In this document: positions 1 to 64,000 of the stretch, piece by piece
Position numbering within the stretch: the stretch's first letter is position 1
Layout: every line of letters begins with the position of its first letter
Source: Dictyostelium discoideum
Taxonomy: Eukaryota
Length of the DNA: 64,000 nt
Assembly (NCBI GenBank): GCA_000004695.1
Contig: CM000150.2
Coordinates: 1,248,001-1,312,000 of the forward strand
Reading direction: 5' to 3'
Made by a program: the position numbers and the translations under genes
Notes under the pieces: model-generated
Databases searched by the model: none
Told to the model about the DNA's origin: nothing
Seen by the model: the letters and a program-made list of their open reading frames with translations, nothing else

Positions 1-278
1 AATATTTTTAATATAAACTCTAGAGTTTAAATTATTACTATATTTTTTATTATTATTTTTTTTTTTTTTCTTATAAAAATAATCAAACACCAACAATGGA
101 AATTAATAAATTTCCACTTAGTTTTTTAAAAGAAAAGATATTTTGAAAAAAAAAAAAAAAAACAAAATATAAAAAATAAAAAAAAATAAAAAAAAATATT
201 GGAGGGAGATTTTTTTTTTTTTTTTTTTATTATTTATTTTTTTGTTTTTGTTTTTTTATTTTTTTTTTTTAAATAGAA

Positions 279-1587
279 ATGGAATATTATTCACAAGCTA
301 TTGATTTAGTCAAAACTACATTTGGTAGTGGTGGAGCAAAAGTTGAAGAAGAAGTATCGGCTACCACTACAACAACAACAATCAAATCGCCAAAAACTTT
401 TAAATCAATGATTGGTAGTGTAAAAGAAACAATTGAAAATGATGCCGAAAAGAATAAATCACAAAGATTGAATGAAGGTCAAAGATCAGCTAAAAAAGTG
501 TCATACAGAAAAACCCCATTTTCATTTGGATTTTATGTTAAATTAATTAAAGGTGCATATTGTTTCGCTAAAGGTGCCTATGTTACATTCAAAGAGGAAA
601 AAGTTATCAAAGCATTCTTATCAACATTAAAAATCATTTTATTTGGTGTATTGGCATCCTATTTAGTCATCTTTTTCATGACATTCCCAATTAGATTAAT
701 CATATCATTTCTAACTTGGATTGGTATATCTCATTTAGAATCAATCGATCAAATGTTAGATACAAAACAAGTAGTTGATGATATAGCTTATTTCATACCA
801 TTAGTAGTTGTTGGTACATTACGTTATGTTGTACCAACATTTAATGAAGATGTAAGTAAATATATAATATATAATAAATATAATAAATAAATATATATTT
901 ATTAACAAACTTATTTTATTATATATACAGATGTTTTTCTTTGTATTAGAATCACAAGATAAAAAACTATCAAGTTATTTAAAAGAATGTAAAATATTAA
1001 AGACATATCCAATGATTGGTTATTTAAAGAGATTTTCAAAATTAGCGGTTATGGGTATTATAGTGATGATTTTTGGATATATACCATATATTGGTGATTT
1101 TGTATTAGCAGTTGCACAATTTTATTATAGTTATAAACCGCTAGGACAAGGTACAGCATTCTTTTTATCATTGTTTAGTTTATATGGTCCAACCAAAGGT
1201 ATGGCTGCAAATGTTTTAAAGACATCAATGGCTGCAAATTCATTGGGTAAAGAGTTATTGGAAGTTTATTTCATGAGATTACCAGATTATAAACAAGAGG
1301 TTTATATCTATCGTCGTTTCTATGGTTGGATATTTGGTTTTAGTATGTTATGGACAACCGTATTAAGATTCCCATTCGTTGGCGCAATATTTTGGGGTAT
1401 TGCTCAAGGTTCAACAGCTTTCTTAATCTTAAAACTCTTACAAAGAAATCAATTAAAATATGATAATCAAGAAACTCAAGTAATTTTATTAGGTCAAGAT
1501 CAATTATCAGATTTTAAAGAAGATTCTTCTTCACCACTTTTAACTTCAAAATCATTAAAATCAAAATCAAAATCAAAACTTAATTAA
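279..1587 (+). CDS. Multi-pass transmembrane protein of unknown function, two exons: join(279..851, 931..1587), about 409 aa
   Basis: The ATG at 279 opens a 191-codon frame that ends exactly at a GTAAGT donor at 852. An AT-rich intron ends in ...atatatacAG at 930. The second ORF continues in frame from 931 to the stop at 1587. Both halves are hydrophobic, with several predicted TM helices; I recognise no family motif. Confidence 0.55.
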
Positions 1588-2160
1588 ATAAATAAATAAT
1601 AAATAATATTATAGTTATTATAATAATAATAATAATTATTAAATAAATAAAATAAATAAATAAAATATTTTTTTATTTTTTTTATTTTTTTTTTTTTATG
1701 TTTAATAATTAAACCAATATTAAAAATTATCCTAATTTGGAATTTATAAATATTATATTATTTATTTATTTTAATAATAAATGGAGTTTTCAAAAAAAAA
1801 AAAGAAAATGAAAATTCGATTTTACTATTTTTTAATTTTAAAATCTAAAAAAAGGTTGAGATAAAAAAAATAAAATAATAATTAATTAATTCCATTGACA
1901 AAATTAAAAATTTTATTTTTTCCCACGTGCTTACATTATATTTAATAATTTAAATTATTATAAACCATTAAAACATATTATTATTTTAATAGAAATCTAA
2001 ATATATAAATAAAATTTAATTATTTATTTTATAGAAAATAAAATAATTTTTTTTGTTAATCATTGTAATATTTATTTTATTTAACTTTTTTTTTTTTAAA
2101 ATATAATTTATATTTTTTTTTTTTTATTATTTATTATTTATTTTATTTTATATTTTTATT

Positions 2161-4599
2161 TTATTCATTATTAATAATTGCTTGATAACCTTGTTGTTTT
2201 TGTTGTCTTAATTTTTTAAAACCAAAAGCAAACATTGAAATACCAGCAATTAAAATGATACCACCAATAATTGAAACAACAATTACAGGTACAAAACCTA
2301 AAATTTTAATTAATTTAAATTGAGAATTAAGTAAATCAATATTTGATTGTGAAGGAGTTGCAGTTTGACCAATTTTTAATATTGGATAAAATACATTTGA
2401 TTTCATATTTTTAAAAGTTGAATTTGAAGAAAACCAATTTGAAAACTCTGGAATTGCTAAATTAATTTGAAGTTTTAAATTATAATATAGAGCATTACCA
2501 GTGATTGGTTCTAAATCCAATGGTACTTGAGCACTTTGATAAGTTTGATTTAAACCTTGTAAATTATTTGAAGAATATTGTGGTGGCACTTCATACATAT
2601 CCCAAAGTGAAACATAAATTGGTAAATTTTGAATATCAGTTAAATTTGCAAAACCAGGTATAGTGGTTTTAAAAGTTGTTGAAATTGGGAAACTGTTATT
2701 CACCAAATAATATCTCTTTGTATCAATACCTTGAACTTGTGAATCACCACTTAATTCCAATTGAACTGGTCTAATTACATTCTCTTCGAATAGAGTCATA
2801 GTTTGAGGTGGATCAGATTGTAATGGTGGGAATTGACCAGACTCTGTGAAACCTTCAACTTGAACAGATCCATTCCAACATGTTAAAAATGTTTGCTCTT
2901 GGAATTCAAAGATTTGATTTGTCATTGATAGATCTTGTTGACCTGTGAAAATGGTGGATGGTTTATTGACAGTGTTATTCTGTTGGAGTGCACATGGTTG
3001 ATCAACACCCAAGTAATCCAATATACCATCTTGACAATTCCATAACCAATCATCCATTGATCTTGTTACAATCAAACCACCATATTTTTCATAAAGTCCA
3101 AGTATAGTTGGTTTATTATATTGTTCATAGAGTTCGGCAGTGGCATAACCAATGATTTTAATAGCATCGAATAATGTTACATTATATTGTTTAAAAGTAT
3201 CAAATGATTTTGAAGCAGTTAAGAAATTAACTAACCCATTTAAATTCAATATTGAATTACTATCAGACTCATTGAATAAACTTTTATAGGCCTGTTGTAC
3301 CGATACACTTAATTTTACATCAATACCAATCGATTGATAAAGCAATGGAATTTCAATTGGACCTTGATCAAATGGTTGTGTTAAAAATGTATAATTTGAA
3401 ATGGATCTACCATTCAAAGCATTACCAGTAACAAATTGACAAACTCCCAACATTGAAATATCTGGTATATCACAAATTTCATTAACATATGATTCTGTAT
3501 AAACTTTTGAAAAATCATTTAACCACCAATTTAAAATCATATCAATTTGATCCACTGTTAATTGCAATTCCGATGTTAATACGGTTATTGAAGTTTTATC
3601 ACCCAATAATGCATTGATCCATAGGGTTGAACCAATCTCTTGATTTAAAATTGAATTTTCATTTGAAGAATTAAATAACAACTTTGCAGATAATATTGAA
3701 ATATTTGATGATTCATTATTATTATTTACTGATGATACCAACATACCATACCAACCATTACCTTTTTGTGGAATTGATGTTGCATTTGCCCATTGTTGGT
3801 AGAAATACTGTTCATCACCATTCAATGATTTTAAAATATTTAAATATTGTTCTTGATAAAGTTTTGGATTTTGTGTGAAATAAACTATATTTGTAAAGTT
3901 ATCACTTGACAAATATTCTAAAAACAATCTCATTTGACCACAACCACTAAGTGCTATTAATAAATTCTCTGCTGGCATATTATCTAATAACTCTGCATTT
4001 GGTGCTAATTGAAACATTAATCCCAAATAAGCTGGATTAATATTTGTAATCATAATTTCATTTGGATCATTTGGTGACATATCTGATTGATAAATAAATG
4101 ATTTACTTTGTGTATAAGTTGCTAAATTACCACCATCTTGAAATGTTACATTACTAAAATTAAATTCATATTTATAATTAAATGGTCCAACCGTTTCAAA
4201 TATTGGTATTGATCCATTTAAAAATTCATTTGGATTTGTCTTTTTTTTTTTTTAAAAATAAAATAAAAAGTTAGAAAAAAAAAAAATAATTAAAATTTTT
4301 TAAAATTAAAAATAAAAGATTAAAAAGTAAGTACTTACTAAATTCCAAGCATAAAAGTATTGTTGATAATAATTTTCAATTGATTGTTGTCCTGCCCAAT
4401 CATTATATCTTTGACTTGATGTGGAGTCTACAATGACAGCTTGTATTACTGCATTTTGTGTTGTTTGATTTATTAGATGTGGTAAAAGTGCAAATGCTAA
4501 AATAAATAATACTGCACCTATAACTGCTAAAAATATACCAGATACTAAACAACCTTTATGGTTCACCATTTTTCTATGGCAACACCCTCTTTTTACCAT
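2161..4599 (-). CDS. lmpA: CD36/LIMP-2 (scavenger receptor class B) family lysosomal membrane protein, two exons: complement join(4339..4599, 2161..4239), 779 aa
   Basis: Exon 1 has an N-terminal cytoplasmic Cys cluster (MVKRGCCHRKM..) followed by a TM helix. It ends ...QQYFYAWNL | GTAAGT. Exon 2 resumes after AG with TNPNEFLNGS..., so the joined sequence gives the CD36-family hallmark YF(Y/F)..N(L/V)TNP(E/N)E (compare LIMP-2 FYFFNVTNPEEIL). It has a large luminal domain with many N-x-S/T sites and a C-terminal TM (VPVIVVSIIGGIILIAGISMFAF) before a short tail. The symbol is tentative: the reconstructed 779 aa matches my recollection of LmpA, and hspD lies nearby on the same chromosome arm. 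Confidence 0.7.
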
Positions 4600-5446
4600 C
4601 TTTATATTATATATTTAAATATTTTGTTTTGTTTTTTTTTTTTTATATTTATATTTTATCCACCTATTTTTTAATTTTTTATTAATTTTTTTTTTTTTTT
4701 TTATACACAGTGTTGATGTTTATGTGTAATTTTTTTTTTTTTTATTTTTTTTTTTTTTAATTTAAAATCCAAAATAGTCAAATGTAAAAAATAAAAAAAA
4801 AAAAAGAAATGGAATTTTTTTAAAAAAAAAAAAAAAAATAAAAAATAAAAATAAAATAATTTAAAAAAAAAATAAAAATAAAAAAATCCCAAAAAATCCA
4901 AAAAATAAAAATAAAATAAAAAAATCACAAAAAATTTAAAATAAAAATAAAAATAAAAATAAATATTGAAATATAATAAAAAAATATATATTGACCATAA
5001 AAATACAAATATTTCTTAAAAAAAAAAAAAAAAAAATTTAATCCAACCATTTTGGGATAATCAATTTAAAGTTTTATTAAAAAAAAAAACAAAACCGTTT
5101 AATTTCCTATTTTATTAAAAAAAAAAAAAACCATTGCACAAATTTTTGTTGTTTTTTTATTTGAAGTTCAAAATGTGATGAAATGTGTGATTGTCCATCA
5201 AAATAAATAAATAAATAAAAAAAAAAAAAAAAAAAACCGTTTAATTTCCTATTTTATTAAAAAAAAAAAACCATTGAGCAAATTTAATTTCCTTTAATTT
5301 GAATTTCAGAGTTTAAGTGTTTTTTTTTAAAAATATCAAAAAAAAAAAAAAAATCAACGGTTTTTTGGACTCATCAAAATTTTTTTTAATTTTTTTAATT
5401 TTTTTTATTTTAAATTAATTCCTTTAAAAAGAAATATAAAAAAAAA

Positions 5447-5561
5447 ATGAAATTAAATATATTTTATTTATTTGTAATAGTTTTAACATTATCAAATATC
5501 AACAATGTTTTTGGTGATCTTAATCAAGCTGAATGTAAATATTTTATTTTATTTTCCACAC

Positions 5562-5592
<31 letters not shown>

Positions 5593-5637
5593 CCACTTAA
5601 TTTCTGAATTTTTAATATGTATAGTTTTAATTTCTTA

Positions 5638-5684
<47 letters not shown>

Positions 5685-5863
5685 TATAGTTTGGCAAGCA
5701 ATTACCAAGATACTGTAATACTCAATTCACTCGGTGTTCCATCAACATTTTGTTCTTTAGGTGCAGCATATGGTGCTTGTAATTCCAATGGATCAGTTAC
5801 TGATTTGTAAGTTTTTAATAATTTTTTTTTTTCTAAAATTTTAAAATAACTTGGAAACACTAA

Positions 5864-5894
<31 letters not shown>

Positions 5895-6898
5895 AAAATA
5901 GAACTTTTAAACCAACAGTATACAGTAGTCCAATAAAAACAGATGATTTAAAATGTTTACCATTCCTTGCTTCGTTTAATTTAGTTAATGGATTTGCTAA
6001 CCCATCAATTTTACAAACAAATTCATATAACACAAACTTGAAAAAAATGTAATGTATAATTAAAAAAAATAAAAAATAAAAAATAAATACTACATTGATA
6101 ATTTATACTAATTTTTTATTATTTTTAATTATACATAAAAAAAAAAAAAAAAAAAGTAAATGGAGTTCTTATATTCCTTTTGATATTGATTTTGAAATTG
6201 GTAATTTAGATTCATTAGATTGGGGAAGTTCTCAAACTAGTCACATTTCAACAATTACTCCATATTCTTTAAAAAATGTTAGAATTTTGTAAGTAAAATA
6301 AATATACACACATATATGTGTATTTAATTTTTGAAAGAATTTAAATATTTATTTTCTTATTTATTTTTATTTTTATTTTCTTTATAGTAATTCTAAATCA
6401 AATGTTAATCTTGTTCCAGGTACAAATTCAGGTTATGTAAATAATTATACAATTTCATATTCTGGTAATTCAAATAATATGCCAGATTTAACAAATATGA
6501 TTAATGTTGGAACAATTTCAATGAATTTCGCATTATCATTTAATGAATCATCTTTTATTAATATGAATGGATATTCTAATGTATTAAAAACAATTTTAAT
6601 TTCAAGTTCAACAATAATGAGATTCCCATATGAATTAGCAAATGGTGTACCAAGAGATTATTTATACATTAATTCTGATGGTTTAAAAGCACCTTCTTCA
6701 CTAATTGATTTATCAAATATTCCATATATTAGTATGTTTCAAATTTTAAAAATGGGTCAAGATTTTAATTATCAAGGTAATTTTCCATTTTCTAAATTAC
6801 CTTTAAAATGTAAATCTCTGTAAGTATATAAATATATATATATATATATAATTTATTTGTAAATAATAATAATAATAAAATAATGAATTAATAAATTA

Positions 6899-6931
<33 letters not shown>

Positions 6932-9146
6932 TCATTTTGCTAAAGGTAATACACCAAATGTTGATTGGCAAATCTTTGAAAATGTAACAGGTATAATGTT
7001 ACAAGATTTAAAAATTATTACACCATTCCCACCATCAAATCCATTTAGTCCATTAGTTACATCATTTGATGTTAGTCAAAATCAAATTGCAGGTCAAGTT
7101 GATGAATCATGGTGCTCAGTTTTATTAACTTTAAATAAAAATTTATTCACTGGTGTGATTCCAAATTGTTTTTATTGTTACTTGAATATTCAATCAATTG
7201 GTAATAGCTTTGCTCAAAATAATTTTGATAATTATAATACCACAAATAACAAATGTGGTTATGGTAAGTAAAAAAAAACTTAAAATTGATTTCTATATAT
7301 ATATATGTATACTATATTAATTTTTTTTTATTTTTTTTTATATATATATTAATATATAGATATCATTGTACCATATGTTTATTATAATAAAACATCAACA
7401 TTATTGACACTTAGAGGTAAAAATTTAGGTTGGGTACAAACTAATTTTAAAACATCAACTTGTGTAATTATTTTCACTGATCGATTTACTGTAGTTGGAT
7501 GTACAGGAACATATATGAATGTAACATTTGTAAATCAAAATTTAAATTTTACATTATCATTAGATGGTACAGAACCAATAATTAGTAATGTTATTCAAAC
7601 AAATAATACATTTATAATTAGTGGATCCTATTTTGCATATGAACCATCAATTATCAATGTTACAATTGATGGAGAGTCACCATTAAATTGTGAATTTACA
7701 AATTCAAGTATAATTCCAACATTTTATAGTATTCAATGTGATATTGGATATCCAGTGGTTGAATATGGGTTAAAGAATTTAACAGTACAAGTAAATAGTT
7801 TAGTTTCAAAACCATATGAATTTAGTCTTGATTATACTAAAGTGCCATGTCCAATTTCAGATTGTAATGGTAATGGTATTTGTAATGATCATATTGGTGT
7901 TTGTGAATGTTTTAATGATTGGAAAACAATTGATGATGAAATTTGTACAGTTGCAATTCATTATTTATCAGCATATACTCAAACATCAGATATCGATGGT
8001 GGTATCATTAATTTATATGGTTTCTTTGGTGATATTCATAATGATTATAAAGTTTTAATTGATGGTATTCAATGTCCAATCGAAGTTGCACCAACATCAA
8101 CAGTTTTTACAATTTCAGTTGACTCTGGTACAATTGGTACAAATTCATCAATTGAAATCATTCAAAATGATTTATCATTCCATGGTACAATCTATCCATA
8201 TGAAAATTTAATTAAAGAATGTCCATCGAATTGTAATGGTATCAGCAATGGTAAATGTAATAGTACAACTGGTGAATGCACTTGTAATGAAGGTTTCATC
8301 GGTGTTGATTGTATCAAACTCACAAATTATACATTACCAACCATCACATCATCAATTTCAAATGTTGGTTTATTATTTAAAAGTGAACAAACTGTTTTTA
8401 TAGCTTCATTTTATTCATTTGTTGAAGTTGATTACACTGGTACCATTATTAAATCAGTTGTAATAAGTTCATGGGAACCTGAAAATATTAACCAAGGTAT
8501 TAAATACACTGGTTCATCGTCAAATAGTGATGGTGTTTTTGAAATTACATTTTTAAAAGTACCAACAAATCAACAATTTTCATTTGCAGGTAATGAATTC
8601 AACATTGGAGCAGGTGGTGCTAAAATGTCAATAACAGTTTCAAATTACACATATTCAAACCAATCAAATTATTTAGTCGCGGCTATGCAAGCTAAAGCTG
8701 AGTCAGATCCAAGATCACCAATTCAAAATAAGTGTAATAATGGTACAATCGTAATTACATCACAATCAAATAGTAATTTAACTTTAAATAATTATAATTA
8801 TTTTACAATTTCAAAAGATGCTAAAAGATTATCAATTAGATTACAAGATAGATTAATATCAGATGGTCAAGCAACTTTTATGGTAAATCAACTTAATATT
8901 CAACAACCTGATCATAGTTTATTATTTGGTATGTCACTCCCACATTGTGGTAAACAATGTTCAATCGATGGTCCTGATTTTATTGTTAACATTGAATCAA
9001 ATTATAAAGTTTTAAGTTCATGTTCACCACAACCAACATCAACACCAAAATCAAGCTCTGAAGAACCATCTTCTTCATTAAAACAACAATCTTTAATTTC
9101 TTTTATTTTAATAATATTTTTAATTTCATCAATTATTTTAAATTAA
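5447..9146 (+). CDS. Secreted or GPI-anchored LRR / IPT-like / EGF-like receptor-like protein, paralog 1. About 7 exons (approx 5447..5533, 5674..5815, 5901..6048, 6157..6286, 6371..6821, 6931..7263, 7361..9146)
   Basis: Exon 1 encodes a signal peptide (MKLNIFYLFVIVLTLSNINNVFG) and ends at a GTAAAT donor. Short exons chained by GTAAGT..AG junctions carry plant-type LRR-like units (FDVSQNQIAGQVDESWC, LNKNLFTGVIPNCF). The large last exon carries an IPT-like beta domain and two EGF-like modules (CPISDCNGNGICNDHIGVCECFNDW; CPSNCNGISNGKCNSTTGECTCNEGFIGVDC). It also carries the family C-terminal motif SLPHCGKQCSIDGPDF, then a Ser/Thr/Pro stalk and a hydrophobic C-terminus (LISFILIIFLISSIILN) that suggests a GPI signal. 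Confidence 0.6.
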
Positions 9147-9305
9147 ATTAAATTAAATAATTATTAAATTATTAAAAGTAAAAAATTAAATAATTATTTG
9201 TTTTTTATAAATTTTTTAAAAAAATATATTTTAATTATTATTATTATTATTAATTTTTTTTTTTTTATTAATTTATTAAAATTAATTAATTTAATTTAAT
9301 TTTTA

Positions 9306-11652
9306 TTAATTAATAATATTATAACCATTATATTGATTATTATTATAAAAAGTTTTACGAAAACCATTAATTGCCATTACTAAACCAGCAATTAATAAGA
9401 TACCACCAAAAATTGAAACTACAACTACTGGAGCAATTTTAACAGTTTGAATTTGTTTAAATTGTTGTTTTAATAAATTTATATCATTTGTTGAAGCGGT
9501 TGCAGTTTGACCAATTTTTAAACTTGGATAAAAAATACCAAAACTATTGCTATTGGTTGGACTAAAAATATTTGTCCAATTACCTAATGAAGAGAACCAT
9601 AAACTATTTGCATTTGAAGGAATTTGTAAATTAATTTGAAGTTTTAAATTATAATAGAGTGTATTACCAGTGATTGGTTCTAAATCCAATGGTATTTCAG
9701 CATTTTCATAGGTTTGATTTAATCCATTAATATAGAGTGAACTATATTCTATTGGTACACCATACATATCCCAAAGTGAAACATAAATTGGAACACCATT
9801 AAAAAGACCAGTTAAATTTGCAAAACCATTGATTGAATTATTAAAAACTGGATCAATTGGAAAACTTTGATTTGGTAAATAATATCTTTGAGTTGAAACA
9901 CCCATTACTGATGAAGATGAAGAATGTACCAATGAAAGTGGTCTTAAAATATTCTCTTCAAAAATGGTTAAACTTTGTGGTAGATTATCTTGAACCAATG
10001 GAGCCATTTGACCATTTTCAACGAAACCAGTTACATTTACAGTACCATTCCAAATGGTAAGTGTTGATTGTTCTTGAAATTGTTGATATTGATTAGTTAA
10101 TGATAAATCTTTCTTTCCTGTATAAACAGTTGATGGTTTAAAAATTGTATTATTTTGTTGAAATGAACATTGTTGATCAATACCTAAATAATCTAATAAA
10201 TCATCTTGACAATCCCATAACCATTCATTTGCAGTTCTTGTAACAATTAAACCAGATGTATTATAAAATGATTGAACAGATTTAATTGAATAACCAGTTG
10301 TATTTGGAATATAACTTAAAAAGTAACCAATCATTGTCATTGCATCATTATTTGTTAAATTCCATTTTGTAAAATTATTACTATTTGTTGACATTTGTTC
10401 AAGAAATAAACCTAAACCGTGAATTGTTAATAGGGAATCATCAATACTATCATTAAATAAATTGGATTGAGCTTCATTTGTTGAAATTGTTAAATTTGTA
10501 CCCATTGCAATTGGAATTTCAATTGGTTCTAACCAAGGTAAATTTGTTATATTAAATTGACTAATTGATTTATAACCTAATGGTATTGTTGTTATAAATT
10601 GACAAACACCTAATAGTTCAATTGATTCAATTTCACATTGCTTTAATAATTGGCTCATTGTATATTGATCATTAAATCCTTTTAACCACCAAATCATTAC
10701 CAATGTTAATTGTGCTTGATTAATACCTAATTCTTGTTCAAGTATTTGATATGAATTTGAATTTGGACCATTAAAAACTGCATTTATCCAATAACTAATA
10801 CCATTGGTACTATTTAATAATGAATATTGATTCATTGGATTTAAAATTTCCAATGCCGATTGTAAACTTATACCACTTGGTGAATCTAATCCATAAGATA
10901 TCAACATATTATCCCATAATGAACTATTACCATTGGTTGGAATAATAGTTGAATTTGACCATTGTTCTAAAAAATAAATGGTTGGAGTTGTTGTTAAATT
11001 ATTATTAATTGTTGATAATAATAATTGATATTGTTGATTAAAATATTTTGGACCATTATAAAAATATGCAATCATTGTAAAATTATCACTTGATAAATAT
11101 TCTAAAAATTGTTTAGTTTGTGGTGCTGATGCTAAAGTATATAATAAATCCTCTGCTGTCATACCTAATGTAATTGAATTTTTTGATAGTGTTGATAATA
11201 AACCTAAATAAGCTGGATTAAAATTGGTTGTACTAACTGTAAATGGATTTAATGAATCCTCACCTTCAATCCATTTATATGATTTACTTTGAATATAATT
11301 TATTAAATTGCCATCATCACTAAATGAAACTTTACTATTATTCCATTCATATTTATAATTAAATGGTCCAATCTTTTCAAAATTACAATTTTTACCATTT
11401 AATACTTCATTTGGATTTGTCTATATTTTTAAAATTTATTAATTATTTATTTATTTTTTTTTGAAAAAAAAAAAGTACTTACCAAATTCCAAAGATAATA
11501 ATATTGTTTAAAATAATTATCTACTGATTTTTGTCCTGCCCAATCATTATATCTTTGACTTTTCTAATTTTAATTTAAAAAAAAAAAAAAAAAAAATCAA
11601 ATTAAAAAAAAAGAAAAGAAAATTAGTTTTTTTTGATCTTTTTTGGGTTAAC

Positions 11653-11690
<38 letters not shown>

Positions 11691-11874
11691 AAAATAAATT
11701 TGAAAATAAAAAAAAACTTACAAAAGAATCAACAATTACAGCATCAACTATAGCATTATTTGTTGCAACATTTAAAACTGAAGGTAAAAGTGCAAGTGAT
11801 ATAACAAATAATGCTGCACCAATCACTGATAAAAGTAAACCAGCAATTAATAAACCTTTATTGTTTGCAACCAT
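9306..11874 (-). CDS. lmpC: CD36/LIMP-2 family lysosomal membrane protein paralog, three exons: complement join(~11722..11874, ~11482..11562, 9306..11420), 782 aa
   Basis: Exon 1 is MVANNKGLLIAGLLLSVIGAALFVISLALLP...VDSF | GTAAGT. A 27-codon middle exon reads KSQRYNDWAGQKSVDNYFKQYYYLWNL | GTAAGT. Exon 3 begins TNPNEVLNGK..., with the acceptor in the same place as in the paralog at 2161..4599. It shares the two-TM topology and the C-terminal TM (APVVVVSIFGGILLIAGLVMAI). The symbol is tentative: the reconstructed 782 aa fits my memory of LmpC, and it is a clear paralog of the upstream gene. Confidence 0.65.
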
Positions 11875-12112
11875 TATAATTATTATTATTTTTTTTTTTT
11901 TTTTTTAATTTTATTTTACTATTTTTTTTTTTTGTTATTATTATTTAATAATAATATAGATAAAAAATATTTATTTATAAAATAAATAAAAAATAAAAAA
12001 ATAAAAAAAAAAATAAAATAAAAATAAAAAAAAAAAAAAAGTTTGAAAAAAAAAAAAAAAAATAAAAAAAAAAAAAATAAATAAAAATCAATAGTTGATC
12101 TCTTAAACCAAA

Positions 12113-14650
12113 ATGGAGGATCTACTTAATCTTTTTAATAGAAAAATTAATTTTGAAACAACCTTAAATAGTAATAATAATAATTATAATAATAAAAGTA
12201 AAAAAAAAAATAACTCTAATCAACTTAAAAATCATTTCATTCAATTAATTGATAAAATTTCAAATTCGTTAAATAGTAATAATAATGATTTTAATAATAA
12301 TTTTAAGTCTTTACAAATTGTCGAATTATTTAATTTAGTTAAATTATTACCATTTAAAGAAGAAAAAAAATTAGAAAATAATAATAATAATAATAATAAT
12401 TATAATAATTATAATGATGATCAGGATTATGATGATGATGATTATTATGATAATTTAATATTATATAACACAATTAGAAAAGAAACAATCGAATTAATTT
12501 TTAGAATTTTACCAAATATTTTAAAAAGGCAATCATTTCAATATGATAGTTCATTAATGACAACAATTTTCTCAGTTTCCGATCAACCAATATCATTAAA
12601 ACTATTAATCGCAATTCATACAACTAATTTAATTAATGATTATATATTATTTGAAAATTCTCAATTCAATATATTTATACCATATATTCACGATATATTT
12701 CATTATATTATATTATCTTTAAAAGTAATTATTATTATTTATTATTTAAATAATAAAATTATAAACATATTAATATTAATATTTTTATTTATATAAAAAA
12801 AGGAAAATAATTTAAAAATTAAAATTGAAATTTTAAATTTATTAGAATTAATAATTAATAATTTAAAAAATAATAATAATAATAATAATAATAATTTAGA
12901 ATCATATTTAAATAATTTAATAAATTTATTAATTGAAAATATAATAATAAAAAATAATAATGATGATGATAATAATATAGAACTTTATAATCAAATTTTA
13001 GATAATAATAATGAATTTTATATAATTAGAGAAAAAAGTGGTTTAATTTTAAAATTATTATCAAAAAATTATTTTAATAAAATAATTGAAAATTTAAATT
13101 TAATTTCAAATAATAATAATAATAATAATAATATTTATATAAAAGAAGGAATTTTAGAATGTTTTAATAAAATTAATAAATTTGAAAATGAAGAATTATT
13201 AAAAATTTTATTTGAAATTTATTTTATTAATCAAAATAATAATTCAAAAATTGAATGGATTTATTTTTCAACTATAATTAATAATTTATCAATAATTTAT
13301 AATAATGAAAATAATCAAAATAATAATAATCAATATTTTGAAATTATTTATAAAAAATTAAATGAATTAATTTTAATTGATAATGAAATTATAAAAATTT
13401 CAATATTTAATTTAATAAAATCAAATTATAAATTATTATCAACCGATTTATTTATTAAATTAATTTCATTAACATTACCAAAATTAAATAATAAAATTCA
13501 ATTTAAATCATTTATAGAATTATCAAAATTAATAATACCAAATTTAAATTTTAAATCATTTAAAATAATAATTGAATTATTAACATTACAATTTAATTAT
13601 TCAAATAATAATAATAATAATAAATATTTATATTTAGAATTATTTTCAATTATTATAAAAAATTTGGATTCTGAAAATTTTAAAAATTTTTATAGTAAAT
13701 TACCATTTGAATTATTTGATTTAATTTTATTAAAATTGGATTCATTAATTAATTTATATCAAGATTTTTTAGAAATAAAATTTATTGAACCAATTATAGT
13801 ATCATTGGAATTTTTAAATGAATCATTAGAGAATTTAGTAATTATAAATAATATTGATTCAATTTATTATTATAATATTATTAATATTATAATAAAATGT
13901 TTAGAAATTATTAAACCAAATGAAATCATTTTAAAATCATTAATTTTATTATCAAACCTTTTTAATTTAAATTGGTCATCAATTTCAACAATGGTACCAA
14001 TCTTTGAATTAACACAATTGGATAAAATTTTAAAATTAATTTATAAATTTTTAATTTATGATAAAAGATTATTAATTATTAAAAATTCATTTATTGTTTT
14101 AAATAATTTATTAAATTCAAATTATTCAAAATTAGTTCAACCATATTTAAATGAATTAATTTTAGAAATTTCTTTAAATTGTTATTATTTAAATAATAAT
14201 TATAATAATAATAATAATCAAAATAATCAAAATTTTAAAAATTTACAATTAAAAGAAATTATTTCAATTACTTTTAGTAAACTTTTATTAAATATTGATC
14301 AATATACAATTGAAAATTTTAAATGTTTTTCAAATTTAATTGATAATTCTTGGTGTTCATTTATTTTAAATGATAATCAATCAATTTTATTAATTTTAGA
14401 TATAATTTGGAATGATCCATCATTAATATCATTTAATTCAAATCAAACTTTTAATTTAAAAACAACTTTATTAAAATCAATTAATAATAACCATAATAAT
14501 ATAAATTTAAATAATTTTAATAATAATAATAATAATAGTTTAATAATTTTATTAAAATTAAAATTAAAAGAAATTAAAACAAATTCTCCAATTATTTTGG
14601 AAAAATTAAAAAAATTTTTAAATTCTGATTTATTATTTTTATTTTCTTAA
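12113..14650 (+). CDS. Asn-rich low-complexity protein of unknown function, two exons: join(12113..~12724, ~12801..14650)
   Basis: The ORF 12113..12796 contains a GTAATT donor after ...LSLK, and the intron ends ...aaaaaaaAG at about 12800. The same reading frame then stays open through 12801..13663 into the annotated ORF 13664..14650. It is AAT-encoded poly-N and Asp-rich (DDQDYDDDDYYD). Helical repeat segments hint at an ARM/HEAT-like fold. I recognise no diagnostic motif. Confidence 0.45.
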
Positions 14651-14888
14651 AAAAATAGAAAAAAAAAAATGAAAAAATAAAAAAATAAAAAAAGCTTCTT
14701 AAACAAAAAAAAAAAAAAAAAAAAAATTTTATTATTATAGTTTGTTTATTTAATTTTTATTTAATTTTTTTTATTATTTTTTTTTTTTTTTTTCTAATTT
14801 AATTAATATTAATTGTGAAACTAATAAATTTATCAGAAACCATTTATATTTAATTTTTTTTATTTTAATTTTGTTTTTTTTTTTTTTT

Positions 14889-14929
<41 letters not shown>

Positions 14930-15018
14930 AAAACGAAAAAAGTTTTTTTTTTATTTTCATTTTTTTTAATTTTAAATATATAAATATTTTATTTAAAAAA
15001 AAACTTTTTTTTTAAGAA

Positions 15019-16188
15019 ATGGGTCCAAAAGGTAAAAAGAAAGGTCAATCATTTGATGATTCAGATGAAGAAATTAATAATAAAAAAGGTGGAAATAAAA
15101 AAGGACAACAATTAGAAGATGATATTCCTCAACCAGTTAAAAAGGGTGGAAATAAAAAAGGTCAAAGAGGTAAACAAGACTCTGATGATGAACCAGAAAA
15201 TATTCCTCAACCAGTAGCAAAGAAGAGTAATAATAAAAAAGGTCAAAGAGGTAAACAAGATTCAGATGATGAACAAGATGAAATTCCTCAACCACAAAAG
15301 AAAGGTGGTAAACCAGCTCCACAACCACAAAAGAAAGGTGGTAAACAACAAGATTCAGATGATGAACAAGATGAAATTCCTCAACCAGTTAAAAAAGGTG
15401 GTAAACCAGCTCCACAAAAGAAAGGTGGTAAACAACAACAACAACAAGATTCAGATGATGAACAAGAAGAAATTCCTCAACCAGTCAAGAAAGGTGGTAA
15501 ACCAGCTCCACAAAAGAAAGGTGGTAAACAACAAGATTCAGATGATGAAGAAGATGAAATTCCTCAACCAGTTAAGAAAGGTGGTAAACCAGCTCCACAA
15601 AAGAAAGGTGGAAAACAACAAGAATCTGAAGATGAAGATGAAGAAGATGAAGTTCAACAACCAGTAAAGAAAGGTGGTAAAAATGATAAAAAGAAAGGTG
15701 TTAAACATGTTGAAGAAGAGGAAGAAGAAGAGGAAGAAGAAGAAATTGAACAACCAGTTAAAAAAGGTGGTAAAGCTCCAAAACCAAAGAAAGGTGGTAA
15801 GGGTAGTAAACAAGAATCTGAAGATGAAGAAGATGATGTTCAACAACCAGTAAAGAAAGGTGGTAAAAAAGATAAAAAGAAAGGTAGTAAACATGTTGAA
15901 GAAGAGGAAGAAGAAGAAGAGGAAGAGGAAATTGAACAACCAGTTAAAAAAGGTTCAAATAAAAAAGATCAAAAGAAAGGTGGTAAAGGTAAACATGTTG
16001 AAGAAGAAGAGGAAGAAGAAGAAGAAGAGGAAATTGAACAACCAGTAAAAAAAGGTTCAAATAAAAAAGATCAAAAGAAAGGTGGTAAAGGTAAACAACA
16101 ACAAGAATCTGAAGATGAAGAAGAGGAAATTCAACAACCAGTAAAGAAAGGTGGTAAAAAAGATAAAAAGAAAGGTAGTAAACATGTT

Positions 16189-16220
<32 letters not shown>

Positions 16221-16424
16221 AGAAATTGAACAACCAGTTAAAAAAGGTGGTAAAAAAGATAAAAAATCAAGTTTGGAAGATAGTATGTCAGAACTTTCAA
16301 TTAAATCAAAGAAAGGTGGTAAGGGTAAACATGTTGAAGAAGAAGAAGAACAAGAACAAGAAGAAGAAGAGGAAAAACCAAAATCAAAATCAAATAAAAA
16401 AGATAAAAAGAAAGGTAAACATGT

Positions 16425-16457
<33 letters not shown>

Positions 16458-18447
16458 AGAAAAACCAAAATCAAAATCAAATAAAAAAGATAAAAAGAAA
16501 GGTAGTAAACATATTGAAGAAGAAGAAGAAGAAGAAGAAGAAGAAGAAGAAGAAGAAAAAGAAGAAGAAGAAGAAAAAAAAATGACATTAGCAGAAATTA
16601 GAGCAGCAAAAAAAGTTAAAAAAGTTGATAAAAAAGAGAAAAAGAAAGAAAAAGAGAAAAAGAAAAGAGATGAACAAGAAGAGGATGCATTCGAACTTGC
16701 AAAAAAGAAACAACAAGAAGAGATTGATTATGATAATATTGATATTGATGATGTACCAGGTAAAGATGCACCAACCTATGTTCATTTGAAATCATCAGAA
16801 GGTTTAAGAAGTAAAATTGGTAATGATATTAAATTTGATAATTTAATACTTTCAGTTCCAGGTAGAATTTTATTAAATAATGCATCACTTACACTTGCCT
16901 ATGGTCAAAAGTATGGTTTTGTTGGTAGAAATGGTATTGGTAAATCAACATTGGTTAAAAAGATTGCAATGCGTGATGAAATTACCATTGCACCACATCT
17001 TCGTGTATTGTATGTAGAACAAGAGGTAACTGGTGATGATACAACTCCATTGGATTGTGTATTGGCAGCTGATGAAGAAAGAAAATGGTTACTTGATGAA
17101 GAGAAAGTTTTAACAGAATTGGAAAAAGTTAACCCAAGTTGGCAATTTGATCCACGTCAAAAGAGAAATTACTCACTTCGTGATATTTATGATCGTCTTA
17201 AAGAGATTGATGCCGATAAAGCATCGATTAGAGCTGCAAACATTTTAATTGGTTTAGGTTTCACATTTGAAGAGATATCTGTAAAGAAATCTAGAGATTA
17301 TTCAGGTGGTTGGAGAATGAGAATTGCATTGGCAAGAGCACTCTTTTGTAAACCAGAAGTATTATTACTTGATGAACCTTCAAATCATTTAGATTTACAT
17401 GCTTGTGTTTGGTTAGAGAAATATTTAAATCAATGGGATCGTACATTATTGGTTGTATCTCATGAAGCTTCATTCCTTAATGAGGTTGTTGATAATATCA
17501 TTTACATTCATGATCAAAAGTTGGATCAATACAGAGGTAACTATGATGCATTTATGAAACAAAAATCTGTAAATCTTAGATCAAAAGAAAAGGAAAAAGA
17601 TAAACAAGATAGAAAATTAAAGAAAATGAATGAATTCATTACAAAGAATAAGAATAATACTCAAGCTAAACAAGCAGCATCTCGTGCAAAGAAAATGGAG
17701 AAAATTGAAACCATTGAACTTGAGCGAGAGGATGCTTCACTCGTTGTAGATTTCCCACAACCTGAACATTTAACACCACCATTATTGGTATTTAAAGATG
17801 TTTGCTTCGGTTATGAAGGTAGACCAACTATGTTTAAGAAATTGGATATTGGTATCGATATGGATTCAAAGATTGCTTTGGTTGGTATGAATGGTGTTGG
17901 TAAGTCAACTCTTATGAAACTAATGAATGGTGATCTTCATGAAACCACTGGTTACATTGAAAGAAGTAGAAAAATGCGTGTAGCTAGATTCTCTCAACAT
18001 TTTGTCGATCAATTGGATACCACTATGACACCAATCGAATATTTCCAATCGAAATTCAATAATCCACCAGTTCAACAAATTCGTAATCATTTAGGTAGAT
18101 TTGGTATTTGTAATTCCTTACCATTACATAAAATTACAACTTTATCTGGTGGTCAAAAGAGTAGAGTCATTTTAGCTGAATTAGCTTGGGCTGAACCTCA
18201 TATTCTCTTATTGGATGAACCAACAAATCATCTTGATATTGATGCTATCGAAGCTTTAGCTGAAGGTATTAATGCTTTCACTGGTGGTGTAGTTTTAATT
18301 TCTCATAATCAACATTTAATTAATTTAATTGCTGAACAAATTTGGGTTGTTAAAAAAGATGGTACAATTTATTTATATCCAGGTACTTTTATGGATTATA
18401 AAAATGAAATTTCAAGAGAAATTGATAATATGGTTATTAGAAGTTAA
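15019..18447 (+). CDS. abcF1: ABC transporter F family (ABCF1/ABC50-type) ATPase. Two nucleotide-binding domains, no TM domain, and an N-terminal Lys/Glu-rich tandem-repeat region of about 520 aa
   Basis: It is a single 1142-aa ORF. NBD1 has Walker A GRNGIGKST, the signature YSGGWRMRIALARAL and Walker B LLLDEPSNHLD. NBD2 has Walker A GMNGVGKST, the signature LSGGQKSRVILAEL and LLLDEPTNHLD. It has no hydrophobic helices. A long charged N-terminal extension is typical of ABCF1, not ABCF2 or ABCF3. The symbol is inferred from that architecture. Confidence 0.75.
15230..16565. repeat. In-frame coding tandem repeats inside abcF1. There are about 5 copies of a 90-bp unit (DSDDEQDEIPQPVKKGGKPAPQKKGGKQQ) and about 6 copies of a roughly 100-120-bp unit (KHVEEEEEEEEEEIEQPVKKGGKKDKKKGS)
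   Basis: Near-identical nucleotide units are visible directly (caagattcagatgatgaacaagatgaaattcctcaaccagttaaaaaaggtggtaaaccagctccacaaaagaaaggtggtaaacaa...). The overlapping ORFs on both strands (15137..15328, 15266..15667, 15538..15939, 15860..16048, 16151..16426, 16301..16588) are frame artefacts of this repeat. Confidence 0.8.
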
Positions 18448-18896
18448 ATAATAAATAATGAAATAAAAAAATAAAAAAAAAAAAAAATAAAAAAAAAAAT
18501 AAAATAAAATAAAATAAACTAATCACTTCTTATTCTAAAAATAAATTAAATAAAAATAAATAAAATTAAAAATAAAAAAATAAAAAATAAAAAATAAAAA
18601 ATAAAAAAAAAAAAAAAAAGAAAAAAAAGAATCTATTAACGCATTTTCATTTTGATTGTGCAAATGTTTTTTTGATTGGAAAATATCTTTTTTTTTTTTT
18701 TTCTTTAATTAACAAAAAAAAAAAAAAATCAAAATTAAAATTCTCAACCAATAATCTAAATATGTTTTAAAAGCCAATTGATTTTTTTTTTTTTTTTTAT
18801 TTTATTTTATTTTTTTTTATATATTTTCTTTTTTTTTCTATATATTTATATATTTTTTTTATTATTTATATTTTTTTTTTTAAAATTTATAATAAA

Positions 18897-19655
18897 ATGA
18901 AATTAATATTTATTATAATTTTATTTATAATTTTTAAAGTAAAACCATTTTTATCAAATAATTTATCAACTAGTGAATGTAAAATTACATTTGAAATAAT
19001 TAAAAATAAATAAAAAAATAAAAAAAAACTAAAAAAAAATAAATTTTAATAAATAAATAAAATAAAAAATAATTATAATAATTTTTAGATAGTTGTGCTA
19101 ATGATATTTCAGAATTTTTAATAGATACAACATTTATTTATAATGGTACATATGGATATGAATTTTGTGAGAATAAAAATTTCTTTTGTAATGGTGATAG
19201 TGTTGTTAGAATTAATTTTAATGGTTCAGATTCATTTGGAGTAACATATTTAAATTGTTTTAAACAACTTTCTTATTTGTATGGTATTATAAGTTTTTTT
19301 ATAATTTTTATTTTTTTTTAATTAATAAATTTTCCAAACTAATATTTAAAAAAAAAAAAAAAAAAAAAGAAAATTAGATCATTCAAAAATGCCATTACAT
19401 TTTTTTAGTACATATATAATTTCACCAATAAATGAAATGTAAGATTAATATATTTTTTTTTTTTATACTAATATTTTTAAAAAAAAAAAAATTATATATT
19501 AACCAAAATAAAAAATAGTTTTATAAATGAACCATCTAATGATATATCATTTTCAAATGTAATATTAAATCCTTCAATTAAAATATTGTAAGTTTTTTTG
19601 TTTTTTTTTTATTTTCATAATAAATTAAAATTTTAAAATAATAAAATTAATTCAA

Positions 19656-19709
<54 letters not shown>

Positions 19710-22700
19710 GTAATTTTATAGGAAAATCACCATCAACTATGAATTTTAATTTTTCTTCATTTAGTGATGTTCAAAATTTAACAATTAAATATATTGGTTC
19801 AGATCCAAATTGGACATATTATAATGATTTAACGTCAAGTAAAACAATGTCAAGTTGGACTATAGTATCTTCAAATGTCCCATCTTTTAATTTAATGAAA
19901 ATTAATTTTTTGTAAATATTTAAATTTATTTTTTTTTTTTCATATTTTTTATTTTTATATTTATTTATTTTTTTTTTTTTTATTTTTTTTTTTTTTTTTT
20001 ACTAATTTTTTTTATTTTTTTTATTTTTTTTATTTAGAAACATATTTTTAACAAAACAATATTCAGAAACAAGTAAAAATAATTATATAACATTTAAAGA
20101 TATTTCAATAGTTAAATTTGAATTATTTAATATTTCAAATTCATTTGAAATTCAATTCCCTGTTGAAATTTTTAATTTTGAAAGAAATTCTCAAGAAATG
20201 TAATTTTATTATTTTATTTTTACCATATAAATATGTATATATATTTAAAATTATTAATATTTTTAAAATTTTAGTGAATTTTCAATTCCATTTTCAAAAG
20301 TTCCAAATTTATTAGATTTTTCAACATTTACAAATAATAGTGGAATTAAAAAGTTAACATTATCAAATGCAGGTTTAAATTTTAATTTTAATTTAAAATT
20401 TCCATTTATAAATTTACAAAATTCATTTTCAAATATTAATCAATTGTAATTATAATTATTTATTATTATTTTTTTTATTATTTATTATTATTATTTATTT
20501 TTTAAATAATTTTATTAATTTTTTATTTTTAATAATTTACACAAAACAAAAAAGTTCATTTAATAATGGTAACTTTAATAATATACCAGATTTATCAATT
20601 TTTGGAATGTCAATTTCAATATTAGATTTATCAAATAATTTAATTAGTGATACACTTCCAGAATTTGAAAGAAGTAAAACAAATTTAAAACATATAAATT
20701 TAAGTAAAAATAATATTACTGGAATAATACCAAGTTCATGGTGTGAAATAGAAAATATTGATTTAACAAATAATAATTTAAATGGTGATTTACCATTATG
20801 TTTTTCTGTATGTATAATTTTTTTTTTTTTTTTTTTTATAATCATTTAAAAAAATGATAATTAACCACTACTTTTTTATTTTTGAAAATGAAAAACAGTG
20901 TTTTTATTCAATAAATTCAAATCAATTTATTAATAATCCAAATTTAATTGTACCAACAACAACAAATAAAATTAGTTATTGTAAAACTTCACCAAATTTG
21001 ATATTTAATAATAATGATAATTGTTTTTATTTTTTTGGATTAGATTTAGGTTCAAAAGTTTATTTTAAAACAAATCAAGATTTTATTTTTGCAAATGATT
21101 GGGAAATTATAATTCCAAATAAAAAATTTAAAAATTGTATTAATAATGAAACTGTATTAAATGACTTACCAACATTATTTGAATTTTATTATCCAAGTAA
21201 TGGTAATAATTTTACATTATCAACTGAAAGAAAGAATCCAATTATTACAGAAGTTCAAATTCCATCTAGTTCATTACCTGGAACTGTTATATTCATTGGT
21301 TCTTATTTTTCATACAATTCATCAATTATTAATATTTTAGTAAACGGGTATCAATGTTTAATAGAAGTTTCCAAATTTAATTATTTATTATGTAAAACTG
21401 ATATTGACGCAATAAATGAAAATAAATATATATTTTCAATTATAACAATTGAAACAATATCGTCAACACGGATTTCATTTATTCCAACTATTGAATCAAC
21501 TAAAATTATACAATGTAATGAATCATGTTTAGAAAATCAATTTTGTGCTAACGATATTGGGAAATGTAAATGTTTGGATGGCTATTTCGGTAGTACGTGT
21601 AATGGAATCGTACATTTTGTTTCAAGTGTTGATTCAGTTGATAGATTAGGTGGTATTGTTACATTGTATGGTGAATTTGGACCAGTTCATGATAATGCTT
21701 CTATTGAAATCGGTAATTTACTTTGTGAAATAATTGAAATTAATAATTATCAAGCTTTATGTAAATTAAATAGTTTTCCTGAAAATTCTTTAAAAATTCA
21801 ATTATTAAATTTCACACAAAATAATTTAATTTGGATATCAAATGAAATTTATCATATTCGTGAAACAATTTTAAATTGTCCAAATGATTGTAACCAATTT
21901 TCAGAATTAAAATCTGGTATATGTAATAAAACTATTGGTTTATGTAATTGTAATATTGGTTGGACAGGTTTTGATTGTAGTAGTAGTATTAATGTTAATT
22001 CAAATTCATCATCAATAAAACCAAATACAACAATAGATAATAATGGTACAACAACGATTTCTTTAGATTTTTTAAATTTTCAAATTTTAATTACAAAATT
22101 ATCTGAAATTAAATTTGATAATTCAATTTATAAAACTTTTAATCTTTTAAATAATTGGAATGTTTTAATTGATAATAATAATAATAATAATAATAATTTA
22201 TATAAATTTCAACAAATTATACCAGGTAATAGAGGTATTATTGAATTTACAATTGAAGAATCAACTAATGATAAAGAATATGAATTTATTGATACAAAAT
22301 ATAAACTTGAAAAAGGTTCAATTAAAATTTCAATTAATATTACAAATTACCAATTTAATAATCAATTAAATACATTACAATTGGAAATTGAAACAAAAAT
22401 AAATGATTATTATTATAATAATAATAGTAATTATAATAATTGTAATAGTAAAAAAGAATCATTAGAAACTTTTAATCAACAACAATTAAATTATATAATA
22501 ATTCAAAAAGATAAAAAACAATTATATGGTCGTTTTATTAATAGAATTTTATCAAATGGTAAACCAACTTTAATTGATACAAAATCAATTAAAAATTCTG
22601 ATAATACTTCAATTACTTTATTAATGTCAATACCACATTGTACAAAATCTTGTATTATTGATCCTGGTAAATATATTATTTTATTTTATTTTATTTTTTA

Positions 22701-23012
22701 ATTTATTATTATATTAATATTTTTTATTTTTTGAAAAAAAAAAAAATAAAAAAAAAAAAAATAAAAAAAAAAAAAAAAAAAAGATTTTTCAGCATTATTA
22801 TCAATTGATCATAAATCATCATGTAAAACTGATAGTGATGGAAATATTATAAATGAATCAGTTGATAAAGGAGTACCAAAAACAACAATAATTGCTGTTA
22901 TTATTTCAATTGTTGGCGTAGCAACCATATTTGGTATTGGTTTATTAATATATAGAAAGAAAAGAGTGGAAAATGAATTAGCTATAAAATTAAAAAATGC
23001 TCAAAAAAAATA
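18897..23012 (+). CDS. Type-I membrane LRR / IPT-like / EGF-like receptor-like protein, paralog 2, about 11 exons. The last large exon is 20918..22669 and the terminal TM/tail exon is ~22786..23012
   Basis: It starts with a signal-peptide exon (MKLIFIIILFIIFKVKPFLSNNLSTSE | GTAAAA, same phase and position as paralog 1). Several small exons have LRR character (e.g. ILDLSNNLISDTLPEF..LKHINLSKNNITGIIPSSW..IDLTNNNLNGDLPLCFS | GTATGT). The large exon carries IPT-like and two EGF-like modules (CNESCLENQFCANDIGKCKCLDGYFGSTCNG; CPNDCNQFSELKSGICNKTIGLCNCNIGWTGFDC) and the family motif SIPHCTKSCIIDPG | GTAAAT. The final exon encodes a TM helix (TIIAVIISIVGVATIFGIGLLIY) and a basic tail RKKRVENELAIKLKNAQKK before the stop at 23010..23012. 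Confidence 0.6.
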
Positions 23013-23527
23013 ATTTTTTTTTTTTTTTTTTGTTGTTTTTTCAAAATATTATAATATAACCAAAATAATATAAAAAAGAATAATAAAAAATATCTTTCTA
23101 TAAAAAACAACAGGTTTTATTTTTATTTATATGGGGACACAAAAATAAACCACCCAAAAATACACAAAAAAAAAAAAAAAAGTTTTAAATCAAAAAAACA
23201 ATTACTTTTTTTTTTAAAATATTTTGACAGGATGTAAAAATTTAAGAATATTTTTATTTATTTTTTAAAATAGGACAATACCTAGCAGTTTTGTTTTTTT
23301 TTTTTTTTTTTTTAATATAAAAAAATTAAAAAAAAAAAAAAAAAAAAAAGTATAAATTTAAGGTTAAAAGTTAAACTTTTAAATTAAAAAAAAAAAAATA
23401 AGAGTTAAAACAAAAATAAAAAAATAAAATAAAAAAAAAAAATTAAAAAAAAAAATAAAATAAAATAAAATAAAATAAAATTAAAAATTATTTTATTAAT
23501 TTATAAGTTTTTATAATAAATTTAAAA

Positions 23528-25446
23528 TGAAATTAATATCAGTATTAATTACATTTTTATTAGCTACAGTGATTTATTCACAAAGTAAAAAAAATTTTAC
23601 AATTTGATTTTTATTAATTTTATAAACTAAATTTGAAACTAATTAGCCAAACAAATTTTTTTTTTTTTTTTTTTTTTTTTTATTTCTTTAATTTTTTTTT
23701 TAAAAAAATAAAATTAGCCAGTCCAGCAACTTTAAAATTTACTGTTCAAGTTTATGATCAATTCCCAGGTTTTAATAATAATTTTGAACCTGGATTAGGT
23801 AATGCTATTACCGGTTTAATTAAATCAACTTTAAATTCAACATCGCGTGTACCTGAATTGGTTTCAACAGAAGCTCGTATTGTTAAAAATATTAATGGTG
23901 GGATTATAAACCCATCATTATTCCCATACTTTTTCAGTCCACAACAAGATTCAAGTTTACCAGGTCAAAATTCACCATTAAGTCTTGATTTAATTTTCAC
24001 ATATGATACAACTAGAAAAATTTATGTTTATGATAATCAAAACTTTTTCCCAAGTAAGTAAATAAATTATAATAATTTTATTTTTTAAAAATTTTAATAT
24101 TGATTAAATTTTAATTTAATATTATAGTTGATAATCAAGGTTTTGATGTTGATCCAGCAAAAAGAATTTATTTAAATGAGAAAAAAACATATCATAATTA
24201 TCATTTTTGTATGAAAATGAATACTGTTTTTACTTATAAAGGTTATGAAGTATTTAATTTCCGAGGTGATGATGATGTTTGGTAAGTAATTATTTAAAAA
24301 AAAATATATTTTAAATAATTAATAATATTAACATGATTTTTATTTTATTTTTTATTATTTTAATTATTATTATTTTTTTTATTTTTTTTATTTTTAAAAA
24401 AAAAGGGTATTTATTAATAATAAATTAGTTATTGACCTTGGTGGTTTACATAGTCCAATTGGTACAAGTGTAGATACAATGACTTTAGGTTTAACAATTG
24501 GTAATTCTTATAATTTTGATCTATTCTTTTGTGAACGTCATACTGGTAAGTTTTATTATTTTTTATTTTTTTTTTAAAAAAAAGGTAATTTTATTTTATT
24601 TTATAAATATTTATAAAAATTATTTTTTTAGTTGGTAGCACAATTAAAATTGAAACCAATTTATTATTTTATTGTCCATTTAAAGATTATTGTGGAGTTT
24701 GTCAAGGTGATGGTAGTTCATGTTGTAATCCATTAACAACTTGTAATGATAATAATCAATGTACAATTGATTCATGTCCATCAGCAAATACAATTATTGG
24801 TCCAGGTTCAATCCCTAATTATTGTTTTCATACACCAAAAATTAATACAAATCCAATTGATATTTGTTTCAATTATCAATGTAATTCATCAACTGGTAAT
24901 TTCGATCCAATTCCAATTCCATGTCTTGATAGAAGTTCTGAATGTTTATCAACAATTGGTTGTAATTCTACTGTTGGTTGTCAATATGAAAGTATTTGTA
25001 ATTCAAATGTTTGTAATATTCAAAATCAATGCTCATCAAATGGTACTTGTGTTCCAAAATCATCAAATGACTGTGGAATTGAATTAGATGGTCAAGTTGA
25101 TAAATGTAAAATTTATTCATGTGATTCAAATGGAGGTGTTGGTTGTATTAAAGAAGATAAATGTAAACCAAGTAGTAATCCATGTATTTCAACTCAATGT
25201 AATGCTACTAACGGTCAATGTTATGAAACTCAAATTCCAGGTGATATTTGTGATTGTGGTTGTGGTATTCCAGAAAATAAATGTAAAGTATCATGGTGTA
25301 CACCAGAAGGTATTTGTCAACCAAAATTCAAATCTGAAATTGATGATAATAACTCTTGTACATTAGATTCATGCGATCCATGTACTGGTATTATCTCTCA
25401 TATGACCGCACCACAATGTTTAAGTTGTAATCAATGTTCAAATTAA
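23528..25446 (+). CDS. psi-family secreted protein (PA14 domain plus Dictyostelium-type Cys-rich repeats), copy A, 5 exons (approx 23528..23585, 23718..24056, 24128..24281, 24407..24548, 24641..25446)
   Basis: It has a signal peptide ([19 protein letters not shown]). Exons 2-4 carry PA14-like motifs ([53 protein letters not shown]). The last exon holds about 10 Cys-rich repeats (C.IDSC..., CNS..C, ...[17 protein letters not shown]...). All introns are phase-consistent GTAAGT..AG. It resembles the PsiA-like family; no specific member is assigned. Confidence 0.65.
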
Positions 25447-25640
25447 TTTTTAAAAAATAAAATAAAAATGAGAAATAATTAAAATAATTAAAACAAATAA
25501 ACATTAAAATGATATTTAGGTTTTAAATTTAAATTCTAAAATCACTATTAATTCTAACAATTTTAATCATTTTTATTTTTTTAAATATTTTTAAAAATTA
25601 AAACCATAATTAATAATTATTTTTTTAATTAAATAATATT

Positions 25641-25870
25641 TAACAAGATGTGACAAGAATTGAAATTTTTGGCACAATTTGGTCAAGTCACTAATTAAAG
25701 TTACCCCATCATGATATTTTTTAGGTGAGATGTGGGGTGGGATTGAATTAAGGGTTGTAAGACAGTTTTTTTTTTTTTTTTAATTTGATGGTTTTTTTTT
25801 TTTTTAACTTAAACTTTTTTTTTTAAGTTGGGAAACCCATAAGTGGGAAAAAAAAAAATTAAGAAAAAAA
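25641..25870 (+). promoter_or_regulatory. Conserved non-coding block with a G-box-like core (gagatgtggggtgggattgaattaagggttgtaag), about 140-370 bp upstream of psi copy B. It is duplicated at 31071..31260 upstream of copy D
   Basis: The block runs about 90% identical to 31071..31260 (tgtgacaagaattgaaattttt...gtcaagtcactaattaaagttacc[c/t]catcatga...gagatgtgggg[t/a]ggg[a/g]ttgaatta[a/t]gggttgtaaga). This G-rich island sits in otherwise poly-A/T DNA. G-box/CA-rich elements bound by GBF are established activators of post-aggregative Dictyostelium genes. A truncated third copy of the 5' part lies at 27561..27620. Confidence 0.4.
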
Positions 25871-25941
25871 ATAAAAAAAAAAAAAAAAAATTGATAATAA
25901 TTAAATTATTTTAAATTGGTTTATTTAAAGCACAGTGATAG

Positions 25942-25974
<33 letters not shown>

Positions 25975-26008
25975 GATTATTTATATCAAACTAAATAATA
26001 TATATATA

Positions 26009-26884
26009 ATGAATAATAACTTATTATCAGTATTAATTACATTTTTATTATCTACAGTGATTTATTCACTAGGTATAATTTTACAATATTATTTTTTTAA
26101 AAAATTATTATTTTATAAACTATTTTTACTAATTTTTTTTTTTTTTTTTTTTTATTTTTTTTTTTTTTTTTTTTATAAAAAAAATTAGCTAATCCAGCAA
26201 CTATAACATATTCTGTTCAACTGTATGACCAATTCTCAGGCTATAACAATAATTTCCAAACTAATGTAACTGGGGCTAGAGTTACTGGTTTAGTTAAATC
26301 AACTTTAAATTCAACGACTCGTGTACCTGAATTAGTTTCAACATCAAATGGTGGTTTAAATGATGCAGGTCATATTTTGAATCCATCATTATTCCAATAC
26401 TTTTTCAGTCCACAAATAAATTCAAGTTTACCAGCTGAAAATAATCCTTATTCTTTTGATTTAGTTTTCACATATGATAAAAATAGAAATACATATGTTT
26501 ATAATAATGAAGATTTTTTCCCAAGTAAGTAAATAAATTTTAATTTTTAATAAAATACAAATTTAAAATATTAATAAAATAATATAGTTGATCGTAAAGG
26601 TTTTGATATTGACCCAGAAAAAAGAATTAATTTAAATGGTGCAACCTATCATAATTATCATTTTTGTATGAAAATTAATTCTGCTTTTACCTATCAAGGT
26701 TCAGAATATTTCAATTTCCAAACTGACCATGAAGTTTGGTAAGTAATTGTTTTAAAAAAAAAACTATAAAATTATAAAATCAATAATAAATAATATTTTA
26801 AGTGATAAATATTAATAATATAATTTTTTAATTATTTATTAATATTATAATTATAATTTTTATATTTTTATTTTTATTATTACT

Positions 26885-26929
<45 letters not shown>

Positions 26930-27386
26930 ATTTTAATAGGGCATTTATTAATAATAAATTAGTTATTGATCTTGGTGGTATACATGGTCCAATAGCTGAA
27001 AGAATTAATACAAAAACTTTAGGTTTAACTATTGGTCGTATATATAATTTTGATTTATTCTTTTGTAATCGTCAAACTGGTAAGTTATATTATTTAAAAA
27101 AAAAAATAAAAAAAAAAAAAAAAAATAATATAAAAAAAAATTTTTTTTGAATTGGATAAATAATGTAAAAAATAAATTAAACCATAATTTTTAATTTTTT
27201 TATTTGTATTTTTTTTAATTTTTACTATTTTTATAAAACTAATTTTACTATATAATTAATTTTTTTAAAAAAGTTGGTAGTAAACTTAAAATTGAAATAG
27301 ATATAACTTATTCATGTCCATTTAGAGATTTTTGTGGAGTTTGTTTAGGTGATGGTAGTTCTTGTGCAGGTGGAAGAATTAAATAA
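26009..27386 (+). CDS. psi-family PA14-domain protein, copy B. It is truncated (PA14 only) and ends after ..[17 protein letters not shown], with the Cys-repeat tail missing
   Basis: It keeps the same 5-exon layout as copy A ([22 protein letters not shown] | GT..; [24 protein letters not shown]..; [51 protein letters not shown]; [28 protein letters not shown]; [31 protein letters not shown]). The frame hits TAA at 27384..27386, where copies A and C continue into about 270 codons of Cys repeats. The downstream sequence is unrelated and GC-containing. It may be a functional short isoform or a truncated pseudogene. Confidence 0.5.
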
Positions 27387-27509
27387 AGTCTATTCCTGTA
27401 GATTCATAAAAGAAATTATTATCGGGGTTGGAAAGTTAGTAAAAATTTGAAAAAAAATTCTTTAAAGGGCTACGCCTTAGGAAATAGACCTAACAAGCCA
27501 CCAAAGATG

Positions 27510-27542
<33 letters not shown>

Positions 27543-27815
27543 AAATTTTTTAAAAAAATTGTGACAAGAATTGAACACTTGACTTTAATTTTATTGTAGG
27601 TTCGATTCTCAGATAAATGAAATCAATATCTATTTTAATTTTTTTTTTTTTTTTAAATAATAGCCCAATTGTTAGTTGCTTCTCCTTGAGATACTAGATC
27701 TCATTACAATATCCATTTTAATATTAATGATTAGTTTTTTTATTTAATTTTGTTTGAAACTTTAGTTTCAATAGAATTATTTTGTAGGTAATTTTAAAAA
27801 TAAAAAAAATATAAT

Positions 27816-27854
<39 letters not shown>

Positions 27855-27989
27855 TTTAAAAAATTAAATCAATTAGAAAATAATGGAATTTGAATTAAAA
27901 ATTAATAATGATAATTATAAAAATAATAAATAATGGACACTTTAAAAATTAAAAACATTATTTTTTGAAACCCAAAATTTTTTTTTTTT

Positions 27990-28221
27990 AATTTTAAAAA
28001 AAAAAAAAAAAAGATGGCAATGAAGTGTGATCACACCGTATTTCTCATTAAAAAAAAAGAATATTTTTAAAGTCGATAACAAATTATTTTTTTTTTTTTT
28101 TAATATACAAAATCTTAAATACCAAAAAAAAGGGCGATGTTTCATATAAAGTTTCCAGACGGTTTTTTTTTTATTAAAAAAAATCAAAAAAAATTAAATC
28201 ACGGCTTTTTTTAGATTTTTT

Positions 28222-28261
<40 letters not shown>

Positions 28262-28360
28262 TCGCCATGAATTATGATCAATATTGATGTTGGACGGTTT
28301 TTTTTTTTAAAAAAATCTAATACAAAATTAAATCACTTCTTTTTTTTTTTTTTTTTTTGT
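27990..28360. repeat. Tandem array of about 3 related units (110-130 bp each). Each has a GC-containing core (gatggcaatgaagtgtgatcacaccg / gggcgatgtttcatataaagtttccagacgg / gatcgccatgaattatgatcaatattgatgttggacgg) followed by T-runs and ...aaaattaaatcac(gg/tt)cttttttt
   Basis: Direct comparison of 28011..28130, 28131..28255 and 28256..28350 shows shared framework with diverged cores. The array lies between psi copies B and C. Its identity is unknown; it could be a transposon-terminus remnant or a small-RNA gene cluster. Confidence 0.45.
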
Positions 28361-28790
28361 TTTTAATTTTTGTTTATTAAGTAATTTGAAAAAAAAAAAG
28401 AAATCGTTTTTTTTTTTTTAGTTTGAACATTGGGGTGTTTTAAAAAATAAGTGGAGATATTTAGAATTTGATAAAAAAAAATTAAAAATAACCAATGATT
28501 GTGAAAAAAAATAAAAAAAAAACTTTGTTTCCAAAGATAAAAAATTATTCTATTAAATTGATATATTATTTGAAAAAAAAAAAAGTAAAGGTTGAACATA
28601 CTGAAGATTTTTAAAAAAAAAAAAATTAAAATAAATAATTTTAAAGTTTTGATTGGTTAATTAAAATTAATTTTAATTATATTTTAAAAAAAAAAAAAAA
28701 ACTGTTAATTTAGTTTAGTATAAATAGTTTAGTAAAAAAAAAAAAAATTCAGTTTGTTTTAAAATAAAAAACTAAACAATAATATTTAAA

Positions 28791-29559
28791 ATGAAATTAT
28801 TATCAGTATTAATTACATTTTTATTAGCTACAGTGATTTATTCACAAAGTAAATAAAATAATATTGTTTTTTCAAATTATTTTTATAAAAACTAATATTA
28901 AAACTAATTTTTTATATTTTATTTTCTTTTTTTTTTCTTTTTTTTTAAAAATTAGCTAATCCAGCAACTTTAACATTTACTGTTCAAGTTTATGATCAAT
29001 TCCCAGGCTATAATAATAATTTCCAAACTAATGGTGCTGGTGCAAGAGTTACTGGTTTAATTAAATCAACTTTAAATTCAACAACTCGTGTACCTGAATT
29101 GGTTTCAACAGCTACTGGTGGTTTAAATGGAGTAGGTCTTATATTGAACCCATCATTATTCCCATACTTTTTCAGTCCACAACAAGATTCAAGTTTACCA
29201 GGTCAAAATTCACCATTAAGTCTTGATTTAGTTTTCACTTATGATACTACTAGAAATATTTATGTCTATAATAATCAAAACTTTTTCCCAAGTAAGTAAA
29301 TTAATAACAAATTTGTTTTTTTATAAAAAAAATAATATAAAATTTATATTAATATAAAATTACAATAAAATATAAAATTAAAATTAATAAAATAATATAG
29401 TTGATAATCAAGGTCTTGATGTTGATCCAGCAAAAAGAATTTATTTAAATGGTGCTACATATCATAATTATCATTTTTGTATGAAAATGAATACTGTTTT
29501 TACTTATAAAGGTTATGAAGTATTTAATTTCCAAGGTGATGATGATGTTTGGTAAGTAA

Positions 29560-29600
<41 letters not shown>

Positions 29601-30869
29601 AGTATTAATTTTTTATTTATTATTATAACTATTTTTAATTTTATTTTTTTATTTTAAAAGGGTATTTATTAATAACAAATTAGTTATTGATCTTGGTGGT
29701 GTACATGGTCCATTAGCTGCAAGTGTTGATGCAACAACATTAGGTTTAACAATTGGTAATTCTTATAATTTTGATTTATTCTTTTGTGAACGTCAAACTG
29801 GTAAGTTTTATTATTTTTTATTTTTTTTAAAAAAAAAAACCTATTAATTTATTTTATTAATTTTTTTATTTAATTTTTTTTTTTTTAAAAAAAAGTTGGT
29901 AGTACAATTAAAATTGAAACCAATTTATTATTTGTTTGTCCATTTGAAGATTATTGTGGAGTTTGTCAAGGTGATGGTAGTTCATGTTGTAATCCATTAA
30001 CAACTTGTAATGATAATAATCAATGTACAATTGATTCATGTCCACCAGCAAACACAACTATTGGTTCAGGTTCAATCTCTGATTATTGTATTCATACACC
30101 AAAAATTAATACAAATCCAATTGATATTTGTTTCAATTATCAATGTAATTCATCAACTGGTAATTTCGATCCAATTCCAATTCCATGTCTTGATAGAAGT
30201 TCTGAATGTTTATCAACAATTGGTTGTAATTCTACTGTTGGTTGTCAATATGAAAGTATTTGTAATTCAAATGTTTGTAATATTCAAAATCAATGTTCAT
30301 CAAATGGTACTTGTGTTCCAAAATCATCAAATGACTGTGGAATTGAATTAGATGGTCAAGTTGATAAATGTAAAATTTATTCATGTGATTCAAATGGAGG
30401 TGTTGGTTGTATTAAAGAAGATAAATGTAAACCAAGTGAAGATAAATGTCATGTCGTATCATGTGATTCATTAACTGGTTCATGTATTACAACTCCACTC
30501 GAAGATCCATTAGCTGGTTTACATTTATGTTCAATTGCACGTTGTAATTCATCAACTGGTGAATTTACATATGATCCAATTATTTGTACACCAAGTAGTA
30601 ATCCATGTATTTCAACTCAATGTAATGCTACTAACGGTCAATGTTATGAAACTCAAATTCCAGGTGATATTTGTGATTGTGGTTGTGGTATTCCAGAAAA
30701 TAAATGTAAAGTATCATGGTGTACACCAGAAGGTATTTGTCAACCAAAATTCAAATCTGAAATTGATGATAATAACTCTTGTACATTAGATTCATGCGAT
30801 CCATGTACTGGTATTATCTCTCATATGACCGCACCACAATGTTTAAGTTGTAATCAATGTTCAAATTAA
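28791..30869 (+). CDS. psi-family PA14 plus Cys-repeat protein, copy C, 5 exons (approx 28791..28848, 28964..29290, 29401..29553, 29662..29803, 29897..30869). It has one extra 57-codon Cys-repeat unit relative to copy A
   Basis: Over the last three exons it is near-identical to copy A (ORFs 24746..25087 and 30010..30351 differ at only 2 of 113 residues). Exon 2 is much more diverged, which suggests gene conversion of the 3' part. Extra in-frame segment 30430..30600 ([17 protein letters not shown]...[14 protein letters not shown]) is inserted between CKPS and SNPCISTQC compared with copy A. Confidence 0.65.
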
Positions 30870-31377
30870 TATTTTAAAAAAAAATAAATAAAAATAAGAA
30901 ATTATTAAAATAATTAAAACAAATAAAAATTAAAATGATATTTGAATTTGAAATTTAATTTTTAATTTCATAATTTAATTTACTAATTATTTTTTACAAT
31001 TTTAATTATTTTTATTTTTTTAATAATTTTAAATATTTATTAATTAAAAAAAATTTAACAAGATGTGACAAGAATTGAAATTTTTGTTCACTTGGGACAA
31101 TTTGTTCAAGTCACTAATTAAAGTTACCTCATCATGACCTTTTTTGTGTGAGATGTGGGGAGGGGTTGAATTATGGGTTGTAAGATATTTATTTTTTTTT
31201 TTTTAACTTGATGTTTTTTTAAACTAAATTTTGGAAATCCATATGTAAGAAAAAAAAATAATAATTAAATTTATTTAGTATAGAAAAATTTTATTTTAAA
31301 TTGATTTATTTAAAGCAAAAAAAAAAAAAAAAAAAAAAAATTAAATTTATTTATATTAAACTAAATAATATTTATAA

Positions 31378-32571
31378 TGAAATTATCAGTATTATATTTT
31401 TATTATCTACAGTGATTTTTTCACAAGGTATAGTTTTACAATTTTATTTTTTAAAAATTATTTTTAAAATTATTACTGCTCTTTAACTAATTTTTTTTTT
31501 TGTTTTTTTTTTTTAGCTTATCAAGACATTTTAACATTTAATGTTGAACTTTATGATCAATTCCCAGGTTATAATAATAATTTCCAAACTAATGGAACTG
31601 GTGGTAGAGTTACTGGTTTAGTTAAATCAACTTTAAATTCAACAACTCGTGTACCTGAATTAGTTTCGACATCAATTGGTTCAAATGATGCAGGTCATAT
31701 TTTGAATCCGTCATTATTCCAATACTTTTTTACTCCACAATTTGATTCAAGTTTACTAGGTGACAATTATCCATATGATTTTGAATTAGTTTTAAAATAT
31801 GATAAAAATAGAAATACATATGTTTATAATAATGAAAACTTTTTCCCTAGTAAGGAAATAAATTTTAATTTTTAAAAAAATACAAATTCAAAATATTAAT
31901 AAAATAATATAGTTGATGGTCGAGGTTTTGATATTGACCAAAAAAAAAGAATTTTTTTTAATGGTACTATATATCATAATTATCATTTTTGTATGAAAAT
32001 GAACTCTGCTTTTACTTATCAAGGTTCAGAACTTTTTAATCTCCAAACTGACCATGAAGTTTGGTAAGTAATTATTAAAAAAAAAAATTAAAAAATTAAA
32101 AAATTATTTATAAAAAATATTTTAATTAATATTAATAAAATTTTTTTTTTTTTTATTTTTGATTATTTTTGTTACTATTTATTTTACTATTTGTAATTTT
32201 TTTTTTTTTTAAAAAAAAAAGGGTACTTATTAATGAAAAATTAGTTATTGATCTTGGTGGTATCCATGAAATTTGATGATACACCAATCCAATGTACAAT
32301 CAAATTTCATTTCACTTACCAAACTAATGGAGCTTGTGGTAGAGTTACTGGTTAATTAAATCAACTGGTGAATTTACATACAAGTAATCCATATATTTCG
32401 ATCCAATGTCATTCTACCAATGGCCAATGTATTAATACTCAAATTCCAGGTGATATTTGTGATTGTGGTTGTATAACAGAAAATAAATGTAAAGTATCAT
32501 GGTGTACACCAGAAGGAATTTTTGAACCAAAATTCATATCTGAAATTTCAATTTCCATAAAGAATAAATAA
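31378..32571 (+). pseudogene. Decayed psi-family copy D. It has a frameshifted signal-peptide exon, a mutated donor (GTAAGG), an in-frame stop after ..[10 protein letters not shown], and internal deletions joining PA14 fragments directly to the last Cys repeats
   Basis: atgaaattatcagtattatatttttattatctacagtgattttttcacaag has small deletions relative to copies A to C and gives a stop after 12 codons. Exons 2-3 are still recognisable ([46 protein letters not shown]; [51 protein letters not shown]). Exon 4 hits TGA. What follows is scrambled fragments (..TNGACGRVTG*, then [43 protein letters not shown]) that match the last repeats of copy C. Confidence 0.6.
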
Positions 32572-32719
32572 TCATTTCAAATAGTGAAATAAAAGTATGA
32601 AATTTTCAATTCATTGCATGTATTGGTTTTCCATTTTTGTTTAAAAACTAAATTTAATTAATTAACCAACATAAAATTATAAAAAAACACAACTAATGAA
32701 CAGAATATTGGAGATTTTT

Positions 32720-32989
32720 AACCAAAATTGGTAGCAAAACGGCCAGTAATAATTTCGTCAATCGACAATTTTTTTAATGTAAAAAAAAAAGATTCAAGTA
32801 TTTTTTATATATTTGAATGGTGGCGGAAAAAATATTGTCATGAAATTTTTACAGAAAAAAAAAAAAAAAAAAAAAAAAAAAGATATAAGTATTTTTTTAT
32901 ATATTTGAAGATTTTTTTTAAAATTTATTTTATTATAATAATATAACAATATTCCAAAAAATTGATAGCAAAAGGGCTAGTAATTAAAT

Positions 32990-33001
<12 letters not shown>
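32720..33001. repeat. Roughly 230-bp tandem duplication of the 3' end of hspD and its proximal 3'UTR. The units are about 32727..32915 and 32960..33001+, and the two copies have diverged
   Basis: aaaattggtagcaaaacggccagtaataatttcgtcaatcgac (32727..32769) matches aaaattgatagcaaaagggctagtaattaaatctagtcgac (32960..33001). The latter contains the hspD stop (minus strand ..gtcgacTAG). Also gattcaagtattttttatatatttgaatggtgg matches gatataagtatttttttatatatttgaagatttt. Confidence 0.5.
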
Positions 33002-35391
<2,390 letters not shown>

Positions 35392-36216
35392 TTTTTTATG
35401 TTCTACAAAAAAAAACAAATAAAATTAATTATGAATTAGAATATAGGACCTAAATGTGAAGTAAAAAAGAAAAAAAAAATGAAATATTTTTAAATATTTT
35501 TTTTGGGCAGTGGGTGAACTCAAAAAAAAAAATTAAAAAAAAAAAAAAAACTGAAAAAAAAAAAAATAAAAAATAAAAAAAAATAAAATTTTTAAAAATA
35601 AAAATAAAAATAAAAATTAAATAAAAATAAACATGAAGATCTAAGGGGAAAATTTCGTAGTTCTTGTCACGTAACTTAAATAAATGATCTTCCTTTTTTA
35701 TTTTTCCTTTTTTGTTCTTTTAATTTATTTTTAAATAAAATAAAAAATAATAATTTTGATTTTATAAAAAAATGAATTTTTTTTTATTTTATTTTTTTTT
35801 GAATGTTATAAAAAAAAAAAAAAATAAAAACTACTTACTTTATTATTTTTATATATATATATTAAAAAGAGAGCGCTTAAAAAAATTATATTTATTATTT
35901 ATTATTTATTATCTATTATTTAAAAAAAAACTTTTAAAAGTTAATAGTAAAAAAAAAAAAAATTCTAAAAAAATTATCCTTTAAATACAATCATTCTCAC
36001 CATTTTCAAAAAAAAAAATTTTTTACCAATCGAAATTTTTTAGAAAATTTATTTCAAATCACATGACTTTTCTTTTATTTTTTTTTTAAATTTCATTTTA
36101 TTTTTTTTTTAAATTTCATTTTTTTTTAGTGGTATAAGTAAGGTTTTTTGAGTTTAATTTTTTTTTTTTTTTCACTTTAATTTTTTATGTGCGGCACCCA
36201 AACTTAAATCGAAATC

Positions 36217-36250
<34 letters not shown>

Positions 36251-36539
36251 GGACCAATCAATCTATAAAAAAAAAAAATTTTAAAAGAGAGATATTTTAA
36301 AATTAAAGTGTGCTAAAAAAAACTTTTTTTTTTTTTTTTTTTCCGCGCTGTGTGCAAAAAAAAAAAAAAAAAAAAAAATATATAAACTAATTAATTCTAA
36401 AAGGAAAACAATAAAAAGACAATTGTTATATAATTTATAATTTTAATATATATTTCTAAATTGAAAAAACAATTTTTATTTTTTATTATTAAAGTTTATT
36501 ATATTAATTTTTAATTTTTTCAATTAATTTTTAAATTGG

Positions 36540-37202
36540 ATCGATTAGCCAAAAAATATTAATCACCATCAGTATTATCCATTATTATCTGGTACAATTG
36601 TTGGGTATTCTTGAGTTTGAATAAAATGTATTTTTTGTAACCTGATTCAATCATGTGGTGGTGGTGTGAATATAAATACTAATAATATGGTTTGTCCATA
36701 TCGATTAATGTTTGGATCGTGCAAAAATAATTGACCAAAGTCTCATTCAAATGATTTGTTAGACATTCATTTTTATAAATATTGAAACTCAAAACATTGG
36801 TTAGCTATACCTCTATTGAAAACCAATGTTTTGGCTTGTAATATTTGAAAGATTCCAAAAAACATATCTTACAAATTATTTTAATAAAACATTAGTCAAA
36901 GATTCCTTCACGATTCAAACATTAATCCAATCATGATGGTAACAATAACCATTTGAACATTCACCACATTATTACAATTTTCATATTCACAAACTCTACT
37001 TTTATATCCAATAAAAGGAACTATATTATTTATATGATGAATACATTTTTCTTTGATCTTTAATTTGGATTAATGAAAATCATCACCACCACCACCACCA
37101 ATACAAATTCCAACAATTGAAAAAATACTATATTTTGATGGCCAACCTATTTGCATTAAAAACAACTATCATTGTCATATCTATAATTATAACTACCATA
37201 TT

Positions 37203-37236
<34 letters not shown>

Positions 37237-37400
37237 GACTATGTTATTTTTATATTAATATAAATGAATTGAAAAGATTTGTTTTAGGTTAACTTTAACC
37301 AATATTTTTCAAGTTTTTTTGGTTGAATATGTATAAACTTCTTTTTCACTATTAATCTTCACCCAAAGAATTGTAGATTAAAAAATAAAATAAAATATAA
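36540..37400. other. ORF-free island about 860 bp long with atypical composition (lower A/T, no homopolymer runs). It contains a 13-bp perfect inverted repeat (caaaacattggtt at about 36793 and aaccaatgttttg at about 36823, 17-nt spacer) and inverted GTGGTGGTGGTG / CACCACCACCAC motifs at about 36652 and about 37083
   Basis: No ORF of 60 aa or more on either strand, although the sequence complexity is like coding DNA. The inverted repeats were read directly. It may be a ncRNA gene, a MITE-like element or a decayed gene fragment. Confidence 0.35.
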
Positions 37401-37587
37401 AAAAAAAAAAAAAAACAAAATCCTTTTTTATATTATTATTTTTTTTTCAACCAATTAAATAATGCTTACCTTATAAAACCCAAAAGACCCAAACTAAAAA
37501 TTACATAATTTATTATTTATTATTTTATAATTAATTAATTTCTTTATTCATTTGTTTATTTATCTTTTATTAAAAATATTTTTAAAG

Positions 37588-37591
37588 AATG

Positions 37592-37650
<59 letters not shown>

Positions 37651-37865
37651 CCCATTATTCACAAATTAAAACAAAACCTAAAAACAATAAATTAAAAAAG
37701 TTATCTTTTTTTTTTTTCTTTTAATTTTTATTTTTTTAATTTGGGTCAATTGTGGAAGTGATTGAATTTCAAAAGATCCTGTTTTTTTTTTAAAAACATA
37801 ACATGGACCACACATCAAACACTTGAAATTTTTAAAATCAAAAAAATAATAAAAAAAAAAAATTC

Positions 37866-37917
<52 letters not shown>
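37588..37917. repeat. Extreme homopolymers: A(~63) at 37588..37651 and T(~50) at 37868..37917. Further ones are T(~50) at 38466..38516, A(~52) at 59838..59890 and A(~52) at 19664..19716
   Basis: Direct read. This is typical of Dictyostelium intergenic and intron DNA. Confidence 0.9.
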
Positions 37918-37918
<1 letters not shown>

Positions 37919-38206
37919 AATAAAAAATTTATGAAAAAAAAAAAAAAAAATATTTTTTAAATTTTAACGATATCAAATTCAAAATTTTGTGTCTTTTTTT
38001 TTATTATTTGTTTTTATTTCTTTTTTTCCATCAAAAGAAAATAATTTATCCAATAAAATAAAATAAAATAAAATAAAAAAATAAAAATAAAAACCATAAT
38101 TTTAATAAAACTATAAATTTTAAAAAAAAAAAATAAATAAATAAAAAAAAAAAAAAAAGATAATAAAAAAAAAAAAAAAAGATAATAATAATAATAATAA
38201 TAAAAA

Positions 38207-38464
38207 ATGGCATTTTTACCACCCAATTTAAAGATTATGTTTAATCCAAGACATCCACCACCATTTTTACCACCACCACCACCATCAAATTTACCTCCAT
38301 ATACTGGATTAAGAGATTATTTATCAATATTTACTGATCCATCAAATGAAGAACCTTTCAAAAAAGAACATATTGAAAATTTAGAAGAAAAAAGAGAAAA
38401 AAAGAGAAAATTAAAAATTTCTGAAAATGATGAAAGAATTTCAAAATCATTAAAAGCTTGTAAT

Positions 38465-38518
<54 letters not shown>

Positions 38519-38909
38519 TAATAATTAAAATGTGTGTATAAAATTTTACTAATATGTATATTTTTTTAATTTAATAATAAATTTAGGGGATCCATATTCA
38601 AATTCAGAAACAACTGGTGATCCATATAAAACAATATTTGTGTCTAGAATTAGTTATAAAACTACTCAACAAAAGTTAGAATTTGAATTTGGTCAATTTG
38701 GGCCAATTAAAAGTTTATTTTTAGTAAAAGATTCAAATAATCCTGAAAAACATACTGGTTATGCTTTTATTGAATTTGAAAGAGAAAGAGATATGAAAGG
38801 TAAATTCTAAAAAAAAAAAAAAAAAAAATTTATTATTTATTATTTATTTATTTTTTTTATTAATAATTTAATATATACATAAATTTTTATTAATTTTATA
38901 ATTATTTAT

Positions 38910-38948
<39 letters not shown>

Positions 38949-39863
38949 GCTGCTTATAAACAAGCTGATGGTATGAAAATAGATGATAGACGTATTGTAG
39001 TTGATATTGAAAGAGGAAGAGTTATAAAAAATTGGAAACCAAGAAAATTTGGTGGTGGTCTTGGTAATACAAGAGCAGGTGGTGTTGATGTGAATCAAAC
39101 ATTCTCTGGTCGTGAAATGTCTGAATCTAGAGAAAAAGAAAAAGAAAGAGAAAAAGAAAAAGAAAAAGAAAAAGAAAGAATGGAAAAAATGAAAAAAAGA
39201 GATGGTGGTTTATCATCAAATGGTAATAGAAGTAATGGTATTAGTAGTGGTAGTGGTGGTAGTGGTGGTGATAGAGGAGATAGAGGTGATAGAGACAGAG
39301 GAGATAGAGGTGATAGAAGTGATAGAAGTGATAGAGATAGAGAAAGAGGAAGAGGTGATAGAGATCATCGTGGTAGTGGTGGTGAAAGAGAAAGAGAAAG
39401 AGATCAAAGAGATAGGGGTGGTGATAGAGGTGGTGATAGAGGTGATAGAAGTGATAGAGGAAGAAGTGATAGAGGTGATAGAGGTGATAGAAGTGATAGA
39501 GGCAGAGATGATAGAGAAAGAGGAAGAGATGATAGAGGTGATAGAGGTAGAGATGATAGAAGAGGTGGCAGCGATAGAGATAGAGATAGAGGAAGCAGAG
39601 ATGATAGAGGTGATAGAGATGACAGAAGTGATAGAGGTAGAGATGATAGAAGAGGTGGCAGCGATAGAGATCATCGTATTGATGAAAGAAGAAGAGATCA
39701 AAGAGATTATGGATCAATTAGTGATGCACATTTTGATCATTTCCAATATCAACCACAACAACATCATCATCATCAACAAAATCATCAATCACATCATAAT
39801 CAACCACATCCAGAACGTGTAAATAGAGACTATTCAATGATTTCAAATGAAAATGGTTTTTAA
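38207..39863 (+). CDS. snrnp70: U1 small nuclear ribonucleoprotein 70 kDa (U1-70K), three exons: join(38207..~38462, ~38586..38806, ~38947..39863)
   Basis: The N-terminus [23 protein letters not shown].. matches the U1-70K start ([21 protein letters not shown]). The RRM has RNP-2 TIFVSRISY and RNP-1 [14 protein letters not shown] (human KTLFVARVNY / RGYAFIEYEHERDM). The post-RRM stretch is [39 protein letters not shown], followed by a long RD/RE/RS-type repeat tail ([21 protein letters not shown]...). Introns are GTAAGT-type, the first one carrying a T(50) run. Confidence 0.85.
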
Positions 39864-40110
39864 ATTATTTAAATTAAATTAAAAAAAAAAAAAAAAAAAT
39901 TAAAAAAAAAAATTAAAAAATTAAAAATATAATAATTATTAATATTTGATAAGGTATGTGTATTTTGGGTATTTTTTTTATTTATTTCCTTTCTTTCTTT
40001 TTTTAAAATAATTCTTAAAAATATTCTTTAAAATAAAAAAATAAAAAAATAAAATAATAAAAAAAAGGTAATTATAATACCATAATAATAATTTTAGTAA
40101 GTGTATTAAC

Positions 40111-40145
<35 letters not shown>

Positions 40146-40495
40146 ATTATTGTTATTATAATTTATTATTGGTAACCTTCTTTTTTTTTTTAATTAACTC
40201 TTTCTTTAACAGACTATTTAAATCAAATCAATTCCTGTAAACTCCGAACCAAAACAAAACAAAACAAAACAAACAAAAAAAAAAACAAAAAAAAAAAAAA
40301 AGGAAATCTCTCAAAATATCAATTATATGGACTACTTGATACAATTTGTGGGGGTATCACATTTTAATGTTGTCATTTTAAAATTTAAGTAATAAAATTA
40401 ATTATTTCATTTTTTTTTTTTTTTTTTTTTTATCTTAATCATTTTTTTTCTTTTTTTAATTTTTATTTTTTTTATTATTTCAACTCCGATTTTAA

Positions 40496-40531
<36 letters not shown>

Positions 40532-40688
40532 TTCTAAAAAAAAAAAAAAAAAGTTAAACTAGTTAAAATCAATTGATTTTAATTAGTTTAACCAAAAATT
40601 ATAGACTATAAAAGACTCTATTTTTACTTTTTAATTAATTTTTGAATTTTGGGTATTTTTTATTTTTTTTTTTTATTTTTTTATTTTT

Positions 40689-41284
40689 TTATTTAAAGAT
40701 AGTGATTGGAATATCAACATTTTTTAATAGATATTCACATACTGACCCTCTACCATCCAAAAGTCTTTCAATCCTTCCTTTATCTTCATGACCAAGTACT
40801 ACCATATCTATTTTATTTTTTTCAATTTCTTTAATTATAACATCTTTAACACTCTCTTTAGTATCTATCAATAATTTATGACTTATAACATTATTTACAG
40901 CTAAACTTTTTGTATATTCATCCAATGCTTTCTCGGCAAGTTCATGTCTTGTGCAATTTGGGTTTGTGTCTAATTCTAATTTCTAAAAATAAAAAAATAA
41001 TAATAAAGTTATTAATATTATTTTTATTTTATTGTTTTTATATTTATATATATATTTACTGTTACTGCTTTTCTATCTACAGCATGAAATAAAAAAATTT
41101 CAGTTTGGTGAGTTAAATCACACATTGCCAATGCTTCAAGCCAATGAAATGCTCTTTCTGAGACTTGACTTCCATCTAAACAAATCTAATTAATATTTAG
41201 TTGCATTAGTACTTTTTTTTTTTAATTAAAATAAAAAAAATATTAATAATAATAATAATAATATCTTTTATTTACCATATATCT
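40689..41284 (-). CDS. Universal stress protein (UspA-domain) family protein, about 4 exons (approx 41270..41284, 41078..41198, 40689..40984)
   Basis: The C-terminal exon ..IDMVVLGHEDKGRIERLLDGRGSVCEYLLKNVDIPITIFK carries the Usp ATP-binding G-x2-G-x9-G(S/T) region. The upstream exon is ICLDGSQVSERAFHWLEALAMCDL..FLFHAVDRKAVT | GTAAAT. The first exon is short (MNRYM | GTAAAT). All joins are GT..AG. Confidence 0.55.
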
Positions 41285-42307
41285 ATTCATTTTTAAAAGC
41301 TTATATACAATTTCAATTAATTTTTAAAATATTAATATTCAAAATAGAATAAAAAAAAAAAAAAAAAAAAAAAAAAACCTATAGTGTAAACTCAAATCTA
41401 AAAAAAAAAAAAAATTAAAAATTAAAAATTAAAATTAAAAAAATTTTTTTATCAATCTATAAAAAAAAATAATAATAATTTAAATTAAAAATAAAAATGA
41501 AAAACTAAAATTAAAAAAAAATGTGTAAAAAAAAATTAATTTTTTTTTTATTTTATTTTTTTTTTTTAAATTTTAATATATTTTTTTTTTTTTTTTTGGT
41601 AAAAATTATTTTTAATGTCAATATTTTGAATTTTCTATTTAAATCTTTTCTGGAAAATAACAAGTTTAATTTTTATAAATTTGAATTTTATTATTTTAAA
41701 AAATATAAAGTCTAAACAATTGTTATGTTATTGAAAAAATTATTGATGTTTCTTTTTTTTATTGTTAAAAATAAAAAGAATTTTAATAATAAATTCTCGT
41801 AAACTAAAAAAAAATTTCTTTTCAAAAAAAAAAAAAAAAAAAAAAAAAATAACAAATACCTACTAAAAATCATTTTTTTATTTAAGTTATGTAATTATTA
41901 TTATTATTATAAAATATTAAAATTAATTCTTCTATTTATAATTAATTTTTTTTTTTTAAAATTAAAAAAAAAAAAAAAAAAAAATTATAGAAATAATTAA
42001 AGAAGACATTTTTTAATTTAGTTTTGAAATTTTGTAAAATGATGTTTTTTTTTTATTTTTGACAAATCAATAATTTTTGTAAATTAAAAATAAAATATTG
42101 GACTTTTGACTATAAAAGAATAAAAAATCACTACCAATAGATTAAATTTAAAATTTCTTTGATTTTAGTAATTTTTATTTTTAAAAAAAAAATTTAAAAT
42201 TAAAATCAGATAAAATCTCAATATTTTTTCAAACAAAGTAAAATACATATTAAAAAATAAAAAAATAAATAAAAAATTAAAGGAGATATATTTAACTATT
42301 AAAATTA

Positions 42308-42343
<36 letters not shown>

Positions 42344-42509
42344 TAATTTAAAAAAAGATTTAAAATTTTAAACACAAAAAAAAAAAAAAATTATTTTACT
42401 TTATCGATTTATTTATTGATTCAATTTTTTTACAAAATAATTATATTAAAATTTTAATATAGATATTAAAATATTATATATATATATTTTTATATATAGT
42501 AATTATATT

Positions 42510-42547
<38 letters not shown>

Positions 42548-42598
42548 TATATTACTTTTTTTTTTTTTTTTGATATAAATAGTAATAATAATTAAATT

Positions 42599-43894
42599 TT
42601 ATAATTTTGAAATTAAATTATTAATAGTATTATTATTATTATTTGAATTTAAATTATTTGAATTAATTAACATATTTGATAATAATTTACCAACTAAGGA
42701 ACCAATTGCAACACCCATACCACCCATACGCACACCTAAAACCACATTTTTTGAACCATTTAAAAATTCAATAATTGGTTTTTTATCTTTACCAAATGCC
42801 ATAATACCACACCAAACTGTATTTACAGTGAATTTTGTATTTGGAATGATATGTTCTTGTAATAGTTGATAAAGTTTATTTAAAATCATTGGATTTAATT
42901 TAAATTCTGTGGTAGCTTCAGTTTTAAAATCTAAATTTCTACCACCACCAAATAAGATACAACCATCTTTTTCACGAAAGTAATAAAAACCTTCATCAAA
43001 ATGATAAATACCTTTTAATTGTAAACCTGGAATTGGATCAGTTATCAAAACTTGTCCTCTACCAGGTGTAATATCAATATCATTTACCAAATCACCAGTG
43101 AATGCGTTTGTACAAATTGCCAATTTCTTACATTGAAATTCCATTGGTTTAGTTAATGTTGAATTTGATAATGCAAATGGATTCTCAACATGAACAATTA
43201 CCCCATCATCGTTATCAATAAATTTTAAAACTCTTGAACCATTTTTAATATGGACATTCCATGATAATGCCAATTCAGTGTATTGGAACATCATTTTACC
43301 AGTGTCAATCTCACCTTCAAAATTATTTTTAATTAAAAAACTACAAATTTTATCACTGAATCCAAATGATTTCATTTCCTCATTTGTGCATAATGTAAAT
43401 GCGTCACTTGGGAACACTTTTCTTAATATTTTATTAACAGATTCTATTTTCTCTTTTAAGAGTAACTCATTCGATAGTTGTGAACTTGAATCGATTAATT
43501 CAAAACTACCATTATTTTTATAACCAATGTTATCATCACCCAATCTTTTTCTTAAGAGTTCTAAACCACGGTAACGAGCATTCACTAAATTCAATACTTC
43601 TTCTTCTGACATTGTTTTCAAGTCATCTAAAATCTCTGTTAAACTACCAACACATGCGAATCCAGCATTCTTGGTTGATGCTCCATTTGGATGTGTATCT
43701 CTTTCCAATATCAATACTGATGATTGTGGTGATTTCTCTTTAATTGAAATTGCTGTTGATAATCCAACTATACCTGATCCAATTACAATATAATCATATT
43801 TTGATAATGATTTCTTTTCCCAATATGATTGATTTAAATTATTATTTATATTATTTATATCAATTAAATTTTTAATATTTTCATTATTTGACAT
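42599..43894 (-). CDS. FAD-dependent oxidoreductase (DAO / sarcosine-oxidase-like family), single exon, 431 aa
   Basis: It has an N-terminal Rossmann dinucleotide-binding motif YDYIVIGSGIVGLSTAISIKEK...VLILERD (GxGxxG...E/D) and the glycine-rich C-terminal segment typical of the DAO family (G..VVLGVRMGGMGVAIGSLVGKLL). Confidence 0.6.
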   Translation of the reverse strand: MSNNENIKNLIDINNINNNLNQSYWEKKSLSKYDYIVIGSGIVGLSTAISIKEKSPQSSVLILERDTHPNGASTKNAGFACVGSLTEILDDLKTMSEEEVLNLVNARYRGLELLRKRLGDDNIGYKNNGSFELIDSSSQLSNELLLKEKIESVNKILRKVFPSDAFTLCTNEEMKSFGFSDKICSFLIKNNFEGEIDTGKMMFQYTELALSWNVHIKNGSRVLKFIDNDDGVIVHVENPFALSNSTLTKPMEFQCKKLAICTNAFTGDLVNDIDITPGRGQVLITDPIPGLQLKGIYHFDEGFYYFREKDGCILFGGGRNLDFKTEATTEFKLNPMILNKLYQLLQEHIIPNTKFTVNTVWCGIMAFGKDKKPIIEFLNGSKNVVLGVRMGGMGVAIGSLVGKLLSNMLINSNNLNSNNNNNTINNLISKL

Positions 43895-44191
43895 TTTTTT
43901 TTTTTTTTTTTAGTATTATTATTTTTTTATTATTACTATATTTTTTTTTTTTTTTTTTTAATTGTTTTCAACAAAAAGAAAAAAAAAAAAAAAAAAAAGA
44001 TTTTTGGAAAATCGTCAAAACAAAAAAATTAAAAAAAAAAAAATATAAAAAAAAAAAAATAAAAAATCAATTACACGTATTTCAGTTTTTTTTCAATTTT
44101 TTTTTATTTTTTTAATTTTTTATTATAATTTAATATTTTTTATTTTAAATCTACTGGAAGATAATGAGTACAAAGAATTGGAACTTTTAAT

Positions 44192-44245
44192 AAATAACTA
44201 AATCTATTATTTTATATTTTAACAAAATAATAGATTTAGTTATTT
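44192..44245. repeat. Perfect 22-bp inverted repeat (aaataactaaatctattatttt / aaaataatagatttagttattt) with a 10-nt spacer, in the divergent intergenic region between the FAD oxidoreductase and SET genes
   Basis: Arm 2 (44224..44245) is the exact reverse complement of arm 1 (44192..44213), read directly from the sequence. Confidence 0.7.
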
Positions 44246-44813
44246 ATTTTTTAATTTTTCTTTTTTATTTATATTTATTCCTCAGCATCCTATTAATTTA
44301 TTATTTATTTTTTATTTTTTTTTTTTTTATTTTTTTTTGTTTCATTTCAAATTTTATTTTTAGATTTTTTATTTTTTATTTTTTATTTTTTAACTGTGTT
44401 AAATTCCATTTTTTTTTTTTTTTTGTTTAAAATTAACCAAATTTTTATATAATCCCTTGTTTTAATTAATTTGAAATTGTTAAAAAAAATCTTTTTTTAT
44501 TTTTATTTTTTTTTTTTTTTTATATTTTTTTTTTAATTTTTTTTTTCATTTTTTTTTTTTAATTTTATTTTTTTTTTTTTTTTTTTTTTTTTTTGTTGAC
44601 TATTTTTAAACAAATTATCATTTTAAGTTTTTCTTTCGTTTTTTTTTTAATCTTTTTTTTTTTTTTTTTTTTTAATTGTATATATATATATTTTTTTTTT
44701 TAAAAAACTATTTTTTTTTACTTTACTTTTTTTATTTAAGAATATAAAAAAGAATTAAGTGAAAAAAAATAAAAAAATAAAAAAATAAAAAAAAAAATCT
44801 ATATAAATTCACT

Positions 44814-45035
44814 ATGAAAAGAATAGTTTTATTATTTTTAATATTATTATTTTTAAATTTTTTGACTATAAATTCAAAATCAATAAATGATGATGATGAT
44901 ATTGATAATAAATCATTAAATGAATTTAATAAATGGTTAATAAATAATAAAGTATATAAAAATCCCAAGATAGAAATAAAAGTTTTAGAAAAATATGGTA
45001 GATCAATAGTTGCGAAACAATCAATAAAGGTAAAA

Positions 45036-45121
<86 letters not shown>

Positions 45122-46391
45122 ATAATTTATAATTTATAATTAATTATTTATTTAATTTTTTATTTTATTTTTTTTATTGATTTTTTTTTTTTTTATTTTT
45201 TTATTATTTTATTTTTTATTATTTTAGAAAAATGAAAAATTAATTAGTGTACCAAAATTAATTATAATGTCAAATATGGGTGGATTTTCACATCATTTAC
45301 CAAATGAAATTTATGAACCATCAATTTCAATTGGTATATCACCAACAAATTTACAAGCTATATTTTTAATGTATTGTAAATTAAATGATAAATCATTTTG
45401 GTATCCATATGTATCAGTATTACCAAAAGAATTTACAACAAGTATTTATTTTTCAGAGGAGGAATTAGATGAATTACAATCATCAAAGTTAAAAGAATTT
45501 ACAATAATTAGAAAAGATGGTATTGAGCGTCATTATAATAGTACATTCACTAGGTTATCAAATCGTGGTATAGCTGAATTCTCACCAACATCAACTCAAA
45601 CACTTCAACAAAAAGGATACACATTGGAATTGTTTACATGGGCATTAAGTTGTGTTTGGTCACGTGCATTCAGTCTTAGTGATAGTGATGGTGGTATGGT
45701 GCCATTGGCAGACATGTTCAATGCTGAAGAGATATCAAAATCAAAAGTACAACCAAAAGTTACCGATAGTACATTGGATTATTATGCTTCAGATGACATT
45801 GAAATTGGTGAACAAATTTTCACACCCTATGGAGTTTATAAACCATTAAGTAGTAGTCAAATGTTAATGGATTATGGTTTTGTTTTCGATCATGGTACTC
45901 CTTCCGATAATGTTGCAATAAGTGTACCAATATTTCATCCAGATGAACCAAATATTCAAGTGAAACAATCAATTTTAGAAGAGAATGAAGTTGAAAATGA
46001 AGTTTTCTTATTAACTAAAAAAATTCCATTACCAAATGATTTACTATTATATGCTCGTGTTAAAAATTTAATTACAAAAGAAACAAAATATGCTAAAATT
46101 CATTTTTTAAGTTACCAAACTAAAGATCAACCTTTAAATATTAGAAATGAAAAAGTTTCTTTAAGATTTTTAGAAAATTTAATTCATCGTTATTTAGATT
46201 CTTATGAAACAACTTTAGAATTTGATAAAATTTTAATTCAACAACAAAATAATTTATCTTTTAATTCTTTAAATTCAATTAAAATTAGAATATCAGAAAA
46301 AGAAATTTTATTATTAACTTTAAATGAAATTGAAAAGAAAAGAGAAAAATTAAATAATATAAATAATAATGATTCTGAAAATATAAATTAA
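44814..46391 (+). CDS. SET-domain protein lysine methyltransferase (Rubisco-LSMT / SETD6-like), two exons: join(44814..~45031, ~45228..46391). The intron contains an (AAT)n tract
   Basis: Exon 1 is MKRIVLLFLILLFLNFLTINS...KVLEKYGRSIVAKQSIK | GTAAAA. Exon 2 is KNEKLISVPKLIIMS... The join reconstitutes the SET N-region (RGLVA..DI..GE.LL.VP). Further along come the SET core and an LSMT-like substrate-binding region (FTWALSCVWSRAF, MVPLADMFNAEE). Confidence 0.6.
45037..45117. repeat. (AAT)27 microsatellite, intronic in the SET gene
   Basis: Direct read. It would encode poly-N if it were exonic, but a GTAAAA donor lies just upstream and the SET-domain frame is restored only by splicing past it. 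Confidence 0.6.
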
Positions 46392-46522
46392 AATTAAAAT
46401 TAAAATAAATAAAATAAAATAAAATTATTTAATAAATAATTAAATAAGTGTTGTTGGAAAAAAAGAAATTAATAAATAAATCAATTTATTTTAATTATTA
46501 ATTTATTTATAATAAATAAATA

Positions 46523-46568
<46 letters not shown>

Positions 46569-47306
46569 TTGTGAAAATCATTCAGTTTGAAAATTTGATT
46601 CATATTATTTTTACAACAAATAAAAAAATCTTTAGTTTTTTTATTTATTTGTAATACTAAAAAATTAATTATTGAAGAAATATATTGCTGTTTTATTTAA
46701 TTTTAAATGTTCAATATGTTTTGAATTAAATTTCTTTTCTATAATAATTCTATCATTATTGTTTGATTTTCTATCAGCATCATTATTTCTACTAATTAAA
46801 CTTAGAAAATATTGATAACATAACCTGTAAATAACCAAAAAATGATAATTATTTATGGGATATCATTATTGCAAAACTATTTAATAAGGTTTAAATATTT
46901 GTACTTCATATTGAAATATTCTACCAATTAATAATACCTGAATCTATTTCAATACCTTAATAAAAGGTAAAATTTAACAAAATTAATCATTTTTATTTGA
47001 TTTTTGTTGCATTTGGATTTATCATTAAAGCTTTTCAAACATTCTCTATATTTATTCTTTACTCTTTCATTTGAACCAACAAACTAATAGAATTAATAAA
47101 GGGTCAGTTTCTGCATTTAGTGTATTCATTTCTCTTAATATTTAATTTTTATTAATTTTTTTTTATTTATTTAAATAAATAATAATTAAATAAAAAAATA
47201 AAATCAAATAAAAAAAAAAAAAAAAAAAAAAAAAACAATATCTTAATTAATTAGAAATTTAAAAGATAAATATTTTTAAAAAAAAATAAAACTATTTAAT
47301 TTATTT

Positions 47307-51499
<4,193 letters not shown>

Positions 51500-51853
51500 T
51501 TTTTTTTTATTAGGTGGTTTGATTATAAAAAAAGGATTTTATTTTTTTTTTTTTTTTTTTTTACAGCATATTATTTTTACACATCATCAAATGAAAAAAA
51601 AAATAAAAATAAAAAATAAATAAAAAAAAAATTTAAAAAAATCTTTTATCGAAAATAGGTTTTATTGTAATCTTTTAGTTTCGGTATGGATATTTTTGAA
51701 ATTATCTAGATTAAATATGATTTTCGAAAAAAAAATGAAAAAAATATCTTTTTTCAAAAAAATTATCTTATATTTTGAATAAAATATCATTTTTCATTTA
51801 AAGATATTTTTAATAAAACTCCCCAATATTTTTAAAAGACTTGAACAAAAAAT

Positions 51854-51891
<38 letters not shown>

Positions 51892-52057
51892 CATATTATC
51901 ATTTTGAAATGTTATAATAATGGGTATACCCATTATTATTTAATTTCTATTTTTTTTTTTTTTTTCACAATTAATTTCAAAATAGTATAATATCCTTTTG
52001 ATAATTAAATATCGTTCACAATGGTGGTTTATTTAATTTGGCTATATAAAATTTTTT

Positions 52058-52092
<35 letters not shown>

Positions 52093-52294
52093 GGAGCACG
52101 TTACTATTTATTTTTTTTATTTTTTTTTTTATTTTTATTTTGGTAAATTCCTTTAAAAGAAGATTTTTTTATTTTTTTGTATTAAAAACATAAGAAAATT
52201 CAAAAAAAAAAAAAAAATGAATGGTTTAACTAATCAAATCCCTTCATTTTTAAATATCAAATCTCTTGTTCTATTTTAGGAATTTATTTTTTAT

Positions 52295-52348
<54 letters not shown>

Positions 52349-52426
52349 ATTATTGTATAAAATTTAGTATAATAAATTTTAATTTTTTTTTTATATTTTT
52401 AATTATATTAATACAAACTAATACAT

Positions 52427-52459
<33 letters not shown>

Positions 52460-52619
52460 TTATTATTTAATAAAGAAATCAAGATATACCCACATATTTT
52501 TATCCTTTTTTTTTTATTTATTTTTTATTTTTTTTTTAATTTTAATATTATTTTTGGAAAACTTTTTTTTTTTTTGTCAATGTTCACAAAATAAACCAAT
52601 CCATTGTATCACAATAAAA

Positions 52620-52960
52620 TATATCTCTCTCTCTCTCTCTCTTTTGTCTTAAAATGATATGACTTTCAATTTTTTTCTTGTTGTCGACATCATACATATA
52701 ACCAATATTTTTAAATATTTAAAAAATCCAGTGAATTTTTAAATTAAAGATAAAAAAAGAAATTGAAACTTTTTTTTTTTTACAGTATAAAAATTATCCA
52801 TTGGAAATCTGCATAAATTCAAAAATTATTATTATATAAATTTAATTATATCATATCTTTTTGTTTTAAAAATATTTTACATACAAAAAAAAAAAAAAAC
52901 AAACACATACTCACACTCACACACACACTCACACACACACACACATACTAACACACTTTC
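52620..52960. promoter_or_regulatory. (CT)10 tract (52624..52645) and a roughly 60-bp CA-rich element (52903..52960, ..cacactcacacacacactcacacacacacacacatactaacacac..) in the divergent intergenic region between LRR paralog 3 and the cyclin-like gene
   Basis: Direct read. CA-rich elements (CAEs) are established cis-activators of developmentally regulated Dictyostelium genes. Their function here is inferred. Confidence 0.35.
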
Positions 52961-53419
52961 ACCCTCAAAAACCACTTATTTATCCATAAGATCTATGGTG
53001 GTTTTTTTTTTCTCTTTTATTTAATAATTTTTTTTTTAATTTTTCACATTTGTTCAAATTCAAAATAATTTTCAAACAAATACACGCGCACACAAGCAGT
53101 AAATATCGTTGTCAAACACTTTTTAATATGTTTACCAATTCACTCCAATAAAAATCTGTATTACACTCATTCATTCACTCATTCAACTCATCTATTTGTA
53201 TAGTATTTTTTTTTTTTTTTATTTTTAATTTTTTTAAGTATACCATTTAATTTATTTTTTTAAACTACCCACATTTATTTATTGTTATTTTTTTTTTATT
53301 TCCTTTTTTTTTTTTTTCCTTTTTTTTTTTTTTTATTTTGTATAAATAGAATTATTTAATTGGTTTTATTTTAATAATAAAAAAAATAATAAAAATAATA
53401 ATAATAATAAAAAAAAAAA

Positions 53420-53451
<32 letters not shown>

Positions 53452-53595
53452 TAGTAAAATTAAAATTTAAAATAAATAATTATTTTTTTTAATCTTCAAA
53501 AATAATTAAATTAAAAAATTTTAAAAAAAAAAATTAAAAAATAAATTAAATCAAAAAAAAAAAAAAATAATATATTTATTTAATTATCTCTAAAA

Positions 53596-54484
53596 ATGAA
53601 CAATTCAATGACAACTACAATTAATAAATTAAATAACTTAAATATTAATAGTTATAAAGTTATCCTAAATAATAGTAATAATAATATTAATAATAATTAT
53701 TATAATAATTATAATAATAATAATAATAATAATAATATGATACCATCTGATCAAATGAAAAAAAAGTATCCATATCTTTCACAATATTTTCCATCAACAT
53801 GTGATGCTTTGGTTAAAAAAGTGTGTAGTTGGGTAATTGATCAAAAACAAAAAAATACATGTCGAGGTGTTTCCACTCCATCTTGTAAAATCTTATCAAA
53901 TAATAATATGGAAACTGGAGTTTCTGAAATTTTAGAAACTATATTAACTTATATAGTTGATGATTTAAAAGAAAATGAATACCTTTTATTGGTATCTTTA
54001 TATTTCGCTGATAAATATGTAAATAAAGCTGGTGTAAGACAATCTCAAATTTTATGGTTAATTTTAATAAGGTAAAATATATTTAAAAATAAAATAAAAT
54101 AAAATAAAATAAAATAATATAAAATAAAATAAAATATTATATTATATTATTATTATAATTATTCAAATGACTAATTATTTTATTTTTTTTTTTTTTTTTT
54201 ATAAATAGTTGTATAGTATCTTTTAAAATGTATTCCGATTCAAATAAAATTCAAACAAAAAAGATTGAAAAAAGATTTTCAATTGACATTAAAGATAATA
54301 TAATTGGTAAAATTGAAGTTCAATTTCTTTCAAATATAGATTATAACTTGTATATTGATGAAAAAACAATAACATCATTTATTACTTGTTTATTTATTGA
54401 CTATAAAATTAATTGTCAAACAAATTTAGATTTAATTCAATCAATTTTATCCCAAATTCAAAGTGTTATTAAAACTACCGATTG

Positions 54485-54485
<1 letters not shown>
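53596..54485 (+). CDS. Cyclin-like (possibly PHO80-type) domain protein, two exons: join(53596..~54071, ~54206..54485)
   Basis: Exon 1 ends ..LLVSLYFADKYVNKAGVRQSQILWLILI | GTAAAA. Exon 2 follows AG with CIVSFKMYSDSNKI...FITCLFIDYKIN.. The alternating hydrophobic pattern resembles a PHO80-like cyclin box. There is an N-terminal poly-N region. The assignment is weak. Confidence 0.35.
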
Positions 54486-54526
<41 letters not shown>

Positions 54527-54573
54527 GTAAATATAAAAAAAAAATTTGTATAGATAACAAATATTTAAAAAAA

Positions 54574-54605
<32 letters not shown>

Positions 54606-54704
54606 TAAAAAAAAAATTGTATATTATAATATTAACTATTATATTAATATTATTTTTTATTAATTTTTATTAATATATATATTCATTTTTCTAAATAAAT
54701 TTAA

Positions 54705-54970
54705 TTAAAATGAATATTCTTTATTTGAATAAAAAGAAGGTTGAGAAGTTGATCTTGAAACAATCTTTCTTCTACCAATATTGAATTTACATTGATTATT
54801 ATTATTATTACTATTATTATTACTATTATTAATTTTTATCGAACTATTTACAATATTATTATTATAAAAACTATTACCATTACCAGTAAAGTCTTCATCA
54901 TCATATTTTTCTTCTATTATACAGCATTCATTGAAATTAACTACAAAATTAATTTCAGTTTCGGTTTTAA

Positions 54971-55067
<97 letters not shown>

Positions 55068-55853
55068 ATAATAATTATTATAAATATTATTATTATTATT
55101 GTTACAATTATTATTATTACATTGACTATTTACAGAATTAATATTATTATAATTATTATTTATATTATTATTATTATTATTATTATTAAAATTATTTTTA
55201 TATATATTAAAATAAATTGAAAGATCAGGTGAACTAATGTATCTTTCTCTTTGATTTATATATGATTCATGAAGATGTGGTTGAGAAGGTAATTCTTCTT
55301 TAATAGAAGGGAGATATGAATTATTATTATTACAATTTGTTTCAAATGTAATAAATGATTCTGGTTGATTAATTTCAATTGTTTGTTGAGCAATTTCATA
55401 AATTGGTTGTTTTGATAATTGTAATTCTTGTTCAAATTTAATTTGTTGTTGTTGTAATTCAATTTCTTGTTCTTTAATTAAATTTAAATATTGTTCAATT
55501 TTTGAATCAAGTTGTTGAAATTTACATGGTTTAAAGAGATGATCATCCATACCGGCTTCAATACATTCTTGTCTTTCAACAGTTGTTAAACCAATAATTG
55601 GTGTTTTAATTCTTAATGATTGTTGCATTTCTCTAATGATTTTAGTTGCTTCTTTACCGCCCATAATTGGCATATTGACATCCATTAAAATTATATCATA
55701 TTTATTATTTTCAACGGCATTTACAGCTTGTAATCCATTTTCTGCCAATGTAATTTTATGTCCCAATTTCTTTAAAAATTTTGATGCTATTATTCTATTT
55801 AATGGATCATCTTCAACTACTAATATATTTGCACATTTATTAATTGTATTCAT
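54705..55853 (-). CDS. Response-regulator receiver-domain (CheY-like) protein with an Asn-rich C-terminal region, single exon, 382 aa
   Basis: NILVVEDDPLNRIIASKFLKKLGHKITLAENGLQAVNAV..YDIILMDVNMPIMGG..TPIIGLT. This gives the acidic pocket (DD), the phospho-acceptor Asp in ILMDVNMP, and the conserved T and K positions of REC domains. No output domain is recognisable. A long AAT-coded poly-N follows. Confidence 0.65.
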
Positions 55854-58694
55854 TTTATTATTATTTTATTTTTTGAAAAAAAAAAAAAAAAATATTTTAT
55901 TTATTATTTTTTTTTTTTTTTATTATTTTTTTTTTTTTTTTTATTATTTTTATTATTATTTGTATAAATAAATAAATTTATTATTGGGGAAAAAAATTAA
56001 ATAATTAAATAAATAAATAATTTTTTTTTTTTTTTTTTATATTGGGTTATTTTTTTTTTTTTTTTTTTTTTTTTTGTGAATGTAATTATTTTTATTATTA
56101 TTATTATTATTATTTTTATTATTTTTATTATTTTTATTTTTTATTTTTTTTATTTTTATTAATAAAATTAAATGATTGAGTGCGTGTGTGATGTGTATAT
56201 GTGATATTTGGAAAAAATAGTGTGAAAAAAATGGGATTGTGTGTTATTTTTATTTATTTGGGTGTTGATGTTATGCGTGGGGTTTATTTTTTTTATTTTT
56301 TTTTTATTTTTATTTATTTTTTATTATTATTTTTTTTTTTTTGATTTTATTATAAATTGGTGGTTGTACAATAATTTATTGGAAGTGATTGACGATGATG
56401 AAGATGATGATGTGATGTATGTTTTGTTTTTTATTATAATGCTATAAATAAAAAAAGGAATATTTTACTTTTTAAGAAATTTAAAAAATAATAAAATAAA
56501 ATAAAATAAAATAAAATAAAATAAAAATATTTTAATTAATTAATTTTTTAAATAAAAAAAATAATTAATTATTATAATAGTTATTTTTAGTGAGAGTGAG
56601 TGAGAGTAGAGGAGAGTAAATGATGATTATTAAAAAAAGTTTTCAAATTTGTCTTTTTTTTTTATTTGTTATTTTTATTATTTATTAAAATGAATTATTA
56701 ATTTCTAAATTTAAAAAAAAAAAAAAAAAAATTATTAAATAGTTAGTTTTTAATTTTTTTTATTTTATTTTATTTTTTTTTTTTTTTTTAAAAAAAAAAA
56801 AATGATGAAGAGAGAATTTTTTGGATTTGGTTTTTTGAATTAATTAACAAAAAAAAAAAAAAAAAAAAGAGATTAAATTATTTGATTTATAAACAAAACA
56901 AACACTCGATGTTAACATAAAAACAAAAATAAAAAATTAGAATGATCATTAATTTTAATTCCAAAAATTATTTTGAAAAAAAAAAAAAAAAAGGAAGGTG
57001 ATGATATTGAAAATGCTCGGTAGTGCCCCTAAAAAACTTGGAATTATTTAAATATCTAAAAAATGAGACACAAAAATAATTAGATTCTCTTTTTAGAGAA
57101 TCGTGTGTGTTGATTTTTACTAATAATGTGAATATAATTTCTTTTTTTTTTTTTTTATTATTATAAATCAATGGATTTTATTGGGTGTGTGGGTTATTTT
57201 TTTTTTTTTTTTTTTTTTTATTATTTTTTTCATGGAATTGAGATATTATTATAATTATTATTTTTTTTTTTTTTTTTTTTTAAAAGTTACTTCAAGTTTG
57301 AATAAGTAAATGAAAAAATATAAATTAAGGTGGTAATTGTGTGAGAGGTAGAGTATGATTTTGATTTAAAATAAAAAAATGATTTTATCATAATAAAAAA
57401 AAAATAATAATAAAGAAAAAAAAAAATCTAAAATGAATTGGATTTTGTGTGTGTTTTGATGTTAAAAAAAAAAAAAAAAAAAAATATTTTTCGTTGTATT
57501 TTTAAATCCTAAAAAAAATTTCTTTAAAAATAGGAAATATAAATCTCTTTTTATGGCTACAGTGATGTTGTTATTGAATTTACTTTTTTTTTTTTTTTTT
57601 TGATTTTAATTTTTTCTATTTTTTTTTTTTTTTTTTTTGTTTTCTTCAAAATTGGATCATTTATTTTTATATCGACATTAATGATCAACCCCTTTATGCT
57701 AAAAACTATATAGTTTTTGATAAAAAAGAAAAAAAAAAAAAAAAAAATTTAAAAATAAAAAAAAAAAAGATTTTTTTGATTTAAAAATAATTATTAAATA
57801 ATAAACGTTTAAAAAAAAAAAAAAAAAAAAAACAATTGTATAATTTAAATTTTTTTTTTTTTTTTTTAATGTTTTGTTTAAACCATTATTTTATTTTTTT
57901 TATTTAAAATTTATTTTTTCTATTTTTTTTTTTTAAACTACCCAAACATCTAAGACAGTGTGAGGTTTAAGATGTGGTGAAAAAGAGAGAGGGTTATACT
58001 AGTTTTTTACCACAATAAAACATGATTTTTTGTTTCATTTTCAAAAAACTCTTTAAATTTTAAAAGTTGAAATTGATTGAGATTAAAGTTTGTGATAATA
58101 AAAAAAAAAAAAATAAAAAAAATTAAAAAATCAAAACACTAAATCAAAAAAAAAAAAAATAAAAACACACACTACATCAAAAAAAAAAAAAAAAAAAAAA
58201 AAGATTTTTGTGTTGGCAACATTAACTAAAAACAATAAAAAAAAAAAACATGATTTTGATTTTTATAGTGCAAAAATTTATTTAATAAGACAGATATTGT
58301 CAATATCTATAAAAAGAACCGCCTAATTCATTTCATGTCACTATTTCTTAATATAGATATAAATAATTTTTTGAGGGAATTCAAAAAAAAATAAAAAAAC
58401 CATCAAAAAATAAAAATTTAACATTTTATTTTTTTTTTTATTTTTTTATTTTTTTTTTTTATTTTTTTTATTTTTTATTTTTTTTTTTTAATTTAATAGA
58501 TCATTCAAAGTTAATGTTTCAGTTTTATTTTAAATTTTTAAATATCTAATATTCAGTTTGGAGTGTTAAATATAATCTATAATTTTTATAATGGTTTATT
58601 TTATGCGACCCTTCTATTATTTCGTTTTTAAAAAATAGCTTTTTTTTTTTTTTTTATTATCACAAATACATATTTTAATACCCATATTATTTTA

Positions 58695-58732
<38 letters not shown>

Positions 58733-58793
58733 CTATTAAAAATAAGTTATATAAAACTTTATAAATGGTGCACGGCAAAACAATTCTGATTAT

Positions 58794-58824
<31 letters not shown>

Positions 58825-59842
58825 GGAACTATTAAAATAAATTATTATTATTTTTTTTTTTTTTTTTTTTTTATTTTTATTTTTAAAAAAAAATTGAACT
58901 TTTGGTAATGGAATTTAAAATTTGAGTTCTTTTAAATTTCAAAAAAAAACCTTCTGATACTATTGGAATTACTTTTTAATAAATTGAAAACTTTTATAAT
59001 ATTTCTTCAAAAACTGAAATTGTTTTCTCTTTTATTCCGAAATTTGAAATCAATAACAATAAATTTATTTTTTGATAATTTTTATTATAAATGACAATTT
59101 AATTTTAATTTTAATTTTATTTTTTTTTATTTTTTTTTTTTGGAAAATTAATCTTTTTATCAAAATTCGTATACTTGTGTGACACTTGATTTTCTATTCA
59201 TGGTGATGAAAAAAAAAAAAATAAAAAAATAAAAAAAATAATAATATAATATATTAAAAAAAAATATAAAAAAAATTATTAAAAGGAGATTGATAATTTT
59301 AATTTTAATTTAATTTTTTATTTTATTTTTTTTTTTTTTTTTTTTTAATAATAAAATGGAAAAAAAAAAAATAATTGATATGATTATAAAATAATTTTAA
59401 TTTTTTTTTTTTTTTAACCAATTAAATAATTTATTAAAATATTTTAGTAGTTTGAAAAAAGTCCAATGATATTTTTCAATTAAAATCATTCAAAGAATTA
59501 TAGGAACAACAATTAAAATATATTTTTTATTTTTATATTTTTATATTTTTAAAATGGGGTGTTTGATATGTTTAATATATGAAATTTTTAAAAAAAAAAA
59601 AAATTAATATATATGAAACTTCACAAAATTTGCTGGTTTTTTTTTTGATTTTAAATAATATTGTTTTTGAATTTTTTTGATTTTTTTGATTTAATTTTTT
59701 TTTTTCTGGAAATCAAAAAAAAAAATTTTTGGTGATCAGGAGTGTGAGATTTATAAATTAATTTTGTAAAATAACTAGTTTAATCAAATTTAATATTTTG
59801 ATCTATATTAAACTACAAAATTGGAAATGAAATTGATTGACG

Positions 59843-59895
<53 letters not shown>

Positions 59896-60295
59896 AATAA
59901 CAATTATGTTTAATTAAAATTATTTAATTTAAAGTTTAATTAAGATAAAATCGAATTTTAAAAATTATTCTTTATAAAAAAAAAAAAAATTATTTAATAA
60001 ATAAATAAATAATTAAAAATATATTAATATAACTTTTTTTTTTTTTTTTTTTACCAAAAAAAGTTATAATTTTTTTTTTTTTTTTTTTTTATTTAATTAT
60101 TATTTCTAAAATTTCTTTAAGTTTTTTTCCTAAAATGTAAATTCTTTTTTTTTTTTTTTTTTATATTTTTATTTTCTTTTTTTTTTGAATTAATTAAAAA
60201 TTTATTTTTTTTTATTTTTTTTTATTTTTACACAAATTTTTTTTTTTTTTTTTTATTTTTTTTAATTTTTAATTTTTTTTGAATTAATTTTAATA

Positions 60296-62389
60296 ATGAA
60301 TAAATTTAGTAGAGAAGCTGGAGAAGTTGTATTATTAAGAGCAATTACAAAATATTCATCACAACAAGGTACATTATTTTTTACAAGTTTAAGATTAGTA
60401 TGGGTACAAAGTGGATATAGTGAACCAAGTTTACATTTACATATTTCAGAGATTAAAAATCAATTCATTAGTACACCAAAGAGTGCTAAAGCGTTATTAC
60501 GTTTATCAGTACGTGATAGTATAAAGAATGCACTTCAAGAGTTTGTATTTGAATTTACACATCCAACCAATGCAAGATCAGATCTCAATAGTTTTAGAGA
60601 TAAAATAGCGGCAACTGCAAATTTAACAGCACCAACTCTACCAGTGTCAGCCTCCAATGGATCAAATACAACCTCACCAACAAATGGTACATCACCAATA
60701 AATGGTACATCACCAACTATGACTGGTTTAAAAGTGAATCCTGACGGTACAATTACCAATGACCCATTATCATCACAACCAGCACAAGTCGAAGAAAAAG
60801 CGGAAACTAAATATTTATCAAAATTAAAACAACCATCATTATCAGAACAACAAATTAAACAACGTGTTATACTATTACAATCTAATAAAGAGTTGAGAGA
60901 GCTCTATGAACAAATGGTAAATAAAGATAGAGTTATCAGTGAATCTGATTTTTGGGAATCACGTAAATCAATGTTAAAAAATGACTCTACAAGATCAGAG
61001 AAACAACATACTGGTATGCCAAGTAATCTATTAGCAGATGTCAGACCATCCTCTGAAACACCAAATGCAGTACACTATAGATTCACTCCAACTGTAATTC
61101 ATCAAATTTTCATTCAACATCCATCAGTTGAAAAAGCATACAAAGCAAATGTACCCTTAAAAATATCAGAACAAAACTTTTGGAAGAAATATGTTCAATC
61201 AAAATACTTCTATCGTGATCGTTCATCTGCAAATGCACCACCAGTTGATGATGATCTATTTTCAAAGTATGAAACTGATGAACAAAATAAAATTAGAATT
61301 TTAAAAAGAAAACTTATAGATATCAATCCATTGGTTGATTTATCTTCAACTGATGGTTTTGATACTGATGTTCATAGTGGCTATGGTGTATTATTAGATC
61401 AATCTCAAGATCCAAATAAATTAGAAAAAGCATTACCATTATTACGTAAATTTAATAGACATTCTGCTTTAGTTTTAGGTTCAAAAGATTTATTAACAAA
61501 TAATTCAATTAATATTGAAAAAGATCAAAAAAATTTAAAAAAAACTAAAAAAGATGAAAATTCAACATCAACACCAACAACAACAACAACAACAACAAAT
61601 ACTACTAATACTACCAATACTACTACTACTACTACTACAAATAATACTACAATAAAAGATCCAAATTTATATAATGGAGATGATGAAGAAAATATAAGTG
61701 TTGAACAAATGGAAAAAATTTTAGAAAATCATAAAAAATTAGTAAATCAACATATTATAATTGATGATTTACAAGAAGAGAATTCTCAAACTTTAACACT
61801 TTTAAAAATTTCAGATCAAAAACGTTATTTTGAAGGTCATTCAACAAATAATATTCTAAGTGATAAAGAGAAATCACAATTAATTGATATACTTGATTTT
61901 GATTATAAAAATTGGCAACCAAATTTACCTCAAGTATTTTATCAAACTCATTCATCATCATCAATATTACAAGAACCAAATATATCAGTTCATTCAGAAA
62001 TATTTGAACCATATAATAAAGCAGCTATAAATTCAAAAGAAGAATATAATTTACCAGAATCCTCATTTAAGAGAGATTTATTTCAATCATTTCATCATTG
62101 TAATGAATTATTAAGACATTTTTGGGCAACAACTTTTACTTTAGGTAGAGGTGCTCCACCAACTTCACAACAAATCGATAAAAATAATAAAATATCCTCT
62201 GCAATAGCTTTACAATATGATAAAATTGAAGAAAAAAAGAAAATGTTAATTAGTCAAAATAAAGTTAACCAATCTTCATTATTCACTCCAATTTTAGAAT
62301 CACTTCATAAAGCAATTGAAAAGAAAGAATCTCAAACTAATCAATATACTTTTAAAAATAATAATAATAATTTTCATACAATTTCTTAA
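60296..62389 (+). CDS. gtf2h1: General transcription factor IIH subunit 1 (p62/Tfb1), single exon, 697 aa
   Basis: It has an N-terminal PH-like domain (..[16 protein letters not shown]..). The BSD domains align to human p62: [65 protein letters not shown] vs [78 protein letters not shown] matches IIKRFNHHSAMVL, and [11 protein letters not shown] matches GELLRHFWSCF. Confidence 0.8.
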   Translation: [697 protein letters not shown]

Positions 62390-62838
62390 TTAAATTCTAA
62401 AAATAAAATTTTTGGTTAGAAAAAAAAAAGAAAAAAAAAAACTAAGTCATTGAATTGCAACTTTCTTTCGTTAAACCTAAATTTTTGTTTTTTTCAAACG
62501 TCAGCCTATTCAAGTTTTTTTTTATTTTTTTTTATTTTTTTTTTTATTTTTTATTTTTTTTAATTTTTTTTTTTAAAATTTTTATTTTTAATTTTTTTTT
62601 TTTTTCATTTATATTTTTAATTTTCAAAAAAAAAAAAAAAAAAAAAAAAAAGGTTGTTGTTTGTGTGTATATAAATCGAATTGTGCAGCTATCACATTAG
62701 TTGTTAAAAAAAAAAAATAACAATAATAATAATAATAATAATAAATAATTAATAGTAAATAAATAAATAAATAAATAATCAACATTATAGAAAAATAAAA
62801 ATAAAACACGCCTTATTATAAAAAATAAAAAATAAAAA

Positions 62839-64000
62839 ATGAAAATAAATAAAAAACAAATTGTTTTTTTCATTTTATTTAGTATATTTTTAAATCATGT
62901 TAATGGTATTTTTTATTTACCGGGTATGATTCCACATGATTTTGCTCAAGGTGAAGAAGGAGCAATCAAAGTTAATAAAATTACATCTGTCCACACTCAA
63001 ATCCCTTACAAATATTATCAATTACCAGGTGTTTGTCAACCAAAAGAAGGTATCATTGATGACACTGAAAATTTAGGTGAAATTTTATTAGGTGATCGTA
63101 TTGAAAATTCAGATTATACTGTAAGTAATAAATTAATTTTTTATTTTTTTTATTTTTATTTTTTTTTTTTTTAATTAGGGGGTAAATAATAATTTAAGAA
63201 ATCAAAATTTTGTTCGTCATTGCATTTTTTTTTTTTTTTTTTTTTTTTTCTATGTGTTGACTTTTTTTTTTTTTTTTATTTTTTTTTTTTTTTTTTTCAA
63301 AATTTTTTTTTTCACCAAATAATTTTCTTTTACTTTTTCCTTTTCCTTCTTTTTATATCCATATTTTTTTTTTTTTTATTTCTTAATTCATTATTTTATT
63401 TTATTTATTTTTTATTTTTTTAAAAAAATTAATACTAAATAATTTTTTTTTTTTTAATTTTTTTTTTTTTTTAGTTTAACTTTTTAACTGATGGTGGTAA
63501 ATGTAAAGTTATAAATTCAGAATCATGTAGTCCAATTATTAAAAAAGAAGATTTAAAAGTTTTAGAAGATAGAATTCAAAATCAATATAGAGTTCATTGG
63601 TTATTAGATGGTTTACCAGTTCGTCAAACTGGAAGATTAGCATCAGATCCAGGTTTTGATTTAGGTTTTATGACACTTGCAGAAGGTCAAACAGTTGCAA
63701 CAGCAGAGAAATATTTAAATAATCATTTAGAGATTACCATTTTCTATCATAGTAATCCAACAGATAATACATCAAGAATAGTTGGATTTGAAATATTCCC
63801 AACATCAAGACAATATAAAAAAGTTGAAAATTGGAAAGGCGACACAGGCGATGATTGTCCTCAATATGGCGAAAACTTTGAACAATTGTCAGTATCAGTT
63901 AAAGAGGGTGAAGATCAAGAACGTTTTGTTCTATGGACTTATGAGGTCAAATACACACCTTCTCCAGTACTCTGGAACAAACGTTGGGATATCTACTTTG
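62839..64000 (+). CDS. TM9SF / nonaspanin (Phg1-like) protein, 5' part: exon 1 62839..~63120, intron, exon 2 ~63476..>64000 (continues beyond the window)
   Basis: It has a signal peptide (MKINKKQIVFFILFSIFLNHVNG). Then come family N-terminal motifs FYLPGMIPHDFAQGEEGAIKVNKITSVHTQIPYKYYQLPGVC (compare FYLPGVAP.DF..GD.L.VKVNKLTS..TQLPY.YY.LPFC). There is a GTAAGT donor at about 63121. Exon 2 ends with the hallmark ..FVLWTYEVKYTPSPVLWNKRWDIYF (compare Y.V.F.ES.IKWASRWD.YL). Which Phg1 paralog it is cannot be told from this fragment. Confidence 0.7.

Follow-up and report, generated by a model that had tools for sequence, protein, structure and literature searches.

The window, by which we mean the whole 64,000-nucleotide stretch of DNA analysed here, lies on chromosome 1 of Dictyostelium discoideum AX4; its spliced lmpA and lmpC models are identical to the AX4 proteins. 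Both CD36 genes are read from the minus strand, and the coordinates and strand given by an earlier, model-made first-pass annotation were borne out by Pfam CD36 matches and exact protein identity. lmpA (DDB_G0267406, Lysosome membrane protein 2-A) occupies 2161..4599 with exons 4599-4339 and 4239-2161 and encodes 779 aa, exactly as in Q9XYS8 / XP_647472.1 (CD36 E-value 6e-30), and lmpC (DDB_G0267440, Lysosome membrane protein 2-C) occupies 9306..11874 with exons 11874-11722, 11563-11483 and 11420-9306 and encodes 782 aa, exactly as in Q55FQ9 / XP_647474.1 (2e-25). Spliced LmpA and LmpC carry hydrophobic helices at their N- and C-terminal ends, flanking the CD36 domain, and form one clade apart from LmpB; the two genes are old tandem duplicates of a LIMP-2-like scavenger-receptor gene. 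The LmpA/LmpB/LmpC system is already characterised, and two of its three genes, lmpA and lmpC, are the very CD36 genes seen here. These proteins are class B scavenger receptors acting in uptake and phagosome maturation (PMC5758549, PMC11552500), with LmpA located in endosomes and lysosomes and having roles in acidification and proteolysis (PMC11552500).

Three ComC-like genes accompany them. Gene 1 (DDB_G0268412), with a GPI-like C-terminus, lies between the CD36 genes at 5447..9146 on the plus strand (seven exons, 5447-5534, 5674-5806, 5902-6048, 6157-6288, 6388-6809, 6931-7263 and 7360-9146; 1013 aa), head-to-head with lmpA across an 847-bp spacer and convergent with lmpC across 159 bp. Gene 2, encoding a ComC-like type-I membrane protein at the UniProt C7FZW4 locus, runs on the plus strand over 18897..23013 (ten exons, 18897-18978, 19089-19278, 19370-19438, 19519-19587, 19711-19911, 20038-20199, 20275-20445, 20555-20807, 20899-22666 and 22784-23013; 1064 aa); its annotated start was kept and its end moved one base on from 23012, the stop codon being 23011-23013. 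Gene 3, also for a ComC-like type-I membrane protein, retains its earlier coordinates of 47307..51499 and was placed on the minus strand, which had been left unstated (nine exons, 51499-51415, 51343-51196, 51121-50978, 50799-50674, 50602-50381, 50156-49920, 49821-49684, 49597-47631 and 47506-47307; about 1088 aa). Immediately 3′ of gene 2, as had been recognised before, begins an array of psi (PA14-domain) genes on the plus strand (23527..32547), with psiE at 23527-25443 and then three more psi-like copies, two of which resemble psiE only partly in a tblastn search of psiE against the window; psiE (Q55FQ6) falls into the gene 2 protein cluster via an old fused model. A TM9SF (EMP70) gene, likewise called in the first pass, enters the window on the plus strand with its 5′ part at 62839..64000 and runs past the window end, with EMP70 matches on two exon pieces (5e-8 at 62839-63120 and 1e-31 at 63490-63999). 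This gene, probably phg1A, is separated by unrelated genes from gene 2 (about 40 kb away) and from gene 3 (about 11 kb away).

The ComC-like genes share an exon plan in which the signal-peptide exon ends in phase 1 after ...E and a large exon ends in LPHC..C.ID(P/G). The first-pass annotation had described this plan correctly as to exon phase and motif end; the GTAAAT donor it gave to all three belongs to gene 1 only, intron 1 starting with GTAAAA in gene 2 and GTAAGT in gene 3. In genes 2 and 3 a phase 1 splice after IDP leads into an exon for the transmembrane helix and basic tail, so that junction, helix and tail stand as reported; the G of the reported 'IDPG' begins the codon that follows, and the spliced protein reads IDP-D-F. 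Gene 1 continues past the motif, adding a Ser/Thr/Pro stalk and, at its end, a hydrophobic stretch. Our gene 2 model is identical to KAM9944029.1, and two short LRR-region stretches are missing from the AX4 model XP_002649210.1 (1023 aa). For gene 3, no exact model was found in the protein collection searched, and the exon 2/3 splice choice is backed by a 1091-aa protein of another strain (P0224). For gene 1, other strains have a 1016-aa allele, which falls into one cluster with XP_647473.1 / Q55FR0; the database model for AX4 (940 aa) has the 6809/6931 junction in common with ours and lacks the signal-peptide exon. Alignment with strain GCA_054883475.1 revealed an AX4-specific acceptor difference at gene 1 intron 5 (6810..6935, plus strand), consisting of an extra G at 6930 and T in place of A at 6935. 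The canonical GTAAGT donor at 6820 puts AX4 gene 1 out of frame, and splicing from a GTAAAT donor at 6810 brings it back into frame with the loss of 3 aa; aligned with its orthologs, the AX4 model is exactly three residues short at intron 5. The difference adjoins a poly(A) run of about 30 nt and may be an error of the reference sequence.

The first-pass annotation could put no name to this LRR/IPT/EGF family. Pfam PF24141, PF24142, PF24143 and PF22933 are built on ComC, and because Pfam names the family after ComC, genes 1-3 belong to an already named family, an outcome of the kind that the annotation had itself listed as speaking against its functional proposal. Nor is it a family of three: with sequences clustered at 50% identity, a profile of the shared region matches 173 cluster representatives at E<=1e-30, rising to 634 at E<=1e-10, and every named representative among the 173 is dictyostelid. 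Identity among genes 1-3 is 25-31%, and each has nearer relatives elsewhere; in an NJ tree gene 1 is nearest DDB_G0292098 (36% identity, compared with 25% to genes 2 and 3), and genes 2 and 3, at 31%, are not sisters. The three are separate, deeply diverged paralogs in a large dictyostelid ComC-like family. The supersandwich domain, ComC_SSD (PF22933), scores 96.1, 165.8 and 186.5 bits in genes 1-3 (cut-off 24; E 3e-27, 1.5e-48 and 7e-55). LRR_ComC (PF24141; cut-off 27 bits) reaches 74 bits in gene 1 (2e-20) and 62.4 bits in gene 2 (7e-17) and is weak and borderline in gene 3, at 24.6 bits (E 2.5e-5). TIG is matched in genes 2 and 3 (29.9 and 28.6 bits; cut-off 20.9) and EGF_2 in all three (28-31 bits in genes 1 and 3, with E 3e-7 in gene 1, and 22.3 bits in gene 2; cut-off 22.1), and Beta-sand_ComC_2nd in gene 1 stays under its 27-bit cut-off with 23.7 bits. 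Of the earlier domain calls, those of CD36, extracellular LRR, IPT/TIG, EGF, TM9SF and transmembrane versus GPI-like ends thus stood in Pfam searches and spliced termini. The AlphaFold model of a gene 1 ortholog, P0003 (pLDDT 86), shows all-β modules throughout the stretch from LRR to supersandwich, with structural matches to the IPT domains of plexin and Met and to the ectodomains of plant LRR receptors (BRL2, HAESA, MIK2, PGIP).

The same domain order as in the window genes (signal peptide, LRR_ComC, β-sandwich/IPT, EGF, supersandwich, LPHC..C.IDP, anchor) is found in ComC and in its D. purpureum ortholog P0079, the latter sharing 34% identity with gene 3 over the last 386 aa of the gene 3 ectodomain, through LPHC..C.IDP. 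However, ComC has 1501 aa and 14 EGF modules, compared with 1013-1088 aa and two EGF modules in the window genes, and comC lies at another locus; gene 1 further differs in having a GPI-like signal in place of the transmembrane helix and tail and in being expressed in growth and early starvation. An assignment of the window genes to comC itself (DDB_G0271692) was rejected, since sizes and EGF counts differ, gene 1 is DDB_G0268412 and P0079 is a separate family member. A mutant phenotype is known for comC and for none of the window genes: comC mutants show aberrant aggregation and streaming, a phenotype of cell communication and not of phagocytosis, and their sporulation is rescued in chimeras. 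Beyond the family, Foldseek places the extracellular LRR solenoid of the gene 1 ortholog beside those of the plant receptors HAESA, BRL2, MIK2 and PGIP. Plant LRR receptors and animal TLRs nevertheless possess a cytoplasmic kinase or TIR domain, for which the full-length models of genes 1-3 gave no Pfam match; the tails of the window proteins measure about 10-20 residues or are absent, and their LRR sits on an IPT/EGF/supersandwich stalk missing from the plant receptors. The Tgr proteins (TgrB1/TgrC1 kin recognition) resemble the ComC-like proteins as a large dictyostelid type-I surface family with IPT/TIG domains and some polymorphic members, gene 1 being one on the ComC-like side, but lack the LRR, EGF and supersandwich domains; allorecognition is a Tgr role, with none known for ComC-like genes.

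The membrane-proximal supersandwich domain (model pLDDT 84) is structurally most like the luminal domain of GLMP, the glycosylated lysosomal membrane protein and MFSD1 partner, in which the domain likewise directly precedes a single transmembrane helix and short tail. At 9% identity any homology would be tentative, and no Pfam-level match places the domain in the GLMP family. The full-length P0003 model also matches 6nyq_C and 8r8q_B. Genes 1-3 each encode, after a signal peptide, an outermost LRR solenoid of plant type, a rigid stalk built of β-sandwich/IPT modules and two EGF modules, the supersandwich and an anchor, which in genes 2 and 3 is a single transmembrane helix with a basic tail of roughly 10-20 residues and neither enzymatic nor adaptor domain. 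From this architecture and from comC genetics, we infer that they are most likely adhesion or ligand-binding surface proteins, in which any signalling would go through partner membrane proteins.

In genes 2 and 3 and in 84 of 101 family representatives, the LPHC..C.IDP(D)F motif precedes a transmembrane helix and a short basic tail. Gene 1 retains the motif (LPHCGKQCSIDGPDF), yet has a GPI-like signal at its end, its C-terminus being ...EEPSSSLKQQS-LISFILIIFLISSIILN. With a signal peptide, small residues at a candidate ω site, a short polar spacer and a hydrophobic C-terminal stretch free of a cytoplasmic tail, gene 1 appears to carry a GPI anchor, as predicted from its sequence. The Ser/Thr stalk and GPI-like end proposed in the first pass are seen in the spliced model, and the GPI-like end is conserved in all gene 1 orthologs examined (P0001-P0005, P0059). 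Among the 101 representatives, clear GPI-like ends are confined to the gene 1 orthogroup; two other such calls, P0132 and P0138, resemble truncated transmembrane models.

Gene 1 outpaces its flanking genes in evolutionary rate by a factor of 5-10. Between AX4 and strain GCA_054859355.1, dN/dS is 0.05 for lmpA, 0.12 for lmpC, 0.52 for gene 1 and 0.97 for the gene 1 LRR; the same four comparisons of AX4 with D. cf. discoideum give 0.13, 0.19, 0.57 and 1.05, respectively. The gene 1 stalk and supersandwich show 0.27-0.45, and gene 3 shows 0.33 compared with 0.05-0.12 in its neighbours. Within the gene 1 orthogroup, which mixes alleles, orthologs and tandem paralogs, LRR entropy is 1.33 bits at non-core β-strand positions and 0.94 bits at non-strand positions (p=9e-5), and variability at such positions is a feature of many immune LRR receptors. 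Because dN/dS is about 1 and variation is concentrated at non-core β-strand positions, the gene 1 LRR is probably a fast-changing binding surface, although relaxed constraint, instead of diversifying selection, could also yield a dN/dS of about 1. This β-strand-focused evolution lends some support to the LRR ectodomain as a recognition surface.

The order CD36, ComC-like, CD36 recurs in strains of D. discoideum and in D. cf. discoideum, D. firmibasis and D. citrinum. Between the two CD36 genes of D. purpureum lie one gene for an acetyltransferase and one without Pfam match, in Polysphondylium violaceum the two CD36 genes are direct neighbours, and the CD36 locus of neither species contains a ComC-like sequence. 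The interleaving is young and, compared with these two species, restricted to the D. discoideum complex, in whose lineage a ComC-like gene would have moved between the CD36 genes. With 45 LRR transmembrane proteins counted in D. discoideum (PMC11552500), we estimated chance clustering by placing about 30-45 family genes, an approximate family size of our own estimation, at random over 34 Mb, which gave a probability of about 3e-5 to 1e-4 for three family genes in a given 64-kb window and about 0.02-0.05 genome-wide. This mild clustering fits old local duplication. The neighbourhood would be a matter of genome history, combining an ancient tandem duplication of the CD36 gene with loose clustering of ComC family members.

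Expression of gene 1, lmpA and lmpC was compared over the 19 time points of a filter-development RNA-seq series. lmpA and lmpC are correlated (Spearman 0.69, p=0.001), whereas gene 1 tracks neither lmpA (0.18) nor lmpC (0.09), contrary to the co-regulation anticipated in the first pass. At 0-3 h gene 1 mRNA amounts to about 7-12 RPKM-like units, and by 6 h it has dropped by a factor of more than 10; gene 1 is a gene of the growth phase and early starvation. In cells on bacteria compared with HL5 medium, logFC is -1.07 for gene 1 and -1.1 and -2.0 for lmpA (two entries recovered), and there is room for some shared regulation of gene 1 and lmpA in growth-phase cells. A literature search found DDB_G0268412 named in no paper's main text.

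Taken together, we consider it likely that this is an ordinary, already annotated stretch in which lmpA, lmpC and three ComC-like surface-protein genes are neighbours by genome history and form no co-regulated module. The first-pass annotation had read the clustering as a coordinated particle- or innate-recognition module, in which the LRR proteins would feed uptake by LmpA and LmpC, with the TM9SF protein taking part. All products are indeed surface or endolysosomal glycoproteins, gene 1 is on in feeding-stage cells, shares its divergent intergenic region with lmpA and is, like lmpA, lower on bacteria, its LRR varies in the manner of many immune receptors, and reviews list Dictyostelium LRR transmembrane proteins as unstudied candidate receptors (PMC5758549, PMC11552500). 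The module is nonetheless highly improbable, as the interleaving is limited to the D. discoideum complex, gene 1 is uncorrelated in development with the mutually correlated CD36 genes, genes 1-3 are distant paralogs from a large dispersed family in which only comC has been characterised, as a gene of cell communication during development, and the TM9SF gene is far from genes 2 and 3. Moreover, LmpA is mainly endolysosomal and not so much a surface receptor, and Phg1A, though adhesion-related, is today regarded as regulating SibA surface levels (PMC5758549, PMC11552500).

That genes 1-3 instead act like comC, in cell-cell communication or adhesion of the multicellular stage and unrelated to feeding, is conceivable but rather unlikely: the shared architecture down to LPHC..C.IDP, the aggregation, streaming and chimera phenotypes of comC and a gene-set table that assigns the GO terms 'spore wall assembly' and 'slug development' to both DDB_G0268412 and comC argue for it, but these terms may be transferred annotation, and gene 1 mRNA is highest at 0-4 h and from 6 h on is almost absent, ahead of mounds and slugs. 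We give very little credence to gene 1 decaying in the laboratory strain, with its fast evolution and AX4 splice lesion marking lost constraint. Low expression, the LRR dN/dS and the frame broken with the canonical donor by the extra G and A-to-T change would suit such decay; against it, the frame is intact in all strains and species examined, including both tandem copies of D. citrinum and D. firmibasis, the database model uses the same frame-keeping GTAAAT donor, the lesion itself may be a reference error beside the poly(A) run, stalk and supersandwich are constrained, and the variability is structured, with core leucines conserved and non-core strand positions varying.

Beside the preferred reading of neighbours by genome history, two observations are new, namely the fast evolution of gene 1 and the resemblance of the supersandwich to the GLMP luminal domain. 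It is a doubtful prospect that the DDB_G0268412 orthogroup constitutes a branch of the ComC family that is young, GPI-anchored and active in the growth phase, with an LRR binding face under diversifying selection, serving as a recognition receptor of the feeding amoeba. If true, it would recognise prey, pathogens or other amoebae, and its recent head-to-head insertion by lmpA could stem from a functional tie with the LIMP-2-like pathway, while the GLMP-like supersandwich could make ComC-like proteins accessory subunits of multi-pass membrane proteins.

The spliced gene models of the window, which has a G+C content of about 20%, match D. discoideum AX4 proteins of chromosome 1 exactly, so all contents of the finding are already in public annotation. 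The two large minus-strand open reading frames that the first-pass annotation had read as CD36 paralogs do match Pfam CD36 (6e-30 and 2e-25) and, once upstream exons are joined, encode proteins of 779 and 782 aa. These are identical in sequence to lysosome membrane proteins 2-A (LmpA, Q9XYS8, DDB_G0267406; lmpA at 2161–4599) and 2-C (LmpC, Q55FQ9, DDB_G0267440; lmpC at 9306–11874). D. discoideum has three class B scavenger receptors, with LmpA and LmpC in one clade and LmpB apart. LmpA is mostly endolysosomal and required for phagosome acidification and proteolysis, and LmpB is located at the plasma membrane (PMC5758549, PMC11552500). CD36-family proteins (P0043, P0045, P0048 and P0051) also occur in Asgard archaeal metagenome bins (Heimdall-, Hod- and Promethearchaeota), with E-values of 1e-27 to 1e-33 against LmpA and 18–45% of the query aligned.

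The LRR/IPT/EGF genes, whose family the earlier reading had left unnamed, belong to the ComC family, since the Pfam supersandwich domain ComC_SSD (PF22933, cut-off 24 bits) is matched by genes 1, 2 and 3 with 96, 166 and 187 bits and LRR_ComC (PF24141, cut-off 27 bits) clearly by gene 1 (74 bits) and gene 2 (62 bits), remaining borderline in gene 3 (24.6 bits). EGF and IPT/TIG modules were found by Pfam in all three. The ComC family is named and modelled by Pfam, but little studied. Its eponym comC is DDB_G0271692, a protein of 1501 aa with 14 EGF modules, which rules out that one of the three genes is comC itself. In D. purpureum the comC ortholog is P0079 (1513 aa), whose domains are arranged as in the window genes, and gene 3 is 34% identical to P0079 across 386 aa, reaching the LPHC..C.IDP motif. 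Mutants of comC aggregate and stream aberrantly and form spores only in chimeras with wild type. Neither DDB_G0268412 (gene 1) nor comC together with lagC was found mentioned in the open full texts searched.

A family profile built from the shared 650-aa region and searched against 1.84 billion representative proteins matched 173 clusters with E<=1e-30, and 634 when the limit was relaxed to E<=1e-10, numbers that refer to the whole collection and not to AX4; those matches that could be named were all dictyostelid. Word-indexed protein searches fell short as a family count, with 5 matches to a gene-1 exon and 19 to a 50-sequence profile. We infer that a genome probably contains tens of ComC-like members; for D. 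discoideum, the number of LRR transmembrane proteins is put at 45 in a review (PMC11552500). The closest neighbour of gene 1 on a neighbour-joining tree is DDB_G0292098 (36% identity), against just 25% identity with genes 2 and 3; the latter two share 31%, and each has nearer relatives elsewhere. Recent local duplication is ruled out by these low identities together with the closer relative of each gene outside the window. The notion of a three-gene family is consequently wrong, both from the profile counts and from the low mutual identity, and judged from their sequences genes 1–3 are three old, separate branches of the ComC family.

Open frames and canonical GT..AG sites served to assemble the spliced models of the three genes manually. 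Gene 1 (5447–9146, plus strand) comprises 7 exons and 1013 aa, gene 2 (18897–23013, plus strand) 10 exons and 1064 aa, identical to an annotated protein of a different D. discoideum assembly, and gene 3 (47307–51499, minus strand) 9 exons and about 1088 aa, its exon 2/3 junction being picked to fit the 1091-aa protein of another strain. Exact look-up of gene-3 models of 1083, 1085, 1086 and 1088 aa in the protein collection gave no match. A 1181-aa gene-3 model of another assembly, running about 650 nt beyond our stop, was rejected as over-extended because the added region shows just weak open segments; the stretch 3' of gene 3 at 46400–47300 (minus strand) may hold a small separate gene. The AX4 database models of genes 1 and 2 look incomplete: that of gene 1 (940 aa) is without the signal-peptide exon and exon 2 (5447–5806), and that of gene 2 (1023 aa) misses two short stretches of the LRR region (19283–19765), compared with 1016 and 1064 aa, respectively, in other assemblies and hand-built models.

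At the intron-5 acceptor of gene 1 (6810–6935), adjoining a run of about 30 A, AX4 carries an extra G at 6930 and a T instead of an A at 6935 relative to another D. discoideum strain. Use of the canonical GTAAGT donor at 6820 would put the AX4 message out of frame, while splicing from the GTAAAT donor at 6810 leaves it in frame at a loss of 3 aa, and the 940-aa database protein has this latter junction. An error in the reference sequence and a real lesion are equally likely explanations of the difference.

The exon plan proposed for the three genes holds in that intron 1 lies at the same aligned position in all of them, in phase 1 after ...E, and in that genes 2 and 3 share a phase-1 intron after IDP which is absent from gene 1. 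The common GTAAAT donor does not hold, the intron-1 donors being GTAAAT (gene 1), GTAAAA (gene 2) and GTAAGT (gene 3). Introns of the LRR region are mostly in phase 2. The proposed split into membrane-spanning and lipid-anchored variants exists at the level of sequence: of the 101 family representatives that carry the PHC..C..D motif, 84 have a C-terminal transmembrane helix and short basic tail, and clear GPI-like ends, with a Ser/Thr/Pro stalk, small residues, a short spacer and a terminal hydrophobic stretch without tail, are confined to gene 1 and its orthologs. Another two representatives end in a GPI-like manner, but look like truncated transmembrane models. The gene 1 product is probably lipid-anchored.

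For the gene-1 ortholog of D. firmibasis, Foldseek matched the AlphaFold model (mean pLDDT 86, 35-sequence alignment) to plexin/Met IPT domains and to the plant LRR-receptor ectodomains BRL2, HAESA, MIK2, PGIP and PEPR1. Neither a kinase, a TIR nor another signalling domain was found by Pfam in the full-length models of genes 1–3. For the membrane-proximal domain of the family, modelled separately from gene 3 (supersandwich domain, pLDDT 84), the closest predicted structural likeness is the luminal domain of GLMP, a structural lead for which Pfam gave no sequence match between ComC_SSD and GLMP.

While the first-pass observation is largely correct, its interpretation, a coordinated module in which clustered CD36, LRR and TM9SF genes act jointly in particle or innate recognition, is not supported by gene order and expression. 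The order lmpA, one ComC-like gene, lmpC is shared by the other D. discoideum strains compared and by D. cf. discoideum, and in D. firmibasis and D. citrinum a tandem pair of gene-1 orthologs occupies this place (5905–13525 of locus L001 and 5785–13399 of locus L002). The CD36 genes of D. purpureum have an acetyltransferase gene and a gene without Pfam match between them, those of Polysphondylium violaceum directly adjoin, and tblastn detected no ComC-like sequence in either CD36 locus. From this order across species, lmpA and lmpC are an old tandem pair between which the ComC-like gene is a recent arrival. In a filter-development RNA-seq series of 19 points (PMC4403905, supplement 2), gene 1 is expressed at about 7–12 RPKM-like units at 0–3 h and at less than a tenth of this from 6 h, lmpA at 14–47 throughout with a peak at 12–16 h, and lmpC at 0.3–5 with a coinciding peak. 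Gene 1 is accordingly uncorrelated with lmpA and lmpC (Spearman 0.18 and 0.09), compared with 0.69 between the latter two. Upon exposure to bacteria versus HL5 medium, gene 1 (logFC -1.07) and lmpA (-1.1 and -2.0, two entries recovered) are down, as are thousands of other genes. The supplement of this bacteria-exposure dataset assigns both gene 1 and comC to 'slug development' and 'spore wall assembly', GO terms that may be transferred annotation.

When AX4 proteins are compared with those of a diverged D. discoideum strain, 1.7% of residues are different in LmpA and LmpC, 11.3% in the product of gene 1, 4.3% in that of gene 3 and, from partial sequence, 6% in that of gene 2. Nei-Gojobori estimates of dN/dS against strain GCA_054859355.1 are 0.05 for lmpA, 0.12 for lmpC and 0.52 for gene 1, rising to 0.97 in its LRR region, with 0.27 in the IPT/EGF stalk and 0.45 in the supersandwich domain; against D. 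cf. discoideum the values are 0.13, 0.19, 0.57 and, for the LRR region, 1.05. Gene 3 reaches 0.33 and its neighbours 0.05–0.12, a comparison informative only with GCA_054859355.1, because GCA_054883475.1 is almost identical to AX4 and, with 1 mismatch across gene 3, gives no raised polymorphism there. A dN/dS of about 1 in the LRR region of gene 1 could possibly reflect relaxed constraint instead of a changing surface; the reading frame is intact in all strains and species examined, and over ten gene-1 orthogroup sequences LRR entropy is 1.33 bits at non-core β-strand positions, 0.81 bits at strand-core positions and 0.94 bits at non-strand positions (p=9e-5 versus non-core strand positions). 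This variation is the pattern that a fast-changing binding surface would show. Synonymous divergence from GCA_054859355.1 (locus L008; 2161–11874) differs threefold among the adjacent genes (lmpA 0.157, gene 1 0.109, lmpC 0.056), and since all three values far exceed our within-species expectation, this strain may be a cryptic lineage.

Elsewhere in the window, an ABC-F gene (1142 aa) has a long, internally repeated N-terminal region rich in Lys/Gly/Glu/Asp (KKGGK..., EEEEEE; noted at 15019–16600), which accounts for the strong G/C and A/T skew at 14–18 kb. The psi (PA14) genes form four tandem copies at 23527–32547, of which psiE (23527–25443) and the copy at 28791–30866 look complete and those at 26188–27365 and 31531–32547 match psiE only partially; gene 2 and psiE are fused in an old 1480-aa database protein. 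Of the 77 mismatches to an otherwise near-identical strain over 21 kb, about 50 fall within some 430 bp (41378–41805) that lie upstream of a Usp-domain gene; either this segment has been replaced or the low-complexity DNA has led to an alignment artefact.

As filed, the finding carries little weight: annotation for the genes exists, lmpA and lmpC have been studied well, and Pfam already models the family to which the LRR/IPT/EGF genes belong. The main yield is DDB_G0268412 as a growth-phase, fast-evolving and probably lipid-anchored LRR surface protein, along with the structural likeness between GLMP and the membrane-proximal domain of the ComC family; the AX4 gene-model corrections for genes 1 and 2 are a further yield. 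No pattern-recognition receptor is known so far from Dictyostelium. DDB_G0268412, which is probably lipid-anchored, is expressed in feeding cells, has an LRR region with dN close to dS and focuses its variation on non-core β-strand positions, is thereby singled out as a candidate receptor.

Follow-up and report, generated by a model that had tools for sequence, protein, structure and literature searches.

Gene conversion confined to one exon, in-frame deletion and copy decay in the psiE–psiS–psiB cluster of Dictyostelium discoideum

Proteins of the Dictyostelium psi family have been described as matrix-derived signals that are secreted or exposed (PMC4931340, PMC3325183, PMC12821622). The family includes the prespore-cell-inducing factor PsiA and the quorum-sensing factor PsiF/DicA1, and members psiA to psiS are named in UniProt. 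Related domain arrangements are found in bacterial fibro-slime proteins (TIGR02148), often with PEP-CTERM, and in the fungal PA14 adhesins Flo, Epa and Cea1, where a PA14-type lectin head is followed by a repetitive stalk. Recombination between paralogues and changes in repeat number are known in the fungal families. At the level of gene families, the model of birth-and-death plus concerted evolution covers tandem duplicates with pseudogenes, lineage-specific losses and conversion tracts that span part of a gene. Within Dictyostelium, rapid evolution through duplication and exchange is also seen in another family of exposed proteins, that of the tgrB1/tgrC1 locus (PMC12745789).

The locus described here occupies positions 23527–32571 of the window (the whole 64-kb stretch of DNA analysed, whose numbering is used throughout) on chromosome 1 of D. 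discoideum AX4, and adjoins hsp90. Four PA14 copies (A, B, C and D) stand head to tail on the + strand, and were modelled with five exons and GT-AG introns. With A or C as the query, tblastn over the whole window finds family matches only at 23527–32547. An exact sequence look-up in UniProt identifies A as psiE (Q55FQ6), B as psiS (Q55FQ5) and C as psiB (Q55FQ4), so that these genes were already known. An earlier sequence-only reading had proposed four tandem psi-type copies in about 9 kb, with functional, truncated and dead copies side by side; the gene models, the tblastn matches, the PA14 and Dicty_CTDC hits and the exact identities agree with it, with the start of the array corrected from 23528 to 23527. 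It is very likely that the locus is the annotated psiE–psiS–psiB cluster, behind which lie a dead copy of the short type and what is left of a fifth copy, with the history proposed below. The names and accessions of psiE, psiS, psiB and D do not appear in the published supplements searched, a proteome supplement included; where members are called functional, the term is a prediction from open reading frame integrity and dN/dS.

Both long genes are intact, as had been claimed. psiE (23527..25446, + strand; exons 23527–23584, 23718–24053, 24128–24281, 24406–24545 and 24632–25446) encodes 500 aa, comprising a putative signal peptide, a PA14/fibro-slime domain and a Cys-rich Dicty_CTDC region that lacks one 53-aa unit, and psiB (28791..30869, + strand; exons 28791–28848, 28956–29291, 29401–29551, 29661–29800 and 29896–30869) encodes 552 aa. 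psiS (26009..27386, + strand; exons 26009–26072, 26189–26524, 26588–26738, 26940–27079 and 27274–27386) encodes 267 aa, with a putative signal peptide and a complete PA14/fibro-slime domain and without the Cys-rich region. PA14 matches (PF07691) pass the curated cut-off in all three proteins (E-values of 5e-16 for A, 2e-12 for B and 9e-14 for C), as do Dicty_CTDC matches (PF00526) in A and C; there are no Dicty_CTDC repeats in B or in the body of D, both of which end at GDGSSC. The TIGR02148 fibro-slime model scores 112–129 bits against a cut-off of 45 and is covered over positions 1–88 or 1–89 of 90 in all three. The products are putatively secreted by way of an N-terminal signal peptide: a hydrophobic N-terminus (MKL(I/L) and the 15 residues after it) can be read from the sequence, and residues 3–18 are helical in the structural model. 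The PA14/fibro-slime domain is predicted to form a beta-sandwich of the carbohydrate-binding type, to which the long members would add a Cys-rich Dicty_CTDC stalk.

The closest likeness is thus to the psi family itself, of which A, B and C are named members, with the architecture of putative signal peptide, PA14 domain and Dicty_CTDC Cys-rich repeats, although psiS differs from the characterised members in having no Cys-rich region. The bacterial fibro-slime domain is matched end to end in psiE, psiS and psiB, and bacterial relatives about 250 aa long, which number in the hundreds and are 33–48% identical, equal psiS in their stand-alone size; they differ in carrying a PEP-CTERM anchor where the Dictyostelium proteins have a Cys-rich stalk, and the psi genes are eukaryotic, with spliceosomal introns. 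An AF2 model of psiS (pLDDT 80.7) gives PA14-type fold matches, among them the A-domains of Cea1A and Epa9A, at a weak similarity (TM 0.3). The stalk of the fungal adhesins is Ser/Thr-rich, and that of the psi proteins is Cys-rich. The cluster does not differ in kind from the general birth-and-death model, its particular features being that long genes alternate with short ones and that conversion is restricted to one long exon. The tgr genes, found in the same genomes, are hyperpolymorphic allorecognition genes, whereas the psi cluster shows moderate divergence (dN/dS 0.15–0.57) and homogenisation rather than diversification. As the genes are already annotated and belong to a known family of a model organism, nothing here is new in kind; the cluster is an ordinary though clear case of how duplication, gene conversion, deletion and decay shape a tandem secreted-protein family. 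Its value is as a clean worked example from Dictyostelium of gene conversion confined to a single long exon, together with a dated, lineage-specific in-frame deletion in psiE, different copies dead in different lineages and a truncated PA14-only psiS on which purifying selection is still seen.

The locus was compared with that in four other assemblies: L001 (GCA_054883475.1), L002 (GCA_054859355.1), L003 (GCA_054859205.1) and L004 (GCA_054859385.1). They apparently derive from a Nanopore-plus-Illumina project, probably the tgrB1/tgrC1 study (PMC12745789), a link from accession to paper that we infer. Given this origin, single indels such as a 7-nt deletion in copy A of L004 could be errors.

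In an alignment of 15 sequences, the homology of B to A and C ends at 27365|27366, directly after GDGSSC, and a stop codon follows 21 nt downstream. The Cys-rich part of exon 5 is replaced by sequence (27366..27545, + strand) that encodes the tail AGGRIK before the stop and terminates in an A-run; the GC content of 27366–27506 is 33%, against about 15% in the adjacent spacers. B therefore does end where the Cys-rich region should begin, with GC-richer sequence after it, as had been noted, but it is not a fresh truncation. The breakpoint and downstream sequence are common to five copies (B of AX4, and B and D of both L002 and L004), and the new tail, as A(G/S)GRIK and stop, recurs in B/D copies of other lineages and is kept in P0011, which makes the truncation old. 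Outside the psi array, neither the window nor 74 kb of comparison loci contains a second copy of the replacement sequence, and, as regards a mobile-element origin, it has no match in Rfam or tRNA searches. A separate GC-containing island in the psiE–psiS spacer (25636..25770, unstranded) recurs in the psiB–D spacer at 31053–31193, where it is 85% identical, and it too has no Rfam or tRNA match.

Codon comparisons indicate that psiS has evolved under purifying selection. Its dN/dS against positional orthologues is 0.40 (Z test, p=0.007; Fisher, p=0.002), and two lineages that are about 0.125 apart in dS both retain its open reading frame, every splice site and the new C-terminal tail. A ratio near 0.4 argues that psiS is not simply a dying copy, and it probably encodes a functional PA14-only protein; if so, short PA14-only proteins would be suggested as modulators of Psi-type extracellular signalling or adhesion. 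Any such function is dispensable, as psiS has been lost in two of the four lineages. The alternative is that psiS is a non-functional remnant whose frame is open by chance, so that the array would hold only two working genes. The loss of the entire Cys-rich region, the stop codon in L004, the exon-1 relic in L003 and the absence of psiS from the proteome supplement searched would all fit a remnant. The retention of frame, splice sites and tail at a dN/dS of 0.40 (p of about 0.002–0.007) would not, nor would the completeness of the PA14/fibro-slime domain or the existence of many bacterial relatives in which this domain stands alone in a protein about 250 aa long. We regard a remnant as a possibility to be taken seriously, though a doubtful one.

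It is also conceivable that psiS-type PA14-only genes are a maintained secreted class, co-duplicated with a long partner as a functional two-gene unit. Their products could then, for instance, compete in soluble form for the ligand of the long, stalk-bearing Psi proteins or act as decoys for it, and conversion of exon 5 only would preserve a uniform stalk and let the ligand-binding N-terminal half diverge. We consider this extension unlikely.

Copy D (31377..32268, + strand) is a dead gene of the short, psiS-like type. Its ATG is at 31377, and exon 1 lacks 7 nt, so that the reading frame is shifted and meets a TGA at codon 13. Exon 2 (31517–31849) has a 3-nt deficit, exon 3 spans 31913–32063, and exon 4, which starts at 32222, is broken after 47 nt, with a premature TGA after 32268. 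The dN/dS along the D lineage is about 0.73, not significantly below 1. The frameshift and premature stop had been recognised before; the sequence that follows them is not an exon of D. This segment (32269..32571, + strand; repeat families D17 and D18) contains, in order, an exon-2-like piece, the end of a 159-bp unit and the last Cys repeats, and represents what remains of a fifth copy, of the long type. In L002, a matching relic (9545–9830) follows a short-type D copy that is complete, with a stop and 'foreign' sequence of its own; a short-type exon 5 thus precedes the relic there, and 32269–32571 is therefore not exon 5 of D. What had been taken for D combines two things, a short copy that is dead and the remains of a fifth, long copy.

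The 159-bp unit (53 aa, six Cys) is present in psiB (30431..30589, + strand) but missing from AX4 psiE. A 7-bp direct repeat, ACCAAGT, flanks it, and the junction in psiE lies at 25166|25167. It had been given as 171 bp and as a gain in C by unequal crossing-over, but the direction is the reverse. A_FIW, A_FIR, X2, C_FIW, C_FIR and X3 all contain the unit, and the relic after D contains part of it; since every other full-length copy in every lineage carries it, the difference is a deletion in AX4 psiE and not an insertion in psiB.

The array has a period of 5264–5426 bp. A resembles C, and B resembles D, in exon 1, introns 1–2 and exon 3, and intron 2 is 95% identical between B and D and 74% between A and C. 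By a parsimony argument, the array looks like a duplicated unit of two genes, one long and one short. The dS values for B–D (0.09–0.21) and for the unconverted exons of A–C (0.23) are in rough agreement only, and quartets indicate some exchange between B and D in exon 2. The sequence-only reading had implied a different history, in which A and C underwent recent conversion, C gained a unit, B was freshly truncated by an insertion of foreign sequence and D decayed by internal deletions. Seen within AX4 alone, this is understandable: C exceeds A by a repeat-like unit between short direct repeats, B ends at the start of the Cys-rich region, and D has a frameshift and a stop. However, the unit is carried by every psiE and psiB orthologue and by the relic, which means that A lost it; the B breakpoint is present in five copies from three lineages, and psiS is constrained; and D of L002 has its own exon 5. 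That history is thus very unlikely.

The part of it that does hold is conversion between A and C. Exon 5 is 98.5% identical between them over 815 nt, compared with 85.9% for exon 2 and 72–81% for introns; 11 of its 12 substitutions fall in the first 195 nt. The latest tract, on the psiE side, is 24827..25461 (+ strand; repeat family D12, quartets and dS), with its partner at about 30091–30884, and contains one substitution in 620 nt, the 159-bp deletion aside. When informative sites are counted in quartets as grouping by strain:by orthology, exon 5 gives 15:2 for AX4 versus L002, 12:3 versus L004 and 20:1 versus L003, and 30:1 for L002 versus L003, whereas all other segments give 3:72 (Fisher p=1.6e-12). 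Exons 2 and 4 have dS values of 0.226 and 0.227, respectively, in the A–C comparison, and exon 5 has one of 0.019. The flank 3′ of the tract gives quartets of 7:7:5, so that the 3′ boundary cannot be set by this means. Conversion between psiE and psiB is therefore real and confined to exon 5: concerted evolution is seen there, and not in exons 1, 2 or 4 or in the introns. The 3′ part is one exon, where several had been claimed. The open reading frames 24746..25087 and 30010..30351, cited as differing at 2 of 113 residues, do so but lie out of the gene's frame; in the true frame, the same span has six residue differences.

Could very strong purifying selection, acting on synonymous sites as well, account for the near-identity of exon 5 without conversion? 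The exons are far more alike than the introns, and exon 3, which is short, lies between diverged introns and has just 2:1 informative sites, is likewise 98.6% identical. Selection cannot, however, give paralogues 12–30 common strain-specific states per comparison while orthologues differ, and exon 5 synonymous sites do change, with an orthologue dS of 0.084–0.090 against 0.019 between the paralogues. We consider this explanation highly improbable.

The following history is proposed; the conversion signal, the direction of the indel, the common breakpoint and the lesions of each copy are observed in the sequences, and the order of events and the duplication of a two-gene unit are deduced from them. 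Exon 5 of an ancestral long gene would have been broken after GDGSSC and joined to unrelated sequence, giving the short PA14-only type. A long-plus-short unit of about 5.3 kb would then have been duplicated in tandem at least once, to yield long–short–long–short–(long). The long exon 5 of psiE and psiB has since been homogenised repeatedly, lineage by lineage, with independent evolution of the AT-rich introns and of exons 1, 2 and 4, which are short; conversion is presumably limited to exon 5 because it needs long uninterrupted homology. In the AX4 lineage, psiE lost the 159 bp between its ACCAAGT repeats and acquired several amino-acid changes of its own. Decay and deletion of copies have proceeded independently in different lineages, with psiB alone retained everywhere.

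The lesions differ between lineages. D is dead in AX4. In L004, A is frameshifted by the 7-nt deletion, and substitutions have created stop codons in B and D. L003 has a degenerate X1, retains only the exon-1 relic of B, and has an extra copy but no D at the locus. psiB is the sole member intact in all four lineages compared, with a dN/dS of 0.15–0.23 against its orthologues. These differences in which copies are dead, deleted or extra support birth-and-death plus concerted evolution, and agree with the turnover suggested earlier. That the A/C near-identity is an artefact of a duplicated or collapsed contig, which only the high exon 5 identity taken alone would suggest, is a negligible possibility, because A and C differ by the 159-bp indel, 12 exon-5 substitutions, 14% of exon 2 and 19–28% of the introns, diverged lineages have the identical architecture, and the independent assembly L001 is collinear with the window and reproduces the full array over 9.7 kb with two substitutions and homopolymer-length indels. 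Fused gene models in recent assemblies, for example those that join psiB to D (769 aa) and A to B (770 aa), are annotation errors.

The four head-to-tail PA14 gene copies constitute a real array, well beyond what chance would produce. Repeat analysis resolves four units spaced by ~2.5–2.8 kb and a strong higher-order period of 5264–5426 bp (repeat families D12, D13 and D17–D20), in a very AT-rich region (GC 11–29%) just upstream of the hsp90 ORF, which occupies positions 32990–34918 of the opposite strand. Each copy was modeled with five exons and GT–AG splice sites on the forward strand: copy A (23527–25446) is intact and encodes 500 aa, copy B (26009–27386) has an open, truncated frame of 267 aa, copy C (28791–30869) is intact and encodes 552 aa, and copy D, starting at 31377, is dead and has no product. 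Searches by tblastn with A or C found no psi-family match outside the array anywhere in the 64-kb window.

Exact-sequence look-up identifies A, B and C with the UniProt/RefSeq proteins psiE (Q55FQ6), psiS (Q55FQ5) and psiB (Q55FQ4) of Dictyostelium discoideum AX4. All three carry PA14 and match the fibro-slime domain TIGR02148 (NCBIfam) end to end; Dicty_CTDC is limited to A and C (Pfam). The family assignment of the sequence-only reading, secreted PA14/Cys-repeat proteins of psi type, is therefore supported. Psi proteins are described as secreted or exposed matrix-type proteins, and the members known to act as signals are PsiA, PsiF/DicA1 and PsiN (PMC4931340; PMC3325183; PMC12821622). We found no literature on psiE, psiS or psiB specifically, in searches swamped by other meanings of ‘psi’, and no entries for them in the published supplements searched. 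Both psiB and psiE were absent from the matches listed in a word-indexed homology search with psiS. AlphaFold predicts the psiS structure with confidence (pLDDT 80.7, pTM 0.78), and the PDB entries that the model matches best are PA14 carbohydrate-binding domains (the Kluyveromyces marxianus beta-glucosidase insert, a Marinomonas adhesin, Cea1A and Epa9A), with low TM-scores of 0.24–0.33. The three genes are already named, and the phenomena described here are standard for tandem families.

Orthologous loci from four further GenBank assemblies were reached via proteins related to psiS. Their likely source, by our inference, is the Nanopore-plus-Illumina project of PMC12745789. L001 (GCA_054883475.1) is collinear with the window, with just 2 substitutions plus homopolymer-length indels over 23300–32990. 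L002 (GCA_054859355.1) and L004 (GCA_054859385.1) are diverged (exonic dS ~0.09–0.13) and have the four-copy layout of AX4. L003 (GCA_054859205.1, ‘D. cf. discoideum’) has three copies: a degenerate extra copy, X1, alongside X2 and X3, which by sequence are the psiE and psiB orthologues. An assembly artefact as the source of the A–C near-identity can be rejected because L001, an independent assembly of the same lineage, reproduces the array, and the A–C introns are 72–81% identical.

Some automatic annotations of these loci fuse neighboring genes: psiB is merged with pseudogene D in a 769-aa model, and A with B in one of 770 aa (L001 10751–14525; L004 1934–5813). The gene preceding the array (ORF 20854–22701 and sequence upstream) encodes a large EGF/ComC-type protein; it is annotated in AX4 as a leucine-rich repeat (LRR) protein of 1023 aa and has the same position in L001 and L003. 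An obsolete 1480-aa model fuses this ComC/LRR gene with psiE, which is why the psiE 90% cluster includes unrelated LRR proteins of 1023–1067 aa.

Nucleotide identity between A and C is uneven, at 98.3, 85.9, 98.6, 89.3 and 98.5% for exons 1–5, respectively. All 15 units were aligned, and informative sites were tallied for quartets made up of two paralogues from each of two lineages. Sites in exon 5 that group by strain outnumber those that group by orthology 15:2 for AX4 versus L002, 12:3 for AX4 versus L004, 20:1 for AX4 versus L003 and 30:1 for L002 versus L003, whereas exons 1, 2 and 4 together with all four introns give 72 orthology sites and 3 strain sites (AX4 versus L002; Fisher p=1.6e-12). 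Between A and C, exon 5 has a dS of 0.019, compared with values of 0.226 and 0.227 for exons 2 and 4, respectively; exon-5 dS between orthologues is 0.084–0.090. These differences between exon 5 and the rest of the gene, in both quartet sites and dS, indicate that psiE and psiB have recurrently swapped exon-5 sequence, each lineage independently of the others. An explanation by purifying selection alone is rejected, as it cannot give strain-specific states common to both paralogues. The recent A–C gene conversion proposed from the sequence alone is thus borne out, for exon 5 only. The 2 differences in 113 residues quoted in its favor were counted correctly, but the ORFs compared are out of the gene's frame, and the true frame has 6 differences over that span.

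Within AX4 exon 5, 11 of the 12 A–C substitutions fall in the first 195 nt and 1 in the remaining 620 nt. Identity drops to ~84% directly after the stop codon; quartets in the 3′ flank (7:7:5) are uninformative for the 3′ boundary of conversion. Exon 3 is nearly identical between A and C (dS 0), with too few informative sites to decide conversion. The most likely reason why conversion is confined to exon 5 is that it requires a long stretch of unbroken homology; the remaining exons measure just 58–336 bp and are split by indel-rich AT introns.

The length difference between A and C is a 159-bp indel (C 30431–30589; junction in A between 25166 and 25167) flanked by a 7-bp direct repeat, ACCAAGT. 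The 159-bp unit is found in the psiE orthologues of L002, L004 and L003, in all psiB orthologues and, in part, in a gene relic behind D. Because the AX4-lineage psiE is the only full-length copy without it, the indel is a deletion in psiE, with the loss of 53 aa including six cysteines, and not an insertion in psiB; the extra 171-bp Cys-repeat unit previously proposed for C thus had both its size and its polarity wrong. Nine of the 12 exon-5 differences are private to AX4 psiE, which fits relaxed or altered constraint on this gene.

Copy B had been listed as a truncated gene, and its age and status need revision. The breakpoint, after ...GGTAGTTCTTGT, and the sequence downstream of it are common to five copies (AX4 B plus the B and D copies of both L002 and L004), and the new C-terminal tail is kept (AGGRIK and a stop in AX4, ASGRIK and a stop in P0011). 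The truncation is therefore older than both the B/D duplication and the lineage split. Comparison of psiS with its positional orthologues gives a dN/dS of 0.40, which is significantly less than 1 (p=0.007 in a Z-test, p=0.002 in a Fisher test); that of the D lineage is ~0.7 and does not differ significantly from 1. The psiS domain is complete, and many stand-alone bacterial relatives are of similar size. The short gene is dispensable, as it has a stop codon in L004 and has been lost from L003 by deletion. On balance, we slightly favor psiS giving a functional PA14-only product.

Hidden Cys-rich exons for B are unlikely because tblastn with A and C found no match in the 1.4-kb spacer that follows (27387–28790), where the ORFs are low-complexity. 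The ‘foreign’ sequence that replaces the Cys-rich part of exon 5 in B (27366–27545) has copies solely behind B- and D-type genes, as judged by BLAST searches of the window and of every locus retrieved. A retroelement truncated at its 5′ end and carrying a poly(A) tail was considered as the source, but runs of A occur everywhere in the D. discoideum genome. The psiS–psiB spacer also contains a ~55-nt direct repeat (28155–28215 and 28293–28342; GGACGGTTTTTTTTTT...AAATTAAATCAC, 84% identical) that is present too in L002 and L004.

In exon 1, introns 1 and 2 and exon 3, A is like C and B is like D, and the spacer that follows A is homologous to the one that follows C. This pattern points to an array derived by duplication of a two-gene unit, comprising one long gene (PA14 plus Cys-rich exon 5) and one short gene (PA14 only). 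Copy D is 7 nt short in exon 1, giving a stop at codon 13, and 3 nt short in exon 2, and its exon 4 is broken after 47 nt and followed by TGA. The frameshifted signal peptide and premature stop noted by the sequence-only reading are thus present, but the 3′ part that it assigned to D has another origin. The L002 copy of D retains an entire short-type exon 5, including its own stop codon, as well as the ‘foreign’ sequence; ~220 nt further on, an exon-2-like piece is fused to the final part of the 159-bp unit, together with the last Cys repeats. This relic recurs in AX4 at ~32269–32571, where the interval between D exon 4 and the relic has been lost. Since the L002 D has its own short-type exon 5 ahead of the relic, these sequences identify the AX4 copy D as a composite of a dead short gene and what is left of a fifth copy, of the long type.

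The comparison across assemblies, a kind of check that the sequence-only reading had proposed, upholds its view of rapid birth-and-death turnover with gene conversion, as copies are differently dead, deleted or extra across lineages. In AX4, psiE is intact but shortened, psiS and psiB are intact and D is dead, and in L002 all four copies are open. In L004, psiB alone is intact: A is frameshifted by a 7-nt deletion that could be a sequencing error, B has TTA→TAA and D has CAA→TAG. L003 has degenerate X1, intact psiE and psiB orthologues and no short gene. A short-type exon 1 relic (signal peptide) with a GT donor lies at ~14560–14640 of L003, after the psiE orthologue, and no further short-gene exons follow there; this lineage has therefore lost the short gene by deletion. 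The sole member intact in every lineage compared is psiB, which also has the lowest dN/dS (0.15–0.23).

A GC-containing island of ~135 nt follows psiE (25636–25770) and psiB (31053–31193), with the two copies 85% identical, and is present also after the psiE/psiB orthologues of L002, L004 and L003. A further, partial occurrence, of the first ~19 nt of the island, follows psiS (27557–27576). There were no hits to tRNAs or, at gathering thresholds, to Rfam in the whole window, or to Rfam in 25440–28800 at E≤1, so the island and the sequence after psiS are not known RNAs.

The hsp90 block (window 32784–36000; L004 12007–15198) is inverted in L004 relative to AX4, L001 and L002. A ~200-nt segment with internal direct repeats (32784–32990) has four copies in L004, flanking hsp90 on both sides and in both orientations, which suggests that the inversion was mediated by inverted repeats.

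Follow-up and report, generated by a model that had tools for sequence, protein, structure and literature searches.

Class I RNA genes and other noncoding RNA genes of Dictyostelia need a DUSE approximately 60 nt upstream (PMC7919456). The TREs of Dictyostelium discoideum are placed strictly with respect to tRNA genes, about 50 bp upstream for TRE5 and about 100 bp downstream for TRE3 (PMC5006619). Both systems bear on a stretch of AT-rich DNA between two psi genes on chromosome 1 of D. discoideum AX4. The original prediction for this stretch was either the remnant of a mobile element that had truncated one psi copy (copy B) or a cluster of small pol III-type RNA genes. Here, the locus was analyzed within a window of 64 kb and compared with its counterparts in other Dictyostelium assemblies. 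The spacer is probably non-coding DNA that evolves neutrally. It would combine two independent events, a patched psi deletion and a local tandem duplication, with a T-arm-like motif that is there by chance.

The flagged stretch (positions 27387-28790 of the window) is the intergenic spacer between psiS and psiB. Copy B is psiS, which is annotated as a PA14-only protein of 267 aa. A model of five exons was used for this gene (26009-26072, 26189-26524, 26588-26738, 26940-27079, and 27274-27386), and its translation matches the UniProt entry "Protein psiS"/PA14 domain-containing protein of AX4 at 100% identity along all 267 aa. Copy A is psiE (23527-25446, 500 aa), and copy C is psiB (28791-30869, 552 aa), with its ATG at 28791; both are exact database matches.

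Relatives of psiS from other Dictyostelium assemblies were found by protein search, and five loci were compared. L001 (GCA_054883475) is near-identical to AX4, L002 and L003 come from GCA_054859355 and GCA_054859385, L004 comes from "D. cf. discoideum" (GCA_054859205), and L005 comes from D. dimigraforme. L002 and L003 have a four-gene array in common, in the order full-length, truncated, full-length, truncated. The psiS reading frame is kept in three divergent strains, and exons 2-5 are more conserved than introns 1, 3, and 4. The fourth psi copy, copy D (31378-32560), is scrambled in AX4: exon 4 stops short near 32270, and behind it (32320-32546) pieces of the psi N-terminal and Cys-tail sequences lie in shuffled order. 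Its counterparts in L002 and L003 are called as genes of 332 aa and 210 aa, and psiB is fused to copy D in the gene models of one assembly (769 aa). The features of the spacer are collected in Table 1.

Table 1. Features of the psiS-psiB spacer and its borders, in window positions
Feature	Position	Strand	Description
psiS last exon	27274-27386	+	psiE/psiB homology ends at 27365; AGGRIK codons and TAA stop (27384-27386) come from replacement DNA
Replacement ("filler") segment	27366-27509		~145 bp, 0.326 GC, non-coding; no other match in window
A-run closing the replacement segment in AX4	27510-27545		31 A, T, AAAA (36 nt)
Island TGTGACAAGAATTGAA	27560-27575	+	Matches 25649-25664 and 31064-31079
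T-arm/B-box-like GGTTCGATTCTC	27599-27610	+	Chance-level match
Unit U1	28013-28130		Core GATGGCAATGAAGTGTGATCACACCG...; weaker third copy; conserved in L002 and L003
Unit U2	28131-28259		Core GGGCGATG...CCAGACGG, then T10, AAAATTAAATCACGGCTTTTTTT, A37
Unit U3	28260-28360		Core GATCGCCATGAATTATGATCAATATTGATGTTGGACGG, then T11, AAAATTAAATCACTTC, T19
Proximal psiB upstream region	28361-28790	+	Contains AACATTGGGGTGTTTTAAAAAATAA (28426-28450)

The similarity of psiS to psiE and psiB stops at position 27365. When compared with the window by BLAST, 27315-27365 matches 24673-24723 and 29937-29987, and the paralogs have ...GGTGATGGTAGTTC(A/T)TGT in common before the breakpoint. Past the breakpoint, psiE and psiB run on into the Cys-repeat region (TGTAATCCATTAACA...), whereas psiS reads GCAGGTGGAAGAATTAAATAAAGTC.... 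The abrupt change of character that had been noticed after the stop codon of copy B is real, but the break itself is situated at 27365/27366, which is 21 nt before the end of the psiS stop codon. The replacement DNA provides the last six codons of psiS (AGGRIK), the stop codon, and an AATAAA (27382-27387). An unrelated patch evidently replaced the Cys-repeat tail of psiS. The proposal that foreign DNA would explain the loss of this tail is borne out, since the non-homologous DNA starts exactly where the similarity to psiE and psiB ends and also supplies the stop. The GC content of the segment 27366-27509 (0.326) compares with 0.278 for 27387-27530, 0.153 for the rest of the spacer, and 0.273 for the psiS exons.

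On the other side of the patch, the ancestral 3' flank resumes at 27560 with TGTGACAAGAATTGAA. This is the sole island that the psiS-psiB spacer has in common with the psiE-psiS and psiB-D spacers, and psiE and psiB each have a copy of it about 200 bp 3' of the stop codon. Those two other spacers, psiE-psiS and psiB-D, can be aligned with each other over their full length (74%, E=1e-106). With the breakpoint at 27366 and the flank resuming at 27560, about 1 kb was replaced by roughly 180 bp. The two junctions, …TCTTGTG/CAGG… and …AATTGTG/ACAAG…, have a TGTG microhomology.

Most of the replacement segment is flanked by an inverted repeat, consisting of GTCTATTCCT (27388-27397) and AGGAAATAGAC (27479-27489). 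This repeat is partly kept in other strains. A C>T change in L002_D would allow a G-U pair, and a G>A change breaks the repeat in L003_B. Folding of the segment gave z-scores of -0.54 and +0.28, no better than shuffles.

The replacement segment is present behind both the B-type (psiS-type) and the D-type truncated genes in L002 and L003. AX4 27202-27494 aligns with L002 9006-9329 at 78.6%, and AX4 27216-27466 aligns with L002 3943-4188 at 84%. The occurrence of the segment behind both types of truncated paralog in two divergent strains indicates that the truncation is old. To judge from these alignments, the truncation and its patch would either predate the duplication that gave the two gene pairs or have spread between the pairs by gene conversion. 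A possible trace of the segment in D. cf. discoideum is marginal with a D-type query (p ~0.03) and not significant with the AX4 query.

The C terminus encoded by the patch, C-A-(G/S)-G-R-I-K followed by the stop codon, is identical across AX4, L002, and L003. Substitution identity over the replacement segment is 0.873 for L003 and 0.908 for L002. For psiS introns 1, 3, and 4 it is 0.85-0.91, for the 63-bp intron 2 it is 0.98, and for psiS exons 2-5 it is 0.93-0.96. The segment thus changes at an intron-like rate. Alignment of the B- and D-type copies over the segment requires several 1-nt gaps, which disrupt every reading frame and so indicate that the segment is non-coding. The longest open frame over the segment (27402-27596, 65 codons) was considered as a coding frame and rejected; it is interrupted in the paralogs by 1-nt indels. 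Taken as a gene, psiS is a paralog that was truncated long ago and whose stop codon is conserved, not a decaying pseudogene.

The replacement segment is treated here as DNA that filled a deletion, its source being either filler DNA that was captured in the course of repair or a fragment of a mobile element. A mobile-element origin is unproven and is disfavored by the context. Under it, 27366-27545 would be what is left of the 3' end of a poly(A) retroelement or of a retroposed cellular RNA, inserted together with a 1-kb deletion that truncated the psiS ancestor, and we consider this unlikely. Insertions of non-LTR elements with an associated deletion are known. The left boundary of the segment is sharp, the segment is much richer in GC than the spacer, and its A-rich end measures 36 nt in AX4 and has a similar run in L003. 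However, neither L002_B nor the D-type copies have the A-run, and runs of this kind are ubiquitous in the local DNA. No target-site duplication could be read from the sequence beyond the TGTG microhomology, and no second copy of the segment was found in the window or in L001-L005 (roughly 130 kb of Dictyostelium DNA). No transposon domains were detected in the 10 of 13 long window ORFs (250 aa or more) that were scanned with Pfam. Neither the 64-kb window nor the orthologous loci contain a tRNA gene, against the strict placement of TREs (PMC5006619), and because the window has none, a TRE origin is disfavored. When the most conserved 18-mer of the segment, ATTATTAWCGGGGTTGGA, was used to scan a metagenome collection that seemingly holds no Dictyostelium DNA, 33 matches were obtained, all of them chance matches of 19-27 nt on contigs of 30-54% GC. 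We give little credence to the idea that a poly(A) retroposition hit a protein-coding exon remote from tRNA genes and that the segment is its tail. If true, retroposition into the psiS ancestor would break the rule that D. discoideum non-LTR elements strictly target tRNA genes, and a retroposed tail with its own stop codon and poly(A) signal would have created psiS as a PA14-only paralog kept by selection. A deletion patched with unrelated DNA is the reading followed below.

Downstream of the patch, a T-arm-like motif had been pointed out. The motif is present, as GGTTCGATTCT at 27599-27609 with one mismatch to the B-box consensus GGTTCGANTCC, but only at the level of chance. With one mismatch allowed, 0.33 matches are expected per window, and at least one match was seen in 26 of 100 shuffles. 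ARAGORN found no tRNA genes in the 64-kb window or in L001-L005, and none with the thresholds relaxed to 80%. Matches obtained when introns were allowed contained "introns" of 118-395 nt and were dismissed as artifacts. No A box (TRGCNNAGTGG) lies 30-60 nt upstream of the B-box-like site. The only A-box-like site nearby, at 27661 with two mismatches, is downstream of the motif, and sites of this kind occur at chance frequency (50 versus 43 expected). The T-arm-like motif is a chance match. It falls in 27467-27870, a stretch that is missing from L002.

The T-arm-like sequence, as GTTCGATTCT, is also nearly the reverse complement of AGAATTGAAC (27567-27576, in the TGTGACAAGAATTGAA island), from which it is situated 24 nt downstream. 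The two give a 10-bp hairpin with one mismatch, which is also found in L003.

The three tandem units are located about 470 bp past the A-run, in the psiB upstream region, and are unrelated to the psiS truncation. From their alignments, they are true diverged tandem copies. The prediction of three such units holds strongly for U2 and U3. Their composition-aware local score is 42.2, whereas random AT-rich segments from the same window reach 27.6 at most, and their gapped score of 48.5 was equalled by none of 1500 null segments. U2 and U3 are in register 134-135 bp apart, both for GACGG with its T-run and for AAAATTAAATCAC..CTTTTTTT. U1 and U3 are collinear with a gapped score of 33.2, which is reached by 0.2% of the null segments (p ~0.002), and 17 of 21 nt match at their starts. 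Similarity between U1 and U2 is not significant. The pattern that had been described for every unit, GACGG followed by T(9-11) and aaattaaatcacNNcttttttt, is seen in U2 and U3 but not in U1, which ends in ...CACACCGTATTTCTCATT followed by A9.

All three units occur in the same order in L002 and L003. Upstream of its psiB counterpart, D. cf. discoideum has a full unit (L004 13163-13250: GATGGCTATGAATTATGATTAATACAGGCCACAAGACGG, T11, ...AAAATTAAATCAC), which corresponds in position to U3, and a second, partial one. At least one unit is therefore old, and the copy number rose by local duplication. Substitution identity of the units is 0.914 for L003 and 0.885 for L002, compared with 0.83-0.96 for the psiB introns, 0.91-0.92 for the rest of the spacer, and 0.96-1.00 for the psiB exons. 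The GC cores, with identities in the two strains of 0.71/0.90 for U2, 0.87/0.79 for U3, and 0.95/0.95 for U1, are no better conserved than their surroundings. The U1 core is identical at 36 of 38 positions in both divergent strains, which is above the spacer average on a sample too small to mean much. The units evolve like introns, with the proviso that neutral-looking divergence among close strains has limited power against weak constraint on short motifs.

Two further observations concern the sequence of the units. AAAATTAAATCA occurs six times in the window, versus 1.16 expected, and three of the six copies are in the psiS-psiB spacer on the + strand (27860, 28190, and 28324). Two of the spacer copies are in U2 and U3, and the third is at the edge of the stretch deleted in L002. 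A derivation of the units from a conserved element 3' of psiE was considered and set aside. The cores of U2 and U3 resemble GGGTGGGATTGAATTAAGGGTTGTAAGACAG+T16 (p ~0.007 and <0.002), which is suggestive only; the psiB-D version of the element is not resembled, and the T-run gives much of the score.

The units were also weighed as genes and as regulatory elements. As small pol III RNA genes, or as DUSE-dependent ncRNA genes, each would consist of a structured core and an oligo-T terminator. A T-run does follow each GC-richer core (A9 in the case of U1), and the cores are kept in three divergent strains. However, T-runs follow the cores on the opposite strand as well, with homopolymer runs every ~90 nt. 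The window contains 362 A- or T-runs of at least 9 nt, a density of about 11 per kb of AT-rich DNA; the 1.4-kb spacer has 19 of them. With runs this frequent, a T-run after a GC-richer island is expected, so the "oligo-T terminators" mean nothing. In the folding check that had been proposed, the three cores, folded on both strands (six folds), have z-scores of -0.26 to +1.73, no better than shuffles; fold z-scores as a whole span -0.67 to +1.73. RNAalifold on 10 cores from four strains returned 0 pairs, so that the copies show neither covariation nor a consensus structure. The 3' ends of the cores are GACGG or TCATT, and there is no ...CUGU 3' end and no conserved end-joining stem. The DUSE was sought as [AT]CCCA[CT]AA, which is expected approximately 60 nt before a TGTG box or the start of the RNA (PMC7919456). 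No exact DUSE is present in the spacer or anywhere between 25842 and 31171, and the window total is 7 versus 9.1 expected. A look-alike with one mismatch, ACCCAAAA at 27970, is 43 nt and not ~60 nt before U1 and is not conserved in L002 or L003. The units contain no A or B box, and Rfam matches none of them. At the gathering score, Rfam gave 0 matches in the whole window, and at E<=10 in 27000-29000 it gave just two low-complexity matches. Core conservation, at 0.71-0.95, is no better than that of introns. The predicted cluster of pol III-type small RNAs, with no tRNA among the candidates either, fails every test run, and we find it barely credible. In the D. discoideum genome, an oligo-T run behind a GC-richer island is no evidence for a pol III gene.

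It is also highly improbable that the unit cores are repeated cis-regulatory modules, i.e. transcription-factor sites of the psiB promoter that were multiplied by duplication. GC-richer islands in Dictyostelium spacers are often regulatory, the units are situated 430-780 bp upstream of the psiB ATG, and D. cf. discoideum also has one unit in front of its psiB counterpart. Against this, the units have intron-like substitution rates, with U2 and U3 cores at 0.71-0.90, and their copy number varies between lineages. The region upstream of psiE, which is paralogous to that of psiB, has no units; a sensitive BLAST comparison of it with the psiS-psiB spacer gave low-complexity matches only. Local tandem duplication of spacer DNA is the reading that we prefer for the units.

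Large indels separate the strains. L002 has no equivalent of 27467-27870 (~400 bp), including the A-run, the TGTGACAAGAATTGAA island, and the T-arm-like motif. AX4 is without 183 bp that are present in L002 and L003, at 27931/27934. These large indels are evidence for stretches of the spacer that may be dispensable. The L002 deletion is apparently located between two AAAAATT(T/A)AAATCAATT-like motifs.

In the proximal psiB upstream region, a candidate promoter element of psiB is AACATTGGGGTGTTTTAAAAAATAA, which lies ~350 bp upstream of the ATG and is near-unchanged in L004 (~13336-13360), in surroundings that are ~72% identical. A GC-richer island of ~120 bp (25640-25765 and 31054-31180) is found 3' of each full-length psi gene, ~270 bp before the next truncated gene. 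This island, ...GGGACAATTTGGTYAAGTCACTAATTAAAGTTACCCCAYCATGAT...GTGAGATGTGGGGTGGGGTTGAATTAAGG, also occurs in L002 (~2620-2740 and ~7700-7790) and in L004 (12222-12320). It is kept between paralogs and strains, and partly in D. cf. discoideum. Its G-rich part, GAGATGTGGGGTGGG, may be a G-box-type promoter element, which it resembles.

Under the preferred explanation, an ancestor of psiS and the "D" copy would have lost most of the Cys-repeat part of its last exon together with the first ~200 bp of the 3' flank, ~1 kb in all. The place of the deleted stretch would have been taken by ~145-180 bp of unrelated DNA (27366-27545), which would happen to bring six codons, a stop codon, and an AATAAA. 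With these supplied, a PA14-only protein could still be made, and it would have been kept since. Separately, a spacer piece of 120-135 bp in the distal psiB upstream region would have been duplicated locally to give three head-to-tail copies, which would then have drifted. The A- and T-runs around the GC-richer cores would be ordinary Dictyostelium homopolymer runs and not terminators. All this is of little consequence: existing annotation already lists psiS as a short PA14-only protein, and the spacer shows the behavior of neutral DNA.

When the locus is compared with known systems, the units are like the Class I RNAs and DUSE-dependent ncRNA genes described by Kjellin et al. in 2021 (PMC7919456) in being short (~40 nt) and GC-richer than the AT-rich spacer around them, with T-runs, and in occurring in several copies. 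They differ in lacking a DUSE ~60 nt upstream, a terminal stem, a ...CUGU 3' end, and any conserved structure. The likeness to a tRNA gene or an isolated B box lies in GGTTCGATTCT, which fits GGTTCGANTCC with one mismatch, but there is neither a cloverleaf nor an upstream A box, and the motif is gone in L002. The replacement segment recalls the TRE5/TRE3 non-LTR retrotransposons by its terminal A-run and by being richer in GC than the spacer; fragments truncated at the 5' end are typical for that family. In contrast to these elements, it has no tRNA gene nearby, its A-run is not common to the paralogs, and its orientation and distance to the B-box-like motif suit neither TRE5 nor TRE3. A deletion with filler DNA at a repaired break differs from the psiS event in that the latter is old and has drifted junctions. 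As in such a deletion, homology in psiS is lost abruptly within an exon, a short unrelated stretch stands in for ~1 kb, and the homology of the 3' flank resumes behind it, with TGTG microhomology.

Follow-up and report, generated by a model that had tools for sequence, protein, structure and literature searches.

How does a stretch of DNA come to look like coding sequence while holding no usable reading frame? The question is raised by an island at positions 36540-37400 of the window, i.e. of the whole 64-kb stretch analyzed here, which is part of chromosome 1 of Dictyostelium discoideum AX4. The island lies upstream of hspD, in the 2.8-kb spacer that separates this gene from its divergently transcribed partner snrnp70. 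A window coordinate equals the chromosome 1 coordinate minus 1,248,000, an offset verified on hspD (DDB_G0267400) and all three exons of snrnp70 (DDB_G0268004) against a published coordinate table. In composition, the island stands out from intergenic DNA just as a first-pass annotation had described it, with a GC content of 0.21-0.28 as opposed to 0.08-0.17 in the flanking remainder of the spacer. Equally sound is the statement that it lacks any ORF of at least 60 aa: the longest ORF with an ATG, GTG or TTG start spans 48 aa, stops are present in every frame, and no stop-free run is longer than 68 codons (37057-37260). That annotation had offered three candidates, namely an unannotated structured ncRNA, a MITE-like element and a recently decayed gene. 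From the homologies set out below, we consider it very probable that the island is a dead, minus-strand remnant of a free-standing endonuclease gene of the LAGLIDADG (intein-like) type, which carries a neutral fold-back scar.

The parent is a gene family of wild Dictyostelium strains, to whose members the island aligns block by block (Table 1). First, the coding sequence of the 196-aa member from strain ACTFIR (L008) aligns by blastn, from nucleotide 54 to 236 (codons 18-79), with window 37074-36898 on the minus strand, at 71.9% identity over 185 nt (E 1.6e-24), and tblastn with residues 26-66 of its product likewise recovers the island (E 5.5e-5), the motif GYCYHH being identical. Second, a part of the gene lying further downstream is detected on the opposite strand, at 36792-36866 by tblastn with residues 76-100 (E 1.1e-4) and by blastn with the same coding sequence (E 6e-19); by blastn this right arm of the hairpin also matches ACTFIR 18698-18595 at 75.7% and L009, from strain ACTFIW, 6408-6467 at 81.7%. 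Third, a C-terminal remnant matches L008 17049-16901 at 69%, in an alignment that lies in AT-rich DNA, reaches E 2.6e-15 with lenient scoring and is weak; by tblastn, the L008 stretch corresponds to residues ~684-725 of the 729-aa family protein, and tblastn with residues 699-720 is weak when taken alone (E 0.61). The 5' flank listed in Table 1 has a further match in L007 4945-4862 (86%). Thus, codons ~18-130 and the last ~45 have been kept, and ~550 codons (~135-684), including both LAGLIDADG motifs, have been deleted. With stops and frameshifts scattered throughout, the island retains neither an open frame nor the endonuclease core, which makes it a pseudogene rather than a working member of the family. 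The genes of the family have a GC content of 0.245-0.255 versus 0.265 in the island, and since the family itself stands at ~0.25, the coding-like look of the island is probably an inheritance from its parent. The family-derived account leaves 37160-37400, including the (ACT)11 run, uncovered. Word-indexed protein searches returned no match for 620 aa of joined stop-free translations of the island and only the query itself for the 729-aa protein; the tool misses clear homologs, even D. discoideum snrnp70, and such searches are uninformative because tblastn and phmmer easily find homologs that they miss.

Table 1. Coordinates of the genes, relic blocks and short repeats in the AX4 window, and of related features at other loci. 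Positions are those of the window unless a locus is named.
Feature	Position	Strand	Remarks
hspD (Hsp90)	32990-35391	-	Two introns; spliced protein identical to XP_647482
snrnp70	from 38207	+	Three exons
Whole relic: probable internally deleted, rearranged Cys-rich and LAGLIDADG_3 pseudogene with 5' and 3' flank remnants	36508-37479	-	Orthologous blocks and family homology
C-terminal block with 3' flank remnant	36508-36647	-	LYQIIMDNTDGD*YFLAN versus LYKITLSKDSGDFFIAN; fused straight to codon ~130
(GTG)4, GTGGTGGTGGTG	36656-36667	+	(CAC)4 on the sense strand, HHHH, where the family has NYHC
Left hairpin arm: sense copy, family codons ~85-127	36668-36812	-	End YLYS(HHHH) versus YLYSNYHC; local alignment to L008 CDS; complementary to right arm
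Core imperfect inverted repeat (long hairpin)	36703-36927		Perfect arms 36790-36802 and 36821-36833; 18-nt loop 36803-36820; stem formed by ENNVLG codons
Right hairpin arm: inverted duplicate, family codons ~82-121 (PPMENNVLGCKVCSIPKNICVDDHIDQ...)	36813-36936 (match from ~36810)	+	tblastn, blastn
Sense copy, family codons ~18-66, ...KEKCIHHINNIVPFIGYKSRVCEYENCNNVVNV..GYCYHH	36933-37074	-	Stop 37070-37072; frameshift before GYCYHH
(CAC)5	37084-37099	+	(GGT)5 on the sense strand, GGGGG, within the N-terminal stretch MQIGWPSKYSIFSIVGICIGGGGGDDFH*
(ACT)11	37204-37236	+	(AGT)11 on the sense strand; outside the block common with strain ACTFIW
5' flank common to the upstream region of the second ACTFIW family copy	37314-37479	-	Matches L009 5875-5711 (78%), close upstream of the pseudogene at L009 6137-7569
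hspD 3' fragments	aa 614-700 (L009), 628-700 (L006), 657-700 (L008)	inverted versus hspD	Each with 50-150 nt of 3' UTR
Family members: 196-aa Cys/His-rich protein, then 398-aa protein	L008 (strain ACTFIR)
Family member: fused 298-aa ORF	L009 (strain ACTFIW)
Family member: 729-aa protein P0036, 'hypothetical protein ACTFIZ_004967'	L006 (cf. discoideum)		Beside hspD
Family member: intact 944-aa ORF	L011 18291-21125 (strain ACTFIW)		Beside Hsp70 gene

Might a live protein-coding gene with several short exons have gone unannotated here instead? The composition of the island and its minus-strand frame at 37165-36911, in which a single stop interrupts 84 codons, could be taken to favor such a gene; however, stops are found in all frames, the island shows neither AT-rich intron-like gaps nor splice sites of the GTAAGT type, the published model of the transcript CUFF_152_1 has one exon only, and what made the parent gene catalytic is absent. 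The island is identical in another D. discoideum assembly (L001), which has no gene called between snrnp70 and hspD. A live gene is on these grounds hardly tenable.

The age of the relic can be judged from the corresponding loci of other strains and species, which were obtained via the single-exon neighbor (L001) and the members of the Hsp90 90% cluster: D. firmibasis (L002), D. citrinum (L003, L004), D. dimigraforme (L005), two strains designated 'D. cf. discoideum' (L006, L007) and the wild D. discoideum strains ACTFIR and ACTFIW. The adjacency of snrnp70 and hspD is retained at every one of these loci but that of ACTFIR. Window 36366-37171 corresponds to L009 4962-4132 in strain ACTFIW at 89% identity, and window 36374-36862 to L008 21850-22350 in strain ACTFIR at 88%, the fetched locus ending inside the island; L007 keeps the center of the hairpin only (window 36680-36866, 78%). 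All junctions of the pseudogene are common to ACTFIW, they are also seen in ACTFIR, and the fold-back center is found in L007. The junctions in ACTFIW and the fold-back center in L007 indicate that the rearrangement predates the divergence of these lineages, and a pseudogene whose rearrangements are common to wild D. discoideum and partly to cf. discoideum is not recent. Hence, of the 'recently decayed gene' of the first-pass annotation, the decayed gene stands through its family homology and its recency does not. The snrnp70-hspD spacer is just 1.5-1.7 kb long in D. firmibasis, D. citrinum and D. dimigraforme, and a search of these spacers for a diverged island yielded A/T-run matches only. 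The spacers of these three species show weak GC bumps.

The most conspicuous structure within the relic is the perfect inverted repeat of 13 nt that had been reported earlier, whose arms are as described and whose loop measures 18 nt rather than 17 nt. This stem is the mere tip of a far longer imperfect inverted repeat of ~225 nt (self-BLAST E 4e-33), with outer arms (36703-36773 versus 36857-36927) that are 76% complementary and a weaker continuation to ~36655-36990. As the two arms match one and the same part of the gene, each on a different strand, the hairpin is an inverted duplication of family codons ~82-121. Folded as RNA, 36690-36940 reaches -64.3 kcal/mol (z -6.9) on the plus strand and -77.9 kcal/mol (z -9.3) on the minus strand, energies matched by none of 200 shuffles. 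The hairpin of strain ACTFIW is stronger (-109 kcal/mol, z -13.5). One AX4 arm is ~10 nt shorter than in wild strains through a deletion that weakens the stem, and in L007 most of one arm is gone. The ACTFIW hairpin is also stronger than an arm divergence of ~25% would suggest, which may point to arm-to-arm gene conversion or to selection for pairing. We detected no strand bias in the mismatches of the hairpin (G.U versus A.C 7:5, p 0.77), and across four sequences three pair changes in the stem are double-sided where 1.6 would be expected, and 94 of 500 shuffles attain that count. A second, independent fold-back, made of family fragments from codons 273-315, is present in L007 at 6855-7177 (MFE ~-74), which suggests that such scars are recurrent in these clusters. 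Given that the hairpin shows neither covariation nor strand bias and is not listed in a published table of miRNAs, we read it as a neutral scar: the inverted duplication would have arisen in fold-back repair and would since have been decaying neutrally.

Two triplet runs, (GTG)4 and (CAC)5, had been described as oppositely oriented motifs flanking this repeat; the runs are present, their pairing is not. They are out of register with the inverted repeat, the center of the repeat lying at ~36814 and that of the motifs at ~36877, and in the alignment of the arms TGTGAATAT just after (GTG)4 is aligned with TGTGAATAT at ~36990-36982 in the other arm. They are unrelated coding-type repeats (His and Gly runs, respectively), neither partners nor terminal inverted repeats. 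This bears directly on the idea that the island is a non-autonomous DNA transposon, MITE-like or of the foldback kind, whose ends are the GTG and CAC runs. The strength of the inverted repeat and the varying presence or absence in the spacer between species would suit an element of this kind, but it is very improbable in view of these misaligned runs, of a repeat that is internal to a recognizable gene remnant, and of the want of terminal repeats, a target-site duplication or, the family genes excepted, any further copy in the 64-kb window or 12 loci. The MITE-like candidate is accordingly dropped. The parent family itself does look mobile, but in a manner that is not that of a MITE.

The island gives rise to long non-coding transcripts from both strands, for which dutA, an untranslatable lncRNA of 1.3 kb, was an initial candidate that is not retained here. 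One, CUFF_152_1 (chr1:1284436-1285365, plus strand, intergenic), occupies window 36436-37365 (Rosengarten et al., 2016; PMC5295588, supplementary files 11 and 19); the other, CUFF_153_1 (chr1:1284656-1285159, minus strand), occupies window 36656-37159 on the sense strand of the pseudogene (PMC5295588, supplementary file 19). The catalog labels both as CUFF models only, with no origin given (PMC5295588). They are the antisense and sense transcripts, respectively, of the endonuclease pseudogene, a reading which would explain where these two 'lncRNAs' of the reference strain come from. The earlier proposal of an unannotated structured ncRNA is therefore right as regards transcription and wrong as regards annotation, the transcripts being already cataloged, and it finds support neither in selection on the structure nor in Rfam, where the whole window has zero matches at the gathering score and 36300-37600 has only chance-level matches at E <= 10, the best being an A/T-run palindrome (36323-36377). 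We posit that these transcripts are by-products of the pseudogene or of a promoter, and that the island would have no function of its own.

Transcription of both strands together with a long hairpin nevertheless offers the substrate that RNAi needs, and it could be argued that the inverted duplication has given rise to a functional small-RNA gene, whose hairpin would serve as the precursor of miRNA-like RNAs or endo-siRNAs and so silence those family copies that are active. The stability of the hairpin in AX4 and even more so in strain ACTFIW, the fact that its arms repeat coding sequence of the family in sense and antisense orientation, and the mapping of the published D. discoideum mir-1184 to a pseudogene exon are all compatible with such a role. 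Against it, Table S1 of Liao 2018, which lists DrnB-dependent miRNAs, has no locus at the island, and four strings derived from the arms, each as RNA or DNA, are absent from the miRNA supplements of Liao 2018 and Edelbroek 2024. Neither covariation nor strand asymmetry is seen, the ~10-nt deletion makes the stem weaker in AX4 than in wild strains, L007 has lost much of one arm to decay, and AX4 has no known intact target. A role of the island as a source of small RNAs is possible but unsupported, and a working small-RNA gene is in our estimate unlikely; the neutral scar in a dead endonuclease gene is the reading that we carry forward.

The parent family consists of genes for Cys-rich, LAGLIDADG_3-containing, endonuclease-like proteins, which are known in intact form only from wild Dictyostelium strains, and it appears to be undescribed. 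Its proteins are named here P0036-P0040, to which the 944-aa ORF of L011 is added. Inteins and HO carry LAGLIDADG_3 as their endonuclease domain. The Pfam model of this domain (PF14528, cut-off 22.5 bits) matches P0036 with 31.7 bits and P0037 with 27.4 bits; of the proteins in Table 1, P0036 and the 398-aa protein of strain ACTFIR exceed its threshold. The 944-aa ORF, which by itself scores 12.8 bits, aligns to P0036 at E 2.5e-147. There is, in addition, a weak match of a family protein to the intein part of an RtcB model, and Hint-like end blocks (GDTLISFGF... and ...FFIANGFAIKH) can be picked out by eye in the 729-aa protein, with no match of the family proteins to a Hint HMM in Pfam or NCBIfam. 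The Cys/His-rich domain is conserved in the family and is N-terminal. Sequence searches of the PDB with family proteins came back empty, with no similarity to PI-SceI chains, and an AlphaFold model built on a five-sequence alignment has a pLDDT of 31. Against 1.84 billion representatives, phmmer recovered five family members only, all of them from new Dictyostelium assemblies, and one distant metagenomic match.

By tblastn, family copies or their wrecks are found near hspD at every D. discoideum and cf. discoideum locus (L006, L007, L008, L009 and AX4), and neither family copies nor hspD fragments occur within ±10 kb of hspD in D. firmibasis, D. citrinum or D. dimigraforme. At three of the five loci (L006, L008 and L009) the family copies are accompanied by displaced fragments of the 3' end of hspD, with nucleotide identities of 91-95%. 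Compared with AX4, the hspD segment of strain ACTFIR has the opposite orientation, and inverted copies of its own 3' flank lie on either side of it. Two strains have a sister subfamily next to an Hsp70 gene, accompanied in one of them by an Hsp70 3' fragment. That strain is ACTFIR, where P0039 lies 3 Mb away by the Hsp70 gene (L010/L012) and two internally deleted family copies adjoin the fragment, 2.4 kb from the full Hsp70 gene; the fragment (in L012) covers aa 586-641 with ~105 nt of 3' UTR and is inverted relative to the host gene. The corresponding site of strain ACTFIW (L011) holds the intact 944-aa ORF. No displaced host 3' fragments are present in the AX4 window, L007 or L011. Diversity along hspD shows no general excess in the 3' half over the 5' half; what is seen is a single hotspot of ~30 nt at the stop codon, which may be TAG, TGA or TAA. 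Here, the last six codons of the ACTFIR gene carry four synonymous changes, and the displaced fragment in this strain is of a different type than the full gene. There is no such stop-codon-type hotspot at Hsp70.

How did a relic of this family end up upstream of hspD, when the displaced fragments derive from its 3' end? We propose that inverted copies of the hspD 3' end allow the segment between them to flip, as it appears to have done in ACTFIR, and that flipping would leave the debris of 3'-side insertions on the snrnp70 side; the upstream position of the relic would be a consequence of this. More broadly, the clusters call to mind the WHO elements, free-standing genes for LAGLIDADG endonucleases of the intein type with a Cys-rich domain, which are clustered by FBA1 in Torulaspora and Lachancea (Coughlan et al., 2020, PMC7282813; Osborne et al., 2026, 10.64898/2026.08.13.744650). 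Their discoverers regard them as a third category of homing element, found only in these two genera of budding yeasts (PMC7282813; 10.64898/2026.08.13.744650). By analogy, we put forward as a tentative proposal, to which we give somewhat less than even chances, that the island is fossil debris of WHO-like homing elements in Dictyostelium that cut near the 3' ends of hspD and Hsp70. The endonuclease would cut near the 3' end of one of these essential genes and copy itself in alongside; what stays behind would be fold-back scars and dead endonuclease genes, along with 3' ends moved out of place, and the inverted 3'-end copies would also allow the whole hspD gene to flip. The island alone is ordinary, a pseudogene with a catalogued lncRNA, and the interest lies in its parent family. 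If the proposal is true, the family would be the first WHO-type system outside budding yeasts and one of independent origin, suggesting that the parasitism of essential genes in this way has evolved more than once. It would further offer a reason for the structural variation around hspD among wild strains and make the proteins candidates for site-specific nucleases whose natural targets lie in the Hsp90 and Hsp70 genes.

Parallels to the family can be sought among several known systems. In the intronless homing of phage T4, a free-standing Seg or Mob endonuclease gene lies beside the gene that it cuts and spreads by co-conversion. The family resembles it in that the endonuclease gene is beside, and not inside, the host gene, homing being putative in the case of Dictyostelium; the Seg and Mob enzymes are of the GIY-YIG or HNH type, belong to a phage and leave no host-gene fragments behind. 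HO of S. cerevisiae and the VMA1 intein VDE (PI-SceI) come closer in their LAGLIDADG_3-type core and, by eye, in the Hint-like end blocks, and they differ from the family, which has no Hint HMM match, is outside any host protein and shows no evidence of domestication. Within D. discoideum itself, the Ddi RPC2 intein is a nuclear intein with a possibly degenerate LAGLIDADG endonuclease (Goodwin et al., 2006; PMC1635734) and a possible local source of such domains; unlike the family, it lies in frame inside RNA polymerase III. As for the WHO elements, the differences are several: the hosts are Hsp90 and Hsp70 genes of Amoebozoa rather than FBA1 of yeasts; the Dictyostelium proteins have their Cys-rich domain at the N-terminus, those of WHO at the C-terminus; the displaced 3' fragments run in the opposite direction to the host gene; and there is neither a general excess of diversity in the 3' half of hspD nor a match to PI-SceI in the PDB, the AX4 island itself being debris only. 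In gene anatomy, however, the two systems share their principal elements: free-standing LAGLIDADG endonuclease genes with a Cys-rich domain, intact copies and pseudogenes of these that vary between strains beside a conserved host gene, and fragments of the 3' end of that host gene interspersed among them.

The spacer between hspD and snrnp70 looks like a general insertion hotspot. In one cf. discoideum strain (L007) it holds another hairpin of high stability, with an MFE near -74 kcal/mol per 240 nt, which is built from inverted fragments corresponding to codons 273-315 of the same endonuclease family that gave rise to the island. A different insert, bearing no relation to the island, is found in the cf. 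discoideum strain ACTFIZ and includes a called gene of 187 aa (L006 6565-7374) with many PSPHK/HHHTN repeats. In AX4, the best sub-threshold Rfam matches fall on a T-run/A-run palindrome (window 36323-36377), where several miRNA families score 23-31 bits against cut-offs of 88-96; we rejected these as a composition artefact. Separately, a third published lncRNA model, CUFF_151_1, directly precedes the start of hspD and runs antisense to the direction of the promoter.

In strains ACTFIR and ACTFIW, the region downstream of an Hsp70 gene harbours a sister subfamily of the endonuclease gene. The ACTFIR site contains two endonuclease copies, both internally deleted, along with an Hsp70 3' fragment; in ACTFIW the endonuclease ORF is intact (944 aa), and an inserted element with an rve integrase separates this ORF from the Hsp70 gene.

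Features at the hspD and Hsp70 loci (window position = chr1 - 1,248,000)
Feature	Position	Strand	Remark
CUFF_151_1	window 35567-35796 = chr1:1283567-1283796	+	published lncRNA model
Second family-derived hairpin	L007 6787-7177		inside 4.7-kb spacer insert, cf. discoideum strain
Different spacer insert	L006 6112-9239		3.1 kb; cf. discoideum strain ACTFIZ
Inverted hspD segment with 3'-flank copies	L008 8814-9019, 10001-12526, 14846-15090		ACTFIR
Hsp70-side sister subfamily	L010 10001-14714 / L012 14335-19048		ACTFIR
Hsp70-side sister subfamily	L011 13279-13618 and 18291-21125		ACTFIW

An annotated 148-aa 'gene' at the ACTFIW hspD locus (L009 7979-8801) is in reality a displaced hspD 3' fragment, and long models in L007 and L011 fuse endonuclease copies with adjacent genes. 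Further, the word-indexed protein search missed both D. discoideum snrnp70, when queried with its own sequence, and relatives of the 729-aa family member P0036 with 42-50% identity. Negatives from this search should not be trusted for AT-rich, low-complexity proteomes.

In ACTFIR, hspD and its promoter lie in the opposite orientation to that in AX4 and the outgroups, and the gene is bordered by inverted copies of its own 3' flank, which suggests a flip-flop of hspD via recombination between the displaced 3' ends. A small hotspot of variation covers the stop codon of hspD and the sequence around it (window 32990-33010 and the hspD ends of L006-L009): AX4 and ACTFIR end the gene with TAG, ACTFIW with TGA and the others with TAA, and ACTFIR additionally shows four synonymous changes in the last six codons and an additional CCTTATGG 3' of the stop. 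This hotspot could be a site targeted by an endonuclease and under evasion.
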